Assembly: GCA_002366595.1 (NCBI GenBank)
Contig: DFBK01000011.1
Location: 13,540-77,539 of the forward strand
Direction of reading: 5' to 3'
Length of the DNA stretch: 64,000 nucleotides
DNA from: Anaerolineales bacterium UBA3082
GTDB lineage: Bacteria > Chloroflexota > Anaerolineae > UBA7937
Shown: positions 1 through 64,000 of the stretch, piece after piece
Position numbering within the stretch: position 1 is the stretch's first letter
Layout: each line of letters starts with the position of its first letter
Program-made: the position numbers and the translations under genes
The notes under the pieces: model-generated
Databases searched by the model: none
Told to the model about the DNA's origin: nothing
The model's input: the letters and a program-made list of their open reading frames with translations, nothing else

Positions 1-262
1 TGCGGCATATGGGTCTTTATCGGCGATGCGGACTTGATATGTGTATGTACTGGGAGAACGGGGTGCCGTTGGCCGAGGGGAAAGTGTGCCCTGGATCGGC
101 TCTGCCTGCGGCAGGGTAATGGAGCATCCTGCCGATGCCAAAACGGCGATGAAGAACAAACCCATAGTGGTTGCCAAACTATATGCACAGCGCCTCGGCA
201 TCACTATCTCTAATCTTGTCCGCCCTCTTGAGGGGCTAGACTAGGATGCTCGTGAAAGGGTA

Positions 263-2896
263 TCAACCTTGCAACTCCACCTTCACCCAATCCAACATAA
301 TTCCCAAGTCTCTACTGTCCTCGCTTAACCCCGCGGCCCGAGGGTTCCAGGTGTCGGTTTCCAAGCGAAGGACTGGGTTGCGACCCGCGAAGTCAGCCAA
401 GAGGATCGCTGGCACCGAAGCGCGATATGTATCGAACTCTGGGCCCAGTTCGAACTCGTCCAGCAACACTTCGTTCAAGTAAAGGGATACGTTGGACGAG
501 GGTGTTCCCTCTGGCCGGGGGCTTGCCATCCGGAGAGTCACCCCCATTGCCCTAGATGCCTTGAGCGGGGGCAGTGCTATCTGAGCGACTTGCCCCGTCC
601 ATCGGAAGTCGATCGTATCCAGACCTCTTTCTTTATGGTAGAAGCCTCCAAGCAGAAAGTTTGAATCCAACAAGCCTATGTCTAGGTAAAAGGGGTAAGC
701 GGGCTTGCTCTCGGCCTCCTCCGTCGAAAGCAAGAGGTAGATCTCGAGGGGTAGAGTAAAGCGGAGTCTCTGGGTCGGGATATGCTCATACGAGTGTTCC
801 AAGGCTGGTACGTCGATCCAAAGCCCCTCGCGTGGAATGAGAACGAACTCATCCGAGAATGGGGCTGGGGCGTCATCCCCTTTGATCAGAAACAGCTCCT
901 TCCCTTTGCGTTGCCAATCTCTGGCTAGTTTCTCTAGGGCCGGAATATCCCTTTTGGCGCCTCGAAACCCGAATATCTCTCTCTGGAAGATGTACTGGAG
1001 GGGCGTACCGACAAGATCGCTAACCCCTACCGCCTGGCTTTGGGGGACCAGCACCATCGCCTCTTCGGGAAGAAGGTTTGCCAAAACCTGCAACTGACTC
1101 GCCGCTCCTTGGTATTCCACGTGCCCTATGATATACCAATCCACTCGCAGAAGCAAGAGGATGAGGACAACGCTGAGGGCCAAGGAAAGGTACCGTTCCC
1201 ATCCTCCGAGAGGCGCGCTATCTCGGGCCCAGAGAAGGGCATAGGCGGCTAGGATGAGGAAAGAGGGGATCACCACCGGCACATAGCGGCGCATGACGTA
1301 GATATGGTGGGGGTTGGCCAGAGTGCGATAGAGATACAAGGTGGAGAAAAGGGAAGCGATAGCCAGGAAGTAGAGGTTTTTCGGCGAGAGGTCTCGCCAA
1401 AGAACGGCTGAGGCACCCACTGCCGCCAGCCATATCCCCAAAGGCGAGAGGTACCATCCCAGTCGTACCAGGTTCTGGTGATCATAATTGGGGATCCAGG
1501 CGTCGACGTACCAATAGTAGAAGGATTCAACATGACCAAGGGCAGGCCGTACAAAGTAGCCGTAGAGGGCCAGAAGGCAAACCATGATGATCAGTGCCCC
1601 CAGGATTCCCCTCCGGCGAGACCATAGAGCATCCCCCAAGCGGGAGATCCTATCGGCTCGAGCCAGGAGGAGAAAGTAGCCCATGAGGGCCAATGAGAGG
1701 CCCCAGAGAAGGCGAGTGGAGGTGAGGCCCAACCCCTCCAGCACCTGGCTGTAGGTGTCCTTGACATAGGGCCAAGAAAAAGCCCGCCAGTGAAGCAAGG
1801 AATGCGAAACCATGAAAAGTAGGGGCAGGAAGAACCAAGCGTGAGCGGCTCTCAGCCGGCGAGAGAGGCTCAAGTAAAGGAAGAAAATCAAGGGAGGGAT
1901 CAGGAGCAAAGGTGCATCTATGCGGGTCAGAAGCACCGCGCCGAGGGAGAGCCCTGCCGCCAGAGCGAAGAGCCGCTGGGGTCGTTGCCCGTCAACCCAA
2001 GCGGCGAAGGCATAGATCGCACTAAAGACGAGAAACTGGGATAGTGCTTCCGAGGTCGGATAGCGGGCGAACCAAATCTGGGCAGCGGTGATAGTAAGGA
2101 GGAACGCGGCTAGACCGGCAACTCGAGCGTCGAAGAGCCTCCGGGTAGCGAAATACACGCTCAATACCCCCAGCAACCCCCAGCAAGGAGTAGCGTATAG
2201 GCTACCATTGAGACCAAAGAGGCGATGAAAGAGAGCTATCCAGAGGGGATGCAAGGGCAGGAATTGAGGACTGATGAGGCCTCTCTCCAAGTCGATGATG
2301 TAGAAACCGGGAAACCTCAAGTAGCGGGCCGTAGAACTTGGAGGCTGCTCGCGGAGCAGCAGAGGAGCTAGCAAGGGATCCAACTCGCCCAGTTCCTTAT
2401 CTTCGATGCGGAGGGAACCGGTAGTGGCGATATTAGCTCCCTGGCTCACGTAAACGCCAGCATCGGCCCCTCCAAACAGGTATTCGTGCGGATGGAAGAA
2501 CAGCGCTGCCGCCAGGGCCAGGATGCCTGCCAAGACGAGAGTGTGGCGAGAGGGATGCCAGCGGGTTGTCGGAAGAGCTACAGCGCGCGCGTGGAGGAGG
2601 TATAGGACAAGTGCCGAGAGGTAACCGAGGAGTAGAAAGACCAAATTGCGAAGAGTAAGCCAACCTATCTCTCCCAGCAGCAGAGCGATGCAGGAAGTAA
2701 GGAGCACGCTGAGGAGTAAGGAAAGAAAGCAAAGATCGGGCACGTCCTCTGTAGATTCCTGGCTTTCGGTCGGCAGCGTCTCCGGTCTAAAGGCCCCGAA
2801 CGCGGCCAGGGTGGCATAGCCCGGAAGGAAAAAGAACAGAGGCAACGAAATCAACGCTTGTAGAACCGCGGTCAAGTTGGGCAAGCTCGCGCACAC
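263..2896 (-). CDS. Large polytopic membrane protein (877 aa), GT-C-like (ArnT/PMT-family-like) putative glycosyltransferase with C-terminal soluble domain
   Basis: Long ORF. The N-terminal ~640 aa contain >12 hydrophobic helices with short loops, typical of COG1807/ArnT-like GT-C enzymes. The C-terminal ~230 aa are hydrophilic. No clear catalytic motif could be verified by eye. Confidence 0.55.
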   Translation of the reverse strand: MCASLPNLTAVLQALISLPLFFFLPGYATLAAFGAFRPETLPTESQESTEDVPDLCFLSLLLSVLLTSCIALLLGEIGWLTLRNLVFLLLGYLSALVLYLLHARAVALPTTRWHPSRHTLVLAGILALAAALFFHPHEYLFGGADAGVYVSQGANIATTGSLRIEDKELGELDPLLAPLLLREQPPSSTARYLRFPGFYIIDLERGLISPQFLPLHPLWIALFHRLFGLNGSLYATPCWGLLGVLSVYFATRRLFDARVAGLAAFLLTITAAQIWFARYPTSEALSQFLVFSAIYAFAAWVDGQRPQRLFALAAGLSLGAVLLTRIDAPLLLIPPLIFFLYLSLSRRLRAAHAWFFLPLLFMVSHSLLHWRAFSWPYVKDTYSQVLEGLGLTSTRLLWGLSLALMGYFLLLARADRISRLGDALWSRRRGILGALIIMVCLLALYGYFVRPALGHVESFYYWYVDAWIPNYDHQNLVRLGWYLSPLGIWLAAVGASAVLWRDLSPKNLYFLAIASLFSTLYLYRTLANPHHIYVMRRYVPVVIPSFLILAAYALLWARDSAPLGGWERYLSLALSVVLILLLLRVDWYIIGHVEYQGAASQLQVLANLLPEEAMVLVPQSQAVGVSDLVGTPLQYIFQREIFGFRGAKRDIPALEKLARDWQRKGKELFLIKGDDAPAPFSDEFVLIPREGLWIDVPALEHSYEHIPTQRLRFTLPLEIYLLLSTEEAESKPAYPFYLDIGLLDSNFLLGGFYHKERGLDTIDFRWTGQVAQIALPPLKASRAMGVTLRMASPRPEGTPSSNVSLYLNEVLLDEFELGPEFDTYRASVPAILLADFAGRNPVLRLETDTWNPRAAGLSEDSRDLGIMLDWVKVELQG

Positions 2897-2959
2897 CTTT
2901 CTGGTTTGGAAGGAAATTCGCCTTTGCCTCTCGTACCGTCCGAGGGGAGAGAGGCGGTC

Positions 2960-4228
2960 CTAGTCAGAGTTCTCCTTGTCTGCACCTAGTCTGGCGTAAA
3001 CTACTTCTATCTCCCCCACGTGTTCCTCTAGAGTCTTCACCGGCTGTATGTTGTTCTTCAGGCCCTCCAGAATAGATGGGTTAGCCACTATCTCTCGCAA
3101 GAGATGGGAGAGATGGGCTACATCGCCAGGAGGAAATAGGAACCCATCAACGCCATGACGCACCTTTTCCGCCAAGGCGCCTATGCCTGAGGCAATTACT
3201 GGAACTCCAGCGGCGAATGCCTCTTCTACGACCAGGGGGGACACCTCGTACCACAAGGAGGGGATAACGACGACGTCAGCCTGGGCTAGGGTAGACCACA
3301 ATTGTGAACGGGGGATGAGGCCGCGGAAGGTTATGGAGGAGTCCCCCACCATCTCTCTTAGCGCGCAAGTGTAATCTGGGAAAGCCTGTTCATCCCCACA
3401 TACGGCGAGGGTGGCCGGGACGGAGCCTAGGCTCTGGAAGGCCTGGACCAGGGTGTGAAGTCCCTTCTGCCAGGCGATCCCTCCGAGATATAGAAAGTTC
3501 AAGCCATCTTCGGCTCGCCCGGGCAAGCTATCGATGGGAGGGTCTATCCCATGTTCTATGAGGCGGACCTTTTCTTTCGGGAGGCCCTGTCTCGAGAAGA
3601 TGGAACGCACAAACTCAGTGGGGCAGATTATCAGATCGGTCGCCGCGAGGGCCTTTCTTAAGAGTCTATCTCTGTAAGCAAAGAGGCCCGCGGCAAGGGG
3701 TCCAGGAAAGAGGGGAGCAGGGATCCCAACTCTAGGGGCCGCGCAAGAATAAGCGCAGTTGAGCCAAAGCCTAGGGCCTGGGCACAACTTGTTATCTCCC
3801 CACCGCAGAAGTTGGGCATTAGGGCAGAGAAACCAATAGTCATGCAGGGTCAAAACCGTGGGGATGCCCCGGTCTTTGGCGATGACCATCAACCTATCAG
3901 AGAGGCCCTTAAGGTGCTGAAAATGTATCAAATCGGGAGCTTCTTCCTCTAACACTTCTGTGAAACTTTCGTCCACAAAAGGGTTGCGAAAGGAAGAGAG
4001 GAATAGCGATAAAGGGTTTCGGGCCGCCATATCGTAAAGGGTATATACCTTCAAGCCGTCGGAGCCAAATCTCATCCCCAGCCTTCTTTCACCTGAGGTT
4101 TCTCCCCGACAGAAGACTATGACCTCGTGTCCCCTATTCTTCAAGGCTCGAGACAGGTTTTGGGTGTATATCTCAGTGCCCCCGATCTTCTGGGGAGGAT
4201 ACTGATGGACTACCTGTAGGATGCGCAT
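2960..4228 (-). CDS. Glycosyltransferase family 4 (GT-B fold)
   Basis: N-terminus 'MRILQVVHQYPPQKIGGTEIYTQNLSRALKNRGHEVIVF' is a Glyco_trans_4-like beginning. The C-terminal Glycos_transf_1 region has the 'NFLYLGG...KG' start and an E-x7-E-like 'EVSPLVVEEAFAAGVPVIAS'. Confidence 0.85.
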   Translation of the reverse strand: MRILQVVHQYPPQKIGGTEIYTQNLSRALKNRGHEVIVFCRGETSGERRLGMRFGSDGLKVYTLYDMAARNPLSLFLSSFRNPFVDESFTEVLEEEAPDLIHFQHLKGLSDRLMVIAKDRGIPTVLTLHDYWFLCPNAQLLRWGDNKLCPGPRLWLNCAYSCAAPRVGIPAPLFPGPLAAGLFAYRDRLLRKALAATDLIICPTEFVRSIFSRQGLPKEKVRLIEHGIDPPIDSLPGRAEDGLNFLYLGGIAWQKGLHTLVQAFQSLGSVPATLAVCGDEQAFPDYTCALREMVGDSSITFRGLIPRSQLWSTLAQADVVVIPSLWYEVSPLVVEEAFAAGVPVIASGIGALAEKVRHGVDGFLFPPGDVAHLSHLLREIVANPSILEGLKNNIQPVKTLEEHVGEIEVVYARLGADKENSD

Positions 4229-4238
4229 AAATCGTCTC

Positions 4239-5498
4239 TCAGCGGGTGACTTCCTCGTAAATGCCCTTGATCTTCCGGTAGATTATATCCCAAGTGTAGG
4301 AGCGCACGACCTTCTCGTACCCTCGCTCTCCCAATCGCTGAGCCAGATCTTTATTCTCCAGGATTGACCTTATGCTCTGGGACAAGGCGGGAACATCGCC
4401 GAAGGCAACTAGTAGGCCATCCTGACCGTCTTCTACCACCTCTGGCACCCCCCCGGCTAAGGCTCCGATGACCGGTTTTCGATTGACCCATGCCTCAAGA
4501 TAGGCGATGCCGAAGGCGTCCACACGGGAGGGCATGGCCAAGACTGCTGCTGAGGCTAGAAGGTCCCTTTTCTCCGCCTCATCAACAGATCCAAGCAACC
4601 TTATCCGCCTCCGCACCCCCTTTGAAAGTCCCTGATAATACCTTTTGAAGGAGCCCAAAGGCCTCCCTGCTAGAATCAGCTCCGCGTCTATCCCTTTGGC
4701 CCAGAGCCGTTGCATGGCTCGTATGAGGTGGACCGCCCCCTTATCATAAGTTATCGTGCCCAGAAAGGCCACTATCTGCCCCCGTAACCCATATCGCTCT
4801 CGAAAACGCTGTGCATTGCCTCCCTGCAACTGGCGAGGATTCACTCCTACCCCCACCTTGCGTACCCTCGTCGCTTCCATGCCCAACTCAATAAGGTATT
4901 CCCTCTCCAGCTCGGTGAGGGTTATTACTATTTCGCTACCCCGCAACGCTTCCAATTGGTGGCGCATGGTGTGATGCCGCACCACAGAACGCTCCCCTGG
5001 TTCTCCGAGGTGGAGAAGAGGGGTCATGACAAAAGGCAACCCACGGGCACGAGCATAGCGCCATGCAACGATGACCGGATATTCAAAGGATATATTGACG
5101 CCGTGGACGATGGAGAAGGGTTCTTCTTGAGCAGCCAAAACCCTCTCTAGGGTTGGCACCCAGGGCATGTAGCGGGACATAGTCCGAAGGAGAGGTGTGG
5201 TGTCGAAAGGCAAGCCCGAGACCTCAATGGCCGATCTCCGCAGGAGGTAAAAGGAATAAGGGGTCAGGGGCAGATGACGCACTGGACACCGCTGTATCTT
5301 CACGCCGTTATGGACCTCTTTCTTCCTCTCTATCGGCTTCTTGCCCCTGGCCCAGATATGCTCTGTTACTCCTGCGTCGCTGGTGACGACGGTGACCCGG
5401 TTTCCATCCCCCACCAGCCTCTCTGAGATCTCCCGAAGGTAAGTCTCCGCCCCCCCGATATGAGGCCAGTAGAAAGCAGAAACATGTAAGACTTTCAT
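4239..5498 (-). CDS. Glycosyltransferase family 4
   Basis: 'MKVLHVSAFYWPHIGGAETYLREISERLVGDGNRVTVVTSD' is a GT4 N-domain. The C-terminal part has 'IVAFLGTITYDKG...AMPSRVDAFGIAYLEAWVNRKPVIG', matching the Glycos_transf_1 pattern. Confidence 0.85.
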   Translation of the reverse strand: MKVLHVSAFYWPHIGGAETYLREISERLVGDGNRVTVVTSDAGVTEHIWARGKKPIERKKEVHNGVKIQRCPVRHLPLTPYSFYLLRRSAIEVSGLPFDTTPLLRTMSRYMPWVPTLERVLAAQEEPFSIVHGVNISFEYPVIVAWRYARARGLPFVMTPLLHLGEPGERSVVRHHTMRHQLEALRGSEIVITLTELEREYLIELGMEATRVRKVGVGVNPRQLQGGNAQRFRERYGLRGQIVAFLGTITYDKGAVHLIRAMQRLWAKGIDAELILAGRPLGSFKRYYQGLSKGVRRRIRLLGSVDEAEKRDLLASAAVLAMPSRVDAFGIAYLEAWVNRKPVIGALAGGVPEVVEDGQDGLLVAFGDVPALSQSIRSILENKDLAQRLGERGYEKVVRSYTWDIIYRKIKGIYEEVTR

Positions 5499-5894
5499 AC
5501 TCTGCCTGACCTGTTGTCTGTCAATCTGGGCAAAGTATAGCGCATTGTGAGAGTGCAGTCAACGAAGATACCAAAAACTGCGGGGTGGAGAGCGAGGATG
5601 GGCAAGTGGGTAGCAAGCAACGGTTACGAGGCAGAGGTCACGGTTATTGTGTATCCTGGATTTTGCAGAAAGGAAGGGGGCGTGAGTGGGATGAAGTAGG
5701 AGTTGTAGGCCCGCTCGAGGGGCGTAAGATTCTAAGAGCCGATTTGTGAATCCTGCTTTCCTACGGTTGGGCGCTTGACCCAAGGGGTGAATAGGAAGAG
5801 AGATGGTCGCTATTTGGAACAGGCAGATAGGCTATGATTTCGAGGCCAAGAACCTGACGACAGGCCCGATGCGAGATCACGGACTCTAATCTCC

Positions 5895-7745
5895 CTATTT
5901 CACGACGAGAGGGAAGAAGAACTTCTCCACCGGGCCTACATAGAGGGTCACGGGTTGGATGATGTAGGGACTGTTGAGTACCCCTGGGCCGCCATCGATA
6001 GTGATCGAACTGAGATCGTAGGTGCCGGCCGGGTATCCTGAGGCATCCACCGCGACGATGATTTGGGAAGGGGAACTGGCGGTGGCAGTCCCGGAACTGG
6101 GCGTCACCGAGACGACCTCTGGTTGGCTCGCCGTGGCCGTCCAGTTGATGCTTCCTAAGCCTCGATTTCTTATGGTGATGGTATGGTAGGAGGGGGTCGT
6201 GTTCCCACCTTCCTGGTGAAGGAATAGAAGAGACTCCTTGTCCACAGAGAGGGTAGGAGGGGAGGGGTATAGCCCCGTATGCTGAGCGTTCTGGTGGAAG
6301 ATAGGCCAGGGGAGTTCAGCATCCGCCGAGGGACCCACCTCCCAGACATAGAGATAGCCGTGAGTCTGGTCGAAATGGTCGGATCCACCGATAGAGATCT
6401 CCAGTTTGCCATCGTGGTCGATGTCGCCTATCGCCGGTGAGCCGAAAAGGGAAAAAGTGGTAGAGAGGATCTCTTCCAAGGAGCCGTTCCTACCGTAGAT
6501 CTGAACGTCCCAGAGCATGGCAAAGAGTATTTCTAGTTCTCCGTCCCCGTCGTAATCAGCCATGGTAGGGGACGAGCGGATGAAATGATTGGTACTCATG
6601 CTATTCCGAGGGGTGACGGGCCAGCCTGCAACTGGGCTACCGTCGTGGTGCCAGGCGTAAACCTTTCCTTGCTCGAGGTCTCCAGAGCCGATGATGATCT
6701 CTAGATCACCGTCGTTGTCGAGGTCGGCCAGGGCTGGGGAACTGAAGCCGGGGAACTCCGTGGCCGCTGGCCACCCGGGCAGGAGATTCCCATTTCTATC
6801 CCAAGCGTAGACGGCCAGGGTAGTGGGATTGCCCTGGGCCCACCAATACCAACCAGTGCCAACTACGATTTCCAGATAGCCATCGTTGTTGATATCGCCT
6901 ATCGCCGGGGATGAATAGATGGTTTCGTTAATCCAATTCTTGACCAGGACATTGCCGTCCTTGTCGAAGACGTAGAGGTATCCGCCGTCGTAGGTGGGAG
7001 GCGTGATATGAGAATTGCCCGTGATGTCGGCCCCGATGATGATCTCCAGCCCTTCCACGTCAGGGCGCAGATCCGCTATGGCAGGACTCGACCAGATGGA
7101 ATCCCAGTTATCGTGCTCCCAAATCTTTTGGCCATTGTGATCGATCAGGTAGATCCAGCGATCCCAGCCTCCAAAGGCGATTTCCAGATCACCATCCCCA
7201 TCCACATCTCCTAGGGCCGGAGAGGAGAAGACGCCGTCAGTATGCCCATCTCCGTTTTGATCGTAGGTATAGAACTTCCAGAGAAAGGTCCCATCGGCCC
7301 CGTTGTAGGCTACCAGACCACCATGTTGGGCTAGGTCGCCTGGATCGCCTCCTACGCTGACGACTACCTCCATGTCGCCATCGTTGTCAATATCTCCTGC
7401 CGCAGGTGAGGAGTTGATTGGGGCTTCGGCATTCCTCTGCCAGAGGATGCTCCCATCATAGTTAACGGCCACCAGCCAGTAGGGGTTGGCGCTGCTGGTG
7501 CCCACCGCTGTGGTGCCCACTAGGATCTCGTCGTAACCGTCGTTATCGATGTCGGCAAAGATGGGAGACGATTCGATCACTTGGCCGCCCGGAAGTTGCA
7601 CCGGGAAGCCTGGTTTGGTAGAGGCGGAAAGGGGGGCAGAAGCAGCGGGAGTGCGAATAGCCGAAATCAACCAAGTAAACCCTATAATCCAAAGGGAAGA
7701 GATCAACCATCGTATAACCTCTTCCCTTCTTGCTCCTCTCATCAA
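5895..7745 (-). CDS. Secreted/membrane-anchored FG-GAP (VCBS-like) repeat beta-propeller protein with C-terminal Ig-like domain
   Basis: An N-terminal hydrophobic signal/anchor is followed by about eight repeats carrying a Ca-binding-like 'D-x-D/N-x-D-G-x-x-E' motif (DIDNDGYDE, DIDNDGDME, DVDGDGDLE, DINNDGYLE, DLDNDGDLE, DYDGDGELE, DIDHDGKLE), each preceded by 'SSPA'. This is the classic FG-GAP blade signature. The C-terminal ~110 aa are a Ser/Thr-rich beta-sandwich-like segment. Confidence 0.8.
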   Translation of the reverse strand: MMRGARREEVIRWLISSLWIIGFTWLISAIRTPAASAPLSASTKPGFPVQLPGGQVIESSPIFADIDNDGYDEILVGTTAVGTSSANPYWLVAVNYDGSILWQRNAEAPINSSPAAGDIDNDGDMEVVVSVGGDPGDLAQHGGLVAYNGADGTFLWKFYTYDQNGDGHTDGVFSSPALGDVDGDGDLEIAFGGWDRWIYLIDHNGQKIWEHDNWDSIWSSPAIADLRPDVEGLEIIIGADITGNSHITPPTYDGGYLYVFDKDGNVLVKNWINETIYSSPAIGDINNDGYLEIVVGTGWYWWAQGNPTTLAVYAWDRNGNLLPGWPAATEFPGFSSPALADLDNDGDLEIIIGSGDLEQGKVYAWHHDGSPVAGWPVTPRNSMSTNHFIRSSPTMADYDGDGELEILFAMLWDVQIYGRNGSLEEILSTTFSLFGSPAIGDIDHDGKLEISIGGSDHFDQTHGYLYVWEVGPSADAELPWPIFHQNAQHTGLYPSPPTLSVDKESLLFLHQEGGNTTPSYHTITIRNRGLGSINWTATASQPEVVSVTPSSGTATASSPSQIIVAVDASGYPAGTYDLSSITIDGGPGVLNSPYIIQPVTLYVGPVEKFFFPLVVK

Positions 7746-7840
7746 AGCCCCTCTCCCCTCCGACCGGGCTGTATTGCTCAGTCTATGTCCAGTATTCCCC
7801 GCCCTACTGTCGGTGTCAATGGGAAGAAGGTACTAACAGT

Positions 7841-10800
7841 TCAGGGCTCGGTGACCGTCACTTCCCCCAAGGGGACCCTATCTCCTTGTAGTTGCCCGTC
7901 TTCATTCAGCACCGCCAAGCGTTCCATGGTGGAGAGCAGATACATCCCTGCCTCTAGTTGATATCTTCCCGGAGGCGCATCATCGTAAACGAGAAGCTCA
8001 TATTCGTCCCTCACTATCTCGCCCTCCTCCCAAACGGATGTGGGATACCAACCCCCCAAGGGCTGGTTATCCTGCTGTGCCCATATCTTGGAACTCTCGT
8101 CTAGCAAATGGGTGAAGACTGTGTAGTCCTCATCCATCGTCCGCTCCGCTCGCCAATAGAGCGTCAGATGCAACTTCTCCCCTGCAGTTACAGTGTGGGC
8201 ATCCAAGTCATAACCAAGCAGAGCCACCTCATCCCCCAGGCCGACCTCCAAGGGATGCTCTATGGCCGCAAGGTCGATGAACTCTTTTGGCCTAACGATC
8301 ACCAGTGGAAGCTCAACCTTAGTGCTTCTCACGCCTGACTGACGGTCGATGGTCGGCAGGGATCGCGCTTGGTAGTCTATCTCCTCATAGATATCAACTA
8401 CGAGCCGGTAGACCCCTATTGGCAGGTCGAAGGGGATGTAGAACTCATCTTCCACCATCTCCCCCTTGGCCCACTGTGTGGTGGGGAGACCTTTACGGTG
8501 CGGCTGGTCATCGATCTGCCACAACAGGTGATAGTCTTCATTGTGGAGGGCGACTCGAACGAAGTAGTCCTTTTCTAACTCCTCCAAAGCCTGCCAATAG
8601 AGACTAAGGTGCAATATCGGCCCTGGACACAGCCCATTTCGCCCTATTGCCTCTTCCTCGCTTAACACATAACCCAAAAGCGCGATCTTTCCCCCCAGGT
8701 CGACTTGCATAGAATTCGCTATCTCAGACGGGGAGGGTATCCGACGCCTGTCTTGGGGGCCTAGATAGTTGACTAAAGGTTCCTGATCTTCAATGACGGA
8801 TACCCATCCAGCAGGGGTGGAATAGGGCTCGAGGATTTTCCAATCAGAGGAGAGCGAGATAGATGCCGGACCGTATGAATCGGGAGTCTCGATGACAAAA
8901 GGAACATCTATCAGTTGGCCCGGGGCGATGATTAAGGGCGGCTCCAGGGACAATTCCCCGGAGGCGATTTCCTTCCCATCCCGCAGCCACTGGTAGCGGA
9001 CCCGATAAGGAGTCAAAGAATCCCTCACGTAACTGCTGCGACCCCGGTTGTATAGTCGCACATAAAGAAGAAAGGGACTTCCTTTTGGCACTTGGCAAGG
9101 GACCTCAAACGATGTCAAGAGAGTGGGGTAGTCAATCGGCGGGCTGAGCCGATAGGCGTAGTCGTCCCCTGAGCGATGTACCTCTGTGAGATATGGCGAA
9201 AGACGAGGTATGCTCTCTTGGATGCTTTGCCATTGCTCCTCCGCGAACTCAGCCTGGTGAAGGATGATATAATCCACCCCTAGCCCTTGTAGGAGCTCCA
9301 AGGATCTGATGGAGGGGAATTCCTCTAACTTACGGGCGATCTGAAAGTATAGATCAGGGTAGAAGCCTCCATATCCATTTACGAGATTTTTCCAATGGTA
9401 AGTGGAGTAGTACACACGCCTGGCCTCGAACCAGTGCTCACGGGTCAGGGTATAAAGGGGTAACTCGACTACTGCTAACTCACCCTCCTGCGATGCTAAC
9501 CAGTGGTAGACCTCGGGGACTCTAGGACCATGAGGTGCTAGCTCCAATTTCATCGGCACGGAGATATATTCGATGGCTACTAAAGAAACCATGACCAACC
9601 ATAGGGAGGTTTTGATGCCCTCCTTCTTGACTACTCCAGGCTCAGCAGCCGGTGAACATCTCTCGATCCGTCTCCATAGACTGGAGACCCCAAAACCGGC
9701 TAGGACGCTGAGGGCCAATACTACAAGAACCCCGAATCTGGCAGGGACACGAAACAGTCGAAATCCTGGCACATAGTTGTATAACCAGTGATAAGGTAGA
9801 TAGAGAGATAGCCGGGACTTGGAAAACTGTCCGCCGGTGCCCAGGGAGAGGATGAAAGCCATAACCAGGAGACAGAGGTAGAGGAAAGGGATGGTCTTGC
9901 CCTTCCCCCGGCCTATCAGCAGATCCGAGGTCAAGGAACCGGTCGACAATAGCATGGTAAGCACACCGAAGAGGGCCAAGCCGATGGCTAGAAATCCGGG
10001 AAAGAGCGAATGCTCTGTTAGGTTCAGATAGGGGTCGGCCTCTGCCCGGGAACGTGCTATCCGGCCATAGAGCCAATTGCTTGTCGGTGCTGTTACATAG
10101 TCAGTGAAAAAGGCTCCATACCACTTGACCTCCTCCAATGGACGCTCTAACCCCAACTTTTGGCTAGTGTCAAAGTATGGCTTGGCCAATGGCAAGCTAA
10201 TGGCTGCCGTAGCTAGGACGAAGAGAGCAAGCCGGAGGAAGAGCGCTCGGGATCGCAGGCTCCTCTGCAGCATCAAATAGACAGCGATGAAAAGCCCCGT
10301 TGAGAGAGCCAGGAACACAGCATAGTAATAATCAGATTGGGCCTGAAGATTGAAAAATAGGACAAGTAGGCCAAGATGCTGTTTGGCTTTGGTCTGCATA
10401 AACTTGTGGAGGTAGAGAAGGGTGAAGGGCATCCACTCGGTCGTCATCAGGTTGAGATGGCCAAGGTGGGCGAATCTGTAGGGACAAAAACCGAAGATGA
10501 GCCCTGCAATTACACCCGCCCAGCGGTTGCCTGTGAGATGGGTGACCAGAAGATAGATCCCAAAAGAAGAGAGGGTGAAGGAGACGAGAATGAGCAAGTT
10601 ATAGGCCAGGATCGGGTTCCCACAGAGAAACAAGATAGGGGAAGCCAGCAAGGCGCTGGCCAATGTATTGGGGTGCCAAGTTAGTGTTCGAGGAAAGGGA
10701 TAGAATATGTTTGAATCGAACAGGCGCAACGGATCGGTGGTCAGTTGACGGAGATCCCAAGCGAGCATCCACGCATGCTCAAGAGGATCGCCACCAAAGT

Positions 10801-19983: not shown

Positions 19984-20575
19984 AAAGCGTAACAGAGAAC
20001 TCATCCACTCCAGATTATATCCCATCTCAACGGAAAGATAAAGTTCGCCACGCGCCTCTGAGGAAAGTCACTATGTATCCAAGAATACAGACTAGGTCGA
20101 AGAAGAGGCAGGTGACCAATGTGGGGAATCCGAGGTGGTGCCAGCGCGAGGGGATTATCTCCCTCAGCCCCACCATGAATAAGGTGGCCATGGGAACGAT
20201 AGCCACATAGAGGTATCGAGCATGAGGGAAATGGGAGGAGGGGCCAACGAGGGAAGAACCGAGCGACGAGGCGCAAAAGAGAACTCGTTCACTCGAGATT
20301 ATACCCCATCCCGGCGAAAGGACAAAGTTCGCTACGCGCCTCCGAAGAAAGGCACCACATATCCGAGGAGACAGATTGTGTCGAAGAGGAAGAAAGAGGT
20401 GAGAAAGAGGGGGAATCCAAGGTGGTGCCGGTGCGAGGGGATTATCTCCCTCAGCCCGACCATGAACAAAGTGGCCATGGGAACGATAGCCACATAGAGG
20501 TATCGAGCATGAGGGAAATCGAGGCGAGCATGAGGGAAATCGGAGGAGGGGTCAAGAGGGTGTGTCCGAAGAACC
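19984..20575. repeat. Tandem direct duplication (~290 bp x 2) covering the 3' end of the downstream GT-C-like gene plus an intergenic relic copy
   Basis: Copy 1 (~19984-20270) and copy 2 (~20271-20575) align colinearly, sharing e.g. 'gagaactc.tccactc.agattata.cccatc', 'aaagttcgc.acgcgcctc.ga.gaaag', 'ggtggtgcc.g.gcgaggggattatctccctcagccc.accatgaa.aa.gtggccatgggaacgatagccacatagaggtatcgagcatgagggaaat', with small indels. Copy 2 also contains an internal 21-bp tandem duplication ('agcatgagggaaatcgaggcg' / 'agcatgagggaaatcggagga') encoding an in-frame 'ARLDFPH' x 2 in the protein. Confidence 0.85.
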
Positions 20576-21885
20576 ACCATAATTAAGGTGATCGCTGCGC
20601 AGGCGAAGAGATAGAGTAGGCTCTTGAGTTGCCAGGAAGCCAGACGCTGCTTCCCATTTCTCCATGCTCTGGCAGCGAGGAGGGCCAAGCCGGCTATGGA
20701 AGCGATATTGACTGTGGCTAGCACAAGGTACCATGGAGCATCCAGTCCCAGGTAGCGCACTCCGAAGCGTGCCCAAAAGGTCTCGAACAATAATTGCATC
20801 CCGGAGAGATAGAGTTGCCGGTACTGGATTGACTTCCGCCAATGCTCCAGGGAGTGAACGATCTTCGGAGCGTAACGGAAATGCAACCAATCCTCAGCGA
20901 CCCGATAGACCCAGGGTTTTAGATCCCAGCTGAGTGTGTTTGTCTCCGACATGGCCTCTCCAGCCCGGAAATCGACCGCCATAGCGATGATCCCTACCCC
21001 CATGGCTACCACGAGCCCGAGAAAGGCCCACCGCCAAGCACGGGACCTCGAAGCGATCCTTCCGGGAAGGGATAAAAGGAGGCCGGCTCCCGCGAAGGGG
21101 ATCATCACCAGCGCACTTGACTTGGTCCAGATACCGAGAGGTATCAAAAGGCCAAGGGAGAGACTTGACCAGAAGGAGATCCCGCACTTGAAGGACCTCA
21201 CCGAGAGATAGACGAAGAGGCTACAGATGAGTTCCGCTAAGTGATCATTGTTGATGGTGCTGGTCATGAAGGTATGGGCGGGTATGAAGAGTACAAGGGT
21301 GGGGATGCCAAGGGTTAGGAAGGGCTCTTTGGGGAAAAGCTCCCTAGCCGTCAAGAAGGCAACGAGTACCACCAGGGTGCTCAAGGCCACCGAAACGAGG
21401 CGCGCCGCGTAAGCCTGGGTAGCCACATCTTGCTCTTCCAGTGGAGCGAGGAGAAGCGCGTTGAGGAGGTAGTAGGATGGGGAATGAGACAACTGGCTAG
21501 GGCCTGGGATATCGGGCGGTTGAGGGGCGATGCGTGCCTCTGGTGGAACAAAGGCAGCCGGTTGATAACGGCCAACGTCCTGCTCGATCATCGAGGCGAC
21601 GATCTCCCTACTCACAGAGGGGAAGATATCCCCTTCCTGGGGCAGACTTCGCCTCTCCAAGATGAGTTTGACATATTCGAAATGAGAGGGCTCATCTGGG
21701 GCTTGCCATAGAGGTACAACACTACTATATATCACACCCCGAACCATGGCTAAGGCTAGAAGAAGTACGAGGGGCTTGATTCGACCATCTTGGAGGTGCT
21801 TCATACCAGAATACTCGCTACGATTCTTGAGCGCTGAAGTATGATCACATTCCACGCGATAGACGGATGAGCCGCCTTCTCGCAA
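20332..21885 (-). CDS. Polytopic membrane protein, GT-C-like/DUF2142-like putative glycosyltransferase
   Basis: Multiple TM helices. The first extracytoplasmic loop carries the acidic motif 'WQAPDEPSHFEY', and GT-C enzymes typically carry a D/E-rich motif in loop 1. The C-terminal ~70 aa are encoded inside the tandem repeat. The likely start is the internal 'MKHLQDG' near 21804. Confidence 0.55.
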   Translation of the reverse strand: MREGGSSVYRVECDHTSALKNRSEYSGMKHLQDGRIKPLVLLLALAMVRGVIYSSVVPLWQAPDEPSHFEYVKLILERRSLPQEGDIFPSVSREIVASMIEQDVGRYQPAAFVPPEARIAPQPPDIPGPSQLSHSPSYYLLNALLLAPLEEQDVATQAYAARLVSVALSTLVVLVAFLTARELFPKEPFLTLGIPTLVLFIPAHTFMTSTINNDHLAELICSLFVYLSVRSFKCGISFWSSLSLGLLIPLGIWTKSSALVMIPFAGAGLLLSLPGRIASRSRAWRWAFLGLVVAMGVGIIAMAVDFRAGEAMSETNTLSWDLKPWVYRVAEDWLHFRYAPKIVHSLEHWRKSIQYRQLYLSGMQLLFETFWARFGVRYLGLDAPWYLVLATVNIASIAGLALLAARAWRNGKQRLASWQLKSLLYLFACAAITLIMVVLRTHPLDPSSDFPHARLDFPHARYLYVAIVPMATLFMVGLREIIPSHRHHLGFPLFLTSFFLFDTICLLGYVVPFFGGA

Positions 21886-21899
21886 AGGGTTGTCTTTGG

Positions 21900-23519
21900 T
21901 TATACTGGCTTCGCTCTTGGAAGACGAAGGGTCGCGTCTTTGTCCCTTAAGCGTATTCTGTAGATCTCAGGTTCCTCTCGATACAACGTCAGCTCATAGT
22001 TACTTCGCAAAATCTCCAGGCTGTTCCAGAAAGAGGGGGAGAGATCTTTTACATAATAGACCGGGATGTCATGAAGTAAAAGGACATCTATAGCTTCTAC
22101 CAAGCCAGGTTCCAATTCTTCTACCCTATACCTCCCAAGTCGTGGGTCTGCGGTGGGAATCCGGCGATAATTCAGGGCAGACCGTTGGCCATGGAAGATG
22201 ATTAAATCATTATATGCATACGACAGGAAGACCGCATTTCCTTCAGTTCCGTTGACAAACTCCTGCACGTATTGAACCAGAGACTCAGCGGTCTTGTTTC
22301 TCTGTCTAACCTCTATCAGAGTTTGATAGGCTGGGTAGATGATCAAGGCGAGGATGAGGGAGACGCAAATCACAGCTAGCAACCCAGTTGCCACTTTCCG
22401 TTGGAAGAGATAGACGATGCCATGCGAGATCACGAGAGAGACCATGGGCAGGATGGGCAGGAGAAAGCGAGCATTGATGCCCGTTGGCGCGAAGGCGTAG
22501 AAGCCGTAGAAGGTCAGAATAACCAGCGATATTCCTGTTATGAGTATGGCCTGTGGCCGGGGCATGGCTAGTAGACCTATGGCACCCCAAAGTAGCAATA
22601 CCTGATAATTGCGGAGGATGGTTTTCGCTCCCTCCACGAGGCTTCTACCACCCACTGGAGAACTACCCAATGCGTACCTCCAGTCGAATGCAGGCCAAGG
22701 ATACCACCCATGTTGGGGACTATAGGCTGTGGTTAGGAAGCCACCGTAGTAGTATCTGTTGTAGAGAAGAATGGTAGTGGCAGTGAGCGTCAACGCCACG
22801 AAGAGGCCACAATCTGCAGGGTCCTTGAACGCTTTCCATCGTCTAGCATACAGAGCATAGGCTAGAATGGGAAGCCATATAGTCATCGCGCTATAGCGTA
22901 TGAAACAGGCATATCCCAGTAGCAACCCGCCGAGCAACGACACTCCAAACCTGAGCCTGCCCCTGTAGCGCTGAGCATAGAGGTACAAGACCAGCCCCCA
23001 CAGAATAAAGGTCAGACTGGGCACTCCCGACCAGGCATCCGTGGAGAAGAAAACGTAAGTGGGAGTAGCGGCTAGCAGCATTGCGGCAACGATGCCGACC
23101 TGGAAGTTGAAGAGGAGTGCCCCCAGGACAAATGTGGCAAAGATGCCTAGGATGCCGAAGAAAGGGGCTACGTAGAAAGCAACGTGAGGCGTCTTGAAAA
23201 GAGATTGGGCCAAGGCCAGGAGCAGGGGAAACCCGATGCTGAATCCCAGATAGAAGTCGGGATCCCCCGGTCTCCGCACTTGGAAAGCATATGGGGAAAA
23301 GTAAGGACCGGCCAACTGGTTGTTGTCATCGTGATAGGATGGGCGGCGGACTTCGACCAGCCTCTGACTGGCATAGAGGTACCCTATCTGGTCATGACCC
23401 TCCATGACGGTCTTTGCGTGGGAGAGGTACAGAAGAGCAGCGATGAGGAGGAGTACACCAATCGATGCGATATGGTGAGGACTGTATTGTGTCCTTCCAA
23501 GAGGCCTGGAGGAGATCAC
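21900..23519 (-). CDS. Polytopic membrane protein, GT-C-like (ArnT/PMT-family-like) putative glycosyltransferase
   Basis: 539 aa with ~12-14 hydrophobic helices ('IGVLLLIAALLYL', 'VAFYVAPFFGILGIFATFVLGALLF', ...). An early loop carries 'DQIGYLYASQRL'. The C-terminal ~100 aa form a soluble domain. Confidence 0.5.
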   Translation of the reverse strand: MISSRPLGRTQYSPHHIASIGVLLLIAALLYLSHAKTVMEGHDQIGYLYASQRLVEVRRPSYHDDNNQLAGPYFSPYAFQVRRPGDPDFYLGFSIGFPLLLALAQSLFKTPHVAFYVAPFFGILGIFATFVLGALLFNFQVGIVAAMLLAATPTYVFFSTDAWSGVPSLTFILWGLVLYLYAQRYRGRLRFGVSLLGGLLLGYACFIRYSAMTIWLPILAYALYARRWKAFKDPADCGLFVALTLTATTILLYNRYYYGGFLTTAYSPQHGWYPWPAFDWRYALGSSPVGGRSLVEGAKTILRNYQVLLLWGAIGLLAMPRPQAILITGISLVILTFYGFYAFAPTGINARFLLPILPMVSLVISHGIVYLFQRKVATGLLAVICVSLILALIIYPAYQTLIEVRQRNKTAESLVQYVQEFVNGTEGNAVFLSYAYNDLIIFHGQRSALNYRRIPTADPRLGRYRVEELEPGLVEAIDVLLLHDIPVYYVKDLSPSFWNSLEILRSNYELTLYREEPEIYRIRLRDKDATLRLPRAKPV

Positions 23520-23648
23520 AATTCACCCCGATGATAAGCCGAGGAAGCAGGCTTGGGATTATTTTTAGGCAAGATAACGCCCGCCTCTCCACACGCTTGG
23601 GCCCGAGGTGGGAACCGTCCACCATGGTACAAGGAATCTCCGAGGGAG

Positions 23649-25067
23649 TCAAGGATAGGCTTCGACATAGATAGGGCTGGGACCAATGGCCACGGTCACC
23701 AAGCCGTCCTCTATGCCTGTATCGTCGCTCCCGTCCGTCAGTATGCGCTCTGTCCCGTACTTGTCCACGACGCGTAACTGACCAGAAGGGAGGTATGTCA
23801 CCGGAAAGCCCATGAGTCTCGTTTGCTCTGAGGTCCATAACACCACCTTTTTCGTCGTGCCACCTCGGAGTGAGAATACGTGACCTTCGATGTCAGCATG
23901 GCCTGTCTCGATGCTGTCCATCTGCCGGAGGTACCTGGCCCCCGCCAGTTCCTCCGTCAAGGTCTCATAGGCAAGATAGGCCGGCTTGGGGGTGCCGCTT
24001 TGGTCGAGAAGAGCACTATGATAGAACCCGGGCCATTCGAGGGTGAACCAGATGATGGATTCGAGGTCCGTGGACATCCCACGCACGTTGAGGATGGGGA
24101 CGTAGTCGGCCTGGGTCTCCAGATCGGCGGCGCTACAAGGAGAGTCCACCGGAAAACATCGCTTGGCCGTCTCGGTGAGGATCAGAGGCTTATCGTATCC
24201 ATGCTGCACCAGGGTATCCCTTATGATAGCAGCCTTGCCCAACAGTCCCTTTGTGGTGCATTGGGGAGGGTCGAAACAGGTGTACCCCTCGTTGATCTGC
24301 TCCGCGTAGAAGTGGAAACTGACGATGTCGAAGTAGTCGCCTCCACCTTCCTCCATTACTTGGTCTAGGAAATCGAGGTTTACACTTCCGACCATGGCCA
24401 GACCGCCCAGGAGGATCTGAGCCTCAGGATCCAACGCCTTAACGGTGTCATGCGCTACTGTGAGAAGGCTCACATACTCGGGGATATCGCTCCCCATGCA
24501 GCCTATGGTACCGGTCTCCCGCCAATTGTCGGGTTCATTGTATATCTCCCAATATTTCACGTTATAGGGGCTATCCTTGTAGCGGCTGACGGCTGCGCTA
24601 AGGAAATCGGCCAGATATTGATTATCGTAGAGTGGTCCGCAGTCGGTAGTCGCAGCCCAACTAGTAGGGTTCTTCCAGATATAGACGATGGGGGTGAGCC
24701 CTGCTTCGGCTACTTTGGCCAACCTATCGTCATAGATGTCCCAGTTGTAACTACCCTTAGTTGGCTCCACCTCATCCCACCTTAGGTTAACGCGAATCCA
24801 TTTCATTCTGGCCTCTGTAGCCCTGGAGAGGAGTTGATAATCGTGAGTCTCGGTACCAAAGGGCGCGACCCAACTGGGATCGTGGTACTTTGTCACTAGT
24901 GGGAGGTAGGCTGTGGTGGTGAGGCCTTCCGTAGCCACAACTTGGCTCTGGTTCTCCGTCGCATGAGGGTGTGCGGAGTTGACGGATGCGCTCAGTGACA
25001 GTATTACCAGAACGACTGCCGAAAGAAGGTATGCCCCTGCCCATTTTCCTGCTGATTTTCCTCTCAC
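23649..25067 (-). CDS. Secreted glycoside hydrolase, clan GH-A TIM-barrel (GH5/GH39-like)
   Basis: N-terminal signal/anchor ('AYLLSAVVLVILSLSASVNSA'). 'IRVNLRWDEVEPTKGSYNWDIYDDRL' matches the beta-strand 3/4 region of GH-A enzymes. 'YWEIYNEPDNW' contains the NEP acid/base catalytic glutamate signature. Confidence 0.75.
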   Translation of the reverse strand: MRGKSAGKWAGAYLLSAVVLVILSLSASVNSAHPHATENQSQVVATEGLTTTAYLPLVTKYHDPSWVAPFGTETHDYQLLSRATEARMKWIRVNLRWDEVEPTKGSYNWDIYDDRLAKVAEAGLTPIVYIWKNPTSWAATTDCGPLYDNQYLADFLSAAVSRYKDSPYNVKYWEIYNEPDNWRETGTIGCMGSDIPEYVSLLTVAHDTVKALDPEAQILLGGLAMVGSVNLDFLDQVMEEGGGDYFDIVSFHFYAEQINEGYTCFDPPQCTTKGLLGKAAIIRDTLVQHGYDKPLILTETAKRCFPVDSPCSAADLETQADYVPILNVRGMSTDLESIIWFTLEWPGFYHSALLDQSGTPKPAYLAYETLTEELAGARYLRQMDSIETGHADIEGHVFSLRGGTTKKVVLWTSEQTRLMGFPVTYLPSGQLRVVDKYGTERILTDGSDDTGIEDGLVTVAIGPSPIYVEAYP

Positions 25068-25127
25068 GGTTCTAGACTGCTCCTCTGCCCGATCTCTAGG
25101 AACGCGGCTCCAACTTGGCCGCGGATG

Positions 25128-26543
25128 CTAGTACGCTCCCTTTTGTTTCAGTACGGCTCCGATAGTCATGCATAGGATTTGGATGTCGAGAAGGAGAGAC
25201 CAATGTTGGATATAGTAGAGATCGTCCTCAGTGTGAAGATGCATAGGTCTATCGCTTCGCCCGTGGACCTGCCACCAGCCGGTGATCCCCTGGGGCACAG
25301 AAAAGCGTTTTAGTTGCCACTGCTCGTAGCGATCCACCAGCCAGGGCATCTCGGGACGGGGACCCACCAGGCTCATCTCGCCTTTGAGGACATTGAAAAG
25401 CTGGGGCAATTCGTCTAGGCTCATGCGTCGCAGAAACCGGCCCAGTCGTGTGACTCGGGGATCGTTCTCCACCTTATGGATGATCTCGCCATCCTCAGTT
25501 TGGGTGAGTACCTCGTCGAGGCGTTCCTCGGCGTCGGGGACCATAGTGCGGAATTTGTACATCTGGAAGGGTTTACAGTTCTCGCCCACTCGCTCTTGCT
25601 TGAAGATCGCTGGCCCCTTGGAGCCAAGTTTGATGAGAAGGGCTATCAAGGCTATCAAGGGGGCAAGAAAAAGGATCAATATGGTCGCCACTATCAGATC
25701 GAAGGCTCGTTTCACCACCCTCTGGTAACCATTGATGGCTGGCTCGCGCAGATTGATCAGGGGTAGACCACCGAAATGTTCAGTCGTGGCTTGGAAAAAG
25801 GCTAGGTCGAAGAAATCGGGGACCACTCTCACATTCACCGGCAGCCTTTGAAGGTCAATGACTAGGTTCACCAACTTGCGATGGGCCCGCAGCGGGAGAG
25901 CAAAGACCACTTCATCCACTTTATGCTCTTTCACCACCCGACACGTATTCCCCAACCCCCCTAAAATGGGCAGATCTGCACAGATCTTCTCCTGCTTTGG
26001 GGCTTCGTCATCAAGGAAGCCGATCAATCTTAAACCGGCCTCTCGACCTTCCTTCATAATCCGGCCTACCTTACGGCCCGCCTTGCCCGCCCCGATGATC
26101 AGAACCCTCGTAGTTCCGTACCTTCGTCCCACCGCAACTCTGAATATCAGGCGCAAAAAGAGCCGGAAGATGAGGAGAAGAGCCAAGTCGATGGCCACGA
26201 AGTAGACGAAGAGCAAACGAGATAGGTCGCGATAGGAGAGATAGAGGGCCCCTGCAAGGGCAAAACTGGCCATCGAGACGGCTACTGGGATGATCCGGAG
26301 TTCGTCAACCGCCTTGAGAACTCGCACGTTATTATAGACGGATAGGAGAACAAAGGTCAAGAGCCAGATGGCCAGGGCTAAGCCGTAGATTTGAGGGCCT
26401 AGTCGGGTGCCCTCAGGAAGCAAAGGCTTCCCCCAGGGGAGATGCCTGCGAGCCAGGCAGGCTAGATAGAGGGATAGTTGGGTCAAGGCGAGATCGCAGG
26501 CAACCAGGAAGATGACGAAGTTAACGCTGGCCCTTCTGGGCAT
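25128..26543 (-). CDS. Polyprenyl-phosphate sugar-1-phosphate transferase, large WbaP/EpsB-type initiating phosphoglycosyltransferase
   Basis: N-terminal 4-5 TM helices and a central Rossmann-like 'VLIIGAGKAGRKVGR'. The C-terminal Bac_transf domain reads 'KRAFDLIVATILILFLAPLIALIALLIKLGSKGPAIFKQERVGENCKPFQMYKFRTM...DELPQLFNVLKGEMSLVGPRP'. Confidence 0.9.
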   Translation of the reverse strand: MPRRASVNFVIFLVACDLALTQLSLYLACLARRHLPWGKPLLPEGTRLGPQIYGLALAIWLLTFVLLSVYNNVRVLKAVDELRIIPVAVSMASFALAGALYLSYRDLSRLLFVYFVAIDLALLLIFRLFLRLIFRVAVGRRYGTTRVLIIGAGKAGRKVGRIMKEGREAGLRLIGFLDDEAPKQEKICADLPILGGLGNTCRVVKEHKVDEVVFALPLRAHRKLVNLVIDLQRLPVNVRVVPDFFDLAFFQATTEHFGGLPLINLREPAINGYQRVVKRAFDLIVATILILFLAPLIALIALLIKLGSKGPAIFKQERVGENCKPFQMYKFRTMVPDAEERLDEVLTQTEDGEIIHKVENDPRVTRLGRFLRRMSLDELPQLFNVLKGEMSLVGPRPEMPWLVDRYEQWQLKRFSVPQGITGWWQVHGRSDRPMHLHTEDDLYYIQHWSLLLDIQILCMTIGAVLKQKGAY

Positions 26544-26570
26544 CTAACTTCTCCATTCGATGATGAAACT

Positions 26571-26909
26571 CTACAGAGCCTCGTTCCGCTCCATCGATTC
26601 TCGGAGCAATGTAGCCACATGATCACTCATGAGAACGAATTGACAGTCGGGATGCTTGCTCTTTAAGCCGTCGAGGATCCCCCAGTGCTGTTTGATCACC
26701 GGCATCTTGGTCTCCACGGCTAATAGATGAGGTCTCTCGCTCTCGAAAAGGCGCAGGAACTCCTCACAACTTTGCTTTTCGGCGATGCCATCATTCCAAA
26801 TAACTTCGAAGTCATCATGGGCCAAGAGCGTGGCCGCCATGGCCGTCACAGGGGGATAGATAAATGAAAGCAGATGAGACCATTGGAACTGCCGGTTCTG
26901 AGTCGACAC
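26571..26909 (-). CDS. Hypothetical small protein (112 aa) with Rossmann/B12-binding-like pattern, possibly a domain fragment
   Basis: The alternating hydrophobic/charged pattern 'AATLLAHDDFEVIWNDG...EEFLRLFESERPHLLAVETKMPV...KSKHPDCQFVLMSDHVATLL' resembles a flavodoxin-like / B12-binding fold. No partner catalytic domain is present downstream. Confidence 0.3.
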   Translation of the reverse strand: MSTQNRQFQWSHLLSFIYPPVTAMAATLLAHDDFEVIWNDGIAEKQSCEEFLRLFESERPHLLAVETKMPVIKQHWGILDGLKSKHPDCQFVLMSDHVATLLRESMERNEAL

Positions 26910-26949
26910 CGGGCTATCTTTCCCTTAAAGAGGTGAGAACCGATATGGT

Positions 26950-27699
26950 TTATCGATCTTCGCCTTTGCCTTCAGCGAACCTCTGCTGCAACACCCGTAG
27001 AATGAAAAGGGGATTACCAATTAGGTATCGCCGCCACATCCGTCTGGGTTCCACCATCAATCTGAAAAGCCATTCCATCCCGTGGTCTAGCATCCATCTG
27101 GGGGCCCGAGGCACCTTCTCAGCCACGAAGTCGACCAGAGCGCCTACCCCCCACACGACGGCAACATCCAAGACGGCGAAATTATTCTCTATCCATCTCT
27201 CCTGCAAAGGTGTACCCAGGCCTACAAAAAGGATGTCGGGCTTCCGCTTGTTGATCTCTCCAACGACCTTGGCATCATCGTCGAAATATCCGTGGTGTGT
27301 CCCAGCGATGGCCAGACGGGGGTATCGCGACTTCAACCTCTCAGCTGCTTTGGCCGCTACGCCTGGCTCCCCTCCCAATAGGTAGGTAGAGATTCCCTTC
27401 TTTTCGCAAGTCTCGCTAAGGTAGTAGATCCAGTCCGCACCGGTCATCCTCTCCGGCAACTCTTCACCCAATAGGCGAGCCCCCAGTTTGACCCCTGCTC
27501 CATCGCAATAGAGTAGATCCGCGGAATTGAGGATCCGCCTCAACTCCGGGTCTTCCCAGGCTGAGTTAAGGGAGTGGACGTTGGCGTACATCACCTTGTG
27601 CTTCTTGCCGGAAAGAACAAAGGCCTCAATCTGCTCCTCAAAGCCCCTCGAATCCAAACGGTCGACTTTGACCCCTAATATCTCCACGCGATCACCCAC
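26950..27699 (-). CDS. Glycosyltransferase family 26 (WecB/TagA/CpsF family)
   Basis: 'VEILGVKVDRLDSRGFEEQIEAFVLSGKKHKVMYANVHSLNSAWEDPELRRILNSADLLYCDGAGV' matches the WecG/TagA-family core. The size (249 aa) is typical. Confidence 0.85.
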   Translation of the reverse strand: MGDRVEILGVKVDRLDSRGFEEQIEAFVLSGKKHKVMYANVHSLNSAWEDPELRRILNSADLLYCDGAGVKLGARLLGEELPERMTGADWIYYLSETCEKKGISTYLLGGEPGVAAKAAERLKSRYPRLAIAGTHHGYFDDDAKVVGEINKRKPDILFVGLGTPLQERWIENNFAVLDVAVVWGVGALVDFVAEKVPRAPRWMLDHGMEWLFRLMVEPRRMWRRYLIGNPLFILRVLQQRFAEGKGEDR

Positions 27700-28041
27700 A
27701 GAGCCTTACCCTTATGATATTCTCCTCTAAACCTTTGCGGGGCGGCTAGATACACAGTTCACCTTCTAATCTTATGGCTGCGCGGGGCCAAACCTAGAAG
27801 CGATGTAAGCAGCCAAGGCCCGCTCCAGATACCGCGGTTCCTTCCGCCACTGATAGATGGTTCTTACCCGCCAATAGGTGTTGCTAATTCCCCTCTCTTG
27901 AAAAAGGCTTCCAGTTCAATGGCCTTCTGGCACGCCTCCAGCGCCTCGTCAGCCTGCCCAACGGGACGATAATTCTCGAAATATAGAGGTGGACCTCTGA
28001 GGGAACCTTCTCGTGCTATCACCTATCGCCTGGGCCGTGGC

Positions 28042-28908
28042 CTACAGATCCTGGGAGATCAGGAAATCGATAACGCGCAGGCCCTTCTCTTCAGGCCAGA
28101 TTTCCTCCTCCACCAGCAGGGGAACCAGATCCGGAAGGTAGCCGTAGAGGCGCATATCACCCCAGGTCGCTATTTCGACCTCACGCAGCTGTTGATATAA
28201 TCCCTGGGCCAGGAGTTTTTCGCCTTCCCCCATAGTCTCGCAGATCTTAGCGAAGTGATAGAGAGCATAGGGGTTATAGGGGTCTATGTTTAGGATCTTC
28301 TGCAGCACCGGAAGGGCTCTATTGGGGTCACCGGCCTTGAGATAGGCATCGGCCAGTTTAAGGTAGTTCACCTCCGCCCTCTCTCCCACACTACTACCCC
28401 CCAACTTCATCTGACTTCTCTCGTACTGGGCTATCGCCTCCTCGGCCAAGCCAAGGCCATCGTAGATATCGCCTATTGTGAGGTGAATCAGTGGGTCACG
28501 AGGCCGCAACTCATCCACTTTAGAGAGCGCATCTATGGCGAGGAGAAGATCCCCTTGCAGGTAGTGGGCTTTGGCCATAGTATTGTAGGCTTCAGCGTTG
28601 GTGGCATCCCACTTCATAGCCCGTCGCAGATAGCCTGCGCTTGAGTCCAGTTTGGCCTGTAGACCATTCGAGTGAAGGTTAATGGGCGTAAAGGTTATGA
28701 CCTCCCACTCGCTGGATTCCAGCCCTTGCTCTTTCAGTGTTTTCTCTAATATGTTGCTGCCTTGGTACAAGTAAAAGCCACTGGCAAGATAAGGCCAGAT
28801 CAATAGCGCCAGTGCCAGGAGAAGGCCAGCGTTGGCTAGGAGAAGAAACCTCTTCACTAGTGTCGGGAATCCAGTCGAGAGGCTGGCAAGTACCTGGTGA
28901 GAACTCAT
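28042..28908 (-). CDS. Membrane-anchored tetratricopeptide (TPR) repeat protein
   Basis: N-terminal TM ('LLLANAGLLLALALLIWPYL') followed by TPR-like helical hairpins ('AEAYNTMAKAHYLQGDLLLAIDALSKV', 'LIHLTIGDIYDGLGLAEEAIAQYERS', 'NYLKLADAYLKAGDPNRALPVLQKIL', 'PYALYHFAKICETMGE'). Confidence 0.75.
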   Translation of the reverse strand: MSSHQVLASLSTGFPTLVKRFLLLANAGLLLALALLIWPYLASGFYLYQGSNILEKTLKEQGLESSEWEVITFTPINLHSNGLQAKLDSSAGYLRRAMKWDATNAEAYNTMAKAHYLQGDLLLAIDALSKVDELRPRDPLIHLTIGDIYDGLGLAEEAIAQYERSQMKLGGSSVGERAEVNYLKLADAYLKAGDPNRALPVLQKILNIDPYNPYALYHFAKICETMGEGEKLLAQGLYQQLREVEIATWGDMRLYGYLPDLVPLLVEEEIWPEEKGLRVIDFLISQDL

Positions 28909-29230
28909 CGCTTTTCTTCCTTTATTCTCCCCCTGTCTGGAGAGCCTTGATACTCGATTCCGAAGGCGCCAAAAACCCTTACCATCACCACGACCACTCC
29001 GGCGATGGCTGTGTTCAGCCTCTTCTTGGGCACTATAGGAGATCTAGGCTCCACAGCGGGAATGGCGAAGCGGGGCACTGACCCTAGAAGGTGCCCGACA
29101 AGAATATCCCCGCTAGCAAGGCCTAATACTCCCTTGAGGATAGGAGATGCCACGGAGGTGGTGACGTCCAGCCTGAGGAATAGAGAATCTGCGGTAGGAG
29201 TATGCGACGCCAAACGAGAGGGTTGTGAAA

Positions 29231-30040
29231 TTAGAGTTGCTCTGCGAAGACCCTGCTATAGCGAACAAATACCAGATAGCCTAAAGCGAGGAAGGCCAAT
29301 GCGGTTACCACGGTTCTAGCGAGGAAGTCGAAAGCGGGAGGCGCTCCGTGGTAGAGTATCACTCTATAAGAAGCGATAAGGGAGGCCATAGGGTTCAAGA
29401 TATAGGCCAGGCGCTGAATATCCAGAGCCACTCCAAATATAGTCCGGTAGTGAGGCAATATCGTGATGGGGTAAAACACCGGGGTTAGGAAGAACCATGC
29501 CAGCATGGCCACGTCCATTATCGCCGCCGTATCCCGATAGAAGACATTGAGTGTGGAGAGAAAGAAGGCTACACCGAGGGTGAGGATTACCTGGATCAGA
29601 ATTATCATCGGCAGAAGCAAAGCCCATACGGTTAGGGGCGTCCTGAAGACGAACATCATACCGAAGAGAACGGCCAGAGCCAGTAGGAAGTTGACCAAGT
29701 TGGCCAGCACGGTGGAGAGAGGGAGCACCTCCCGAGGAAAGTATACTTTCTTTATCAAATGGGCATTGCCAACAACGCTATAGACGGATGTCATCACGCT
29801 GCTGGAGAAGAAGTTCCAAGGCAGAAGGGCGCAGAGGACGAAGACTGGAAAGCGATCGATAGTGTTGTTGGGCAACATGATGGTAAAGACGATGGTAAAG
29901 ATGACCATCATCATTAGGGGGTTCAGGAGGGACCAGAGAAAGCCCAAGAGCGAGTTCTTGTAACGTACCTTAAGGTCCCGGGCAGCGAGATTCCTAACCA
30001 ACTCGCGATAGGTGACCACTTCTCTCAACCTAGCAACCAC
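29231..30040 (-). CDS. wzm: ABC-2 type transporter permease (Wzm/TagG family)
   Basis: Starts with the typical 'ELVRNLAARDLKVRYKNSLLGFLWSLLNPLMMMVIF' and has six predicted TM helices. Its size (269 aa) is typical of polysaccharide ABC-2 permeases. Confidence 0.85.
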   Translation of the reverse strand: MVARLREVVTYRELVRNLAARDLKVRYKNSLLGFLWSLLNPLMMMVIFTIVFTIMLPNNTIDRFPVFVLCALLPWNFFSSSVMTSVYSVVGNAHLIKKVYFPREVLPLSTVLANLVNFLLALAVLFGMMFVFRTPLTVWALLLPMIILIQVILTLGVAFFLSTLNVFYRDTAAIMDVAMLAWFFLTPVFYPITILPHYRTIFGVALDIQRLAYILNPMASLIASYRVILYHGAPPAFDFLARTVVTALAFLALGYLVFVRYSRVFAEQL

Positions 30041-30223
30041 CGCGGTCTTTCTCCCCCTTGTTCAAAAAGCCACCGTTGGCCACAGAGATCAAGTGGAGAT
30101 GCTAGCACAACCTCCCTTCCCTGGCAACTTCCCGTGGCCCTTGCAGAGGGAAGGGAACGGAGGCAGTAAGGGAAACTCAGACCGAGCCAAGAGGGGATAG
30201 ATACCAAGTCGCCGAAGCGAAGG

Positions 30224-31432
30224 CTACGATCTTAGGCAGGCATTGTAGATCTCAACGATCTCTTTTCCCGCCTTCTCCCACGAATAGCGTTCAACAGCCC
30301 TCTTGCGCAATCGACGCCCCAACCCTAGGGCCCGTTCTTCGTCGTTGAGCAGGGAGTTTATGGCCCCGGCCAAAGCCACGGGATTCCCCGACTCGGCGTA
30401 AACACCCCCATCCCCCAGGTACTCACGGCTCACCGGTGTGTCGAAAGCCACCGTAGGAAGAGCCATGGCCATATAGTTCAGAAGTTTCCCGCACCCCTCG
30501 GTGGCTGATATCTTGGGGGCCACCGCCACATCACCCAAAGCCAGGTAGCGCGGTGCCTCCCAATAGGGTATTCTCCCCGTGAAGATCACTCGATCCTCGA
30601 TACCCAGATGTTGGGCTCTCATTTGATAATGCTCTACGTTGGGGAAGCCCATGATGAGGAAATGTGTGTCTGGGAGGTTCTCACGGAGTCGCGCTATACC
30701 CTCTAGAAGTAGCCCGATCCCTTGCCACTCGGTCAAAAGCCCTAGATATACTACTACTCTATGGCCAGCAGGAATTCCCCAACGAGACCTCAATAGGGCT
30801 TTACCCCCTTCTTCGTTGGGGGGGCGGAAAAATTCGGCGTTAACGCAATCGGGGATGATATGGATCCGCCGACTGTCACAGTCAAATTCATTGCAGAGGA
30901 TGTTCATAGCGTGGCGTGAACTGGTGATGATCGCTCTGGGCAGGCGATCGATGATTTGCTCCAACTGCCGCATAGGGCGATAAAAGAGGCCATCGGGTTT
31001 TAGGAAACCGTGGTCGATCATCTCACTGGTCATGCTGCCCTGAAGGTCGAAGACTAAAGGGATGCGCAGGAGGAGGCTCATAGGATAGCCGATCAGAGCA
31101 CCTTCATGGATATGGGCGTGTATGATTTCTGGCCTCTTGCGCAAGGCCACAGATAGCGATTTGATAAATAAAAGGAGGTCGAAAGCGATCTTGTGGCGAG
31201 AGGAACCCACCTCATACTCCTGTCGCCAAGGGATGCTCAATGTGCGCTCGATATCTAACCCTTCCACATCTTGACCGTTGTGATAGGTGCAGATGGTGAC
31301 CTCATGTCCCATTTTCTGGAGGATGGAAGCCTCCTCTAAGATGCGAACATGGCCCCCATAGTCGGCGAAAAAGGAGGTGGGGGCGATCATCAACACTTTG
31401 AATCTCTTCACCTGGTGGCTGCCAGCATCCAA
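30224..31432 (-). CDS. Glycosyltransferase family 4
   Basis: 'FKVLMIAPTSFFADYGGHVRILEEASILQKMGHEVTICT' is a GT4 N-domain. The C-terminal region has 'VVYLGLLTEWQGIGLLLEG...' and 'ISATEGCGKLLNYMAMALPTVAFDTPVSREYLGDGGVY'. Confidence 0.85.
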   Translation of the reverse strand: MDAGSHQVKRFKVLMIAPTSFFADYGGHVRILEEASILQKMGHEVTICTYHNGQDVEGLDIERTLSIPWRQEYEVGSSRHKIAFDLLLFIKSLSVALRKRPEIIHAHIHEGALIGYPMSLLLRIPLVFDLQGSMTSEMIDHGFLKPDGLFYRPMRQLEQIIDRLPRAIITSSRHAMNILCNEFDCDSRRIHIIPDCVNAEFFRPPNEEGGKALLRSRWGIPAGHRVVVYLGLLTEWQGIGLLLEGIARLRENLPDTHFLIMGFPNVEHYQMRAQHLGIEDRVIFTGRIPYWEAPRYLALGDVAVAPKISATEGCGKLLNYMAMALPTVAFDTPVSREYLGDGGVYAESGNPVALAGAINSLLNDEERALGLGRRLRKRAVERYSWEKAGKEIVEIYNACLRS

Positions 31433-31582
31433 ATGCGAATTCTCCGAAAGGCAGCTTTTGCCTGGAAATCGAAAGCGTGACCTTGCTTCGCCTTCCGCCG
31501 TTATGCGTATTGATTTGTGAGGACGCCTGAAGAGGGAACCATCCCTCGACTCCTATTATACCACAGATTCTGCCTCCGCTTG

Positions 31583-31853
31583 CTATGTCAGGCGAGGATC
31601 CCATAGAAAAGGGGTGATATTCTGGGTTTGCGGTTGGTAGAGGCGTCTACCAGACTTGGTTGGTGGGCCATGCTTCGGATGCTTGCTTCTCCGGCCCCCG
31701 GCCTGGCAAGTACCGGGGCAGGTGGGACAGGCTGTCATCCACCACCAGGATTCCGTATTTTTCCCAGGCAGGGATTGATCGGCCAAGGCCCTCAAGCAGT
31801 GGGCCAGTGTCGATGCGGCGTCGTAGGCCGGGATCACTACCTAGGCAATTCAT
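31583..31853 (-). pseudogene. Remnant of a GT2 (polyprenyl-phosphate glycosyltransferase-like) gene, frameshifted and truncated
   Basis: One frame reads '(V/M)IPAYDAASTLAHCLRALADQSLP', the GT2 N-terminal consensus. The following GT2 segment 'WEKYGILVVDDSLSH' is in a different frame (ORF 31647-31853), and no GT2 body follows. The GTG start overlaps the stop of the upstream flippase-like gene (GTGA at 31837), so the pair was originally translationally coupled. Confidence 0.65.
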
Positions 31854-32883
31854 CCGCCTTTTGCCATCTCACCTCCTCGGTTGGCTTGCCATGGGCCTCC
31901 GGCCCCGCTAATCGAAAGAGCTGATAGCCGGCCTTCCAGGTGAAGAGCCCACCCAGCACCATCATGGGCAGGTAGACTATTAGGTGAAGCACTACCGTAT
32001 AGGCCAAGGCTGTCCCGCTCTCTATCCCGATAGTCGTGAGGGTGAGATAGCCAAGGTAGTGGAATACCCCCACCCGTCCTGGCGAGGTGGGTATCGCCAC
32101 TCCTACCTGGAGAACCACTAGGAGGAGCAGGGAACTCCACCAGGGTGCAACGATCCCCATACTGGAGAGAACCAACCAGTTAGTAGAGGCAGCCACAGCC
32201 CAGATCCCTGCTGACAACCCCAGTGACCAAACGACCACCCTCCAAGAGCCCAAAGAATCCACCCCTTCCAAAGCCACCATCACCTTCTGAAGAAGGCTTT
32301 TGACCAAAGAGTAGGGGGTCAACGCGCTCAGTCTATGCAAGCAGCTTGTTACCCATTCACGATTTCGGGCGGTGAGGAGAAGAGCGACGGAGAGGGCAAG
32401 CAAAATGGCAGCCGCTGCCAGTTCCCAACGACTCAGCCAAGATGGGAGAGAGATCACTGCCAAGAGCAAGGCGACCGAAATAAGGAGCATGATGGCCTCT
32501 AGGGTCTTCTCCACGACGATAGTCACCAGAGCCGAGGCCTTGCTGCGCTCTTCCAACTCACCCACCAGGTAGGCTCTAGCTAACTCCCCAACCCTCACCG
32601 GCAAAGCTGCATTGAGTGCCATTCCCACCAGCAAAATGCGAAAGAGTTGCCAACAACCAAGATCCCCCTGTCGTGGGTAAAAGAGCCACTTCCAGCGGTA
32701 AGCCTTCCCGGCGAGAGTGAGCAGGACCGAAAGAAAAGCCAAAAGCAACCAACCCGGCTGCACACTGGCAGCCGCCTGAGCTACTTGTTTCATATCAACA
32801 TCGCGAAGGGCGATTAAGAGCAAGAGCGCACCCAAAAGCGATCCCAAGGCTAGGCGGATGCCCATCGAGACTCTCTGGCCCAT
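31837..32883 (-). CDS. Flippase-like polytopic membrane protein (LPG-synthase-TM / UPF0104 family-like)
   Basis: 348 aa with ~8 TM helices. The N-terminus 'LALGSLLGALLLLIALRDVDMKQVAQAAASVQPGWLLLAFLSVLLTLAGKAYRWKWLF' is typical of this family, which is frequently paired with GT2 genes. Confidence 0.65.
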   Translation of the reverse strand: MGQRVSMGIRLALGSLLGALLLLIALRDVDMKQVAQAAASVQPGWLLLAFLSVLLTLAGKAYRWKWLFYPRQGDLGCWQLFRILLVGMALNAALPVRVGELARAYLVGELEERSKASALVTIVVEKTLEAIMLLISVALLLAVISLPSWLSRWELAAAAILLALSVALLLTARNREWVTSCLHRLSALTPYSLVKSLLQKVMVALEGVDSLGSWRVVVWSLGLSAGIWAVAASTNWLVLSSMGIVAPWWSSLLLLVVLQVGVAIPTSPGRVGVFHYLGYLTLTTIGIESGTALAYTVVLHLIVYLPMMVLGGLFTWKAGYQLFRLAGPEAHGKPTEEVRWQKADELPR

Positions 32884-32884
32884 A

Positions 32885-34237
32885 TCACTCGCCTCCCGTA
32901 TCCCGGGCGGGGGTTGGCGATGGAGCCGACCTCGCCTGAAGGTTATAGAGGGCGGCCATCAGGCCCAGCATAATCCAGAGAATAAAGCCTGGTGGGGCAC
33001 CGAGCTTTATGGCATCGGTGAGTCCATAAACCTGATGGGCGAGCATCCCTGAGAAAAGTCCCACGGTCAGTAGACGAATAGAACGACTCTGGCTGCCCCG
33101 GTAGACCCGCCAAGCGCAGACGCAGAAAGTGGTGAGCAGGGCTAGGTAGGCTACGAGGCCGGGGATGCCCAGATCTACCGCTACTTGCAAGAAATTGTTG
33201 TGGGCGTGAGGCACCTTGGCGTTGGGGCCGGATAGGAAATATGGATACAGGGCATCACCCACATAAGGGAACATGTTCAGACCGATCCCGGTGTAGGGAA
33301 AGTCCTGGATCATGTATAGGGCTCGCTGCCAGACCTCAAACCTGCCCACGGCGGTGCCTGTCACGTCCAGCATCAGCATCGAGTCGAGAAAACTCTCCGC
33401 ACCAACCGACCAGGCTCGAGCCAAAGCGCTCACCGCCAGCGAGGGCACTGAGAGCAGAAACCAGCGGTTGCGGGAGATAGCCAACACGATCAGGCCGCTG
33501 GCCACCCCTATGTAGGCACTTCTGGACTGAGTCAGGATCAACACCCCAGCCGTGAGAATGAGGGAGAGGGTCGCCAGGAGCGAGGAGGTCTTGCGAGACA
33601 AGAGCAGCCTCGCCCACGCTTTCCATCCCCCACGCTTCACGGCAGGGGTAGTCACCAGAGCGATCCCGGGATTGGAACCCCAAACTGCCAGGCAGGTAGC
33701 CAAGGAGAGGGGCAGCACCAGGGCTAAAGCGCCGCCCACCTGGTTGGGGTGAAACCCACCACCGGGCGAACTGGTGATGTTGTGGATCAGCCGTGGCAAC
33801 CGCCCATATATGGGGCCGAGGGGGAGAACCTTGTGAGCGATCCAATCGGTGCCTATCAATGACAAGCAGGAGATCCCCACACCAAAGGCGATAAGCAGCG
33901 CCGCCCAGCCCCAGACCCCTCTGGCGCTCTCGGCACTATTCACTACGCCGTAGAAGAAGGCCACCCCCAAGACAATGCCTAGTAACTTGGGCAGGCTCAC
34001 TTCTGGCAGGGCTGAGGCCCAAAGGCTAACCGGGAGCATCAGCAGCAGGCAAAGGATGGGAATATCCATGGGGGTGCGGACCGTGGGACGGCCGATCGCT
34101 CTCCAACGGGCCAGCCAAGGGAGGAGGAGGATGAGCAAAGCCGGCACGCTGAGAGTCGAGGGGAACAAGAGGAATGGCGCCGCCACTAGGAGACACGCTA
34201 TCTCTAGTTCATTCAGTCGCTGAGCGATCACTCTCAC
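32885..34237 (-). CDS. O-antigen ligase / Wzy_C-domain membrane protein (polymerase, ligase or O-oligosaccharyltransferase-like)
   Basis: ~12 TM helices. A periplasmic loop carries the Wzy_C signature 'HAHNNFLQVAVDLGIPGLVAYLALL' (H-x-H-N-x-[FY]-L...G-x-x-G). Confidence 0.75.
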   Translation of the reverse strand: MRVIAQRLNELEIACLLVAAPFLLFPSTLSVPALLILLLPWLARWRAIGRPTVRTPMDIPILCLLLMLPVSLWASALPEVSLPKLLGIVLGVAFFYGVVNSAESARGVWGWAALLIAFGVGISCLSLIGTDWIAHKVLPLGPIYGRLPRLIHNITSSPGGGFHPNQVGGALALVLPLSLATCLAVWGSNPGIALVTTPAVKRGGWKAWARLLLSRKTSSLLATLSLILTAGVLILTQSRSAYIGVASGLIVLAISRNRWFLLSVPSLAVSALARAWSVGAESFLDSMLMLDVTGTAVGRFEVWQRALYMIQDFPYTGIGLNMFPYVGDALYPYFLSGPNAKVPHAHNNFLQVAVDLGIPGLVAYLALLTTFCVCAWRVYRGSQSRSIRLLTVGLFSGMLAHQVYGLTDAIKLGAPPGFILWIMLGLMAALYNLQARSAPSPTPARDTGGE

Positions 34238-34289
34238 GATCGTCTCCTAGATGGCTCCGATCTCTGCGTGCTGTCTCAGCTTCGTCGCC

Positions 34290-36293
34290 TCAACTTCCTC
34301 TGTAGTAGTAAAACGAGACCTTGCTGGGGCTCACTTTGTTGAGAACGACACCTAAGATGTTGCTGCCAACTGTAGCCAACCTCTCACCGGCAATGCGTGT
34401 GGCTTCTCGTTGGGTTCTGCCCGCTTCGACTGTCAGCAAGACTCCGTCCACATGCTTGCCCAGAACATCCGCATCAGTCACAGCCAGGATCGCTGGGCTG
34501 TCGAAAAGGACAAGGTCGGCTTTGCTTTTGAGTTCCTCGACCAACGTTTCAATACGAGCCGATTGCAGCAACTCCGACGGGTTGGGAGGCAGAGGCCCGC
34601 TAGTGATGAGCCTGAGGTTCTTGACTTCTGTCTCTCGGAGATACCGGTCTAGATCCGGGTGGTCTTCTAGCAGGAAGTCGCTCAGTCCCTTGTCATTGGG
34701 CAGACCGAAGAGGGTGTGCAGGACGGGGCGTCTGAGGTCCGAGTCCACGAGAATGACTGAACTATTCCCTTGTGCCAGAACTACGGCAAGGTTAGCCGCG
34801 ATGGTGCTTTTCCCTTCCATGGCCGTGGGACTTGCTATCAGAAAAGTGCTCGGCGTGTCCTCAATGGCGGCTTCAAGTCGGGTGCGCAACATGCGGAAAC
34901 TTTCGGCAGCAGGGGAAAGGGGATCCCTGAGAGCGACGGGTTGAGTTTCGCTCTTTGCTTCGAAGGTCACAATTGAACCCAGTGTCGGCAGTCCAACCGC
35001 TTGAGTTACATCCTCCGCAGTGGTGATTGATTGGTCAAGGTACTCGAGGGTGAAGACCGCACCCATGGCCAACATGGCACCCACAACCGAGCCCAGGAGG
35101 GTGTTGAGCCTCTTGCGAGGGCGGATGGGGCTTTCGGGCTCCGTAGCAGCCACTGCGAAGCGAACCAGAGTCTCCTCTGTTTGGCCGGCCATCTGCACCT
35201 CTGCCACCTTCCGTGCTATCATCTGGTAGGTCTCCCAGCCCAGATCCCTAGCGCTGGTGAGGTCGCGTTCCCTAGCGCGCTCCTGCTCCAGTTGCTCCTG
35301 CAATTGAAGGATCTCCTGCTGGAGAGAGCCTTCATCGATAAGTGCTAGGACTTGTTCCAGCCTAATTTCCAGATTCGCGATGAGTGTATCAAGTTCGGAA
35401 AGCTGCTGGGCTGGGTCCTCTGTGATCTCGGTCTGCTGATCCAGCAAGACTTGAAGCTCAACCTGCTGACCGGGCGAAACTTGAGGCGCAACGAGTAGGC
35501 CAGAGGACAGCGTCGAGGCTCTTGCTCTTAAGAGCAGGAGTGCTAGACTATTCCTCCCCGTGGTGGAAGAGGGGACACCTTCCCCCAAGCTCTCTCGAAG
35601 GGTCTTGGCGTCAGCGAGCAGGCGGTCCAAGGCCCGTTGAGCCGCGTAGTAGTCGTCCAGGGTAGCCTCCTTGGCACTTATTTCGTTGGTCAGAGTGGCG
35701 ATCTGGTTGTTCCCCAGGAACTCAGTTAGGGCTGCCTCTGCCTCTTGGTAGTCGCCTAGTGCCTCGTCTACCTGAATCTGAAGGCCAGCAGGTGACTGGG
35801 TAGTTCCAACATATAGGCTGTTGACATAGCCTTCATAGGCATGCGCCCAGGCATTGGCAATAGTTGTGGCCTTCTCTGGGGAGTCCGCTTCGACCAGGAT
35901 CCTGATTAGGTCCCCGTCCAGTTTTGCCTCTACCATCCCGAGAAGCATCCCTGCTTCACCCTCCTCAGGCTCTAAGATGGAGCCGATCTCCCCGATTACC
36001 TGCGAGCCTATGGTGCTGTTGGTAACTAGGGCGGTGAGGGCCTTCCGGCGTTCCTGCATGTTTATGATTGGCGCTACATCTTCTTCAGTCAAGGTCCTGT
36101 ACCGGGGCTCAAGGACGATCTCCGATCCTGACCTGACGATCAGCACCCCCGCCTCAGCCTGGTATATGGGGGGCGTCAGGAAGCTGACAACAAGGGCTGT
36201 CGCGCCAGCCAGAAAGGTACCCAGCACGATCAGCCATAACCACCTGCGGATTACAGCCAAATACTGCCTTAGTTCTATACCCTCATATTCCAT
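34290..36293 (-). CDS. wzc: Polysaccharide co-polymerase / tyrosine autokinase (Wzc/EpsB-like, PCP2b)
   Basis: N-terminal Wzz-like region with a TM ('LWLIVLGTFLAGATALVVSFL'), a long coiled-coil periplasmic segment and a second TM. The C-terminal P-loop domain has Walker A 'SPTAMEGKSTIAANLAVVLA', Walker B-like 'VILVDSDLRRP' and the C-terminal Tyr cluster 'SFYYYRGS'. Confidence 0.85.
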   Translation of the reverse strand: MEYEGIELRQYLAVIRRWLWLIVLGTFLAGATALVVSFLTPPIYQAEAGVLIVRSGSEIVLEPRYRTLTEEDVAPIINMQERRKALTALVTNSTIGSQVIGEIGSILEPEEGEAGMLLGMVEAKLDGDLIRILVEADSPEKATTIANAWAHAYEGYVNSLYVGTTQSPAGLQIQVDEALGDYQEAEAALTEFLGNNQIATLTNEISAKEATLDDYYAAQRALDRLLADAKTLRESLGEGVPSSTTGRNSLALLLLRARASTLSSGLLVAPQVSPGQQVELQVLLDQQTEITEDPAQQLSELDTLIANLEIRLEQVLALIDEGSLQQEILQLQEQLEQERARERDLTSARDLGWETYQMIARKVAEVQMAGQTEETLVRFAVAATEPESPIRPRKRLNTLLGSVVGAMLAMGAVFTLEYLDQSITTAEDVTQAVGLPTLGSIVTFEAKSETQPVALRDPLSPAAESFRMLRTRLEAAIEDTPSTFLIASPTAMEGKSTIAANLAVVLAQGNSSVILVDSDLRRPVLHTLFGLPNDKGLSDFLLEDHPDLDRYLRETEVKNLRLITSGPLPPNPSELLQSARIETLVEELKSKADLVLFDSPAILAVTDADVLGKHVDGVLLTVEAGRTQREATRIAGERLATVGSNILGVVLNKVSPSKVSFYYYRGS

Positions 36294-36314
36294 TTTTCCT
36301 CCAATAACGCCTGC

Positions 36315-36590
36315 TTATTCTATTTTTTCTGCTTGGTTAGTGGCCGATCTTTCTTCCTGCGGTATGGTTCTTAGTCTCACTGACAGGCCTGCCAACTCGG
36401 CCGCCCATTGCTTAATCGATTCTAGGTTTTTTGGGTTCGGTTTGGCCTCGTATTCGCGGGTGAGTTCTGCCAACACCTCGGCGATCCTCCTGATCCTCCT
36501 CAGGAGTTCCAGGTCAGCGTTGGTCAAGATAGAACTGGTCATTTGCACCTTAACTACCTCCTTCGGTGCTCCCGTCTTCGTGGTATTCAA
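36315..36590 (-). CDS. Hypothetical small helical protein (91 aa)
   Basis: ORF immediately upstream of wzc in the same orientation. Predicted all-helical ('ADLELLRRIRRIAEVLAELTREYEAK'). No recognisable motif. Confidence 0.4.
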   Translation of the reverse strand: MNTTKTGAPKEVVKVQMTSSILTNADLELLRRIRRIAEVLAELTREYEAKPNPKNLESIKQWAAELAGLSVRLRTIPQEERSATNQAEKIE

Positions 36591-36848
36591 CGGATACGCT
36601 TTCTGGTCAGAAGCTGCAACAGGCGATGCCTTCTACGATGACCGATATAGGTATGCCACCCATGGTTAGGTAACATCTGGAGCAGCCCCGCCCCTGGGCC
36701 ACGCTCGCAAGTGGGCTCCCTGGGGGAGCGATCCTCGGTGTCAAGGTTCTCGCTATGAAAGCCCTCTTTGTCCAGCGACTCCTGCTGCTTCACTACGACT
36801 ATCACCTTTCCTGGAGATCAAGACATAACGCCTTGCTACAGGGCTCTC

Positions 36849-38024
36849 TCATCTTGATGCCTTCCTGTTGAGCAAGGAGTTGGCGACGAGGAGCAGAAGC
36901 CGCGGTTGGGTTAGAGCGAGTTTAAAGAAGGCGTTCTTGAACACGTCTCTATTGTGGGTGGCCAGAAGATTCCTGGTTCTCGTGTTCAGCAACTCCAACA
37001 ATCGGTCGTAATCGCGGTCACCGAACCTATTCAAAACGGCCCGCATCAGAGAGTGAAGGTCGAGTTCCGCCTTCAGACCTCGAACCGTCCTTCGGTAAGG
37101 TGCTTGTCCCACTATGGCCCTGACCGCTGCCCTGGCGCCTCTTAAGCCAGCAACGACTCCTCCCACCGTCGTGGCCTTGACTTGTCCTCCAGCGTCCCCG
37201 ATGAGGAGGATCCTGGAATTCGAGATGGCGCGTGATGGTTTCAGTAGAGGATCGTGTAGAGGGACCTGAGCGGCTTGAAACTCGAGGGTTTCACACCCTT
37301 GTGAAGATAGAAAGCCCTCCAGATTATCCCTAACCCCCTTACCGTTCCTGGAGATCAGGCCTATGACTGCTCTGGCCTCTGATTCCGGGATAAGCCAGTA
37401 GAAGAACTCGGTTCGCTCTCTATCAAACCATACCTTTACGGAATCTGCTGAGGCTTGGTTGGGCAATACCACCTTCGCTTGAGCGATGGTTACCGTCTCC
37501 CTGGAGTCTCTTGAGGCAGCCTTGGCCACATTGCTAAGGACGCCGTCAGCCCCTATGAGCACGTTGGTGGTGATGGTGTACTGTCTGCCCTGGACAACGT
37601 TCTCCAAGGAAAGGAGTAACTTGTTCCCTTCGTCCTCAAAACCCAAGAAACGGAAGCCTGGGTATATTTTGGCGCCTTCCTCGGCGGCTTTCCTAGCCAA
37701 CAACTCGATGAGTCTCTGCCTTTCAATTACTAGGTCGGGCTCTTGTAGTGCCACCCAGGAGTGTCGGTGGGCAGAAATCAGCTCCATTCTATTGACCTTG
37801 TTTAAGATAGCCTCAGGCGGGACGAAGCCTAGAACTTCACTCAACTTGCTGGTGACGATCAGTGTCCTAGGAGGCTGGCCTAGACCTTCGTGCACATCAT
37901 ATAGTTGAACCGGGATGCGCTCTTTGGCCAGAAGATAGGCTGCAAATAAACCCGCGGTAGAAGCACCGACGATGACAACGTTATTTTGGTCCATTGGAAC
38001 TCTCATACCCTTCGCTGGTGACAT
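36849..38024 (-). CDS. FAD-dependent oxidoreductase, geranylgeranyl reductase (GGR/ChlP) family
   Basis: N-terminal FAD dinucleotide-binding 'NVVIVGASTAGLFAAYLLAK...QLYD', plus the GGR-family C-terminal motif 'ILLIGDAGGQVKATTVGGVVAGL' (GDAAG-x(n)-TGGG-like). Confidence 0.75.
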   Translation of the reverse strand: MSPAKGMRVPMDQNNVVIVGASTAGLFAAYLLAKERIPVQLYDVHEGLGQPPRTLIVTSKLSEVLGFVPPEAILNKVNRMELISAHRHSWVALQEPDLVIERQRLIELLARKAAEEGAKIYPGFRFLGFEDEGNKLLLSLENVVQGRQYTITTNVLIGADGVLSNVAKAASRDSRETVTIAQAKVVLPNQASADSVKVWFDRERTEFFYWLIPESEARAVIGLISRNGKGVRDNLEGFLSSQGCETLEFQAAQVPLHDPLLKPSRAISNSRILLIGDAGGQVKATTVGGVVAGLRGARAAVRAIVGQAPYRRTVRGLKAELDLHSLMRAVLNRFGDRDYDRLLELLNTRTRNLLATHNRDVFKNAFFKLALTQPRLLLLVANSLLNRKASR

Positions 38025-38086
38025 CTGAAATCGGTATCTGCTTCAAATAGCCATTCGACCATACCAGAGATGTTACTATCCCCAGG

Positions 38087-38377
38087 CTAGACCTGTCTCT
38101 TCTTCTCGCCCGCTTGTTCAGTGCCTTCTTGGCGCGGGGAAGAGAAGCCCGCCAGGCTACTGAGGGCCATGGCTATGCCGCCCGCAACACAGATAGCCAG
38201 AGCGAGGTAGGGCCTAGTTCCCACGAAGGCGATGGCGAGCAAGGAAAATAGAATCCATAAAGAAAGGGGCTCCAAAATCGTGATTAGAGATTTCATCGCC
38301 CTTCCATAGCAAGACTGGGTATCAAGCCTTCTGGGCCGAAAGTTCTTCTTCCACAAGTATGCCCTTGCGGAAGTCAA
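38087..38377 (-). CDS. Hypothetical small membrane protein (96 aa)
   Basis: Two hydrophobic helices ('LSLWILFSLLAIAFV', 'LALAICVAGGIAMALSSLAGF'). It overlaps the transaldolase 3' end by ~56 bp, so its coding status is uncertain. Confidence 0.3.
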   Translation of the reverse strand: MTSARAYLWKKNFRPRRLDTQSCYGRAMKSLITILEPLSLWILFSLLAIAFVGTRPYLALAICVAGGIAMALSSLAGFSSPRQEGTEQAGEKKRQV

Positions 38378-39101
38378 CTATCCCTCTGAGACGGTATCCT
38401 GCCTGCTGAGCATCGTTGTAGAACATCTTCACTGTATCCAGCGAGTACTCGTGCAGATCTTTACCAACCAAGGGTAACTTTCTCAGAATGTCGTGAGTGA
38501 CAGTGATGATGTGACACCCGACAGCATCGGCCTGGAATATATTGAGCAATTCACGGGGACTGGCCCAGATCAACTCAAGGTTTGGATACGGGCGCAGTAG
38601 TTGCACGGCTGCTGCCATCAAGGGCACGGGATCATGTCCGGTATCCGCAACACGCCCAGCGAAGACCGAAACAAAGCAGGATGGCCCTTCAGCAAGACAC
38701 TGGCTGATGTCCCGCACTTGATCCAATGTCATCATTGCCGTCACGTTCAATTTCACGCCAGCACGTGCCAACCTGCGCACCAGATCACAAGACGACTGAC
38801 CATGGGTGTTGGTGATGGGAATCTTGACATAGACGTTTTCGCCCCACGAGGAAATCTCTAACGCCTGACGTTCCATCTCGTCAAACTCGTCGGAGAAAAC
38901 CTCGAAGGAAATGGGGCGGTCAGGGATGGTGGCAGTGATTTCTTGGGCGAAGGCGCGATAGTCACTGACCTCCGCTTTGCGCATCAGAGTGGGATTCGTA
39001 GTGAATCCCTTGATCAGAGGGTTGCGATACAGTTCGAGCATGCCGGCCTTGTCGGCCCCGTCGGCGAAGATCTTGATGCTCAGATCGGCTAACCTTTTCA
39101 T
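38322..39101 (-). CDS. Transaldolase / fructose-6-phosphate aldolase family protein (TalC/Fsa-like)
   Basis: 'MKRLADLSIKIFADGADKAGMLELYRNPLIKGFTTNPTLMRKA' matches the Fsa/TalC N-terminal consensus (FaDgA...GvTTNP.L). Start taken at the internal Met (39101) that abuts the gmhB stop; the longest ORF extends to 39146. Confidence 0.75.
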   Translation of the reverse strand: MKRLADLSIKIFADGADKAGMLELYRNPLIKGFTTNPTLMRKAEVSDYRAFAQEITATIPDRPISFEVFSDEFDEMERQALEISSWGENVYVKIPITNTHGQSSCDLVRRLARAGVKLNVTAMMTLDQVRDISQCLAEGPSCFVSVFAGRVADTGHDPVPLMAAAVQLLRPYPNLELIWASPRELLNIFQADAVGCHIITVTHDILRKLPLVGKDLHEYSLDTVKMFYNDAQQAGYRLRGIVDFRKGILVEEELSAQKA

Positions 39102-39652
39102 CCTTTTTCCTCCTGCGCAGGCTGTGTGCGGCGCTGCAAAACCCAACCAACCGCTTCAATGAGTGAGCCAACCCGATGATCTGGGTTGTCCGGCTGTCTC
39201 TCTCTGTAACCATGGTCCACGAAGACGGTTTTGCACCCGGCGCGCTGCCCGGCTTCAATGTCTTTCCAGCGATCTCCCACCATGAAGCTGGCAGACAGAT
39301 CGATCTCCCAATCCTGTGCAGCCTCAAGTAGCAGGCCGGGCTCTGGCTTGCGACATGGGCAGTGGTCCGCATCGTCGTGATAACATACCCGCATGTCATC
39401 CAATGGCAGTCGTTTGCGCAGTACCTGATTCATCGCCTCTACGACTTCACGACGCTGAGTGCCCCGGGCTACACCTGGCTGGTTCGTCACAACGATGAGC
39501 AGGAAACCCGCTTCGTGTAATGAAGTGCAGGCCTCAACCACACCAGGCAGAATCTTCAGTTCGGCTAGGCTGCTAGGGGAATAGGGCCTGCCCTTCCGCG
39601 CAATGGCACGATTCAATACGCCATCCCGATCGAGAAAAACGGCCTGGTGCAT
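39098..39652 (-). CDS. gmhB: D-glycero-D-manno-heptose 1,7-bisphosphate phosphatase (HAD family, GmhB-like)
   Basis: HAD motif I 'AVFLDRDGVLN', motif II 'LIVVTNQ', and the GmhB-typical Cys-rich Zn-binding loop 'CYHDDADHCPCRKP' followed by 'GDRWKDIEAG'. Confidence 0.8.
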   Translation of the reverse strand: MHQAVFLDRDGVLNRAIARKGRPYSPSSLAELKILPGVVEACTSLHEAGFLLIVVTNQPGVARGTQRREVVEAMNQVLRKRLPLDDMRVCYHDDADHCPCRKPEPGLLLEAAQDWEIDLSASFMVGDRWKDIEAGQRAGCKTVFVDHGYRERQPDNPDHRVGSLIEAVGWVLQRRTQPAQEEKG

Positions 39653-39655
39653 GGT

Positions 39656-40249
39656 TCAGCTCACTGATTCCCACTTCATCGGCGACATTTGCAAAGCCGG
39701 ATGGGAAACCAGCAGGTGCCAGATCAGGGCCTGGAAGGACTCGGTATGGGGAGTGATGGTTTCCGGGTTCACTGGGGGGATGACCGCGCAGGCGTTGGCG
39801 ACCTGAGCAGTGTAACCACCGTCCCGGCCCACCACGCCGCAAATAGACGCTCCCACCTCCCGGGCGTATTGCAGGGCGCGCACCAGGTTGGGACTGATGT
39901 TATGCTCCAGGTCCCCGCCGCCGACCGAGAAGACAAAGATCATATCATTGCCGTTTAGGCGGCTCCCCTTCAGCCAGTTGACAAAGACCGATTCCCAGCC
40001 GTCGTCGTTGACCCGGGCGGTCAGTTCGGACACGTTGTCGGTGGGCGTGTAGGCCTCTATACCGACGATCTTTCGGAAGTCGTTCACAGCGTGGGAGGCA
40101 TGGCCAGCGCCGCCGACGCCCAGGAAGAAAAGCCGGCCGCCACGCTCACGAAGGGCGACCAGGAGATTAATCATCCTGTCAATGGCCTCCACGTCCAGAT
40201 TGCCCAGGATCTGGGATGCTTCTGACAGGTAATCTGTTGTGTATGACAT
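39656..40249 (-). CDS. gmhA: Sedoheptulose-7-phosphate isomerase (SIS domain, GmhA)
   Basis: 'GGRLFFLGVGGAGHASHAVNDF' and 'NDMIFVFSVGGG' are SIS-domain phosphosugar-binding motifs. The size (197 aa) matches GmhA. Confidence 0.85.
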   Translation of the reverse strand: MSYTTDYLSEASQILGNLDVEAIDRMINLLVALRERGGRLFFLGVGGAGHASHAVNDFRKIVGIEAYTPTDNVSELTARVNDDGWESVFVNWLKGSRLNGNDMIFVFSVGGGDLEHNISPNLVRALQYAREVGASICGVVGRDGGYTAQVANACAVIPPVNPETITPHTESFQALIWHLLVSHPALQMSPMKWESVS

Positions 40250-40384
40250 GCTTATCTCTACGACATTCTATGAGCCCGTAGCGAGCGGTGCTTGAGTGAC
40301 GAGTCGAAAGCCGCTTGGTCTGGTTTCGACAAGTTCAACCCAAGGGATGTGTCGCTTCGTCCCCTTCGGCAGGATCGGGCGACA

Positions 40385-41374
40385 TTAGAAATTCACCAGC
40401 ACCTTGGCGCCCTCGAAGTCGAAGTCGAAGGGCATCTCGCGGAGGCCCTCAGCAGCCATCGCTTGGCGCAGCCGGACTTTGTGATTATTGGGACAGTAGA
40501 ACATGAAGAAACCACCGCCGCCTGCTCCCATGATCTTGCCCCCCAAGGCGCCATTCTCCTTGGCGATATCGTACCAGCGGTCGATCTCCGGATGGCTGAT
40601 CTTGCCCGAGCGACGCTTCTTGTTCTGCCAATGCTCATCCAGCAAGAGGCCAAATCGCTCTAGATCGCCCTTCTTTAGCGCTTCCTTGATCCGGTACCCC
40701 AATTCCTTGGTACGATGCAGACTGTCAACTACGGCGGTGTCACCACGTTGCGTATCAACCTCCTGATCCTGTAGAATGTCCCGGCTGTGCCGGATGATAC
40801 CGGTGTAGAAGAGGAGGATGCAGTTGCGTAACTCCTCCATCGTGCTCCTGGAGATGCTTAGAGGACTGACGTGGACCGTGCCATCGGGGTCGATATCTAG
40901 ACAGGTGATGCCACCGAAAGCCGCCAGGTAGTGATCGTGTTTGCCTACGGGGTGGTGGGCTAGGTTCATCTCGATATGACAGGCTTGCTCGGCTAGGACT
41001 GGGGTCGGCACCTGCTCACGTTTGAAGGCATAGAGTGCGGTCAGGAGAGCGACGAGATAGCTCCCCGATGAGCCCAGGCCAGTGCCAGCTGGGACATCAG
41101 CCATGGAGACGATCTCCAAAGAGGTGTTGAGGTTGAGAAGCTTCAGCGTTGGGCGTACCAGGTCATGTTGGATGTCATCAACGCGGCTTACCTCCTCATA
41201 TCGGGAGTACTTGATCCGCAGCAGATTGTCGGCAGCCGGACGATTGGTATATACGTAAACGTACTTGTTAATGGCACCGCTGAGGATGAATCCGCCGTAG
41301 TGAGAATAATAAGAGGGCAGGTCAGTTCCACCCCCTCCCAGCGAGATCCGTAAGGGCGCTCTGGTTAAGATCAT
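40385..41374 (-). CDS. hddA: GHMP-family sugar kinase, D-glycero-alpha-D-manno-heptose 7-phosphate kinase (HddA-like)
   Basis: N-terminal 'ILTRAPLRISLGGGGTDL' and GHMP motif 2 'PAGTGLGSSGSYLVALLTAL'. It lies adjacent to gmhA, gmhB and the nucleotidyltransferase. Confidence 0.8.
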   Translation of the reverse strand: MILTRAPLRISLGGGGTDLPSYYSHYGGFILSGAINKYVYVYTNRPAADNLLRIKYSRYEEVSRVDDIQHDLVRPTLKLLNLNTSLEIVSMADVPAGTGLGSSGSYLVALLTALYAFKREQVPTPVLAEQACHIEMNLAHHPVGKHDHYLAAFGGITCLDIDPDGTVHVSPLSISRSTMEELRNCILLFYTGIIRHSRDILQDQEVDTQRGDTAVVDSLHRTKELGYRIKEALKKGDLERFGLLLDEHWQNKKRRSGKISHPEIDRWYDIAKENGALGGKIMGAGGGGFFMFYCPNNHKVRLRQAMAAEGLREMPFDFDFEGAKVLVNF

Positions 41375-41375
41375 G

Positions 41376-42089
41376 TCACTCTCCCTTCTCCCAGATGGCT
41401 TTCACCCGCTGCAGATCCTCCGGTGTATCAATCCACCAGAGATCTTCGCCTTGGGACATCCGATAGCCATATATCGCTTCTCCACGAGCCAGCAAAGATG
41501 GGAATAGATCATGACCGAAGTCAGATGGCGTACCGTCCGGGATGGCATCCAATACCTCTGGCTCTAGTACGAGGATCCCTGCGCTGACCCAGCCGCTGAA
41601 TACTTGGTGAGACTTCGGTTTCTCCACAAACCGGGTGATCCGGTCCTGGTCATCTAGATCAGCGATACCGCTGGCGATGGGGTCATCCCGATGGTAAAGT
41701 GCGATGGTGGCGATACCGCCCTTAGCCAGGTGGAAGACGACAAGCCGGTTCAAGTCACAAGTGGTCAGGTTATCGCCGTAGAGAACGAGGAAGGTGCTGT
41801 CGAACTGCTCTCGCACTCTTCTCACGGCCCCAGCCGTGCCAAGAAGTTCCGGTTCAAAGGAGTAGGTGATATGCACGCCCCAGCGTGAGCCATCGCCAAA
41901 GTGCTCAACGATCGTTTGAGGATGGTGGTGAAGGTTTATCACTGCCTCGCGAATGCCGTGGCGCGCGAGCAACTCCAGATTGTGTTCTAGAATAGGCTTG
42001 TCCCTTACGAGAACCATCGGTTTGGGGATGTGCTCGGTGAGAGGGCGGAGGCGAGTGCCCTGGCCCGCCGCCAGGATCATAGTCTTCAT
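41376..42089 (-). CDS. hddC: Sugar-1-phosphate nucleotidyltransferase, D-glycero-alpha-D-manno-heptose 1-phosphate guanylyltransferase (HddC-like)
   Basis: 'MKTMILAAGQGTRLRPLTEHIPKPMV' is the NTP-transferase signature G-x-G-T-R-L. A short 237-aa form as in HddC, with a 1-bp gap to hddA. Confidence 0.8.
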   Translation of the reverse strand: MKTMILAAGQGTRLRPLTEHIPKPMVLVRDKPILEHNLELLARHGIREAVINLHHHPQTIVEHFGDGSRWGVHITYSFEPELLGTAGAVRRVREQFDSTFLVLYGDNLTTCDLNRLVVFHLAKGGIATIALYHRDDPIASGIADLDDQDRITRFVEKPKSHQVFSGWVSAGILVLEPEVLDAIPDGTPSDFGHDLFPSLLARGEAIYGYRMSQGEDLWWIDTPEDLQRVKAIWEKGE

Positions 42090-42104
42090 GGTTGTGACTG
42101 ATTG

Positions 42105-43121
42105 TTAATTGTCAGCATCCGTCAACTTTACAACTCGGCCAGTCGCTGCGGATTCATAGACCGCGTACGCGAGCCTCAGGGCCTGCCACCCGTCGTAGCC
42201 GTTGCCGAGGGGCTGCCGATCCTCCCGAATGGCCGTCACGAACTCTCGCCATTCTTCCTCCCAGGAGACATCTGGGCCTGGAAACTCGAAACGCTTCTCC
42301 TCCGGGGGCCCTGATTGGGAGAGTCTCTTTCCCCAGATCAAACGTTCCAGCCCATAACTCCCCCCTAGCCCCTCCACAATCAGGTAACCTTCTCGGCCGA
42401 ATATCTCGAAGGAGAAGAGGTTCTTCCATTGAGTCCAACTGGCATGAAGGGAAGCCACCTGCCCTTTGGCTTTACGGAGAAGAGCAAACGCGTTATCCTC
42501 GACGGGCGTATTCCAGAATGAGGTTCCTGTGAAACCCACCACCTCATGAAAATCGCCCAGAAACCAGCGGAAGAGATCCAGAGCATGGATGCCTTGATCC
42601 AGCAACTCTCCACCGCCAGATATCTCCGGATTAGCCCGCCATTCCTTATCGTAGCCTGGCCTCCCGCCATGCCCGTAGCGGCAGCGAATGAAATAGAGCT
42701 CGCCGATAGCCCCTTGATCGAACAACTCACGTGCCTTCCGAATGGCGGCATGGTGTCGATGGTTGAAGCCCGTCTTCAGTTTGACCTTGTTTGCGCGAGC
42801 CGCCTTGACTATTTGCCAGGATTCTTCCGCGTTCCGTCCCAGGGGCTTCTCACAGAGGACATGCTTGCCATTCCGCGCCGCTTCTATGCTTATAGGCGCC
42901 AACCAGTCGTTGCTGGTGGAGACAATGACGGCCTCCACATCATCCCTGGCGACGACCTTTTGCCAGTCGGTTGTAGCCAAGCAGCCCATCTCTCTGGCCA
43001 GCGGTCTAGCCCGGCCCTCGTCCACGTCGGCCACAATTACCAACTCGTCACCAGGAGATTGGCGCACGACATCTGCCCGGCGGCAACCGATGAGACCACA
43101 CCCCACTATCCCGACACGCAT
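42105..43121 (-). CDS. Gfo/Idh/MocA family NAD(P)-dependent oxidoreductase (nucleotide-sugar dehydrogenase-like)
   Basis: 'MRVGIVGCGLIGCRRADVV' Rossmann motif and 'EKPLGRNAEE' (the EKP motif) typical of this family. Confidence 0.8.
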   Translation of the reverse strand: MRVGIVGCGLIGCRRADVVRQSPGDELVIVADVDEGRARPLAREMGCLATTDWQKVVARDDVEAVIVSTSNDWLAPISIEAARNGKHVLCEKPLGRNAEESWQIVKAARANKVKLKTGFNHRHHAAIRKARELFDQGAIGELYFIRCRYGHGGRPGYDKEWRANPEISGGGELLDQGIHALDLFRWFLGDFHEVVGFTGTSFWNTPVEDNAFALLRKAKGQVASLHASWTQWKNLFSFEIFGREGYLIVEGLGGSYGLERLIWGKRLSQSGPPEEKRFEFPGPDVSWEEEWREFVTAIREDRQPLGNGYDGWQALRLAYAVYESAATGRVVKLTDADN

Positions 43122-43123
43122 AG

Positions 43124-43990
43124 CTACTTCAGTTTGTCCATCAGCGGCCGCAAGGTGTACGGATCCATGCGGCGCAGAGTGAACCAGGGCGCAGACATCA
43201 CCTCGGCGATGCGGTCAGCGTCCCAGGACTGCCAGTCATCGTAGGGAGCAGCAATGAGTTTGCCAGTCAACCCATCCGAGTCATCCGAGGCCAGGAACAC
43301 GACCAGTTGTGCCGGCAGCTCTCGAGGCACGCCACCCTCGCCGGTCTCCCTCAACCGGCGGATGCGAGCCAGCAGGTCGCCTGCCCGCTCACCGGCCGTC
43401 AACACTTGGTCTTGCAGGCGAGTATCCACGGCACCAGGGGCGACAACGTTGACCTGGATGTTGAACTCTTTGACCTCTTCGGCCAGGGTCTCGGTCAGCC
43501 GCACACTAGCCGTCTTGGAGACGCCGTAGGCCGTGAAGCGCGGGAGCGGCGATGTCGCGCCCCCTCCAGAGAAGTTAACAATCTTCCCCTGCCGAGATTC
43601 TATCATGTGGGGCAGTACAGTATGGCAACACATAAACGTGCCAAGGAGATTGATCTGGATCGCCTGGATCCACTCATCCACATCTATGTCCCACATGGGA
43701 CCAATGGGGCCGTAGACACCGGCGGCGTTGACCAAGATGTCAATCTGGCCATAGGTGGTCAAGGTGGCCTCAACCAGCTGTAACACATCATCCTGTCTGG
43801 ACACGTCCGTGCGGATGACCTGAACCTGACCACCCATCTTCCGAATTTGGGCTGCAACCTGCTCAAGCTCGGTCTGGGTGCGGGAGGCGATGGCGAGGCG
43901 CGCACCTTCTCGGGCGAACGCCAGAGCAATGGCTTCGCCGATGCCACGTCCCCCGCCGGTGATGATGGCGACTTTGCCTTGCAGCCTCAC
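43124..43990 (-). CDS. Short-chain dehydrogenase/reductase (classical SDR)
   Basis: 'GKVAIITGGGRGIGEAIALAFAREGA' is a TGxxxGxG cofactor motif. 'NAAGV' and a catalytic Y-x3-K ('YGVSK') are present. Confidence 0.8.
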   Translation of the reverse strand: MRLQGKVAIITGGGRGIGEAIALAFAREGARLAIASRTQTELEQVAAQIRKMGGQVQVIRTDVSRQDDVLQLVEATLTTYGQIDILVNAAGVYGPIGPMWDIDVDEWIQAIQINLLGTFMCCHTVLPHMIESRQGKIVNFSGGGATSPLPRFTAYGVSKTASVRLTETLAEEVKEFNIQVNVVAPGAVDTRLQDQVLTAGERAGDLLARIRRLRETGEGGVPRELPAQLVVFLASDDSDGLTGKLIAAPYDDWQSWDADRIAEVMSAPWFTLRRMDPYTLRPLMDKLK

Positions 43991-45315
43991 GATTGACTCC
44001 TTCCCAGCGAAATACCCCGGCCGATCCCAGAGTAGGCAAACCCTAGTTGAATCATTTCTGTCGGGTCGAAGACATTCCTGGTATCAATGAACAGTGGCCG
44101 ACGCATGGCAGCGCGCAGGCAGGGTAAATCCAGGTCGTGAATGCCCGCCCACTCGGTTACGAGCACGAGGGCATCACTGCCCTCAGCAGCAGCATAGGGG
44201 TCGGGACAGGGTTCAAAGGGGGGCAGGTCGGCCACTTCATCCAGGCGGGCCAGTGGGTCGAAGGCTTTGACGGAAGCCCCCTGGGCGACCAAATCACGGA
44301 TGATGTCCAGGGCGATAGATCGGCGCAGAGTGCTGGTGCCGGGCTTATAGGTCAGGCCTAGGATGCCTACCTGAAGGCCCTCCAGCGAGTCGTATATCCT
44401 CTGCAGGCGTCGCCCCACCAGGCTGGCACGCGCCTGATTGACGACCATCACCGCGTCTATCATGGGGGTGTCACACCCGTGTTGCTGACCGAGCCTCTGG
44501 AGTGCCCGAATCTCGCGCCCCAGGGTGCCCCCGGCGAACCCCAGTCCCGGCTTGAGAAAGGCGTACCTACTGATTCGCCGATCAAGCTTCATAATCTGAG
44601 CTACCTGCAATGCGTCGGCGCCGACTTCATCGCACAGGCTGGCCATCTCATTGATAAAGCTGATGGAGGCGGCCAGAAAGGCATTGGAGGCATGCTTCGC
44701 CATCTCCGCGGTGCGCAGGCCGGTGATGACAATGGGCCGACCCAGGGGGCGATAGAGGGCCGCAATCCGTTCAGCCACGGCAGGGTCATTGGCACCCACC
44801 ACGAAACGGTCCGCACGGCGGAAGGTATCCACCGCTGCTCCCAGACGCAGGAACTCCGGCACGTAGGCCACGTCGAGGGCTGCCGCCGGATTCTCCTCCC
44901 GCACAATGGCGGTGATGCGCTCGCAGGTACCTACCGGCACCTGAGCACTGACGATCAGGATCAACTCCCCAGACATGGCCTGTCCGATATGCCGGGCTGC
45001 TTCGAAGATGCTGGTCAAATCCGATTCATCATCAGGTCCCACTGGCGTGTCGATGGCGATGTAGGCAAACTCGGCTCCGTGCAGTGCCTCTCTGTAGTCA
45101 GTCGTATACTTCAACCGCCCGGACCGCACGTTGCGGCGCATGATCGTTTTGAGTTTCGGCTCGTACACCGGAGGTTGGCCGGCGTTCAAGGCAGCCACAA
45201 CCCTCTCGTCATCACCCACTCCGCACACCTGGTGCCCCATGTCGGCTAGGCACGCAGACAACACCGACGCCTGATGCCAGAGGCCGACTATGCAGATGTT
45301 CGCCAATGTGCTCAC
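43987..45315 (-). CDS. Nucleotide-sugar dehydrogenase (UDP-glucose/GDP-mannose dehydrogenase family)
   Basis: N-terminal Rossmann 'ICIVGLWHQASVLSACLADMGHQV' and a central catalytic Cys in 'GLGFAGGTLGREIRAL' (GGxCxxKD-like region is 'FAGGTLG'). The three-domain length (442 aa) fits the family. The 4-bp ATGA overlap with the SDR gene indicates coupling. Confidence 0.75.
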   Translation of the reverse strand: MSTLANICIVGLWHQASVLSACLADMGHQVCGVGDDERVVAALNAGQPPVYEPKLKTIMRRNVRSGRLKYTTDYREALHGAEFAYIAIDTPVGPDDESDLTSIFEAARHIGQAMSGELILIVSAQVPVGTCERITAIVREENPAAALDVAYVPEFLRLGAAVDTFRRADRFVVGANDPAVAERIAALYRPLGRPIVITGLRTAEMAKHASNAFLAASISFINEMASLCDEVGADALQVAQIMKLDRRISRYAFLKPGLGFAGGTLGREIRALQRLGQQHGCDTPMIDAVMVVNQARASLVGRRLQRIYDSLEGLQVGILGLTYKPGTSTLRRSIALDIIRDLVAQGASVKAFDPLARLDEVADLPPFEPCPDPYAAAEGSDALVLVTEWAGIHDLDLPCLRAAMRRPLFIDTRNVFDPTEMIQLGFAYSGIGRGISLGRSQS

Positions 45316-45406
45316 TCCTGTCTTTGCCTGATGGCAGATGGCTGATGGCCCAAGACCGACCGCCGACGGCCGACCGGAACGAATGACGGCAGTCCGTAAT
45401 CAGCGG

Positions 45407-46612
45407 TCAGCCGTCGATCCGCTGGATGACCCCCTGCTCGCGCATCACCCGCTCTGCCTCTTCCAGGTACTCTTTCGTGCCCCGCTGCTTACGGATCCAG
45501 GCAATATACTCCACCACGCTCTGCTCCACTGGGATGGTGGGCTCCCATCCCAGGACGCGAAGTTTGGAGATGTCCGACACGGTGTGGCGGGTGTCTCCGA
45601 GCCGGAACTCGCCGGGAATGAGGGGCTCCAGATCGCTGTCGAAGGCATCCAACATGATGCGGGCGAACTCCAGGACGGTGACCGCTCGGCCACCGCCCAC
45701 ATTGAAGACCTCAAAGTTGGCCCGGTCATCTTCCAAGACTAAGAGGTTAGCCCGGGCGACGTCACAGACATTAACGTAGTCGCGCAGTTGTTGGCCATCC
45801 TCATAGATGATGGGGGGCAGGCCATGGAGCAGGCGGAGAGCGAAGCGGCGAGCGATGCCAGAGTAGGCGTTGTAGAAGGAGTTGCGGGGCCCCTGCACGT
45901 AGGTGTAGCGCATGCAGACCGTAGGGATACCGTAGCGCCGGCCCAGCCGATCGGCCAGCAGTTCGATGGCGTACTTGGAGATGCCATAGGCAGTACCAGG
46001 GCTGACCGTGTCTTCGTCAATCAACACCGGCTGCATGACCCCACCACAGTCGGGGCAATGGATTTCCCAGTCGCCGCGTTTCAATTGTTCCAATGGGCGT
46101 GGGGCAGGGATGTGGATGGCGGATGACAGAAGATGGAAGGTGGAAGAATGGAGCGCGGCCAGTTGTTCATGGACGGTGGGCGGGTTGATGCCGCCGGCGC
46201 AGGTGGGGCAGAGATACCGACCCTCACCACACACCGCCTGGGACGAGGCGAAGGTGATCTTTTGCACAGGGTAGCGCTCCCGGTTGGAGACAATGAGCTC
46301 GAAGAGGAGAGCAGCGCTCTCTGTGTTGGTATGAATAAAGGTGGAGAAATCGGGCATGTAGTCCTGGTAGGCAGCCAGGTGAAAGACGTAGTCCACACCC
46401 CGGAGCGCCCGGCTCAGATCATCTTGGTTCACCACGTCGCCCTGGATGAACTCAGCCTCTTTCGGCATGTAGGAGGGCTTGCCTCTAGGGTGTACCCGGG
46501 GTTGCAGGTTGTCCAGGATGCGGACACGATAGCCCTTTTCCAGCAGCAGATCAACCGTATGGGAGCCGATGAAACCAGCCCCGCCGGTCACAAGCACTTT
46601 TGGTGATGGCAT
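45407..46612 (-). CDS. Extended-SDR NAD-dependent epimerase/dehydratase with ~50-aa four-cysteine (zinc-ribbon-like) insertion
   Basis: 'KVLVTGGAGFIGSHTVDLLLEKGYRV' is the TGGAGFIG motif. The catalytic Ser region is 'FASSQAVCGEG', and Y-x3-K is 'YGISK'. About 70 residues separate the catalytic Ser and Tyr, versus ~25 in typical extended SDRs. The insert contains 'CGEGRYLCPTCAGG' and 'CPDCGGV'. Confidence 0.8.
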   Translation of the reverse strand: MPSPKVLVTGGAGFIGSHTVDLLLEKGYRVRILDNLQPRVHPRGKPSYMPKEAEFIQGDVVNQDDLSRALRGVDYVFHLAAYQDYMPDFSTFIHTNTESAALLFELIVSNRERYPVQKITFASSQAVCGEGRYLCPTCAGGINPPTVHEQLAALHSSTFHLLSSAIHIPAPRPLEQLKRGDWEIHCPDCGGVMQPVLIDEDTVSPGTAYGISKYAIELLADRLGRRYGIPTVCMRYTYVQGPRNSFYNAYSGIARRFALRLLHGLPPIIYEDGQQLRDYVNVCDVARANLLVLEDDRANFEVFNVGGGRAVTVLEFARIMLDAFDSDLEPLIPGEFRLGDTRHTVSDISKLRVLGWEPTIPVEQSVVEYIAWIRKQRGTKEYLEEAERVMREQGVIQRIDG

Positions 46613-46700
46613 TTAGATACCATATAGGTGGTAGTACCTCGTGACGGAGAGCGTGGGATATGCAAATATCTACAGCCAGCCGTCGGCCGTCGGGCACGGG

Positions 46701-47366
46701 CTAATAGTTGCTGCCCGACAGCACATACCAAGCCGCACCGAAGAGGAGTTTGATATCAAGCCAGAGGGACCAGTTATCAATGTACTCCAGGTCAAGTTTG
46801 ATCCACTCTTTGAACTCTTTGGGCTTGCCTCGGACGTGCCAGAGGCAAATCATGCCGGGGGTGACGCTGAGTTTGCGCCGTTGCCACTCTTCAAAATGTT
46901 CCCACTCCGCAGGACCGACTGGGCGGGGGCCGACTAGGCTCATGTCGCCTTTGAGGACGCTCCAGAGTTGGGGCAGTTCATCCAGGCTGAACTTGCGTAA
47001 GACGCGGCCCACGGGCGTAACCCGCGGGTCATTTTTTAGTTTGAAGGTGGGGCCGTTCCTCTCGTTGTATTGCCAGAGGTCTTTCTTCAGTCCGTCGGCG
47101 TTGACGACCATGGTACGGAGTTTGTAGCCGGTGAATCTTTTGCCGCCTTTTCCAATCACAACCCATTGATAGAGAACAGGACCAGGTGAGGTAATCTTGA
47201 TAACTGCGCCGATAGCGAGCAGAAGCGGAGTTAAGATAACCAACGACATGGCAGAAATACCCACATCAAGTATCCGTTTCACACCCAATTGCCATCGAGA
47301 AGCAAGCAGACGTGTCTGACCAAGATGCCTCAGGGGCATTTTCTCTGGAGACACATCATGCAGCAT
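46701..47366 (-). CDS. Small monotopic phosphoglycosyltransferase (PglC/WcaJ-C-terminal-like sugar transferase, Bac_transf)
   Basis: 'KRILDVGISAMSLVILTPLLLAIGAVIKITSPGPVLYQWVVIGKGGKRFTGYKLRTMVVNAD...DELPQLWSVLKGDMSLVGPRP' is the complete Bac_transf signature in a 221-aa protein. Confidence 0.9.
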   Translation of the reverse strand: MLHDVSPEKMPLRHLGQTRLLASRWQLGVKRILDVGISAMSLVILTPLLLAIGAVIKITSPGPVLYQWVVIGKGGKRFTGYKLRTMVVNADGLKKDLWQYNERNGPTFKLKNDPRVTPVGRVLRKFSLDELPQLWSVLKGDMSLVGPRPVGPAEWEHFEEWQRRKLSVTPGMICLWHVRGKPKEFKEWIKLDLEYIDNWSLWLDIKLLFGAAWYVLSGSNY

Positions 47367-48588
47367 GCTGCCGCTCCTTCCGCTTTTTCTCTGTTACACC
47401 ACCTTGACCTACGTTATCTTGTTGATGCAGGATCTTGTGATAGAACTTCTCTAACTGAGTAGTGAGCATTTCCCACGAAAGTTGCTCTTCTGCTATCCGC
47501 CTGGCATTGGAGCCCATTTCCTCCCGCAAGCCTTGATCTTCCAGGAGAGATAGCGTTGCTCTGGCAAAGCCTTGAGGATTATCATTGGCCAACAAGCCGA
47601 TATTGTGCTCTCTGAACAACACCGATACATCACCCACCGGACAGGTTATGATTGGTCTGCCTACGGCAAGGTAATCGTTTATCCTTGACGGCCACCTCGC
47701 TTGGTTACTAGTAGTGTTGCAGAGAGGAAGCATTAGTATGTCACAAGCGGCGAGATATCTAACCAAATTCTCGTAATCGACGTAACCGGTTTCTATCACG
47801 GCGGTAGCGCTAATTTCGTGTAGCGCGATATTTGCTCTATGATTGCCAATCATAATCAACTTGCAGTCGCTATGACGCTTATGAATAACCGCGAAGGCAT
47901 TTAAGAGGAGTGCAGCGTCCTTCGGCTGCAATACCCCCAAATGGCCGAGTAAAGGAGCCTCGAGAGGGAGGCCGAGGGCCCGTCGCGCCTCGAACTGGTC
48001 TAGTGGTCTGATCCGCTCAACGTCTGAACCTTGAGGAATCCTCATGATGGTGCTTTCATTCACCTGCAGGGAGAGCGCGCGCTGATAGAGCGCTTGACTG
48101 ATCACTGTAGTGCCATCTGCATACTTGCGAAAGGCTTCCTCGAAAAAGGTTTCTATCGGAGCTAGCATGCGCCACAGCAGTTGATTTGGTCGCTCATAGA
48201 TTGTCCCACCTCTGCCCCACCAGTCCGCCCAATCCAATACGAGTTTGCTTTGCTGCATGGTTTTGTGGTAAAGCGCCGGAAGAATGACCGCAGGTCGTGA
48301 ATCGAACGCATGAACAAGGTCGAAAGACCGATCATGAACATATGCTATGCGATTCAGCGTGTCCCAAGGATCCCAACCTGATCGGGTGACTCCCCAAAGG
48401 AGGTCAGGCGTCTCAAACACCTTTAGGCCTTCAATGACCTTCTCCCTAAACCCGTAGCGCAAAGTAGGAGAGATTGTCAGTAGCGTGACCCGATGCCCTC
48501 GCCGCGCTAGGTGTCGACCGAAGTGATAGGCTCGAAAGAAGGTACCACCGCGCCAGGCAACATTGTGGTTGAGCATCAAGATGCGCAT
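47356..48588 (-). CDS. Glycosyltransferase family 4
   Basis: 'MRILMLNHNVAWRGGTFFRAYHFGRHLARRGHRVTLLT' is a GT4 N-domain. The C-terminal domain has 'LLGHLGVLQPKDAALLLNAF' and 'PLCNTTSNQARWPSRINDYLAVGRPIITCPVGD'. Start taken at the internal Met abutting the upstream stop; the longest ORF extends to 48681. Confidence 0.8.
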   Translation of the reverse strand: MRILMLNHNVAWRGGTFFRAYHFGRHLARRGHRVTLLTISPTLRYGFREKVIEGLKVFETPDLLWGVTRSGWDPWDTLNRIAYVHDRSFDLVHAFDSRPAVILPALYHKTMQQSKLVLDWADWWGRGGTIYERPNQLLWRMLAPIETFFEEAFRKYADGTTVISQALYQRALSLQVNESTIMRIPQGSDVERIRPLDQFEARRALGLPLEAPLLGHLGVLQPKDAALLLNAFAVIHKRHSDCKLIMIGNHRANIALHEISATAVIETGYVDYENLVRYLAACDILMLPLCNTTSNQARWPSRINDYLAVGRPIITCPVGDVSVLFREHNIGLLANDNPQGFARATLSLLEDQGLREEMGSNARRIAEEQLSWEMLTTQLEKFYHKILHQQDNVGQGGVTEKKRKERQHAA

Positions 48589-48589
48589 A

Positions 48590-49759
48590 TCACGCTCGCG
48601 CTGCTTCTTCCAGAATCTCGAGAGTGCGGGCAGCGCTTCGTTTCCAAGTGTAATCTTTCGCCCTCTGTCGTCCACGCACAATCAAGCTCTGGTGCAAGGA
48701 TCGATCATGCAGTACACGTTCCATGCCATCGGCAATAGAGTCCTCGTCAAGTGGATCCACCAACACGGCGGCGTCTCCGGCCAATTCGGCCATGCTGCCG
48801 CTATTTGAAGTCACGACCGGACAGCCGCAGGCCATAGCTTCCAAAGCGGGATATCCGAAGGTCTCGTAGAGCGATGGGATCACCGCCAAATCAGCGCCCA
48901 AGTAGGTGGCTGCTGCCAAGTGATGATCCAGCCTATCAGTAAATACCACATCCTCTAGCACACCGGCCTGCTTGGCTACCATTCGCAGTTCATCAAATGA
49001 AACGCTGATCTCGCTGCCCACCAGAAGTAGGACATGGCGCAGGTTTGTGCGTCGTTTCAACAAGCCGAAAGCACGAATTAAGCGAGCGTGATTCTTGTAG
49101 CCATAGGTTGACGATACATACAAGATGTACGGTCGGCCTGCGGTTAGTTCAGCGCCCACTCGTCGCTCCGGGGCATCCTGCGGCACCTCTGCCAGCCTCC
49201 AGATATCCCATGAAAGTCCATGCGGCACAATACTTACTTTCTCTGCTGGCACTCCCGTCCAGTGCACAAGATCACGCTTGGAATGTTCCGTAAAGATGAT
49301 GACACTTACCGCTTTTTTCAGAGACAATGGCAACATGTAGCGCAGGTAGGCCCCGCGCAATCGCCCATAAGCCTCTGGCATTTCGTAGAACTGAAGGAAT
49401 TGCACTGCCAGCACCACGGGGGTCTTGGTTAGCAAAGGCGCTACTGTTGCAGTAGCAAAGAATACATCCAGCCGTTGACTGGCAATAGCAGCAGCCAACC
49501 CAGTTTGCTGGTAGAGAACACGCGGTGGGCGACTAACCGGAACGCCGGGGAGCCTCACTATTTCGACGTTCGACGGAATTGTCTCCAGCACTGGGTCTGC
49601 CCAAGCTGGCGTAAATAGAATGAATTGATGCTGAGGGCCTTGGATGACAAACTCTGTCAACAGTGATTGTAGATACACTCGCATTCCGCCCGGTCCCTGC
49701 CGGCTTGTCGCTTCTCCAGGCGAGATATTGTCTATGCCAATGCGTAGAGAACGGCTCAT
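48590..49759 (-). CDS. Glycosyltransferase family 4
   Basis: 'YILYVSSTYGYKNHARLIRAF' and the 'PSLYETFGYPALEAMACGCPVVTSNSGSMAELAGDAAVLVDP' Glycos_transf_1 core (E-x7-E). Confidence 0.85.
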   Translation of the reverse strand: MSRSLRIGIDNISPGEATSRQGPGGMRVYLQSLLTEFVIQGPQHQFILFTPAWADPVLETIPSNVEIVRLPGVPVSRPPRVLYQQTGLAAAIASQRLDVFFATATVAPLLTKTPVVLAVQFLQFYEMPEAYGRLRGAYLRYMLPLSLKKAVSVIIFTEHSKRDLVHWTGVPAEKVSIVPHGLSWDIWRLAEVPQDAPERRVGAELTAGRPYILYVSSTYGYKNHARLIRAFGLLKRRTNLRHVLLLVGSEISVSFDELRMVAKQAGVLEDVVFTDRLDHHLAAATYLGADLAVIPSLYETFGYPALEAMACGCPVVTSNSGSMAELAGDAAVLVDPLDEDSIADGMERVLHDRSLHQSLIVRGRQRAKDYTWKRSAARTLEILEEAARA

Positions 49760-51509
49760 CGCTTACGCAACAAGAATGAGCCTAAGCTGAGGTACTCTAG
49801 GCCGGAGTTGGAGAACACGTGCAAGGCGTCAGCGACATTGCACACCACTGGCTCCCCATGTAAGTTATACGAAGTGTTGAGCACCGCGCCAATTCCGGTG
49901 AGTTTTTCGAACTGCTTGATCAGCGCGTAATACGCTGGGTTCCACCGCTCTTCGACAATCTGCGGCCGCAGTGTCATATCATATGAGTGCATCGCCGCTC
50001 GCAGTTCGCGCTTTGCTCGAGCGGTGGAATGGAACGCCAAGATCATGTAAGGCGCTGGGACATTCTTTGGGTTGATCAGGTAATCATGTGCTCGTTCAGC
50101 CAAGATGCTCGGTGCGAATGGCATCCAAAAGTCGCGGCTCTTGATCTGGTCATTGATCACCCGTACGATATCAGGGTTAGATGGATGAGCCAGAATGCTG
50201 CAGTTGCCAAGTGCCCGTGCGCCCCATTCCATCCGCCCGTCGCGACGGGCCACGACTTTTCCTTCCCTAGCAGTTGTGCTACGTGTTGGATCATGTCGCC
50301 CGGTTTCTCGATGATGTATTGCGCAGCCAGGTTATGATCGCGTATGTAACGCTCGATGTCCGCGTCGGTATACTGGGGCCCCCAGTACAAATCGCGAATG
50401 GATTCGCCCTCCCAGGGGAGACCTTGGCGCTCGCAACATTGTTTATAGCCGTAATATGCCGCACCAATTGCGCCGCTTTCGTCGCCACAGCTTGGGAAGA
50501 TGAATAACTCCTCCACCTCGGGCATTTCCATCACGCACATATTCGCTTTGACATTCATGAATACGCCACCAGACAGGACGACCGTCCGGATCCCGGTTGC
50601 GGCAATGGCATTCTGGACCAACTTGACGATCAGCTCCTCAATTAACCGTTGAATCGCCCCAGCAATGGAGTCGAACCGGTGTCCCCTCAGCCGCTCTTGG
50701 AGATAATACGGGACCAATTGGCTGCGCACCTTCACACGCAACGAGAGAGTGTCGTCAACCAAGCCTATGAGTTCAGCAAAAACAGGGTAGGTCTTATCTA
50801 TGTTGTACTCGCTGCAGTATGGCGCCAGCCCCATCACCTTGTATTCGTGCTCAAGTGGTTTCATCCCCATGTACTCAGTAATCTGGGAATACAAGTGTCC
50901 CAGTGAGTTGGTATCATCAATCTGTGCAATCCGGGTTAGCATGCTGTCTTTGGCGACACTTATCGTTCCGGAGAGACCGTCGCCTTCACCGTCAAGCGTG
51001 ATGACAAGCGATGGTTTGCCAATGAACGGGCTGCCATACCAACAATAAGCATGGGCAGTGTGGTGATCCACAAACAGAATGCGATCCTCCGGAACGGGCA
51101 ACACCTCCAGAAGGGGTTTCACCCTGTCACCGGAGGCCAGAGCAGTGCCGATTCTCTGGACTGCACGCCGACCCGCTGTGCCAACTGGCCTCAACGACGG
51201 TAGCCGGTATTCGAGGCGCCTCATCCATACTCGAGGAGTGTGAGAGATATGGGAGAGACCTCGCTTGAACTCGCTTCTGACCATGGATCCCAGGAACGCC
51301 CGGTGACCCAGGAAACAAACTAAATCCACGTCGCCTGGGCCAATGGCTGAAGTCTCTATCAGCCACTTGACAGCGCGCCTGGGGAAACCAGTTTCGTTCT
51401 TGATCCGCGTGAACCGCTCCTCGCTCACGCAGGCGATCACCCTCCCATCCTGGAGAAGGCACGCAGTCGCCAGGTGACCATCATTGATTCCGAGAATGTA
51501 CATGTTCAA
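49756..51509 (-). pseudogene. Carbamoyltransferase (NodU/CmcH family) interrupted by a single frameshift
   Basis: The N-terminal ORF (50157-51509) reads 'MNMYILGINDGHLATACLLQDGRVIACVSEERFTRIKNETGFPRRAV', the NodU/CmcH N-domain. The C-terminal ORF (49756-50253) reads 'RRDGRMEWGARALGNCSILAHPSNPD...', the conserved EFGPRALGNRSIL region. The two frames overlap over ~100 bp. Near 50262-50270 one frame gives 'LGKEKSWP' and the adjacent frame gives 'GKVVARRDG', consistent with a 1-nt indel. Confidence 0.75.
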
Positions 51510-51575
51510 TCTTCTCTCGAATGTTACCTGTAATTACCAGGTGATTGCCGTCCCCATCCGAATACACTCGCCCGT

Positions 51576-53330
51576 TCATTTCGCATCGGTCGGTTGGTCA
51601 CACTCACGAGCCCTCGTTTCAGAGGTGTCTACCTTGACGATGTAATACTTAATCGTGCCAATATTGACTTGATATACGATCTCGGTAATCGGGATTCCTC
51701 TCCACATTGATGAGGTCATCGGCTGAATCTTATTGTTGTCAGCAAGATATTGAATTCCCTGCAATTGCACGAAGCACGCTAACTGATTGCGCTCCAAATA
51801 CCTCAGAAACTCATAGCTATTGACCAGCCCATCCAGGTTTGTGATGCGCCGATGGCTGAAGTAGCCCAACACGCCTGCGTTCCAGGAACCTACCACAGAG
51901 TCAGGGGGGAGGTTCTTATCAATCCATTGGGCCGCCAGATAATTGGCCTCCGATGCCTCCACGTTAGGATATACGGGCCGCTGAGCATCAGAAAGCCAGA
52001 GGGGCAAGATAATCACAGCCAATAGTCCTACAGCGCGACCAGCCCAAACGGCTGCCGTGTTGCTTTTGAGCCAACATTTTGCGAATTGCCACAATAGGCG
52101 TAGAGTGGACGCTCCTAGAAAAGTCAAGACCATATATTCAGGCACCAGCCACCACCATGTCCCACTAGTAACTAGGAATGATGGGAACAAGATGACGTAG
52201 GCTCCAAAGTGCAAAAGAGTAAACAGGAATAGAAGCCAATTGCGCCTAAAGCTCTTTGATTCTCTTCTAACTATCTCTGAGGACGACTGCAATCTGCGTG
52301 CACCATAAACCAAAACACTCGCTGCAATCAACAAACTTGAGATCAAGGCCAAAAGGAGCATCCATCCACCGCTGCTTGGATTAGTGAGAGCAGCGTAGAA
52401 TGTTGGAAACAACAGTCTCACCCCTCCACTCATGAACGAACGAGGCATAGCGAATGTCCCAAATAAATGTCCAACTAGATATAGGGTCGCTGCGACTGCC
52501 ATCTGGAGAGCAAAGAGTAAATAATTCATACCTCCAAGTTCGCGGATAAGCATCTCAGTTTCCAGAAGTTTTGCCGCCCCACTAACTGGTAGTAAATGAC
52601 CGAAGTAGACTTGGTTAATGAGAAGATAAGGCACAATCACTACTGCACAAGGAGCAACGATCAGTCCGGAGACCCGGATGCGTTCTGTCCATCCTTTGGG
52701 CCATGTCTTCCATAATAGAGTGATCCACACTATCGGCATCAACAGGTACGCGTCCGTTCGCGCCAGAAAAGTAAATCCCACTAGCAACCCGAGCAGAATC
52801 AACTGCTTATGCTTTGTGGAAACACCATTCGCACGAAACTCTTTTACGTAGTAATAGCTCGTAGCGCCCAGTAACATTGCATACAGAGGGCTCTCCATCC
52901 CCGCAAGCATCTTGGTAACTAGTCCGGGGGAGAACAACCAGATCCAAGCTACAACAATGGCAATGCGTTTGCCGCCAACAATGCGCGCCAGGGCATACAG
53001 GAACCAAGCAGACGCTATATGAATAAGGGCATTTGTCACTGCAAAGATACGCACTTGGGTGGTTGGATCGGAGACTCCAAACCATGTAGACAGCTTCGTC
53101 ACTGCAAGAATAGTTAGGAACCATAGAGGTTGAACCCCGTTCGTCAAATTCACACCATCAAAGGTCAATCTTCCACTGTTCAAGTAATTTCGCCCGATCT
53201 GAAAGTAATAGAAGGCGTCGTCAATGCGCATCAAGTAGGAGCGGTCTTGCATCCAGATGAAGACAAGATAGATCACCAGGGCGACAGCCATACCAAATTG
53301 AACCAGGAAATCGTCCTTGCGACTTGTCAT
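51576..53330 (-). CDS. Polytopic membrane protein, GT-C-like putative glycosyltransferase (584 aa from internal start)
   Basis: ~13 hydrophobic helices. An early loop carries 'DDAFYYFQIGRNYLNSGRLTFDG', a DD/DE-type GT-C loop-1-like motif. Start chosen at 'MTSRKDD' so that it abuts the upstream GT4 stop; the longest ORF extends to 53573. Confidence 0.5.
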   Translation of the reverse strand: MTSRKDDFLVQFGMAVALVIYLVFIWMQDRSYLMRIDDAFYYFQIGRNYLNSGRLTFDGVNLTNGVQPLWFLTILAVTKLSTWFGVSDPTTQVRIFAVTNALIHIASAWFLYALARIVGGKRIAIVVAWIWLFSPGLVTKMLAGMESPLYAMLLGATSYYYVKEFRANGVSTKHKQLILLGLLVGFTFLARTDAYLLMPIVWITLLWKTWPKGWTERIRVSGLIVAPCAVVIVPYLLINQVYFGHLLPVSGAAKLLETEMLIRELGGMNYLLFALQMAVAATLYLVGHLFGTFAMPRSFMSGGVRLLFPTFYAALTNPSSGGWMLLLALISSLLIAASVLVYGARRLQSSSEIVRRESKSFRRNWLLFLFTLLHFGAYVILFPSFLVTSGTWWWLVPEYMVLTFLGASTLRLLWQFAKCWLKSNTAAVWAGRAVGLLAVIILPLWLSDAQRPVYPNVEASEANYLAAQWIDKNLPPDSVVGSWNAGVLGYFSHRRITNLDGLVNSYEFLRYLERNQLACFVQLQGIQYLADNNKIQPMTSSMWRGIPITEIVYQVNIGTIKYYIVKVDTSETRARECDQPTDAK

Positions 53331-53331
53331 A

Positions 53332-54543
53332 TCACCTATGCTCTGCAGCGACCCAATTGGAAAGTGTTTCATAGACTTGTGCGACGCGGTCATAATAGGT
53401 CTCCCAGGTAAAATTGCGGACATACTCAAGCGCCGATCGTCCCATCTCTTTGCGCAACCGTTCATTAGTGTAGAGCTGCGAAATTCTATCTTGTAGAGCC
53501 CTAACGTCACGAATAGGCACAACGAACCCATCTTGACCATCGCGCGCGATAGAGCCGGCGTTCTCACTAACAACGAGTGGCAGCCCGCAGGCCATGGCTC
53601 CGTAGGTTACCAGGGCTGAACCTTCTACTAGCGAGGGCAACACAAAGACCGAAGCATTGCTAAAGTACGTATGAAGCTCTAATTGGGGAACGTGGTCAAT
53701 GTGCCGGTAGGTACCCGCATACTCTTTGAGCAAGGGTAGTATTTCAGGTGTCGGTGCCCCGATGAGCACGAGTTCACTGTGGGGAAGTCTCAGTCGCCGA
53801 TAGGCCTCTAAGAGGTACTGCACGCCTTTGCGTAACTGGAGGGTACCCGCAAACAGAATCCGAAAACAGTCATCGCTTTTTGAAGACGGCTTATAGACGC
53901 GCTGATCGTAACCGTAAGGAACCAGAACGAGTTTGCTCTTTTCTACCCCTGCCCGAACGCAACCGTCAAATACGGTTTGTGACCCAACCAGAACCCGATC
54001 AGCCATGGCAATCTCTGCACACGTTCGAGCAGTCCACAAATCCTGAGAGGCATCAGGAGGAACATCATAGCGTTTCCATTCTTCCTCCATAACGGCATTC
54101 GCCACCACAGGATGCATAATCTTCAAGTCCAGGATGCAGGAAGCGCCCGCCATCTTTGCCCTACGCATTGATAAAAGTGAACAACCGTCAAAGCCATGGA
54201 AAATATCACTCTCTGCAGCATAGCGCGCTGCCCAGTAATCAAACAGCACATTCTGTATGTAGTACCAGGGCAACCTGCGACCTCCGATTGCTGGTGTCTT
54301 CTTAGCCAGGCGTGCTGCCGCCTCTGCCCACCAGAAGCTCCTAACTTTGTCCAGTTGCAGTTCTGGCAGATTCCGATTCAATCGTCGTGCCTGGGGTAAG
54401 GCTAACGATAACAATTTACCGGAAAGCGATCCCGGCTTGTAGTAGACAGTTGTCAGCAGGAACTTGAGATAGCCGGCTCTCTGTGCAGCCAGGGCGGTAT
54501 GATAAGCTTGGTTCTTGCTAGCATTTGCGACGATCACATTCAT
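53332..54543 (-). CDS. Glycosyltransferase family 4
   Basis: C-terminal 'FRILFAGTLQLRKGVQYLLEA...LPSLVEGSALVTYGAMACGLPLVVSENAGSIARDGQDGFVVP' Glycos_transf_1 pattern. Confidence 0.8.
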   Translation of the reverse strand: MNVIVANASKNQAYHTALAAQRAGYLKFLLTTVYYKPGSLSGKLLSLALPQARRLNRNLPELQLDKVRSFWWAEAAARLAKKTPAIGGRRLPWYYIQNVLFDYWAARYAAESDIFHGFDGCSLLSMRRAKMAGASCILDLKIMHPVVANAVMEEEWKRYDVPPDASQDLWTARTCAEIAMADRVLVGSQTVFDGCVRAGVEKSKLVLVPYGYDQRVYKPSSKSDDCFRILFAGTLQLRKGVQYLLEAYRRLRLPHSELVLIGAPTPEILPLLKEYAGTYRHIDHVPQLELHTYFSNASVFVLPSLVEGSALVTYGAMACGLPLVVSENAGSIARDGQDGFVVPIRDVRALQDRISQLYTNERLRKEMGRSALEYVRNFTWETYYDRVAQVYETLSNWVAAEHR

Positions 54544-55979
54544 AGTTCTATTTCGTGCTTTCGTTCAGTCCTATTCCGGAAGTCTACTTGGGCTTTATAG
54601 TCGAGTTTCTGTGCCGTCAATCCCATGGCCACAAGCGCCCATACATATCCACCGAAAGAGTAGTAGTAAAACAAAACGTTGTCTGTAGCAGCACCAACCA
54701 GGTAAGTAACCAGGGATCCAAACGCGGCCAGCGTCAAGGTTCGGGCCAAGTTGCTTCGAGATAACCGATAGGCTCGCCAACAAGTGTATAACAACGCAAG
54801 AAGGCTTAGGACGAAGAGCGTAGTGCCAATCAGCCCGACCTCACTCAGCAGGCGCACATACTCGCTATGAACAAGTCCGCCGGTTACCTCGAAGCTAGCG
54901 CTCCCAATATGGCCAAACAGCTGAGAGATGATCCCGAGTCCGGATCCAATTAGGGGACTGGGCTCGAAAAAAAGATTCAAGGCTGTAGTCCATAAACCCA
55001 CTCTATCTCCGAAAGACCCAACAACGAGTTCCTCCAGCGAGCGAGAGGTCGTCAACCAAGTGAAGAGATTCAGACCCCCAAGGCGTGTCAACCATTCTGG
55101 CAGTATTGCTAGCAGTCCGAGAAGTATGATGAGGAGAAGAGATGCCTGAATATACTGTTTGCGTAGCGCCAGAATACTCAGTAAGGCCACGCCTGCTCCC
55201 AACATGACGATGCGGACTCCGGTCCAGATAATCAGGCCTGAGAACACAATTATAAGCAGCGTATAGATGACTCTTCTGAAATTGGTTTGAGCGTTCAATA
55301 ACAGAAAGTAGCCTAGAATAACAAGGGTGCCAAAGAAGAAGGGGAGCGAAACCAGTCGGTGGGAGTCCTTTATATACAAGGTGTAACGTCCTGCATAGGC
55401 GAGCGCCAGCGTTATGACCTGGAATGCCAATCCACTAAAGATTAACGCTGCAACAAGGAGACGCAAGTCGCGCGCAGACAGACCGGCGGCAAGCACAAGC
55501 GCAAATAACCAAAACGGATAGAGCAAATAGAGCCAGGTCTTCACTCCAGCAAATGGTGCCGGAGATCTGAACAACATAGCCAGGCCAAAGAGAAGAAATG
55601 CTATATACAACTTCTGGGTGGCTATTGCCTTGACAATGCGGCCAGGTCCAATCGTCAGGCTCGGCAACAACAAGAAGACAAAGGCCCTCCAGCCGCCCTC
55701 GTAGATACCAGCGATGTAAACCTTCTCGCCCAGTATATAGGGTGAAACGTCCAGGGCGCTACTAATGAAGATCAGAACGAACATCAGCGCAGGTCGCAAC
55801 TGTCCAAGTCGTAATATTAGCACTGTGGACAATATCAATAATCCAATTGCAGACATCTGCAATGGGGCTACTGCGGTCGCTGCGCCAGCCGCAATCATAA
55901 GGATCAGACTAACTGTTACCAAGCTAGCAGGAGCAGTGCTCGGTTTCCAAACTGGATGTAGGGACATTGCCTCGCCCAT
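54540..55979 (-). CDS. O-antigen polymerase/ligase-like membrane protein (Wzy_C domain)
   Basis: ~12 TM helices. A periplasmic loop carries 'GLVHSEYVRLLSEVGLIGTTLFVL', the Wzy_C H-x-x-[YF]...E-x-G-x-x-G signature. Confidence 0.7.
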   Translation of the reverse strand: MGEAMSLHPVWKPSTAPASLVTVSLILMIAAGAATAVAPLQMSAIGLLILSTVLILRLGQLRPALMFVLIFISSALDVSPYILGEKVYIAGIYEGGWRAFVFLLLPSLTIGPGRIVKAIATQKLYIAFLLFGLAMLFRSPAPFAGVKTWLYLLYPFWLFALVLAAGLSARDLRLLVAALIFSGLAFQVITLALAYAGRYTLYIKDSHRLVSLPFFFGTLVILGYFLLLNAQTNFRRVIYTLLIIVFSGLIIWTGVRIVMLGAGVALLSILALRKQYIQASLLLIILLGLLAILPEWLTRLGGLNLFTWLTTSRSLEELVVGSFGDRVGLWTTALNLFFEPSPLIGSGLGIISQLFGHIGSASFEVTGGLVHSEYVRLLSEVGLIGTTLFVLSLLALLYTCWRAYRLSRSNLARTLTLAAFGSLVTYLVGAATDNVLFYYYSFGGYVWALVAMGLTAQKLDYKAQVDFRNRTERKHEIEL

Positions 55980-56478
55980 CTACAATACCTCGATGTTCAC
56001 TAACAACCGCTCAAATCGTGTCCAGTTTTAGGGGGCACTTCAGGCACTATTGCATTAAATCGGACTTTTGAACGAGCAACAGTATATCTAACGGTTTCTG
56101 TTCAATCCTATCCGATCGTGTGGACAAAACCCGGTTCTCCAGATGGCAGATGAATAGTAGGGGAAGAGGGAGTCCGATTCTGTGGCACATCCTTAGAACC
56201 CACCGGCTCCATCGAAGAAGAGCTACGTCCTCCTTGATAATTGAAAACCCTGCTAACTCGAGCTCGTGAACTATCTCTTCCCTAGAGAAGCCTTGCACCA
56301 CATGATCCAGATGATAGAGAGGGGGCGGTAAAAGCGGCACACTTATCAGAAGCCTGCCATGGGGACGAAGAACCCGCCACATTTCTCGCAGTGCATCCTG
56401 GCGTGCCGCCAAATGTTCGATAACCTCTATGCACTGCAGCATATCAAACGATTGGTCTGCAAGAGGCAACCTCTCCGC
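55975..56478. repeat. Direct repeat copy A (~504 bp, ~95% identical to 57715-58218)
   Basis: Both copies begin 'cccatctacaatacctcgatgttcactaacaaccgctcaaatcgtgtccagtttta' and run colinearly through '...cgattggtctgcaa.aggcaac.tctccgc' with scattered mismatches. The repeat covers the 3' half of a methyltransferase ORF plus ~70 bp downstream. Confidence 0.9.
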
Positions 56479-56619
56479 TCTGGCGAAATGGATGAAGATG
56501 TTCCCTGCTATGTGGGTCTCCACCTTCGCCTCTTTCCATTCTCTGCGGCGGAGAGCACTTTCTGGAAGGTTCTTCTCCAGACAGAGAAGTTCGGCTCTAC
56601 CACGCCTTCTCCTGTCCAT
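56047..56619 (-). pseudogene. Truncated SAM-methyltransferase paralog (lacks motif I), remnant
   Basis: The 190-aa ORF's C-terminal 150 aa are near-identical to the full MT at 57788-58621 ('CIEVIEHLAARQDALREMWRVLRPHG.LL.SVPLLPPP.YHLDHVVQGFSREEI.HELELAGFSIIKEDVALLRWSRWVLRMCHR.GLPLPLLFICHLENRV'). It lacks the N-terminal 'LDVGCGGG' SAM-binding motif. Confidence 0.7.
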
Positions 56620-56676
56620 GAGGCAGTACGCCGTGTGCCATTCTCCATATCGAGAAACCCACGTCGTTCAACTTGG

Positions 56677-57651
56677 TCAGCCATAAGTCCGCGCCCGCTG
56701 CTTATTGAGCCAGAGCCAGTATCGCAGACATCCCTCTTCGAGGCCGATGTCTGGTTTCCATCCAAGTACTTGTTGGGCCAGGGTGATGTCTAGTACGTTG
56801 ATAGGGACATCAAAAGGCCGACTTGCGCTGTAGTTCACCACCAACTTCCGTCCCATAACTCCTTCGACCACTTCGAGCAGATCATTAAGGCTGATGCCTC
56901 TCCCGCTACCTACGTTCATTAGTCGGGTGGAGGGCATCCGCTCAAGCAGCTTACAAACTGCTACACCCAAATCGTCAACGTGGAAGTAGTCTCGGATAAC
57001 GCTGCCGTCTCCCCAGATCTCAAAGGGCTGTTCTGTTAGAGCTGCGTTCAACATAGCTGCTATTACCCCTTGCCTGCGCCCAAGATCTTGACGCTCACCA
57101 TAGGGATTGGCACAACGCAGGATGTAGTATCTCACCCCGTGCAGATGGTAAAAAAGGTACAAATACTTCTCAACAGCAAGATTTGTGATACCATATGAGC
57201 AGACGGGGCTTGTGGGATGGCTCTCCGATATTGGATTACTCTGTGGTATACCATAGACTGTGCCCCCGGACGAGATGTAGATGATCACGCTGTTTCCCAG
57301 CTTTGTTGCTTCTTCGAGCAACCCCAGGGCTCCTACTATCGTAGTCTGAACATCTTGCACAGGGTCAAGATTGGACTCAGCAGGCAAGCTTGTACCGATG
57401 CAATGAATCACAACTTCAACGCTTTGCAGAGCAGCTCTAAGGGCCTTGCGATCAAGGAAATCACCCACAACGAAGTCAATCTGTTGATCAATTTCTCGCC
57501 GTCCCGTAAGCGGTTTTGCTGTGCGACTGAATACCCTTACAGGGTAACCCTGACACACCAGTTCCTCAGCAATGTGAGATCCGATGAAGCCGGCTCCCAA
57601 GACCAGACAGTTCTGCTTCTTTGGCTGTCTAGTATCAGCCTCGGAAGTCAT
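56677..57651 (-). CDS. NAD-dependent epimerase/dehydratase (extended SDR)
   Basis: 'NCLVLGAGFIGSHIAEELVCQGYPVRVFSR' Rossmann motif, 'YISSGGTVYG' and 'YGITNLAVEKY' (Y-x3-K). Confidence 0.8.
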   Translation of the reverse strand: MTSEADTRQPKKQNCLVLGAGFIGSHIAEELVCQGYPVRVFSRTAKPLTGRREIDQQIDFVVGDFLDRKALRAALQSVEVVIHCIGTSLPAESNLDPVQDVQTTIVGALGLLEEATKLGNSVIIYISSGGTVYGIPQSNPISESHPTSPVCSYGITNLAVEKYLYLFYHLHGVRYYILRCANPYGERQDLGRRQGVIAAMLNAALTEQPFEIWGDGSVIRDYFHVDDLGVAVCKLLERMPSTRLMNVGSGRGISLNDLLEVVEGVMGRKLVVNYSASRPFDVPINVLDITLAQQVLGWKPDIGLEEGCLRYWLWLNKQRARTYG

Positions 57652-57714
57652 TGTGCTATTCCCTTGACAGCAGGTTTTTCCCTGGTAGCGAGTGCCCTTT
57701 GATATTGGTACATA

Positions 57715-58218
57715 CCCATCTACAATACCTCGATGTTCACTAACAACCGCTCAAATCGTGTCCAGTTTTAGGGGGGCGCTTCACGCGCTATTGCACCAAA
57801 TCGGACTTTTGAACGAGCAATAGTATATCTAACGGTTTCTGTTCAATCCTATTCGATCGTTTAGAGAAAACCCGGTTCTCCAGATGGCAGATGAATAGTA
57901 GGGGAAGAGGGAGTCCGGTTCTGTGGCACATCCTTAGAACCCACCGGCTCCATCGAAGAAGAGCTACGTCCTCCTTGATAATTGAAAACCCTGCTAACTC
58001 AAGCTCGTGAAGTATCTCTTCCCTAGAGAAGCCTTGCACCACATGATCCAGATGATAGAAAGGGGGCGGTAAAAGCGGAACACTTACCAGAAGCTTGCCA
58101 TGGGGACGAAGAACCCGCCACATTTCTCGCAGTGCATCCTGGCGTGCCGCCAAATGTTCGATAACCTCTATGCACAGCAGCGTATCAAACGATTGGTCTG
58201 CAAAAGGCAACATCTCCG
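57715..58218. repeat. Direct repeat copy B (partner of 55975-56478)
   Basis: See copy A. This copy is the 3' half of the intact methyltransferase gene plus the downstream spacer. Confidence 0.9.
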
Positions 58219-58621
58219 CCGACGCTTGCGCGACAAATGCCTTCGAAAGACGTTTTGCACAAAGTCGCCACTGCGTAAGTTCTACATGTTTCCTGTCGAA
58301 ATCTATCCCTCCTACCCAACTAGAGCGGGAAGCAAGCGTTTCAAGCATATACATGCCCCCGCCGCACCCAACATCAAGACATCGCCCCAAATCTTCCTGC
58401 GGTAACAACCGCTCGACGATGGGCATCTGAGCCGCCCCTCGAACCGTGTTGCCATTTGCCAGGAATAAACGTCCCATTACCTTGGCCCACTCACCTATGC
58501 GCCAACGTAGGGTGATCTTGGGCTGGCGTCGTGCTATTGAATCATCTTGTTTGAAACCCCGTTGTGTCATCGAAGGCTTACACCTTTCATACTGGCGAGA
58601 GTAGACTGGTGAGCAATGCAC
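57788..58621 (-). CDS. Class I SAM-dependent methyltransferase
   Basis: Motif I 'CLDVGCGGGMYMLETLA', acidic post-I 'GIDFD', and motif II/III 'FDTLLCIEVIEHL'. Confidence 0.8.
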   Translation of the reverse strand: MHCSPVYSRQYERCKPSMTQRGFKQDDSIARRQPKITLRWRIGEWAKVMGRLFLANGNTVRGAAQMPIVERLLPQEDLGRCLDVGCGGGMYMLETLASRSSWVGGIDFDRKHVELTQWRLCAKRLSKAFVAQASAEMLPFADQSFDTLLCIEVIEHLAARQDALREMWRVLRPHGKLLVSVPLLPPPFYHLDHVVQGFSREEILHELELAGFSIIKEDVALLRWSRWVLRMCHRTGLPLPLLFICHLENRVFSKRSNRIEQKPLDILLLVQKSDLVQ

Positions 58622-58646
58622 CCTCAGTTATTAGCAGAGGTGCACC

Positions 58647-60491
58647 TCACTCACTACACTGGCCAACAAAACCAGTGGGTAACCGCGCGAACGCACCTAA
58701 ACCTGGACACGTCTTTCCCAGTAGTCTTTGCCAATCTGCGACCGAGAACCTGGTAGTCTCGACTCGTCTGAGATGCATCTGCTGAAACCAGACATCACCT
58801 ATGCCATAATTCATCACCGCGATATAGGGATCAAGTGGCGTTAGCTCGGGATTCAAAATCAAAAAACTAGCCCTCACCCAGTCCCCATCCGTTGCTGCCA
58901 ACTGATAAAAAACAGTACTGTTGTTTCGCTTATCCACCACGGTAATGGCAGCTTTTTGTTGGCCCGCAACATCCGTCCGGTAGCCAAAAGTAAGCAGATT
59001 AATAGACCCTGGGGCTAACTGAACCGGTGCACGAAACACAGCGCGCGGGAAGTGGATGTTTCCGGACACATCCCGGGTCCAAACCCCCTGGATACGCACA
59101 GAAGGGAGGCCGTTGAGAACCTCTGCATAGTCTAGTCCCCCAACGAAGAATCGGGCTTGTTGAAAACTGTCGTCAGGCCAGATTAACCACTGCCAAGCAT
59201 CTGGTTGATCTTGTTGATCCCTTCTTGCTCCGAAGGCACCATTTGCCAGTATATCTTGCCCTAACTGTATTTGAATCTGTGCCTGCCCCAAGAGAGAAGT
59301 CAGACGGGTGGATTCGTTGTACTCTTTGTCAAATTCTGCCTGCAATGAGAACGCCGAAGCCTGATCTCCGGTCGATTGATAAGCCTGAACCAGCAATTCA
59401 GTTCCTCGAAGGTCTGCCGGGCGTAGCTGGTGATAGCGTTCAAGCAGTTCGGCGGCACGCTTCCAATGTCCCACTCTTCCCAGCACTTCGCCAGCCACTA
59501 GATAAATCTGAGCATTTTCGGCAGCAACTTCCATGGATGAGGACACGGTTGAATCAACCTTCGTAGCGCTCGGTTCAGGCGAAAGCTTTAAGTTGAGCAC
59601 GTGCCAGATGGCACTGTTGGGAAATCGTGCCAGCATCTCGACAACAAGGTTCTGTGCGTCCTGTCGCCGTCCGCGCCAATCTAATAAGGAAGTTAGCTTA
59701 TAAACATCGTTCTCACCCCATATTCGCCGATCAAGCAGAGCCAGTGCCACGCTACCCCAGTCTTCTGGTGCCTCCAGGGTGGAAGGCAGAGTGAAATACC
59801 TGAGTTCAGTGCGCAGCGCCTCCGCCTCTTCGGTCTTACCCCTGAGGCTTAGAACCTGTTCGAGCCGATACAGACTCTGTAAATTGTTGTACTTGATCTC
59901 CAGCGATTTTCTGAAAACATCCTCTGCTTTAGCAAGTTGTCCTTGTTCCAGGTACTGCTTGCCACCCATCACGAGGCTGGACAGTAGCCGTTCCCGGGCC
60001 CAAGGCCATTTTTCTGGCAACCGATCCCAGAAAATCTCGTACCAATAGGCCGCAGAAGGATAATTAGCCACGACAAATTGATGGTTGGCGATTGCTAGGG
60101 CACTAAAAAGATCCAAATCGGACGCTTTCATCTGGTTAGCGGTCAGCCAGTCTTCCATGTCACGATCTTGTCGAATGGCGTAAGACAACACCTGTGCGTC
60201 CTTGACCCTTATGCCCTCAGGATCTACTATCCTGGCAGCCGACAAAACGTTAACAACTCGCAATAGGCCACCGCTATGTACATCACTTGCCAGCCCTTGT
60301 CCGATGAAAAACATATGCTCGTCAGGAGCCGGGGGACGTACAGCGATGTAATCCATAAGGGTGTGCAGACTATCTATCCGCAATGCGTTGACGAACCCAA
60401 GGCGCACGATAGGCCTGACGTTCAACAGAACCAAGATGCCTATAGCGATAAACATTAAGCGTACACGAACAGATAGATACTTACTCCGCAT
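58647..60491 (-). CDS. Membrane-anchored TPR-repeat protein (614 aa)
   Basis: N-terminal TM ('LMFIAIGILVLLNV') followed by multiple TPR-like hairpins ('YLEQGQLAKAEDVFRKSLEIKYNNLQSLYRLEQVLSLRGKTEEAEAL', 'AQIYLVAGEVLGRVGHWKRAAELLERYHQL', 'LLVQAYQSTGDQASAFSL'). The C-terminal ~200 aa form a beta-rich domain. Confidence 0.7.
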   Translation of the reverse strand: MRSKYLSVRVRLMFIAIGILVLLNVRPIVRLGFVNALRIDSLHTLMDYIAVRPPAPDEHMFFIGQGLASDVHSGGLLRVVNVLSAARIVDPEGIRVKDAQVLSYAIRQDRDMEDWLTANQMKASDLDLFSALAIANHQFVVANYPSAAYWYEIFWDRLPEKWPWARERLLSSLVMGGKQYLEQGQLAKAEDVFRKSLEIKYNNLQSLYRLEQVLSLRGKTEEAEALRTELRYFTLPSTLEAPEDWGSVALALLDRRIWGENDVYKLTSLLDWRGRRQDAQNLVVEMLARFPNSAIWHVLNLKLSPEPSATKVDSTVSSSMEVAAENAQIYLVAGEVLGRVGHWKRAAELLERYHQLRPADLRGTELLVQAYQSTGDQASAFSLQAEFDKEYNESTRLTSLLGQAQIQIQLGQDILANGAFGARRDQQDQPDAWQWLIWPDDSFQQARFFVGGLDYAEVLNGLPSVRIQGVWTRDVSGNIHFPRAVFRAPVQLAPGSINLLTFGYRTDVAGQQKAAITVVDKRNNSTVFYQLAATDGDWVRASFLILNPELTPLDPYIAVMNYGIGDVWFQQMHLRRVETTRFSVADWQRLLGKTCPGLGAFARLPTGFVGQCSE

Positions 60492-61638
60492 CGCGAATTG
60501 AGTGTCCTAAGAGCCAGTTGGCGCAGTCTTCAATGTTTTGGACCGATGGGTTGAGTTTGTACGTAATAGACCTCGTACCAGCAAATGAATTGTATAGATT
60601 CAACAAAGAGAAAGGCGCAACAGCCTTAGCATACCGCTGCAGACGCCTGTAGACCAAGTAAGCCCGCACTCGAAGAGGAAGCTTGCGCAACTTCTCTTCA
60701 GAAGCCGCTTCCTCCACGCCTAGCTCCAACCTTCGTTTTCGCCAAAGGCGTAACTGGTAATCACAGCCTGCGTAGTACTCTCTCAAATTTTTTAGTTCAT
60801 ATGGACAGTGGTTTAAGTACCGCAGCTTAACTCTCTGTAATGTTGCATAATGTCCGTTAACAAAGAAGTTGCCCGCCAACGGTAGCATAATTCCCCTCAT
60901 CACTTCCGGGTCTTTCAGCACCGCGTAGCTCTGCTTCCGTGAATCTGTGAAAATATCACTCACCCCGATTGATGTAGAACCTCTGCCCAACAGAACGAGT
61001 TGCTTACGAATTTCAACACATCTGGAGCAGTGCAGCAGGGCAGAGGCGAGACAATAGTAATCTGGGTGAATAGGTTGATACGGGCCTTCTTCTTCAGATA
61101 TCTGTTCCAGGAGATGCTTGGCATAGCAAACTGGCTGTGTTGGGAAAGGAACGTCGAGTGTGGTGTATATGCTCTCAAGCAACGGCGCAGTATCCAGCAA
61201 GCATGTCGTGGCGTCACCTGTCTGAATCACCAAAGTGTTCCTTTGCCGCTTGACAAAGAAGTCGTTAGGATAATATACGGCATTGTAAGAAGACAGGAGG
61301 GACGGCCCGTTCCATTCTCGGATGGCTTTTGCATAGCTTTCTAAACAGTCAGGGAGCAAGAAGTCATCATCTCCGATACAAATCAGGTATTGCCCTGTAG
61401 CCTGGCGGTATGCATTATTCCAGTTGGCAACGCCCGGAACATCACAGCCAGTATTCACATACTTGATCCGCCGATCTGCGAAGCCGGTCACCATCGAACC
61501 CGTTCCATCAGAAGAATTATTGTCAGAAATCACAAGTTCAAAATCATGCCAGGTCTGCTGCAGAACAGACCGGATGGCAAACTGAAGCAAGTGTGCTCTA
61601 TTCTTTGTAGGGATCAACATCGAGAAGGTGGGTTCCAT
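60481..61638 (-). CDS. Glycosyltransferase family 2
   Basis: 'FSMLIPTKNRAHLLQFAIRSVLQQTWHDFELVISDNNSSDGT' and DxD 'ICIGDDDFLLPD'. Confidence 0.85.
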   Translation of the reverse strand: MEPTFSMLIPTKNRAHLLQFAIRSVLQQTWHDFELVISDNNSSDGTGSMVTGFADRRIKYVNTGCDVPGVANWNNAYRQATGQYLICIGDDDFLLPDCLESYAKAIREWNGPSLLSSYNAVYYPNDFFVKRQRNTLVIQTGDATTCLLDTAPLLESIYTTLDVPFPTQPVCYAKHLLEQISEEEGPYQPIHPDYYCLASALLHCSRCVEIRKQLVLLGRGSTSIGVSDIFTDSRKQSYAVLKDPEVMRGIMLPLAGNFFVNGHYATLQRVKLRYLNHCPYELKNLREYYAGCDYQLRLWRKRRLELGVEEAASEEKLRKLPLRVRAYLVYRRLQRYAKAVAPFSLLNLYNSFAGTRSITYKLNPSVQNIEDCANWLLGHSIRDAE

Positions 61639-61694
61639 AGGCTGTTGTAACTAACTTTCAGACAGGTTCACTTCCGGTTACACGGATGTTGTTG

Positions 61695-63074
61695 TCAAGT
61701 AGTGAGTTTCTGATCGATTGCGGCTCTACACATTAATGGATAGAGAATAGTAGCCGGAACCGATAGAAAGACAAAAGCAACCATGATGCCTACAACCCCC
61801 ATCTGCCGCCCCAGGCATATTGAAATCGGCACGACCAGAATGTTGGTCAGAACTCCCAACACAAGTTGGCCTCGTAATAAACCAAACCCATTGAGCACAA
61901 TCGAGTAGGTGCTGTTCCATACGTACATGATTGTCCATATAGCCATCATGACAACCAGACCCGTATTGTCAATCTGCTTTCCAGTCCATATCCATAACAA
62001 CGGTCGGTAGAAAGCTACCATGACCAAGCAGCCACCAGTCATCAGTGCCACGCTGGCCCAGGCCAGGCGGCGCATGGCAGATCTAGCCCAGGGCCAATCG
62101 CCAGCGGCCTGTGCGTCTGTGAACGCAGACCAGAAAGGCGTTATGATGGATAGGTGAAAACCAATTAACAAGAAGAACAACCGCTGCACCACATTGAAAT
62201 CTCCTGCCGCATCTAGGCCCAGCACTTGGCTGGTTATATAGGTGTTCGAATACATTCCAATTGCAGATAGCATCGAAAGAAGCCAAAACTGCAAGCCAAG
62301 GCCCGCCAGGTCGCGGATGCAGGCTACAAGCTCATTCCTGCCAATTTGGACCAGACGCCAGCCCCGACTTCTTTGAAAAACGATCAGTCCCGCTAATCCT
62401 GATAGCGTAAATGATCCGAAGAATACTGACGTAACCACGTAAAACGGAGCCCGGAGCGCAATCGCTAATGACACGAAGATCAAAGCTCCCAGTTTGGGCA
62501 ACGCATCAAACGGTGCATTCCAAAACGAACTCTGGTATGCAAAAAAACCGGCGCTGTATAGCTGTAAAGGAATAAGTAGCAAGATCAAGTTTGCAATGAC
62601 TGCCAGCCAGCAGACTCCCTGAGTCGCGAGCCTCAAGTCGGCGATATTGAAGACGGATGTCCAGGGGATGATTGGAGACAGGGTTGTCAGAAGAATACCG
62701 ACGAGCACTACGAGGAAAAGAAGTGTGTATAGGGTCGAAAAGAAGTACTGGCGGGCTGTCTGGTCTTTGGATGCGTCGCCGGCCCATGCGGCCAGCTTGT
62801 TCCGTAGCCCGTTACTTACTCCAAAATCCAGGCTTCCACTTAGAGCCATGAAAGAGGTGAGCACGGCGTACAACCCAAATTCCTCACGTGAGAAGTAGCG
62901 GGTGATCATGCCCAACATGAGGAAATTGGCCACCATGCCCAAAATGCGGCCCCCAACCATCGCCCCAGACCCAGCAACTGCATTGCGTAATCTTATATTC
63001 TGAGATAAAGTGGCCTTGAGAGCGAAGCCGAACTGATTCGTCATAAACAACTTCCTATCAGCGCTGTGTATCAT
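61695..63074 (-). CDS. wzx: Oligosaccharide flippase (Wzx, MOP superfamily polysaccharide biosynthesis protein)
   Basis: ~12-14 TM helices. The N-terminal 'ALKATLSQNIRLRNAVAGSGAMVGGRILGMVANFLMLGMITRYFSREEFGLYAVLTSFMAL' is the Polysacc_synt family beginning. The likely start is the internal 'MTNQFGF' (~63044). Confidence 0.8.
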   Translation of the reverse strand: MIHSADRKLFMTNQFGFALKATLSQNIRLRNAVAGSGAMVGGRILGMVANFLMLGMITRYFSREEFGLYAVLTSFMALSGSLDFGVSNGLRNKLAAWAGDASKDQTARQYFFSTLYTLLFLVVLVGILLTTLSPIIPWTSVFNIADLRLATQGVCWLAVIANLILLLIPLQLYSAGFFAYQSSFWNAPFDALPKLGALIFVSLAIALRAPFYVVTSVFFGSFTLSGLAGLIVFQRSRGWRLVQIGRNELVACIRDLAGLGLQFWLLSMLSAIGMYSNTYITSQVLGLDAAGDFNVVQRLFFLLIGFHLSIITPFWSAFTDAQAAGDWPWARSAMRRLAWASVALMTGGCLVMVAFYRPLLWIWTGKQIDNTGLVVMMAIWTIMYVWNSTYSIVLNGFGLLRGQLVLGVLTNILVVPISICLGRQMGVVGIMVAFVFLSVPATILYPLMCRAAIDQKLTT

Positions 63075-63313
63075 TCTTACTTAGAGTTTCCGAGCGGCTG
63101 AGCGCGTGCTAATCACTTTGTTTCTCTTTGCCATGGACAAAACAAGGATGGAGTCGAGCGTGCAACGCAACGTTCGGACGGCGTTCTAGGCCAGCACGCA
63201 CACACTGACCAGCAGATAAGCAGGTTCTTGTGAGCTGGACTCATAGCCCTCGCTTGTATATCATATTTCTCAAAGCGTCATCCCAGCTGTACCGGCTATC
63301 CACCATCAGTGGG

Positions 63314-64000
63314 CTATCTTGGGGGACAGTCCTCGGCCAACTCTCGAATTTGATAGAGCAGTATCAACTCATTAGTACACTTGAGCTCGTCTCGAATTTG
63401 CCGCTCGATCTCTCGCTGGAACGCCCGAGATGAGATCAGAATTGGTTCTGATCTGCCCTTAGAATCGGCTGGAGCAATAATTGGGATCCCATTCAACTGC
63501 TTGCCCTGATAGTGAGAATTAGAATCCACAAAAGCGCAGATGTTTGACTCGGTCAGCTTACTTGTAGCTAATAGCCTTAACGTATGTGTGCCAACTCCCC
63601 ACACAATAATGGGTCTACCACTGGCTGCAAGGTCATCAATCATTTGGCGTATGCGGTCGTCAACTTTCTGCGATTGGCGGATATATTCGACCAAGCCTTG
63701 CTCTGTCTCCAGATCCCGTACAGGATGTGCCGGGCGCAAATCGTCCTTCTTGAATATGGCGGAGATGACTGGCATCGTTGTACCATAACTCTGCTCACGT
63801 GCGTCTTGCCGACAGAAAACCTGAACAAAGCCATTTGACTGCATCAGATTGGCAAGAGAAGTAGCGGAAAAGAAGTTAATATGCTCGGTGCTGAATTGTT
63901 GAAAAGGGGCATCCGGCCAGCGCGCAAACTGAGTGGCATCTGGCACTTCCACAAACATCAGCCCTTCTGTGGAGAGCATGTAACGCGTTTTGGCCAGCGC
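63314..64000 (-). CDS. SAM-dependent methyltransferase with C-methyltransferase-like C-terminal domain (partial; 5' end beyond window)
   Basis: The ORF remains open to the window edge. 'GLMFVEVPDATQF' is a post-motif III MT region. The C-terminal 'GRPIIVWGVGTHTLRLLATSKL...ICAFVDSNSHYQGKQLNGIPII' resembles the Rossmann-like C-terminal domain of sugar C-methyltransferases. Confidence 0.6.
   Translation of the reverse strand, partial: ALAKTRYMLSTEGLMFVEVPDATQFARWPDAPFQQFSTEHINFFSATSLANLMQSNGFVQVFCRQDAREQSYGTTMPVISAIFKKDDLRPAHPVRDLETEQGLVEYIRQSQKVDDRIRQMIDDLAASGRPIIVWGVGTHTLRLLATSKLTESNICAFVDSNSHYQGKQLNGIPIIAPADSKGRSEPILISSRAFQREIERQIRDELKCTNELILLYQIRELAEDCPPR

Follow-up and report, generated by a model that had tools for sequence, protein, structure and literature searches.

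Few sugar-nucleotide enzymes have been studied as thoroughly as the extended SDRs, two groups of which lie closest to the protein described here. The first consists of solved UDP-hexose 4-epimerases, namely GalE (4ZRM/4ZRN), WbpP (1SB8), PelX (6WJB) and an M. ruminantium enzyme (6DNT), which are its best matches in both sequence and fold. They likewise combine a Rossmann domain with a substrate-binding domain, and possess a Ser-Tyr-Lys catalytic set without an Asp-Glu pair. However, they have about 5-7 residues where our protein has about 65, and contain neither a metal site nor its C-terminal extension. The second group is formed by WbiB of Burkholderia thailandensis (Q2SYH7) and Tle of Mycobacterium abscessus (MAB_4111c), both of which are dTDP-L-rhamnose 4-epimerases (EC 5.1.3.25, KEGG K17947). 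Although they show just 29% and 28% identity to our protein respectively, they share with it a D-x-L-x-P-x-V-H motif after strand beta2, and belong with it to an extended-SDR subfamily that has an insert at the same position, with the same P-x-R-x3-QL-x4-W motif inside it. Their insert is shorter, with 55-60 residues from the catalytic Ser to the catalytic Tyr as against 85, and they have neither CxxC knuckles nor the C-terminal extension. The AlphaFold 3 model of Tle was described as showing an 'additional helix, long loop and pair of antiparallel strands' at the insert, with metal going unmentioned, and mutants established Asn210 and Arg249 of Tle as essential (PMC11549994).

The extended-SDR gene and its active site

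The protein is encoded in a stretch of 64,000 nucleotides from the Anaerolineales bacterium UBA3082 (contig DFBK01000011.1), hereafter the window. The gene and the features outside its insert are as follows:

45407..46612, minus strand: insert-bearing extended-SDR gene, an uninterrupted ORF of 401 aa
46565..46585, minus strand: GGAGFIG, residues 10-16, the Rossmann NAD-binding motif, nearly invariant in an alignment of 95 sequences
46241..46243, minus strand: Ser124, assigned as catalytic from its register with GalE and WbpP, S in 79/80 relatives
45974..45988, minus strand: Y209-G-I-S-K213, the catalytic Tyr-x3-Lys, invariant in the 95 sequences and in 80/80 relatives
45410..45487, minus strand: C-terminal extension, residues 376-401 (EYLEEAERVMREQGV...), a predicted helix and strand that run past the ends of the solved homologs, WbiB and Tle

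The first-pass annotation had described this interval as an extended-SDR epimerase or dehydratase. Its coordinates proved exact; the strand, which it left unsaid, is the minus strand, and the plus-strand reading of 45407-46612 contains no ORF. The family assignment is borne out by a match to PF01370 (E=1e-43, 150 bits against a cut-off of 20.9) and by the AF2 model of the full protein (pLDDT 96.4), whose top fold match in the PDB is GalE 4ZRM (Foldseek E=1e-29, TM-score by target length 0.9); the top structural matches are all 4-epimerases (4ZRM, 6DNT, 6WJB and 1SB8). The GxxGxxG signature is present as GGAGFIG and the catalytic set S124, Y209 and K213 is complete. Ser124, in the motif ASSQAVCG (residues 122-129), lies 4 residues ahead of the Y/C-G-E-G position, a register that we take to be that of S124 in GalE and S142 in WbpP. 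NDP-sugar 4,6-dehydratases are marked by an Asp-Glu pair directly after the catalytic Thr ('TDE'). Here the corresponding stretch reads S123-S124-Q125-A126 without such a pair, and the RmlB/GMD type was rejected, the score against TIGR01181 being 110.7 bits for a cut-off of 365. Two further equivalogs were also rejected: GalE (TIGR01179, 103.2 bits against 262.3) and the heptose-modifying SDR HldD/AGME, the ADP-L-glycero-D-manno-heptose 6-epimerase (TIGR02197, 94.1 bits against 274.6). Judged by these residues, we are dealing with an active site of the epimerase or oxidoreductase kind, and the product is best explained as a functional nucleotide-sugar enzyme that depends on NAD and belongs to the WbiB/Tle-like subfamily of extended SDRs.

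The insert between the catalytic residues

The following features are contained in the region between Ser124 and Tyr209:

46025..46219, minus strand: inserted module, residues 132-196 (RYLCPTC...CPDCGGVMQPV), without a counterpart in the solved extended SDRs searched
46199..46210, minus strand: knuckle 1, C135-P-T-C138, putative metal ligands 1 and 2, invariant in 17 close homologs
46112..46198, minus strand: additional loop specific to the sub-clade, residues 139-167, differing among homologs in both length and sequence; a short helix is predicted at 147-152
46064..46108, minus strand: insert core, P169-A-P-R172-P-L-E-Q-L-K-R-G-D-W182-E, with R172 and W182 invariant or nearly so
46046..46057, minus strand: knuckle 2, C186-P-D-C189(-G), putative metal ligands 3 and 4, CxxC in 80/80 relatives

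Ser124 and Tyr209 are 85 residues apart, as against about 25 in GalE. An expansion to about 70 residues had been noted initially; the expansion stands, and the figure is slightly low, with 79 residues even from the end of SSQAVCG to Tyr209. When aligned with the T. maritima GalE (4ZRM), residues 136-141 of the latter pair with residues 139-204 of our protein, leaving ~60 residues without a counterpart, and the TM-scores against the PDB matches are 0.9 by target length and about 0.7 by query length (Foldseek). No structure with the insert was recovered from the PDB by phmmer, by Foldseek searches with the full model or by searches with an HMM of the insert. The C2H2 zinc-finger matches obtained with this HMM were dismissed as motif mimicry ('GEKPYKCPECG' vs 'GEGRYxCxxCG') rather than homology.

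The first-pass annotation had regarded the insert as not a standard feature. This holds for the solved structures but not for the subfamily: in a census of 143 full-length representatives at 50% identity, including our protein and WbiB, an insert of about 35 residues is present at this position in 137. By these alignments the Ser-Tyr insert is a hallmark of a very large subfamily including WbiB and Tle, and not an oddity of a single protein. A second component is more restricted. Among 80 species-level relatives, drawn from many phyla at 54-77% identity, the Ser-to-Tyr spacing is 59 residues in 63 and 81-95 residues in the remaining 17, and the loop at residues 139-167 is gapped in about 78 of 95 aligned sequences. 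This additional loop, some 25 residues long and placed behind knuckle 1, is, on the same alignments, a hallmark of the Cys4 sub-clade to which our protein belongs. The insert core, by comparison, is strongly conserved: R172 is invariant and W182 is found in at least 90% of 95 diverse sequences, each is present in all 80 relatives, and their equivalents are retained in the alignment with the Cys-less WbiB and Tle. When predicted in isolation the insert yields a pLDDT of 85.7 and a pTM of 0.74, and it is modeled as an autonomously folding module.

The cysteine knuckles and a putative zinc site

The two CxxC pairs reported in the first-pass annotation are present as CPTC (135-138) and CPDC (186-189). 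In the AF2 model CPTC follows the strand 132-134 and CPDC is flanked by a beta-bridge at residue 185 and the strand 194-196; thus the two knuckles of a zinc ribbon, CxxC at beta-hairpin turns with conserved ligands, are found in both the model and the alignments. The knuckles are unlikely to be due to chance because the 401-aa protein has only 7 Cys in total, of which four are invariant in the 17 close homologs and three are invariant or nearly so in the 80 relatives. This invariance is seen although the intervening loop varies in both length and sequence, and for knuckle 2 it extends to a further alignment (A3). Among the 80 relatives, ligand 1 is Cys in 77, whereas the position of ligand 2 is occupied by His in 57, Cys in 11 and Asp in 6. 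Hence the proposed four-cysteine module is correct for the sub-clade of our protein, but Cys4 is a minority set and Cys3His is the commonest one in these close relatives. Across the 143 representatives the ligand set is complete in 91, absent in 28 and partial in 18, some of the latter being regex misses on irregular knuckles, while 6 have no insert; ligand presence thus appears to be largely all-or-none. The exchange of Cys, His and Asp at ligand 2 is what would be expected of a zinc site with a structural role, and these observations fit the earlier suggestion of a structural metal site, with the four insert Cys probably binding Zn2+. None of the Zn_ribbon models of Pfam reached threshold against the insert, and its structural matches to TFIIE-alpha zinc ribbons and sirtuins are weak, with marginal or non-significant scores.

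Sirtuins carry a Cys4 zinc module, and adenylate-kinase lids occur in both Cys4-zinc and metal-free versions. Along with the zinc ribbons of the TFIIE/TFIIB type, these modules resemble the insert in having two CxxC-type knuckles on beta-hairpins and, where a small domain is placed into a Rossmann-type nucleotide-binding enzyme, in their setting; this is an architectural likeness, with homology to the insert being undetectable. The reading that we favor, at moderate confidence, is of a WbiB/Tle-like extended SDR in which an insert with a Cys4 structural zinc serves as a wall or lid to the cleft, and whose substrate is of the NDP-heptose type. The loop that connects strand beta5 (Ser124) to helix alpha5 (Tyr209) would have grown into a zinc-ribbon-like module with two knuckles, wherein Cys135, Cys138, Cys186 and Cys189 most likely chelate a single structural Zn2+. 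This ion would staple two beta-hairpins together and thereby fix the invariant P-x-x-R172-x3-Q-L-x3-x-W182-E segment. Since its anchor points lie only a few positions away from each of the two catalytic residues, the R172-W182 segment most probably borders the substrate cleft as a wall or lid, a position deduced from these anchor points. The role of the zinc would be structural rather than catalytic, consistent with the swapping of ligand 2 for His or Asp in homologs and the retention of the insert, the Arg and the Trp in other lineages, those of WbiB and Tle included, without the ligands. Such metal-bound and metal-free versions of the insert would find a parallel in the adenylate-kinase lids.

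Zinc ribbons commonly mediate interactions, and the insert could instead serve mainly as a docking or oligomerization surface, for the SDR dimer partner or for another enzyme of the gene cassette discussed below, with the metal just shaping this surface. In the Tle model the SDR dimer interface is formed by helix alpha5, and the anchoring of the insert immediately ahead of this helix would be compatible with this proposal, as would the tight co-conservation of the cassette partners. However, lineages with differing partners and contexts invariably retain R172 and W182, which better fits an intramolecular or substrate-related role, and the variability of the extra loop speaks against conservation of an interface there; we therefore consider docking as its main function to be unlikely.

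A less probable alternative still is that the Cys bind iron, either as a rubredoxin-like Fe(Cys)4 center or as Fe-S, forming a redox center that, by electron transfer or redox sensing, re-oxidizes or regulates a tightly bound NAD(H). CPxCG knuckles are also found in rubredoxins, which bind Fe, and the CxxC...CPxCG arrangement of the insert is common to them; moreover, some heptose-modifying SDRs need cofactor recycling, as in the case of Cj1427 of C. jejuni. The matches of the insert profile to rubredoxins are nevertheless weak (E about 0.9-1.3) and not significant. More importantly, the His or Asp found at ligand 2 in 57 and 6 of the 80 relatives and the ligand-free state of 28 of the 143 representatives, with the active WbiB and Tle among the ligand-free enzymes, disfavor this idea, since an essential redox center would not be so dispensable.

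The activity of these Cys-less homologs with the same insert might alternatively suggest that the module is metal-free throughout, held together, like that of WbiB and Tle, purely by packing, with its Cys forming disulfides or persisting as relics. This is very improbable: three ligands are conserved near-absolutely and the fourth is Cys, His or Asp in 74/80 relatives despite their divergence, indicating strong selection on a chelating set, and disulfides are improbable in the cytoplasm. Finally, the possibility that the insert is an artefact of a frameshift, an assembly error or misalignment is already refuted, since the ORF is unbroken, an identical protein (100%) is found in independent public assemblies (P0001; contig ENA ERZ778604 NODE_5), all PDB matches by phmmer align as two stretches flanking residues 132-198, the region is confidently modeled by AF2 and the same insert recurs in thousands of full-length homologs. 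Neither of the findings named in the first-pass annotation as a refutation was borne out, be it unconserved cysteines or an insert produced by misalignment or a frameshift. A structural zinc site in a cleft wall or lid remains the preferred reading.

The associated cassette and the likely substrate

The gene is followed by a co-conserved downstream cassette of seven genes:

38322..43990, minus strand: the cassette as a whole
43124-43990, minus strand: classical SDR
42105-43121, minus strand: GFO/IDH/MocA oxidoreductase
41376-42089, minus strand: sugar-1-P nucleotidyltransferase, HddC-like
40385-41374, minus strand: HddA-like GHMP kinase
39656-40249, minus strand: GmhA-like SIS protein
39098-39652, minus strand: GmhB-like HAD phosphatase
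38322-39146, minus strand: transaldolase

This cassette lies beside the insert-bearing SDR in six inspected contigs. Of 53 loci whose downstream sequence extends for 8 kb or more, 48 have the GHMP kinase, 41 the SIS protein, 40 the nucleotidyltransferase, 37 the transaldolase and 34 the HAD phosphatase. The closest described system is the GDP-D-glycero-alpha-D-manno-heptose pathway (GmhA, HddA, GmhB and HddC), which the cassette resembles in its best matches and in its SIS protein. The best NCBIfam matches are HddA (168 bits against a cut-off of 600) and GmhB (129 against 178), and a third neighbor matches sugar-1-P nucleotidyltransferases best; as all of them are below the equivalog cut-offs 'heptose' is to be read here as a family-level assignment; the SIS-like protein of the window has no Pfam match at 1e-5. 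The dedicated transaldolase is absent from the described heptose pathways found in the literature, as are the GFO/IDH/MocA and classical SDR genes that occur in many of the loci, and a literature search for the cassette itself yielded nothing relevant. In this arrangement the transaldolase, GmhA-like isomerase, HddA-like kinase, GmhB-like phosphatase and HddC-like nucleotidyltransferase would act in succession to produce NDP-D-glycero-D-manno-heptose. Given that the cassette should make this compound, the gene context suggests that the substrate of the insert-bearing SDR is probably the same NDP-heptose or a derivative, rather than dTDP-L-rhamnose.

These considerations bear on the JGI name of the protein, dTDP-L-rhamnose 4-epimerase, which follows WbiB and Tle. 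The substrate specificity of these enzymes is not transferable, as an identity of 28-29% is too low. Of the two essential residues of Tle, Arg249 has an equivalent in R277, whereas the counterpart of Asn210 is Tyr238, a position with Tyr in 57 and Ile in 23 of the 80 relatives. No rml genes were found in 25-64 kb of the window, while rml-like genes occur near the SDR in the locus of one relative (L003). Because the gene sits in a conserved heptose-type cassette, and not among rml or GPL genes, the rhamnose label is probably wrong for it, and the protein is more likely an NDP-heptose epimerase or oxidoreductase. Since short-insert relatives also occur in other polysaccharide settings that lack the cassette, the insert as such is not tied to heptose. 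The linkage of the cassette to the insert-bearing SDR is nevertheless tight across phyla. This raises the more tentative possibility that the SDR and its seven partners, with the GFO/IDH/MocA and classical SDR members being present or absent, define an undescribed and very widespread pathway for a new nucleotide-activated heptose derivative destined for envelope polysaccharides of uncultured bacteria, in which a zinc-stapled lid would adapt a WbiB-like 4-epimerase scaffold to a heptose substrate. Such a pathway may span Chloroflexota, Acidobacteriota, Latescibacterota, Gemmatimonadota, Dormibacterota and even CPR.

To our knowledge, no extended SDR has been described with a metal-binding module. 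The literature and PDB searched contained no description of one, nothing relevant was found in the literature on zinc in extended SDRs or WbiB-type enzymes, and none of the Pfam models and publications found treats the insert as metal-binding. In conclusion, a conserved Cys4 or Cys3His mini-domain lies between the catalytic residues in thousands of environmental sequences and is absent from all solved structures, which constitutes a clear gap in the structural coverage of this family. It also explains an element that had been noted without interpretation in the model of the M. abscessus Tle. The automatic name dTDP-L-rhamnose 4-epimerase has probably been over-propagated to a clade with a gene context of the NDP-heptose type, and the tight eight-gene cassette can be used directly to test for a bacterial heptose that may be new and is found across many uncultured phyla. 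If the undescribed pathway proves to be real, the enzyme would be the first metal-containing extended SDR.

Anatomy of the insert

The extended SDR is encoded by an ORF of 401 codons (window 45407-46612, minus strand); the plus-strand reading of the same coordinates is full of stops. The protein has only seven cysteines, four of which are candidate metal ligands (ligands 1-4: Cys135, Cys138, Cys186 and Cys189) arranged as two CxxC knuckles.

Motifs of the SDR (Met = residue 1)
Residues 10-16: GGAGFIG
Residues 122-129: A-S-S-Q-A-V-C-G
Residues 135-138: C-P-T-C (knuckle 1)
Residues 186-190: C-P-D-C-G (knuckle 2)
Residues 209-213: Y-G-I-S-K

We take the catalytic serine to be Ser124, by register with GalE Ser124 and WbpP Ser142, which places Tyr209 85 residues downstream, as against about 25 in canonical enzymes. 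Pfam PF01370 matches the protein at E=1e-43 in two stretches, and each of the 136 PDB sequence hits splits into two aligned blocks flanking residues 132-198; in Thermotoga maritima GalE (4ZRM), for example, chain residues 136-141 are the counterpart of residues 139-204. This bears out the first-pass annotation of the protein as an extended SDR, and the insertion as genuine. The sequence at the catalytic serine is S-Q-A-V, with no Asp-Glu, indicating an active site of the epimerase or reductase type rather than the 4,6-dehydratase type. The dehydratase reading is ruled out by this motif together with the RmlB score (111 against an NCBIfam equivalog cut-off of 365); the cut-offs for GalE (103 versus 262) and HldD (94 versus 275) are likewise not reached. 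Residue 128 (window 46229-46231, minus strand) is Cys, where the A-V-Y-G-E-G motif usually has Tyr; among the best 80 of 270 relatives this position is Ala in 25, Tyr in 23, Cys in 16 and Ser in 16, and it is Tyr in 70 of 95 members of the broader subfamily.

An AlphaFold2 model built from a 95-sequence alignment has a mean pLDDT of 96.4 and a pTM of 0.94, pLDDT in the insert ranging from 82 to 98; modelled by itself, the insert is also predicted to fold (pLDDT 85.7, pTM 0.74). In the full model a strand (132-134) leads to knuckle 1, a short helix (174-178) follows Arg172, and a bridge at residue 185 leads through knuckle 2 to a second strand (194-196). Foldseek searches of the PDB with the full model recovered only 4-epimerases, dehydratases and decarboxylases, mostly of 300-350 residues, with TM-scores of about 0.9 normalised to the target and about 0.7 normalised to the query; therefore about a quarter of the protein, comprising the insert and the C-terminal extension, lacks a solved counterpart. 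That conserved extension (EYLEEAERVMREQGV..., residues 376-401, window 45410-45487, minus strand), predicted to form a helix and a short strand, lies past the end of all solved homologues and is missing from the characterized relatives WbiB and Tle. Packing of this segment against the insert is possible.

No SDR in the PDB was matched by an HMM built on the insert itself. Foldseek with the insert module gave no significant match, its top non-significant ones being sirtuins, whose Rossmann fold hosts a Cys4 zinc module, and Pfam recovered only Zn_ribbon families, all sub-threshold. Hence the resemblance to a zinc ribbon proposed in the first-pass annotation stands for the two CxxC knuckles and the modelled strands, but does not extend to family membership: on the model the insert appears zinc-ribbon-like by architecture, and is not placed in any curated zinc-ribbon family.

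Distribution of the insert and its ligands

A word-indexed search recovered thousands of homologues, the best 120 of which are 69-100% identical to the SDR and nearly all 395-430 residues long. In the 17 of these that were aligned the four cysteines are invariant, while the extra loop, residues 139-167, is free to vary in both sequence and length. An exhaustive HMMER search covered 1.84 billion cluster representatives and yielded 1052 matches at E <= 1e-30; the best 150, less partial sequences and with the SDR and WbiB added, furnished 143 full-length sequences for classification.

Ligand classes among 143 full-length sequences
CxxC + CxxC: 40
CxxH + CxxC: 44
CxxD + CxxC: 7
Irregular first knuckle + CxxC: 12
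First knuckle only: 6
No Cys knuckles: 28
No insert: 6

The insert, earlier regarded as non-standard, is therefore present in 137 of 143 representatives. The usual Ser-to-Tyr spacing in this set is 59-61, i.e. an insert of about 35 residues. Judged from these alignments, the insert is a hallmark of the subfamily, within which the long-loop Cys4 form is a sub-variant. Across 95 diverse members Arg172 never varies, and conservation of Trp182 and Glu200 reaches 90% or more.

When one genome for each GTDB species was scanned, 270 relatives were recovered. The best 80, all from MAGs and 54-77% identical to the SDR, come from Chloroflexota, Acidobacteriota, Latescibacterota, Gemmatimonadota, Dormibacterota, Acidimicrobiia, Firmicutes, Nitrospira, Poribacteria, Gammaproteobacteria and several CPR lineages. 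All 80 keep Arg172, Trp182, Cys186, Cys189, Glu200, Tyr209 and Lys213, and 77 keep Cys135; ligand 2 is His in 57, Cys in 11, Asp in 6 and another residue in 6. Ser and Tyr are 59 residues apart in 63 loci; in the other 17 the distance is 81-95. From these ligand and spacing counts the SDR belongs to a minority sub-clade, with Cys138 as ligand 2 and the extra loop. Since the chelating set (Cys, Cys/His/Asp, Cys, Cys) is preserved over this breadth, and elsewhere in the subfamily the ligands are mostly kept or missing together, the pattern is at the sequence level the classical signature of a structural zinc site.

Four Terriglobia loci (L018, L019, L021 and L036; match region ~10001-11190) retain a His-Gly that is separated from the first Cys by an inserted loop of some 30 residues, so that ligand 2 survives the insertion. 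Their loop lies inside the knuckle, whereas that of the window's sub-clade follows a complete CxxC; the same site seems, from these sequences, to have been expanded independently in the two groups with the ligand set kept each time.

Potential role of the insert

We propose that one structural Zn2+ would staple the two hairpins of the insert. The module would lie at the entrance to the cleft, since its anchors Gly131 and Glu200 are within 10 residues of Ser124 and Tyr209, and might present Arg172 and Trp182 to the substrate or to the core. Packing could replace the metal, as in WbiB and Tle. Adenylate-kinase lids occur in zinc and zinc-free versions, and offer an analogue for the metal-bound and Cys-less inserts. 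Less probable alternatives are an iron or redox centre, against which stand the exchange of ligand 2 for His or Asp and the lack of ligands in the Cys-less members; a docking surface, against which stand the conserved Arg and Trp; and metal-free cysteines, which fit the Cys-less members but not the near-absolute conservation of the ligands. An artefact is refuted by the uninterrupted ORF and by the many homologues that carry the insert. A metal-binding module in an extended SDR was not found in solved structures, Pfam or NCBIfam models, or the literature searched.

The only biochemically characterized members of the subfamily are the dTDP-L-rhamnose 4-epimerases WbiB (Burkholderia thailandensis) and Tle (MAB_4111c, Mycobacterium abscessus), whose sequences were taken from the supplement of PMC11549994. 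They are 29% and 28% identical to the SDR and align with it through the insert, with the Arg, Q-L and Trp in register, but both fall in the Cys-less class. This form is seen in one AlphaFold model, of Tle, which has an extra helix, a long loop and two antiparallel strands at this place, in a paper that mentions neither metal nor cysteines (PMC11549994). Many of the best 120 homologues bear the JGI name "dTDP-L-rhamnose 4-epimerase". For the SDR clade this looks like over-transfer, because identity is only 28-29%, the essential Asn210 of Tle (PMC11549994) is replaced by Tyr238 or Ile, and the annotated 25-64 kb part of the window has no rml genes. Our guess would rather be an NDP-heptose epimerase or oxidoreductase.

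The linked cassette and its surroundings

The window constitutes an extended polysaccharide region on one strand, encoding Wzx, Wzy, Wzz, glycosyltransferases, methyltransferases and two phosphoglycosyl transferases. Of the ORFs of 150 aa or more in window 1-64000, nearly all are on the minus strand, as is every annotated one. Eight genes follow the SDR.

Cassette downstream of the SDR (window 38322-45315, minus strand)
Gene 1, directly after the SDR: NDP-sugar 6-dehydrogenase
Gene 2: classical SDR
Gene 3: GFO/IDH/MocA oxidoreductase
Gene 4: sugar-1-P nucleotidyltransferase
Gene 5: GHMP kinase, best NCBIfam match HddA
Gene 6: SIS-like protein, 197 aa
Gene 7: HAD-IIIA phosphatase, best enzyme-specific matches GmhB models
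Gene 8: transaldolase

The same set adjoins an SDR homologue in five further contigs of different lineages. We searched 53 genome loci, each with 8 kb or more of downstream sequence, by tblastn with the window's proteins; the kinase was present in 48, SIS in 41, nucleotidyltransferase in 40, classical SDR in 38, transaldolase in 37, HAD in 34 and GFO in 27. Over the compared loci (L002-L008 and L012-L091) the cassette is conserved in many phyla including CPR, with the NDP-sugar dehydrogenase present or absent; several Blastocatellia loci have no redox enzyme other than the insert-bearing SDR beside the five core genes. In a KSB1 relative (L005/L006 ~7640-9685) the SDR has small 23S_rRNA_IVP/bAvd-family four-helix-bundle genes on either side of it within the cassette.

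The GDP-D-glycero-alpha-D-manno-heptose pathway employs an isomerase, an anomeric kinase, a 7-phosphatase and a nucleotidyltransferase. The cassette enzymes follow this logic, but all score below the equivalog cut-offs, so that the cassette may, on sequence grounds, define an undescribed NDP-heptose pathway. Short-insert relatives are also found in other polysaccharide loci without the cassette; hence the insert is a trait of the subfamily and not heptose-specific.

Other features of the window
25128-26543: full-length phosphoglycosyl transferase
46701-47366: short phosphoglycosyl transferase
32885-34237 and 54540-55979: two Wzy_C genes
56677-57651: second extended SDR, of canonical length
50157-51509, minus strand: carbamoyltransferase N-terminal domain
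49756-50253, minus strand: carbamoyltransferase C-terminal domain
51576-53573, minus strand: 665-aa protein

The two phosphoglycosyl transferases, two Wzy_C genes and second extended SDR suggest two adjacent polysaccharide loci. The carbamoyltransferase is split in two overlapping ORFs (49756-51509), as also in the public gene calls for this contig (L001 5110-6456 and 6567-6857), and the probable cause is a frameshift, pseudogene formation or faulty assembly. The 665-aa protein, with no Pfam match at 1e-5 and only a weak PMT_2 match in the public annotation, is probably a large membrane glycosyltransferase-like protein.

The enzyme class of the SDR and the idea of a structural zinc ribbon are each ordinary. 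What is out of the ordinary is the combination of a zinc-ribbon-like insert with an SDR, together with its wide spread over uncultured phyla and the cassette linked to it.

Follow-up and report, generated by a model that had tools for sequence, protein, structure and literature searches.

A 23.5-kb block of lower-GC DNA (47.37-70.9 kb) forms the strain-specific core of a giant surface-glycan locus whose host is an uncultured Anaerolineae-like member of the Chloroflexota. The locus is a mosaic consisting of a resident left part, a heptose cassette with a small polyprenyl-phosphate glycosylphosphotransferase (PGT), a foreign core and an rfbFGH end. The core was probably acquired horizontally, and we consider it likely that it entered the host glycan locus by cassette replacement with lower-GC DNA rather than by element-mediated integration.

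Organization of the locus

The window, meaning the whole stretch of DNA analysed, is 64,000 nucleotides long. Extension along the source contig to -7..82 kb brought the examined stretch to 89 kb and revealed that glycan genes run on one strand for approximately 83 kb; three GT4, a GT2, a PMT_2-like gene, the heptose cassette and rfbFGH among them all lie on the minus strand. The core averages 50.2 % GC, compared with 54.5 % in the resident part and 57.8 % in the non-glycan flanking genes, and 16.6 kb of it lie inside the window. The features are as follows, with related loci designated L.

1..38357, minus strand: resident glycan part (Pfam), host signature, containing an ABC-transporter (Wzm/Wzt) module, large PGT, WecG, GH5, GT1/GT2/GT4, WzyA, Wzz/BY-kinase (at 34.3 kb) and FAD oxidoreductase
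38322..46612, minus strand: heptose-type nucleotide-sugar cassette (Pfam and NCBIfam), 58-61 % GC, high side of the GC step, with TAL, GmhB-like, GmhA-like, HddA-like kinase, NTP transferase, GFO/MocA oxidoreductase, SDR, nucleotide-sugar dehydrogenase and zinc-ribbon epimerase/dehydratase genes
38357..38378, no strand: deletion junction (alignment to L153, L091, L092 and L094)
46613..46700, no strand: 88-bp intergenic gap inside a conserved PGT-epimerase unit
46701..47366, minus strand: small PGT (Bac_transf; PF02397, 198.8 bits)
47356..49759, minus strand: GT4d and GT4e, the first core genes (Pfam), 52.8 % GC, GC3 0.55
49756..51509, minus strand: frameshifted O-carbamoyltransferase of the NodU/CmcH/TobZ type (Carbam_trans_N 134 bits, Carbam_trans_C 187 bits)
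51479..51576: strongest GC change-point (binary segmentation), in the intergenic stretch that separates the carbamoyltransferase from the PMT_2-like gene
51576..55979, minus strand: PMT_2-like (GT-C type) membrane protein, GT4f and Wzy_C-domain polymerase-like protein (Pfam), 48-52 % GC, GC3 0.53-0.55
55975..56619, minus strand: truncated methyltransferase copy (ORF 56,047-56,619), covering Methyltransf_11 profile positions 39-95 alone and lacking the N-terminal SAM motif
56,677-57,651, minus strand: NAD-dependent epimerase/dehydratase (Pfam)
57,788-58,621, minus strand: full methyltransferase carrying repeat copy 2 (Pfam and repeats)
58647..63074, minus strand: membrane-anchored TPR protein (614 aa), GT2 and Wzx-type flippase (Pfam)
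63314..64000, minus strand: C-methyltransferase (440 aa), 3' part cut by the window end (called genes of the extension)
Beyond the window to ~70.9 kb: rest of the core, with MT21, RmlD-like, TPP enzyme, NT5C-like and NeuB/cupin fusion
After the core, up to ~76.1 kb: rfbH/G/F, epimerase and NusG paralogue

Resident DNA recurs in relatives at 80-88 % nucleotide identity for 36.3-38.36 kb, 79 % for 31.8-34.2 kb and 89 % for GT4c. Non-core proteins with relatives at least 90 % identical are GT4a, MT11a, FAD, TAL, RfbF/G and the flank ADH.

Size and position of the GC step

An earlier note had described an abrupt GC drop at ~46.6 kb, from 60-63 % to 42-50 %. There is indeed a step far beyond chance. 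GC falls from 55.2 % (1-46,600) to 51.1 % (46,601-64,000), and the mean of 60-nt lines goes from 0.552 (sd 0.060) to 0.511 (sd 0.062; Welch t = 9.7, p = 2e-20). Binary segmentation places the best single change-point at 51,479-51,480 (55.0 % to 50.0 % GC), with a log-likelihood ratio (LLR) of 99 for the window alone and 160 once the extensions are included; when 1-kb blocks were permuted 200 times, the LLR never exceeded 57.5.

Both the magnitude and the position of the drop had been overstated. The sole left-side stretch at ~61 % is 43.1-46.6 kb (60.9 %); the remaining left side has 51-58 % GC, and the 600 bp around 4.5 kb have 55.2 %. Single 60-nt lines are noisy (sd ~6 points), such that 24 % of left-side lines are at or above 60 % and 22 % at or below 50 %. 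The right side measures 47-54 % per kb. Nor does the idea of a resident high-GC locus hold, given the composition of the resident DNA and flank and the merely intermediate host signature (r = 0.61) of the 58-61 % GC heptose cassette. Past the window end, GC stays at 43-52 % as far as 70.7 kb, rises to 54-57 % at 71-75 kb and reaches 57-59 % in the flanking non-glycan DNA (77.6-82.2 kb). As had been proposed, the window's right part is foreign in composition, but instead of a single low-GC block at 46.6-64 kb it is mosaic and continues to ~70.9 kb.

The left junction lies upstream of the small PGT

The earlier note had set the boundary in the 88-bp gap between the zinc-ribbon epimerase and the small PGT, and took the data to be compatible with one recent Wzx/Wzy cassette, PGT included, grafted there onto a resident locus of 60-63 % GC. 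The gap exists at 46,613-46,700, and no promoter-like or terminator-like site is reported in it. The local fall from 60.9 % (43.1-46.6 kb) to 53.0 % (46.6-50.1 kb), the LLR of 140 at 46,650 against the optimum of 160, and the GC of the PGT (53.2 %) compared with the epimerase (60.3 %) all speak for a start at this place. It is, however, no junction: positions 1772-3553 of the relative L153 align with window 47,201-45,429, spanning the gap and most of the PGT at 80.5 % nucleotide identity, and the PGT adjoins the zinc-ribbon epimerase, directly upstream, in 10 of 71 related loci. The small PGT shares 80 % amino acid identity with its L153 orthologue and has a GC3 of 0.62 with resident-like synonymous codon usage; it thus belongs to the conserved cassette and not to the low-GC block. 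Against NCBIfam EPS_sugtrans its C-terminal catalytic domain is matched alone, under the full-length cut-off. Together with the 54.5 % GC of resident DNA and the mosaic block running on to 70.9 kb, these data make a graft at 46.6 kb distinctly improbable.

Upstream of the PGT, L153 carries GT2 and MT-GT2 genes in place of GT4d/GT4e. Since L153 is colinear through the PGT and has other glycosyltransferases upstream, the junction falls at the PGT/GT4 boundary, ~47.2-47.37 kb, a position set by one relative (L153). The synteny check in related genomes thereby bears out the replacement of the core upstream of an orthologous PGT in this relative. The 46.6-kb GC drop is the edge of an unusually GC-rich conserved cassette, and the foreign core starts one gene later.

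The heptose cassette and the 38.36-kb break

The small PGT, zinc-ribbon epimerase and heptose cassette of L153 are colinear with window 47,201-38,378 at 80-86 % nucleotide identity (85.6 % for the heptose cassette part), and the alignment resumes at 38,355-38,288. In L091, L092 and L094 homology ends exactly at 38,357, and three relatives lack the heptose cassette beside the FAD gene. A 3.6-kb stretch (SIS-GTPase, PGM and an epimerase fragment) lies between TAL and the 69-aa ORF/FAD in L153 and is missing from the window, where a 21-aa C-terminal extension of TAL runs into resident DNA. Because the SIS-GTPase/PGM genes next to the L153 cassette are the ones found beside FAD in the other relatives, the break at 38,357 represents a 3.6-kb deletion.

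This bears on the reading that the whole of 38.36-76.5 kb, heptose cassette included, is one lineage-specific island, inserted with the FAD gene on one side and the HD-domain flank on the other. The loss of homology in three relatives at 38,357, the return of flank homology at 76.5-77.5 kb, a signature under host level throughout and the recurrence of the cassette across phyla at ~70 % amino acid identity (41 of 80 related loci, spread over several phyla, have at least three of the five heptose genes) would all fit such an island. We nonetheless regard it as unlikely, given that the clade member L153 has cassette and PGT at a divergence matching that of resident DNA, that the 38,357 break is a deletion, and that rfbFGH is common to L089, which shares rfbFGH alone (window 71,085-74,269, 84 % nucleotide identity) and has other genes after rfbH. 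An older acquisition of the heptose cassette by the clade is possible.

Codon usage and host oligonucleotide signature

The 19 genes between 47.37 and 70.9 kb have a GC3 of 0.539; for the 31 resident genes the figure is 0.635, and for the 6 flanking genes 0.699 (MWU p = 7e-8). All three groups have the same GC2, 0.41; the compositional signal is therefore not an amino-acid effect. A leave-one-out synonymous-codon LLR is resident-like in every long ORF through the zinc-ribbon epimerase and PGT, the exceptions being a negative value in GmhB and one near zero in TAL. GT4d has a slightly negative value (-0.014), GT4e is clearly like the low-GC block (-0.054) and the two carbamoyltransferase halves are near zero; from the PMT_2-like gene (PMT2b) to NeuB/cupin the values are low-block-like, strongly so in the PMT_2-like/GT4f/Wzy stretch.

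The host signature was defined independently from the contig's own right flank and the non-glycan DNA of relatives (~20 kb); the host baseline overall comprises ~50 kb of the source contig and ~15 kb from relatives, a sample smaller than a whole genome. Tetranucleotide correlation with the host is 0.92 for resident DNA (1-38.36 kb) and 0.42 for the core (47.37-70.9 kb), with 0.31 for the GT4d/e stretch and 0.23 for the carbamoyltransferase. Tiles of 4.5 kb give 0.82-0.87 at -7..33.5 kb, 0.51-0.69 at 33.5-47 kb and 0.25-0.44 at 47-74 kb. Ordinary DNA of relatives correlates with the left core at r = 0.88-0.95. The host under-uses AGCT, ACGT, CGCG and TGCA (O/E 0.29-0.54) and over-uses CCTC, AGAG and AGGA (1.7-1.9); this palindrome avoidance and polypurine bias are absent from the atypical stretch at 38.3-77 kb, core included. 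Tetranucleotide correlation with the host is 0.61 for 38,358-47,366 (small PGT included) and 0.57 for the orthologous L153 cassette. A departure from the host signature is also seen in the heptose cassette and in rfbFGH (r = 0.58-0.61), which are nevertheless shared within the clade; signature deviation alone is thus no proof of recent acquisition. Both the GC3 and the tetranucleotide checks show the window's right part to be foreign, and 47.37-70.9 kb is unlike the host in oligonucleotide signature and codon usage as well as in base composition, as in a horizontally acquired region.

Could GC3 have fallen in place, without transfer, in membrane-protein and glycosyltransferase genes with low expression or relaxed selection on codons? 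In the syntenic Chloroflexota loci L012, L013, L017 and L021 the cassette is likewise 3-7 GC points above the upstream GT region. Yet resident GT4, GT2, Wzy, ABC-2 and PMT_2 genes have the GC3 and host correlation of resident DNA, the soluble core enzymes (epimerase, TPP enzyme, methyltransferases) are just as low, expression level cannot explain the lost palindrome avoidance and polypurine bias, and the core is absent from L153. We find such a change in place highly improbable.

Content of the core

The expected gene content of the low-GC region was confirmed: a Wzy-like gene and Wzx, GT4/GT2, methyltransferases, a frameshifted carbamoyltransferase and a duplicated methyltransferase fragment. 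The carbamoyltransferase, whose PDB relatives are GdmN and TobZ, has 54.6 % GC, a GC3 of 0.65 and a signature unlike the host. It is split by one frameshift at ~50,248-50,276, where two overlapping frames read ...LLGKEK / VVARRDGRMEWGARALGN..., and its sequence, frameshift region included, is the same in the ERZ778604 assembly. The PMT_2 match is 25 bits, below cutoff. The gene at 54,540-55,979 matches PF04932 (Wzy_C) with 39 bits against 31.7, a family that spans polymerases and O-antigen ligases. The GT2 scores 80.8 bits (Glycos_transf_2), and the Wzx-type flippase (61,695-63,074; called start 63,044) is marginal, at 30.9 bits for PF01943 (Polysacc_synt) against a cut-off of 28.2. The methyltransferase repeat has one copy at 55,975-56,478 and a second at 57,715-58,219 (direct repeats D1 and D5, spacing 1740-1741).

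The core is itself a mosaic in GC (GT4d/e 52.8 %, carbamoyltransferase 54.6 %, remainder 49.5 %, NeuB/cupin 42.8 %), and this heterogeneity makes a single transfer event unlikely. An initiating PGT, the marginal Wzx-type flippase, glycosyltransferases and nucleotide-sugar genes lie in one direction, as in a Wzx/Wzy cluster. Chloroflexota are generally described as lacking LPS. Calling the region O-antigen-like holds as analogy alone, as the 89 kb examined contain no lipid A/core genes.

Relatives, mobility and assembly

For the ten core and PGT proteins tested, no full-length relative at least 90 % identical was found in another strain, apart from a GT4f variant of 403 aa on a 1.9-kb contig; the other matches at this level were fragments. 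In 90 %-identity clusters, TPR614 and Wzx are singletons and GT2b groups with a 337-aa variant alone. The region is replaced at the same position in L153 at the left junction and in L089 after rfbH, that is, one relative per junction. For the one core cassette compared with potential donors (NeuB/cupin), the ten closest loci (60-70 % amino acid identity) lie in contigs of 34-50 % GC, and most carry more of the NT5C-TPP-RmlD-MT21-CMT set. No high-identity donor was found at the nucleotide level; when and in which direction transfer took place is thus inferred from composition only.

Pfam scans of all long ORFs and the called genes of the extensions revealed no integrase or transposase, the window and extensions contain no tRNA genes or Rfam matches, and no direct repeats longer than 11 nt link the 38-kb and 75-77-kb junction zones. 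The region does not qualify as a genomic island of the mobile-element type.

With a metagenome as source, a chimera in which glycan loci from two organisms were fused at a conserved gene has to be weighed. One repeat copy differs between assemblies (all 18 differences fall at 56,031-56,354), and several contigs stop at the 505-bp repeat. Against this, the window and a 400-kb ERZ778604 contig, assembled separately, are identical over 35.4-56.0 kb (38.36, 47.37 and 51.5 kb junctions included), the 70.9-kb junction is also covered by contigs from SRR1313318 and SRR5324181, and host-signature DNA lies to either side on the same contig. The exact 449-aa Wzx occurs on 6 contigs. We judge an assembly artefact to be extremely improbable.

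Comparison with known systems

In the Streptococcus pneumoniae dexB-aliA and Klebsiella K loci, conserved flanks enclose a serotype-specific GT/Wzy/Wzx centre that is replaced by homologous recombination, and the variable part of capsule loci often contains pseudogenes and gene fragments. The present locus resembles capsule (cps) loci in its conserved ends and variable centre, with gene fragments in the core. It differs from capsule serotype switching in that the core is known from one strain, with a handful of relatives at 80-90 % nucleotide identity in shared segments. As in Bacteroides UpxY-headed loci and RfaH operons, a NusG paralogue stands at the 5' end of a long same-strand run, with NCBIfam scores (RfaH 98.6 bits, UpxY 65.6 bits) all under curated cut-offs. 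Atypical composition and patchiness among relatives recall classical genomic islands; unlike these, the locus has no integrase, transposase or tRNA in the window and extensions, and its junctions are at gene boundaries inside an operon.

Unlike O-antigen clusters, the locus has a Chloroflexota host and no lipid A-core/ligase context was seen; it is a multi-pathway locus of ~83 kb, and its small PGT is single-domain. Like the Salmonella enterica and E. coli clusters (rfb region, galF-gnd), it combines a Wzx/Wzy set with a variable centre of lowest GC (PMC3715488). Nucleotide-sugar genes lie at the ends; in the present locus these are rfbF/G/H (= ddhA/B/C) on one side and the heptose cassette on the other. 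In Salmonella, GT genes together with wzx and wzy are lowest in GC, ddh genes are intermediate and flank-proximal sugar genes are near the genome average (PMC3715488). Segments differ in GC in both, and strains there exchange them by recombination in conserved end genes (PMC3715488). The deficit here is ~4 points relative to the resident locus and ~8 relative to the flank, whereas in Salmonella it is 15-20. The GC deficit is thus real but modest, and the mosaic pattern is an ordinary one, long known from O-antigen and capsule loci; the architecture of conserved ends and a variable low-GC centre, already known, is here found in an Anaerolineae-like genome.

Proposed origin and role of the core

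Under cassette replacement, recombination within or beside the conserved nucleotide-sugar genes at both ends would swap the cassette, with incoming DNA that came from a single lower-GC donor or was pieced together from several. Judging from the protein families, the small PGT would prime polyprenyl phosphate, and the glycosyltransferases may build a methyl-modified repeat unit from GDP-heptose-derived and CDP-dideoxy or branched sugars, with the carbamoyl step inactive if the frameshift is real. Wzx would then flip the unit, Wzy polymerise it, and the resident Wzz/BY-kinase presumably set chain length. The RfaH/UpxY-like NusG paralogue just outside the window has a putative role at the head of the glycan gene run.

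More tentatively, Anaerolineae-like Chloroflexota might import sugar modules from low-GC donors by cassette replacement, as happens in the O-antigen and capsule loci of pathogens, and the recurrent RfbFGH-NeuB/cupin-NT5C-like-TPP-reductase-methyltransferase cassette could make an undescribed branched or extended CDP-linked sugar, a proposal that we put forward as a possibility rather than an expectation. If true, surface glycans in these bacteria would diversify by the import of whole modules across large taxonomic distances.

Results

A local GC step without the claimed amplitude

The window has 54.1 % GC by direct count, with 55.2 % at positions 1-46,600 and 51.1 % at 46,601-64,000. The difference between the two sides, as claimed in the earlier note, is real (p = 2e-20 over 776 vs 289 60-nt lines) and a local drop of 8 points, from 60.9 % to 53.0 %, is found at 46.6 kb. 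However, the 60-63 % claimed for the left side is reached only in 43.1-46.6 kb (60.9 %), 600 bp around 4.5 kb having 55.2 %, and the right side measures 47-54 % per kb instead of 42-50 %. The contrast was inflated by sampling single 60-nt lines: their GC scatters with a standard deviation of 6 points, and on the left side 24 % of them are at 60 % or more. Maximum-likelihood segmentation locates the strongest change-point at 51,479-51,480, with a log-likelihood ratio (LLR) of 160 on the extended sequence compared to 140 at 46,650; shuffling 1-kb blocks 200 times gave 57.5 at most. The step is thus partly confirmed as an observation and its interpretation as a foreign cassette partly supported: at 46.6 kb it marks the border of a conserved heptose cassette with unusually high GC rather than a resident/foreign junction. 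A general rule that this cassette is GC-richer than its upstream region was dropped, the mean difference across 43 related loci being +0.002; among these loci, an excess of +3 to +7 points occurs in syntenic Chloroflexota only.

Gene content of the extended locus

Exact-protein matching identified the window as positions 18,040-82,039 of ENA contig ERZ778604 NODE_5 (400,331 bp), with identical pieces in JGI and Logan assemblies. The contig was walked outward to window coordinates -7,040 to 82,341. Pfam confirms the gene list proposed for the right of the step (PGT, GT4s, carbamoyltransferase, Wzy, Wzx, methyltransferases, GT2), PGT denoting a polyprenyl-phosphate glycosylphosphotransferase. 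The left side also consists of glycan genes throughout, and every listed gene of both sides lies on the minus strand.

Features of the extended locus, left to right
Left side, minus strand, Pfam: ABC-transporter (Wzm/Wzt) module; large PGT; WecG; GH5; many glycosyltransferases; second Wzy; Wzz/BY-kinase
38.3-46.6 kb, minus strand: heptose-type cassette (transaldolase-like gene TAL, GmhB, GmhA, HddA-like kinase, NTP transferase, GFO oxidoreductase, SDR, nucleotide-sugar dehydrogenase, zinc-ribbon epimerase)
Right of the step, minus strand, Pfam, in order: small PGT; two GT4; carbamoyltransferase in two overlapping frames; PMT_2-like membrane protein; GT4; Wzy_C protein; truncated methyltransferase; epimerase; full methyltransferase; TPR protein; GT2; Wzx; C-methyltransferase cut by the window end
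Right of the window, in order: C-methyltransferase; FkbM-type methyltransferase; RmlD-like reductase; TPP enzyme; NT5C-like protein; NeuB/cupin fusion (42.8 % GC); RfbH; RfbG; RfbF; epimerase; NusG paralogue; response regulator
77.6-82.2 kb, opposite strand: non-glycan flank (HD, MBL-fold, PilZ, cupin, two ADHs; 57-59 % GC; GC3 0.66-0.735)

The called start of Wzx (61,695-63,044) lies 30 nt inside the longest ORF, and the Wzy_C protein may act as a ligase instead of a polymerase. GC content is 43-52 % per kb over 63-71 kb and recovers to 54-57 % beyond 71 kb, so that both ends of the low-GC stretch are delimited.

Positions 11,094-31,432 encode a second glycan system, which depends on an ABC transporter and has the operon orientation of the Wzx/Wzy system. 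Its genes are Wzt (carrying a Wzt_C domain), ABC-2 permease, large PGT (carrying CoA_binding_3), WecG/TagA, GH5 and several GT1/GT2/GT4. The NusG paralogue (75,630-76,118; L086:6224-6712) is RfaH/UpxY-like, with NCBIfam scores of 98.6 bits for RfaH and 65.6 bits for UpxY, both below cut-off. It heads, at the 5′ end, a same-strand run of glycan genes of about 83 kb, from 76 kb to at least -7 kb, and the response regulator lies directly upstream of it.

Composition relative to the host

The per-gene compositional signal sits in the third codon position and not in the second (resident plus flank vs core, MWU p = 7e-8).

GC at codon positions 3 and 2 by block (block; genes; GC3; GC2)
Resident, -7 to 38.36 kb; 31; 0.635; 0.41
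Heptose cassette plus small PGT; 10; 0.676; 0.42
Core, 47.37-70.9 kb; 19; 0.539; 0.41
Flank; 6; 0.699; 0.42

By a leave-one-out likelihood ratio of synonymous codons, all long ORFs through the epimerase and the small PGT are resident-like, except GmhB (negative) and TAL (near zero). Of the first two core genes, GT4d is slightly negative (-0.014) and GT4e clearly low-block-like (-0.054). Values near zero are found for both carbamoyltransferase halves, RfbH and RfbF; the PMT_2-like gene through NeuB/cupin is low-block-like, and RfbG is so mildly.

Tetranucleotide profiles, mononucleotide-normalised and strand-symmetric, reveal one signature in the left core and again in the right flank far away (r = 0.87). 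Over 1-38,357 and 77,500-82,341 this host signature is unusually distinctive and common to related genomes: it avoids AGCT (observed/expected 0.29), ACGT (0.35), CGCG (0.40) and TGCA (0.54) and has an excess (1.7-1.9) of the polypurine/polypyrimidine tetramers CCTC, AGAG, AGGA and AAGG. Ordinary DNA of related genomes matches it with r = 0.88-0.95. An independent host reference was built from the right flank and non-glycan DNA of relatives. Against this baseline, which rests on tens of kilobases, nine 4.5-kb tiles from -7 to 33.5 kb correlate at r = 0.82-0.87, the next three, up to 47 kb, at 0.69, 0.67 and 0.51, and those over 47-74 kb at 0.25-0.44. By block, the correlation is 0.92 for the resident part, 0.61 for the heptose cassette plus PGT, 0.42 for the core and 0.58 for rfb-NusG.

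The heptose cassette and small PGT are shared within the clade

Relative L153 (JGI 3300009034) is colinear with window 47,201-38,378, carrying small PGT, epimerase, dehydrogenase, SDR, GFO, NTP transferase, kinase, GmhA/B and TAL at 80.5-85.6 % nucleotide and 74-93 % amino acid identity. Its SIS-GTPase/PGM segment, with 83-89 % identity to relatives L091, L092 and L094, places L153 in the clade. The alignment passes uninterrupted through the 88-bp gap (46,613-46,700) between epimerase and small PGT, where the boundary had been placed. Nor does the small PGT belong to the low-GC foreign segment as had been suggested: L153 shares it colinear with the cassette and its codon ratio is resident-like. 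The region upstream of the L153 PGT encodes GT2 and MT-GT2 and lacks a GT4d/e counterpart. The comparative breakpoint therefore lies one gene (0.7 kb) right of the 46.6-kb step, at the overlap of GT4d stop and PGT start, each junction of the locus being spanned by a single relative.

The cassette recurs across phyla, with at least three of five heptose genes in 41 of 80 loci; in 10 of 71, the gene immediately upstream of the epimerase encodes a small PGT. Often with the small PGT (38,322-47,366), it is seen in Chloroflexota, Acidobacteriota, Actinomycetota, CPR and others (L001-L080, L153), with epimerase identities of 53-77 % at the amino acid level; among genomes scanned at one per species, the closest epimerase (77 %) is from a Chloroflexota MAG. 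The product is presumably a modified GDP-heptose. Every full-length (equivalog) NCBIfam match of the cassette enzymes is below the curated cut-off, and we therefore claim generic functions only; the sole match above cut-off is a generic nucleotide-sugar dehydrogenase subfamily, for UGDH.

A deletion junction at 38,357

Three relatives and the tetranucleotide signature first favoured one 38-kb island bounded on the left at 38,357. Relatives of the FAD oxidoreductase gene (L091, L092/93 and L094; 90, 85 and 69 % amino acid identity) share 36.3-38.36 kb, WzyA and LPG_synthase_TM being also common to L092/93; in all three, nucleotide homology ends exactly at 38,357, upstream of which they carry other glycan genes. 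L153 rules this island out, showing that the cassette and PGT are clade-shared and that 38,357 is the junction of a 3.6-kb deletion. Beyond TAL, L153 continues with 3.6 kb (SIS-GTPase, PGM, epimerase fragment) and then 68 bp corresponding to window 38,355-38,288; thus it is the window that carries the deletion. The window TAL has a 21-aa C-terminal extension (38,322-38,388) compared to homologues at least 87 % identical, and this extension crosses the deletion junction (38,357/38,378) into resident DNA common to relatives.

On the other side, two loci with a relative of the flank HD gene, L095 (JGI 3300031898, like L092) and L096, match 77.5-82.3 kb at 87-89.5 % nucleotide identity, and both lack a glycan super-locus beside it. 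The stretch 4,711-7,218 of L096 (GCA_964383935.1, CAYLIE010000015.1) comprises an inverted GT4c orthologue (89 % nucleotide identity to window 30,138-31,600) and, only 0.4 kb away, sequence matching 76,527-77,202, beside the HD flank. This placement points to large glycan-locus rearrangements among clade members.

A strain-specific core and its right shoulder

In 90 %-identity clusters, full-length relatives from other strains are missing for all 10 core and PGT proteins tested, the one exception being a GT4f variant (403 aa) carried by a 1.9-kb contig. Relatives of at least 90 % from other strains are present for GT4a, MT11a, FAD, TAL, RfbF, RfbG and a flank ADH, those of ADH being named 'Anaerolineae bacterium'. 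Flank proteins have relatives at least 87 % identical named 'Anaerolineae bacterium' or 'Chloroflexi bacterium'.

Relative L089 shares only rfbFGH with the locus (71,085-74,269, 84 % nucleotide identity); its TPP enzyme directly follows RfbH, with integrases, toxin-antitoxin pairs and an IS3 transposase in the surroundings. In this relative (L088-L090), tyrosine integrases and HEPN/MNT and PIN/Phd toxin-antitoxin pairs lie upstream and the IS3-family transposase within the glycan locus; none of these is in the window genome.

Many metagenome contigs keep the order RfbF-G-H-NeuB/cupin-NT5C-TPP-(RmlD)-(MT). In the window locus the cassette (63,314-74,081; L086:8261-19028) runs RfbF, RfbG, RfbH, NeuB/cupin, NT5C-like, acetolactate-synthase-like TPP enzyme, RmlD-like reductase, FkbM methyltransferase and C-methyltransferase; it is seen in more than 20 metagenome contigs (L097-L140), mostly of 26-47 % GC. 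The ten contigs closest by NeuB/cupin have 34-50 % GC, lower than the host and than the block itself. Possible donors were sought with this fusion: no metagenome match exceeded 70 % identity, and no high-identity donor emerged. The cassette resembles CDP-dideoxyhexose/yersiniose logic, the NeuB/cupin and NT5C-like genes being extra here.

Decay and duplication

As the earlier note had it, decayed or duplicated genes lie in the low-GC part, the carbamoyltransferase frameshift and the methyltransferase fragment both being within the foreign core. The carbamoyltransferase has one frameshift at about 50,248-50,276, halves otherwise intact (134 and 187 bits) and an identical sequence in two assemblies. 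The 190-aa methyltransferase ORF retains only the C-terminal part and sits in a 505-bp direct repeat (55,975-56,478 and 57,715-58,219) that brackets the epimerase gene. The window differs from the ERZ778604 contig at 18 positions, all in repeat copy 1 (56,031-56,354), and copy-to-copy identity is 95.6 % in the window vs 99.2 % in ERZ778604; strain variation, gene conversion or repeat collapse could account for this difference. Two Logan contigs end at or near this repeat.

Partial duplication is seen in the resident part, too, as a 134-nt direct repeat (20,099-20,232 and 20,386-20,519, 89 % identity) with one copy intergenic and the other within the 3′ end of a 517-aa ORF (20,332-21,885).

Discussion

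These data fit a mosaic locus composed of a resident left part, a heptose/PGT cassette, a core and an rfbFGH right shoulder. The heptose/PGT cassette is clade-shared and patchy, with an intermediate signature in both carrier genomes; the 23.5-kb core (47.37-70.9 kb) is strain-specific and foreign by composition; the right shoulder is again common to one relative.

Pfam scans of long ORFs found no mobile-element genes, searches for tRNA genes, Rfam families and promoter/terminator consensus sites gave nothing above background, and neither did a comparison of the 38-kb and 75-77-kb zones for junction direct repeats. From the absence of mobile-element genes, tRNAs and junction repeats we infer that the core may have been replaced via recombination within or beside the conserved end genes.

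Glycan loci typically have conserved sugar-precursor ends and a low-GC variable centre of GT/Wzx/Wzy genes, with fragments and pseudogenes in the variable part. In Salmonella O-antigen clusters, GT/wzx/wzy genes rank lowest in GC, ddh (= rfbFGH) is intermediate and flank-proximal sugar genes are near the genome average, the same architecture and GC ranking as in the window locus (PMC3715488). The 'O-antigen' label is applied to this locus by analogy only. Chloroflexota is not known to synthesise LPS, and its surface-glycan genetics are almost unstudied.

The locus is the textbook pattern met in Chloroflexota, and its practical value is modest. A GC step in a glycan locus should not be taken as a resident/foreign junction without comparative data; here the breakpoint is one gene off. 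The two widespread sugar cassettes (heptose and RfbFGH-NeuB/cupin) are leads for glycobiology. Glycan-locus mosaicism, and probable exchange between lineages, reach environmental Chloroflexota.

Follow-up and report, generated by a model that had tools for sequence, protein, structure and literature searches.

A 505-bp direct repeat around an epimerase gene in an Anaerolineales polysaccharide cluster is probably the fixed scar of an old illegitimate rearrangement

Polysaccharide loci are hot spots of gene gain, gene loss and gene relics. The commonest rearrangements in bacteria are tandem duplication and later trimming. Single-crossover products of the Campbell type arise through homologous integration of a construct that contains the 3′ portion of a gene. 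Template events with multiple switches have been documented less well in bacteria than in eukaryotes. Homology-facilitated illegitimate recombination usually deletes or replaces recipient DNA and does not duplicate it. In this process, the incoming DNA has one homologous end and one illegitimate end (PMC3240628). Here we describe a direct repeat in a stretch of 64,000 nucleotides from Anaerolineales bacterium UBA3082 (the window), where it flanks a GalE-like epimerase gene within a large Wzx/Wzy-type polysaccharide gene cluster. The features of the region are listed in Table 1. The second copy of the repeat is a patchwork relic of an old rearrangement, an ordinary kind of genomic scar.

Table 1. 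Features around the duplicated segment, with positions counted from the first nucleotide of the window
Feature	Position	Strand	Description
Wzy_C-family polymerase/ligase-like membrane protein	54540..55979	-	Wzy_C, E 9e-10
Repeat copy A	55975..56478	-	504 bp; same segment as copy B; end reaches 5 nt into the longest Wzy ORF
'MT-A', chimeric 190-aa ORF	56047..56619	-	Methyltransf_11 match limited to profile positions 39-95
Internal fragment of an OmpR-family response-regulator gene	56479..56553	-	end of alpha5, linker and beginning of the winged-helix domain; in-frame fusion with copy A
123 nt between epimerase stop and regulator fragment	56554..56676	-	holds ATG 56619 of the chimeric ORF
GalE-like extended-SDR sugar-nucleotide epimerase/dehydratase, intact, 324 aa	56677..57651	-	Pfam Epimerase (PF01370), E 4e-44
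23-codon ORF (MGMYQYQRALATREKPAVKGIAQ, then stop)	57648..57719	-	starts at the duplicated GAGGT-N7-ATG that ends copy B; read from the sequence
Repeat copy B	57715..58219	-	505 bp; 95.6% identity to copy A; codon alignment
MT-B, intact class I SAM-dependent methyltransferase	57788..58621	-	Methyltransf_11 profile 1-95 of 95, E 3.5e-20

The two copies were compared by self-BLAST. They align with a bit score of 809 and differ by 21 mismatches and one 1-nt indel, and the distance from start to start is 1740/1741 bp. Apart from a tandem array at 19987-20519, this is the only long repeat of the window. The direct repeat of about 500 bp and about 95% identity that had been proposed by a sequence-only reading was thus recovered at the same coordinates. 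Each copy comprises the 3′ 143 codons of a class I SAM methyltransferase (Methyltransf_11-type), the stop codon, a spacer of 67 nt and the sequence GAGGT-N7-ATGGG, so that the repeat extends about 72 nt beyond the methyltransferase stop. Blocks of 82, 80 and 61 nt are still identical between the copies. Directly outside both repeat ends the DNA identity is about 30%, which equals random expectation, and no homology between the copies was detected by DNA identity past either boundary in the 5′ or 3′ flanks.

Domain matches bear out the content that had been assigned to the copies, namely the 3′ half of a methyltransferase with its downstream spacer, belonging to an intact gene in copy B and to an ORF without motif I in copy A. 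In MT-B, motif I (LDVGCGGG) aligns to the invariant DxGCGxG column, as is required of a class I SAM methyltransferase (Pfam Methyltransf_11/25). MT-B looks functional. Its longest ORF encodes 277 aa from a GTG, and gene callers start at ATG 58570, which gives 260 aa. Its closest full-length homologue shows only 36% identity. The 190-aa ORF, by contrast with what defines a SAM methyltransferase, has a gap over the columns from motif I to post-I and so carries neither motif I nor the post-I acidic residue. It is made up of 22 codons to which no source could be assigned, 25 codons of a response-regulator linker and the 143 methyltransferase codons.

The origin of the middle piece was identified by an exhaustive search of 1.84 billion proteins, in which it matched P0262 with 79% identity over 28 aa (E 1.7e-5). 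At the DNA level, 76 nt match positions 2006-2081 of the fetched locus L012 with 89.5% identity (E 1e-25). P0262 carries Response_reg and Trans_reg_C domains, and the source family of the fragment is OmpR-type. The fragment covers only 25 codons, corresponding to residues 123-147 of P0262 in the interdomain linker. It is therefore no OmpR-family response regulator, which combines a receiver bearing the phospho-acceptor Asp with a winged-helix output domain, and the 190-aa ORF as a whole likewise contains neither a receiver nor a DNA-binding domain. The regulator homology reaches precisely to the repeat boundary, where the microhomology is 1 nt. Copy A is thus joined at a non-homologous junction to a regulator fragment of 75-76 nt, followed by 123 nt for which no match was found within the window or in any fetched locus. 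The 47-63 aa encoded upstream of copy A gave no Pfam match and no homology to the methyltransferase family profile (hhalign probability 0.08%). The 190-aa ORF is a chimera, since 76 nt of its 5′ part match a response-regulator gene of the OmpR type, and it is best read as a pseudogene. The region 5′ of copy A had been taken for a diverged methyltransferase, an assignment that the random DNA identity at the boundary, the missing profile homology and the regulator fragment contradict. The peptides AERLPLADQSFD and AEMLPFADQSFD, which had been quoted to show a weak similarity before the repeat begins, are in fact codons 48-59 of the ORF and lie inside the repeat.

The duplication is real and was not created by assembly. 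Both copies are present in four independent long-contig assemblies: the JGI assembly 3300001749, which is 100% identical to the window across 17.9 kb (L002/L004), an ENA assembly (ERZ778604; L001), and two more contigs of 111 kb and 105.6 kb that carry the same genes according to a protein catalogue. Logan contigs, which are built from single SRA runs with k=31, were also inspected for SRR5324181 (a second run gives the same contig) and SRR1313318 (with one similar place). They end at window positions 56004 (55975 + 29) and 58146, the latter lying 30 nt beyond 58176, the last site that distinguishes the copies. From the unique sequence on either side, they reach exactly k-1 = 30 nt into the repeat. 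Since a k=31 graph must branch at these places if the reads hold both copies, the repeat is not an assembly artefact. The check for an artefact that had been suggested was addressed in this way, and the JGI, ENA and NCBI assemblies agree on an identical structure. A collapsed or expanded repeat, or a chimera of strains, could still be argued from the fact that every source is a short-read metagenome assembly and that L001 deviates within the repeat. However, 22 positions distinguish the copies and their four flanks are all different, and with the concordant assemblies and Logan breaks this makes an artefact barely credible.

The deviation of L001 was followed further. Over 17.3 kb, all 17 differences from the window and the indel are confined to copy A, where L001 carries the copy-B alleles at 17 consecutive sites. 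The sites in this tract are precisely the variant ones that are separated from unique sequence by more than 55 nt. The contig name (NODE_) points to SPAdes, for whose graph we take k=55 to be the default. The conversion-like mosaic is therefore explained equally well by bubble collapse in the assembler. More generally, in a repeat of 95% identity, apparent gene conversion can be introduced or masked by the assembler.

The genes next to the repeat were examined at their starts. The epimerase scores 151.4 bits against the GalE equivalog model NCBIfam TIGR01179, under the curated cut-off of 262.3 bits, and belongs to the broader Pfam Epimerase family. Its closest solved structure is the UDP-glucose 4-epimerase 4zrm, its nearest homologues are about 50% identical, and its GC3 of 0.52 is the same as that of its neighbours. 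The ATG that ends copy B is not the start of this gene. It sits 68 nt upstream and out of frame, and opens the 23-codon ORF, which includes a unique head of 63 nt (57652-57714) and whose TGA shares two letters with the epimerase ATG, as ATGA. At the end of copy A, the ATG (55979-55977) of the 479-aa form of Wzy and a Shine-Dalgarno-like GAGGT both lie inside the repeat. Gene callers are split between 479 and 414 aa, and the first 65 residues of the longer form are hydrophobic and helix-like. Of the cluster starts inspected, the GAGGT-N7-ATG that closes the repeat has the best ribosome-binding site, but many genes of the cluster lack a Shine-Dalgarno-like motif and the start codon of Wzy is uncertain.

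It seems likely, with a probability of roughly 60%, that the structure is a fixed and fairly old scar of illegitimate recombination or template switching, by which the epimerase came to lie between the methyltransferase and Wzy. The ancestral order would have been methyltransferase followed by Wzy, and one complex event of illegitimate recombination or replicative template switching may have rearranged it. Synthesis would have left the template just past the Wzy start site, copied the epimerase segment from elsewhere and then 75 nt of a response-regulator gene, and returned to the original template 505 nt upstream of where it had left. A single step would in this way have inserted the epimerase and duplicated 505 bp, after which the relic copy would have drifted almost neutrally. 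As by-products, the native translation start of Wzy would have been retained, and the duplicate of this start in front of the epimerase would have opened the 23-codon ORF that ends in ATGA at the epimerase start. Among the readings proposed from the sequence, insertion of the epimerase with target duplication fits the anatomy best: the intact methyltransferase upstream, the 5′-truncated copy downstream and the unrelated boundaries agree with it, and the event was messier than envisaged, with a 76-nt regulator fragment at the junction. We also considered insertion of a transposon or IS element with target-site duplication. No transposase domain was found, and no inverted repeats within 54000-60500, and 505 bp compares with the usual few bp to about 14 bp, so this candidate was rejected. 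Homologue searches did not find a relative that shows the ancestral arrangement (for the neighbouring TPR protein they yielded no homologue at all), and the collections searched contained no donor sequence or source of the epimerase segment. As no related genome with the ancestral order was found, the direction and number of events are inferred from one sequence.

An ancestor with the order methyltransferase, epimerase, Wzy would give the same structure through tandem duplication and deletion. In the form that we consider unlikely but worth taking seriously, this ancestor, perhaps already with the regulator relic before Wzy, underwent an unequal illegitimate exchange that tandemly duplicated the 1740-bp unit of repeat and epimerase segment, and a later deletion removed the second epimerase and fused the ATGGG in frame to Wzy. 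Only common types of bacterial rearrangement would be needed, the composition of the epimerase is no different from that of its neighbours, and the duplicated ATG would be in frame with Wzy by chance in 1 of 3 cases, a coincidence easier to accept than an exact ATGA end of the 23-codon ORF at the epimerase start (estimated at about 0.03-0.1). Against this stand the need for two events plus an earlier one placing the regulator fragment, the implied loss of Wzy's own start region, and an intermediate that is seen in no assembly. Alternatively, two ancient methyltransferase paralogues could have flanked the epimerase, with conversion homogenising their 3′ halves while the 5′ part of the downstream one diverged or was truncated. 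The repeat does begin in frame within a coding sequence, the local Pfam alignments of the 190-aa ORF extend 12-18 residues beyond the upstream end of the repeat, and the L001 alleles resemble a conversion tract. Gene conversion, however, leaves homology beyond the tract and ends in homologous sequence, whereas the flanks here are random, the upstream peptide taken by itself has no match among the methyltransferase models and is in part demonstrably a response-regulator fragment, and the repeat continues for 72 nt beyond the stop codon, into spacer sequence that unrelated paralogues would not have in common. As the similarity cited in its favour lies inside the repeat, gene conversion between paralogues is highly unlikely as the origin. 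A gene-fragment scar can evidently mimic a diverged paralogue.

Could the relic or the repeat have acquired a use? A functional 190-aa (or 158-aa) product, for example one that partners or regulates the intact methyltransferase, would account for the open frame, for an internal GTG with a good AGAGG-N5 site that two gene callers pick as start, and for the 61 nt past the spacer variants that are identical between the copies. Yet a run of 61 identical nt has a chance of about 0.06 at 4.4% divergence, the N-terminus is a junction of unrelated fragments, and both SAM motifs are absent. The copies differ by 13 nonsynonymous and 5 synonymous substitutions in the codon alignment (dN/dS 0.80, dS 0.05), and since these are only 18, the relic would be expected to keep its 143 codons free of stops and frameshifts about half the time. 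No RNA structure or promoter signal was found to support such a product, which we regard as very improbable. The copies could still recombine, deleting the epimerase or converting one copy, but use as a switch is not evidenced. The proposed phase-variable deletion finds no counterpart in the assemblies: an epimerase-deleted form is absent from the four long contigs, all of which show the single epimerase-containing state rather than the two states of a reversible switch. Maintenance of the repeats as a recombination device, turning the epimerase or glycan off in part of the population or converting the copies, is suggested by the identical blocks around a glycan-modifying gene and by the L001 mosaic, which could be a 320-460 bp tract in an otherwise identical strain. 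However, deletion between direct repeats loses DNA for good, the 4.4% divergence reflects long coexistence without loss or homogenisation, and the L001 tract is what bubble collapse would give, so that there is little chance of this being so. There is similarly a slim chance that exchange is ongoing, with L001 as a true tract, and that the duplicated Wzy start was co-opted as a coupled 23-codon leader setting epimerase expression; if true, the scar would be a small recombination-and-translation control module for glycan variation. Annotations should list the 190-aa ‘methyltransferase’ as a chimeric pseudogene, and the significance beyond annotation is small. If a single multi-switch event did occur, it would be a neat bacterial case of a rearrangement with templated filler by which a polysaccharide locus gained a sugar-modifying gene.

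The preferred scar shares features with several known systems. As in Campbell-type insertion-duplication, direct repeats surround an insert, with a complete copy upstream and a 5′-truncated copy downstream, the arrangement by which such products are recognised, and the downstream gene retains its native leader. Here, however, no vector or circular donor is evident, the insert is a patchwork with a 75-nt regulator fragment, both junctions are with non-homologous DNA, and the repeats have since diverged by 4.4%. With homology-facilitated illegitimate recombination the locus has in common that foreign or ectopic DNA was fixed beside homology with an illegitimate junction opposite. It differs in that both insert ends are illegitimate and the homologous stretch is duplicated. 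The clustered breakpoints, the short templated piece of an unrelated gene at the junction, the microhomology of 0-1 nt and the duplication flanking the insertion resemble FoSTeS/MMBIR template switching, although that class is defined mainly in eukaryotes and here serial independent events, read from one sequence, would look alike. The relic differs from typical remnants in O-antigen, capsule and exopolysaccharide loci in being a chimera of three parts and in having no insertion sequence or flanking conserved recombination anchor. What it shares with them is that a truncated, non-functional copy of a glycan-modifying gene adjoins Wzy in a compositionally distinct Wzx/Wzy cassette.

The direct repeat described in the sequence-only reading was confirmed by self-comparison. 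Its two copies flank a GalE-like epimerase gene, are 95.6% identical (21 mismatches and one 1-nt indel) and start 1740/1741 bp apart. Comparing the complete 64-kb window with itself showed one further repeat only, a tandem array at 19987-20519 with 1.9 copies of a 287-nt period at 83% identity. This array spans the gap after ORF 19150-19896 into the 3′ end of ORF 20332-21885, and neither ORF had a Pfam match. Each copy of the direct repeat comprises 143 methyltransferase codons, the stop codon and 72 nt of downstream sequence, namely a spacer of 67 nt and then ATGGG; GAGGT is located 7 nt ahead of the ATG. Copy B belongs to the SAM methyltransferase gene MT-B, which carries motif I (LDVGCGGG) and matches the Methyltransf_11 profile over its full length. 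Copy A belongs to MT-A, which matches this profile at positions 39-95 only.

The two repeat copies, the genes around them in transcription order, and three further genes of the window
Feature	Position	Strand	Remark
Repeat copy A	55975-56478	minus	504 bp (self-comparison)
Repeat copy B	57715-58219	minus	505 bp (self-comparison)
GT2 glycosyltransferase	60481-61638	minus	
TPR-like protein	58647-60491	minus	614 aa
Methyltransferase MT-B	57788-58621	minus	gene callers start at 58570
Epimerase	56677-57651	minus	324 aa
MT-A	56047-56619	minus	190-aa ORF
Wzy_C protein	54540-55979	minus	
GT4 glycosyltransferase	53332-54543	minus	
Wzt	17934-19175	minus	Pfam scan
ABC-2 permease	29231-30040	minus	Pfam scan
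Wzx	61695-63074	minus	Pfam scan

The ATG at the repeat end has a different setting in each copy. In copy A it is the first possible start of the Wzy gene, giving a 479-aa form whose 65 extra residues are hydrophobic and helix-like; other gene callers prefer a 414-aa form. In copy B it precedes the epimerase ATG by 68 nt and is in a different reading frame. Here, the duplicated GAGGT-N7-ATG opens a 23-codon ORF (57648-57719, minus strand), the TGA of which overlaps the epimerase start as ATGA. This arrangement may reflect translational coupling to the epimerase or may be due to chance (probability roughly 0.03-0.1). At their 3′ ends the two copies share 61 identical nt, for which the chance at such divergence is ~0.06. 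Scanning the duplicated spacer for promoters and terminators and folding it as RNA gave chance-level results only, with no promoter, terminator or RNA-structure signal in the identical 61 nt, and an Rfam search of the window returned no match.

Immediately beyond both repeat ends, DNA identity falls to ~30%, which is random. Weak similarity between the two methyltransferase sequences had been proposed upstream of the repeat; however, the peptides quoted for it are MT-A codons 48-59 and lie inside the repeat. Upstream of copy A, the 47-63 encoded residues had no Pfam match and no similarity to the methyltransferase family profile (hhalign probability 0.08%); both tests for methyltransferase ancestry of this stretch were negative. 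When 1.84 billion representative proteins were searched exhaustively with phmmer, it had one foreign match, the OmpR-family response regulator P0262 (Response_reg and Trans_reg_C domains), matched over residues 120-147 at 79% identity (E 1.7e-5). At the DNA level, window positions 56553-56478 match the regulator gene in the loci L012 and L013 over 76 nt with 89.5% identity (E 1e-25). This homology stops at the repeat boundary (FIHFAR|GEVSL in the regulator, FIHFAR|AERLP in the window), and the junction has just one shared nucleotide. MT-A thus has three parts: 22 codons of unmatched sequence, 25 codons of a regulator interdomain linker and the methyltransferase 3′ half. It is best read as a chimeric pseudogene. 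No available sequence matched either the 63-nt head (57652-57714) of the inter-repeat segment or its 123-nt tail (56554-56676). A longer contig of the regulator-carrying organism, L014, has no DNA in common with the window. The related metagenome contigs with the regulator locus (L012:1-1966 and L014:3635-5611) are 95% identical until ~40 nt before the window-matching segment and then diverge inside the regulator gene, of which the L014 copy is apparently frameshifted. Possibly, a breakpoint of recombination lies in the regulator gene itself.

The sequence-only reading had named an assembly artefact as what would overturn the duplication. A 36-kb contig (JGI 3300001749; L002/L004) is 100% identical to the window across 17.9 kb, and a 400-kb contig (ENA ERZ778604; L001/L003/L006) likewise has the two-copy structure. 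Two further contigs of 111 kb and 105.6 kb are listed with the same genes in a protein catalogue, where four MT-A 'variants' represent two alleles with differing start-codon calls. Logan contigs, each assembled from a single SRA run at k=31, end at two places: at 56004, 30 nt after entering copy A from the side of Wzy, and at 58146, which is 30 nt beyond the last copy-specific site, 58176. With both copies present in the reads, a k=31 graph must branch at exactly these two positions. Together, the independent two-copy assemblies and the Logan ends make an artefact very unlikely and indicate that the duplication is genuine. No recorded Logan contig encodes the exact epimerase, and the expected inter-repeat contig of ~1.3 kb was not found in this collection; Logan contigs of the same organism cover both epimerase flanks. 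The cause of this absence may be technical.

Over 17.3 kb, the ENA contig L001 differs from the window at 17 sites and one indel, all inside copy A. Its copy A (L001:11174-11678, corresponding to window 55975-56478) has the copy-B state at the indel and at 17 variant sites in a row, in a tract spanning the equivalents of 58095 to 57776, and retains copy-A alleles at the four 5′-most sites. Such a pattern resembles gene conversion. However, the sites in the tract are precisely those variant sites that lie over 55 nt away from unique sequence, and an assembler working at k=55 would treat them as bubbles and collapse them. The format of the contig name points to SPAdes, and k=55 is the usual largest metagenome k of this type of assembler. 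Because of this coincidence the conversion reading is downgraded, and bubble collapse is slightly favoured. The case is a caution that where metagenome assemblies differ inside a repeat, the difference should not readily be taken as biological.

All genes around the repeat are on the minus strand, as is every ORF of at least 200 aa taken as a gene in window 1-64000. Most of these ORFs that were scanned against Pfam have glycan-synthesis functions; besides numerous GT4 and GT2 enzymes, they encode Wzt, the ABC-2 permease, Wzx, Wzy, WecG and two initiating transferases of the Bac_transf type. With Wzt and the ABC-2 permease in the same window as Wzx and Wzy, the ABC-transporter and Wzx/Wzy pathways are adjacent. 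The Wzx/Wzy sub-cluster (~47000-63100) has a GC3 of 0.51-0.58, compared to mostly 0.60-0.75 elsewhere in the window, and looks like a compositionally distinct cassette. Nothing in GC, GC3 or codon usage marks the epimerase alone as foreign. The carbamoyltransferase at 49756-51509 is split, with Carbam_trans_N in a 450-aa ORF (50157-51509) and Carbam_trans_C in a separate overlapping small ORF called as 78, 96 or 134 aa by different pipelines; the gene may have undergone a frameshift. Within the glycan cluster, the 1031-aa ORF at 7841-10936 had no Pfam match at E 1e-5. The TPR-like protein, with faint TPR matches, is an orphan that matched only itself in a word-indexed search of 5.8 billion proteins.

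Homologue searches found no close relative of the methyltransferase (nearest 36% identity) or the epimerase (nearest ~50%) and none at all for the TPR protein. The context of the nearest methyltransferase homologue (loci L008-L011) showed no synteny with the window, and scanning genome-contig and metagenome-contig collections with the methyltransferase protein and a 40-nt exact repeat pattern gave no match. The region consists of an intact gene, an insert, a 5′-truncated copy and a downstream gene with its native leader. This overall structure is that of an insertion-duplication. The inter-repeat segment is bounded on either side by a non-homologous junction, one of them with a short templated piece of an unrelated gene, and no transposase or inverted repeats were found. 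The most economical explanation assumes an ancestor in which the methyltransferase was directly adjacent to Wzy, and a single complex event of illegitimate recombination or template switching. Synthesis would have departed from its template after the Wzy ATGGG, copied the epimerase segment and then 75 nt of the regulator gene, and returned to its first template at a point 505 nt upstream. The strongest alternative is tandem duplication of the 1740-bp unit with subsequent deletion of the second epimerase; both routes are inferred, since the searched collections hold no relative with an informative gene order. Gene conversion between old paralogues, which had also been suggested as the origin, was rejected, given the random identity beyond the repeat ends and upstream residues that are not methyltransferase-like. 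The proposed phase-variable deletion of the epimerase was discarded as a reversible switch, both on logic and because no epimerase-less contig was seen.

The 429 coding nucleotides of the repeat differ by 13 nonsynonymous and 5 synonymous changes (dN/dS 0.80, dS 0.05), which is consistent with at least one copy drifting almost neutrally. When distant homologues were used to polarise the 13 amino-acid differences, two sites favoured copy B as ancestral and one favoured copy A, with no indication of which copy changed. As the sampled strains are identical across at least 17 kb outside copy A, the duplication long predates the diversity in the sampled population; within what has been sampled, it is fixed.

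In practice, the chimeric nature of MT-A calls for an annotation correction. The rearrangement is a fresh instance of a known event type, not a new system. In structure it is similar to Campbell-type insertion-duplication products, template-switch rearrangements with filler DNA and homology-facilitated illegitimate recombination (PMC3240628), as well as the gene remnants that are common in O-antigen and capsule loci.
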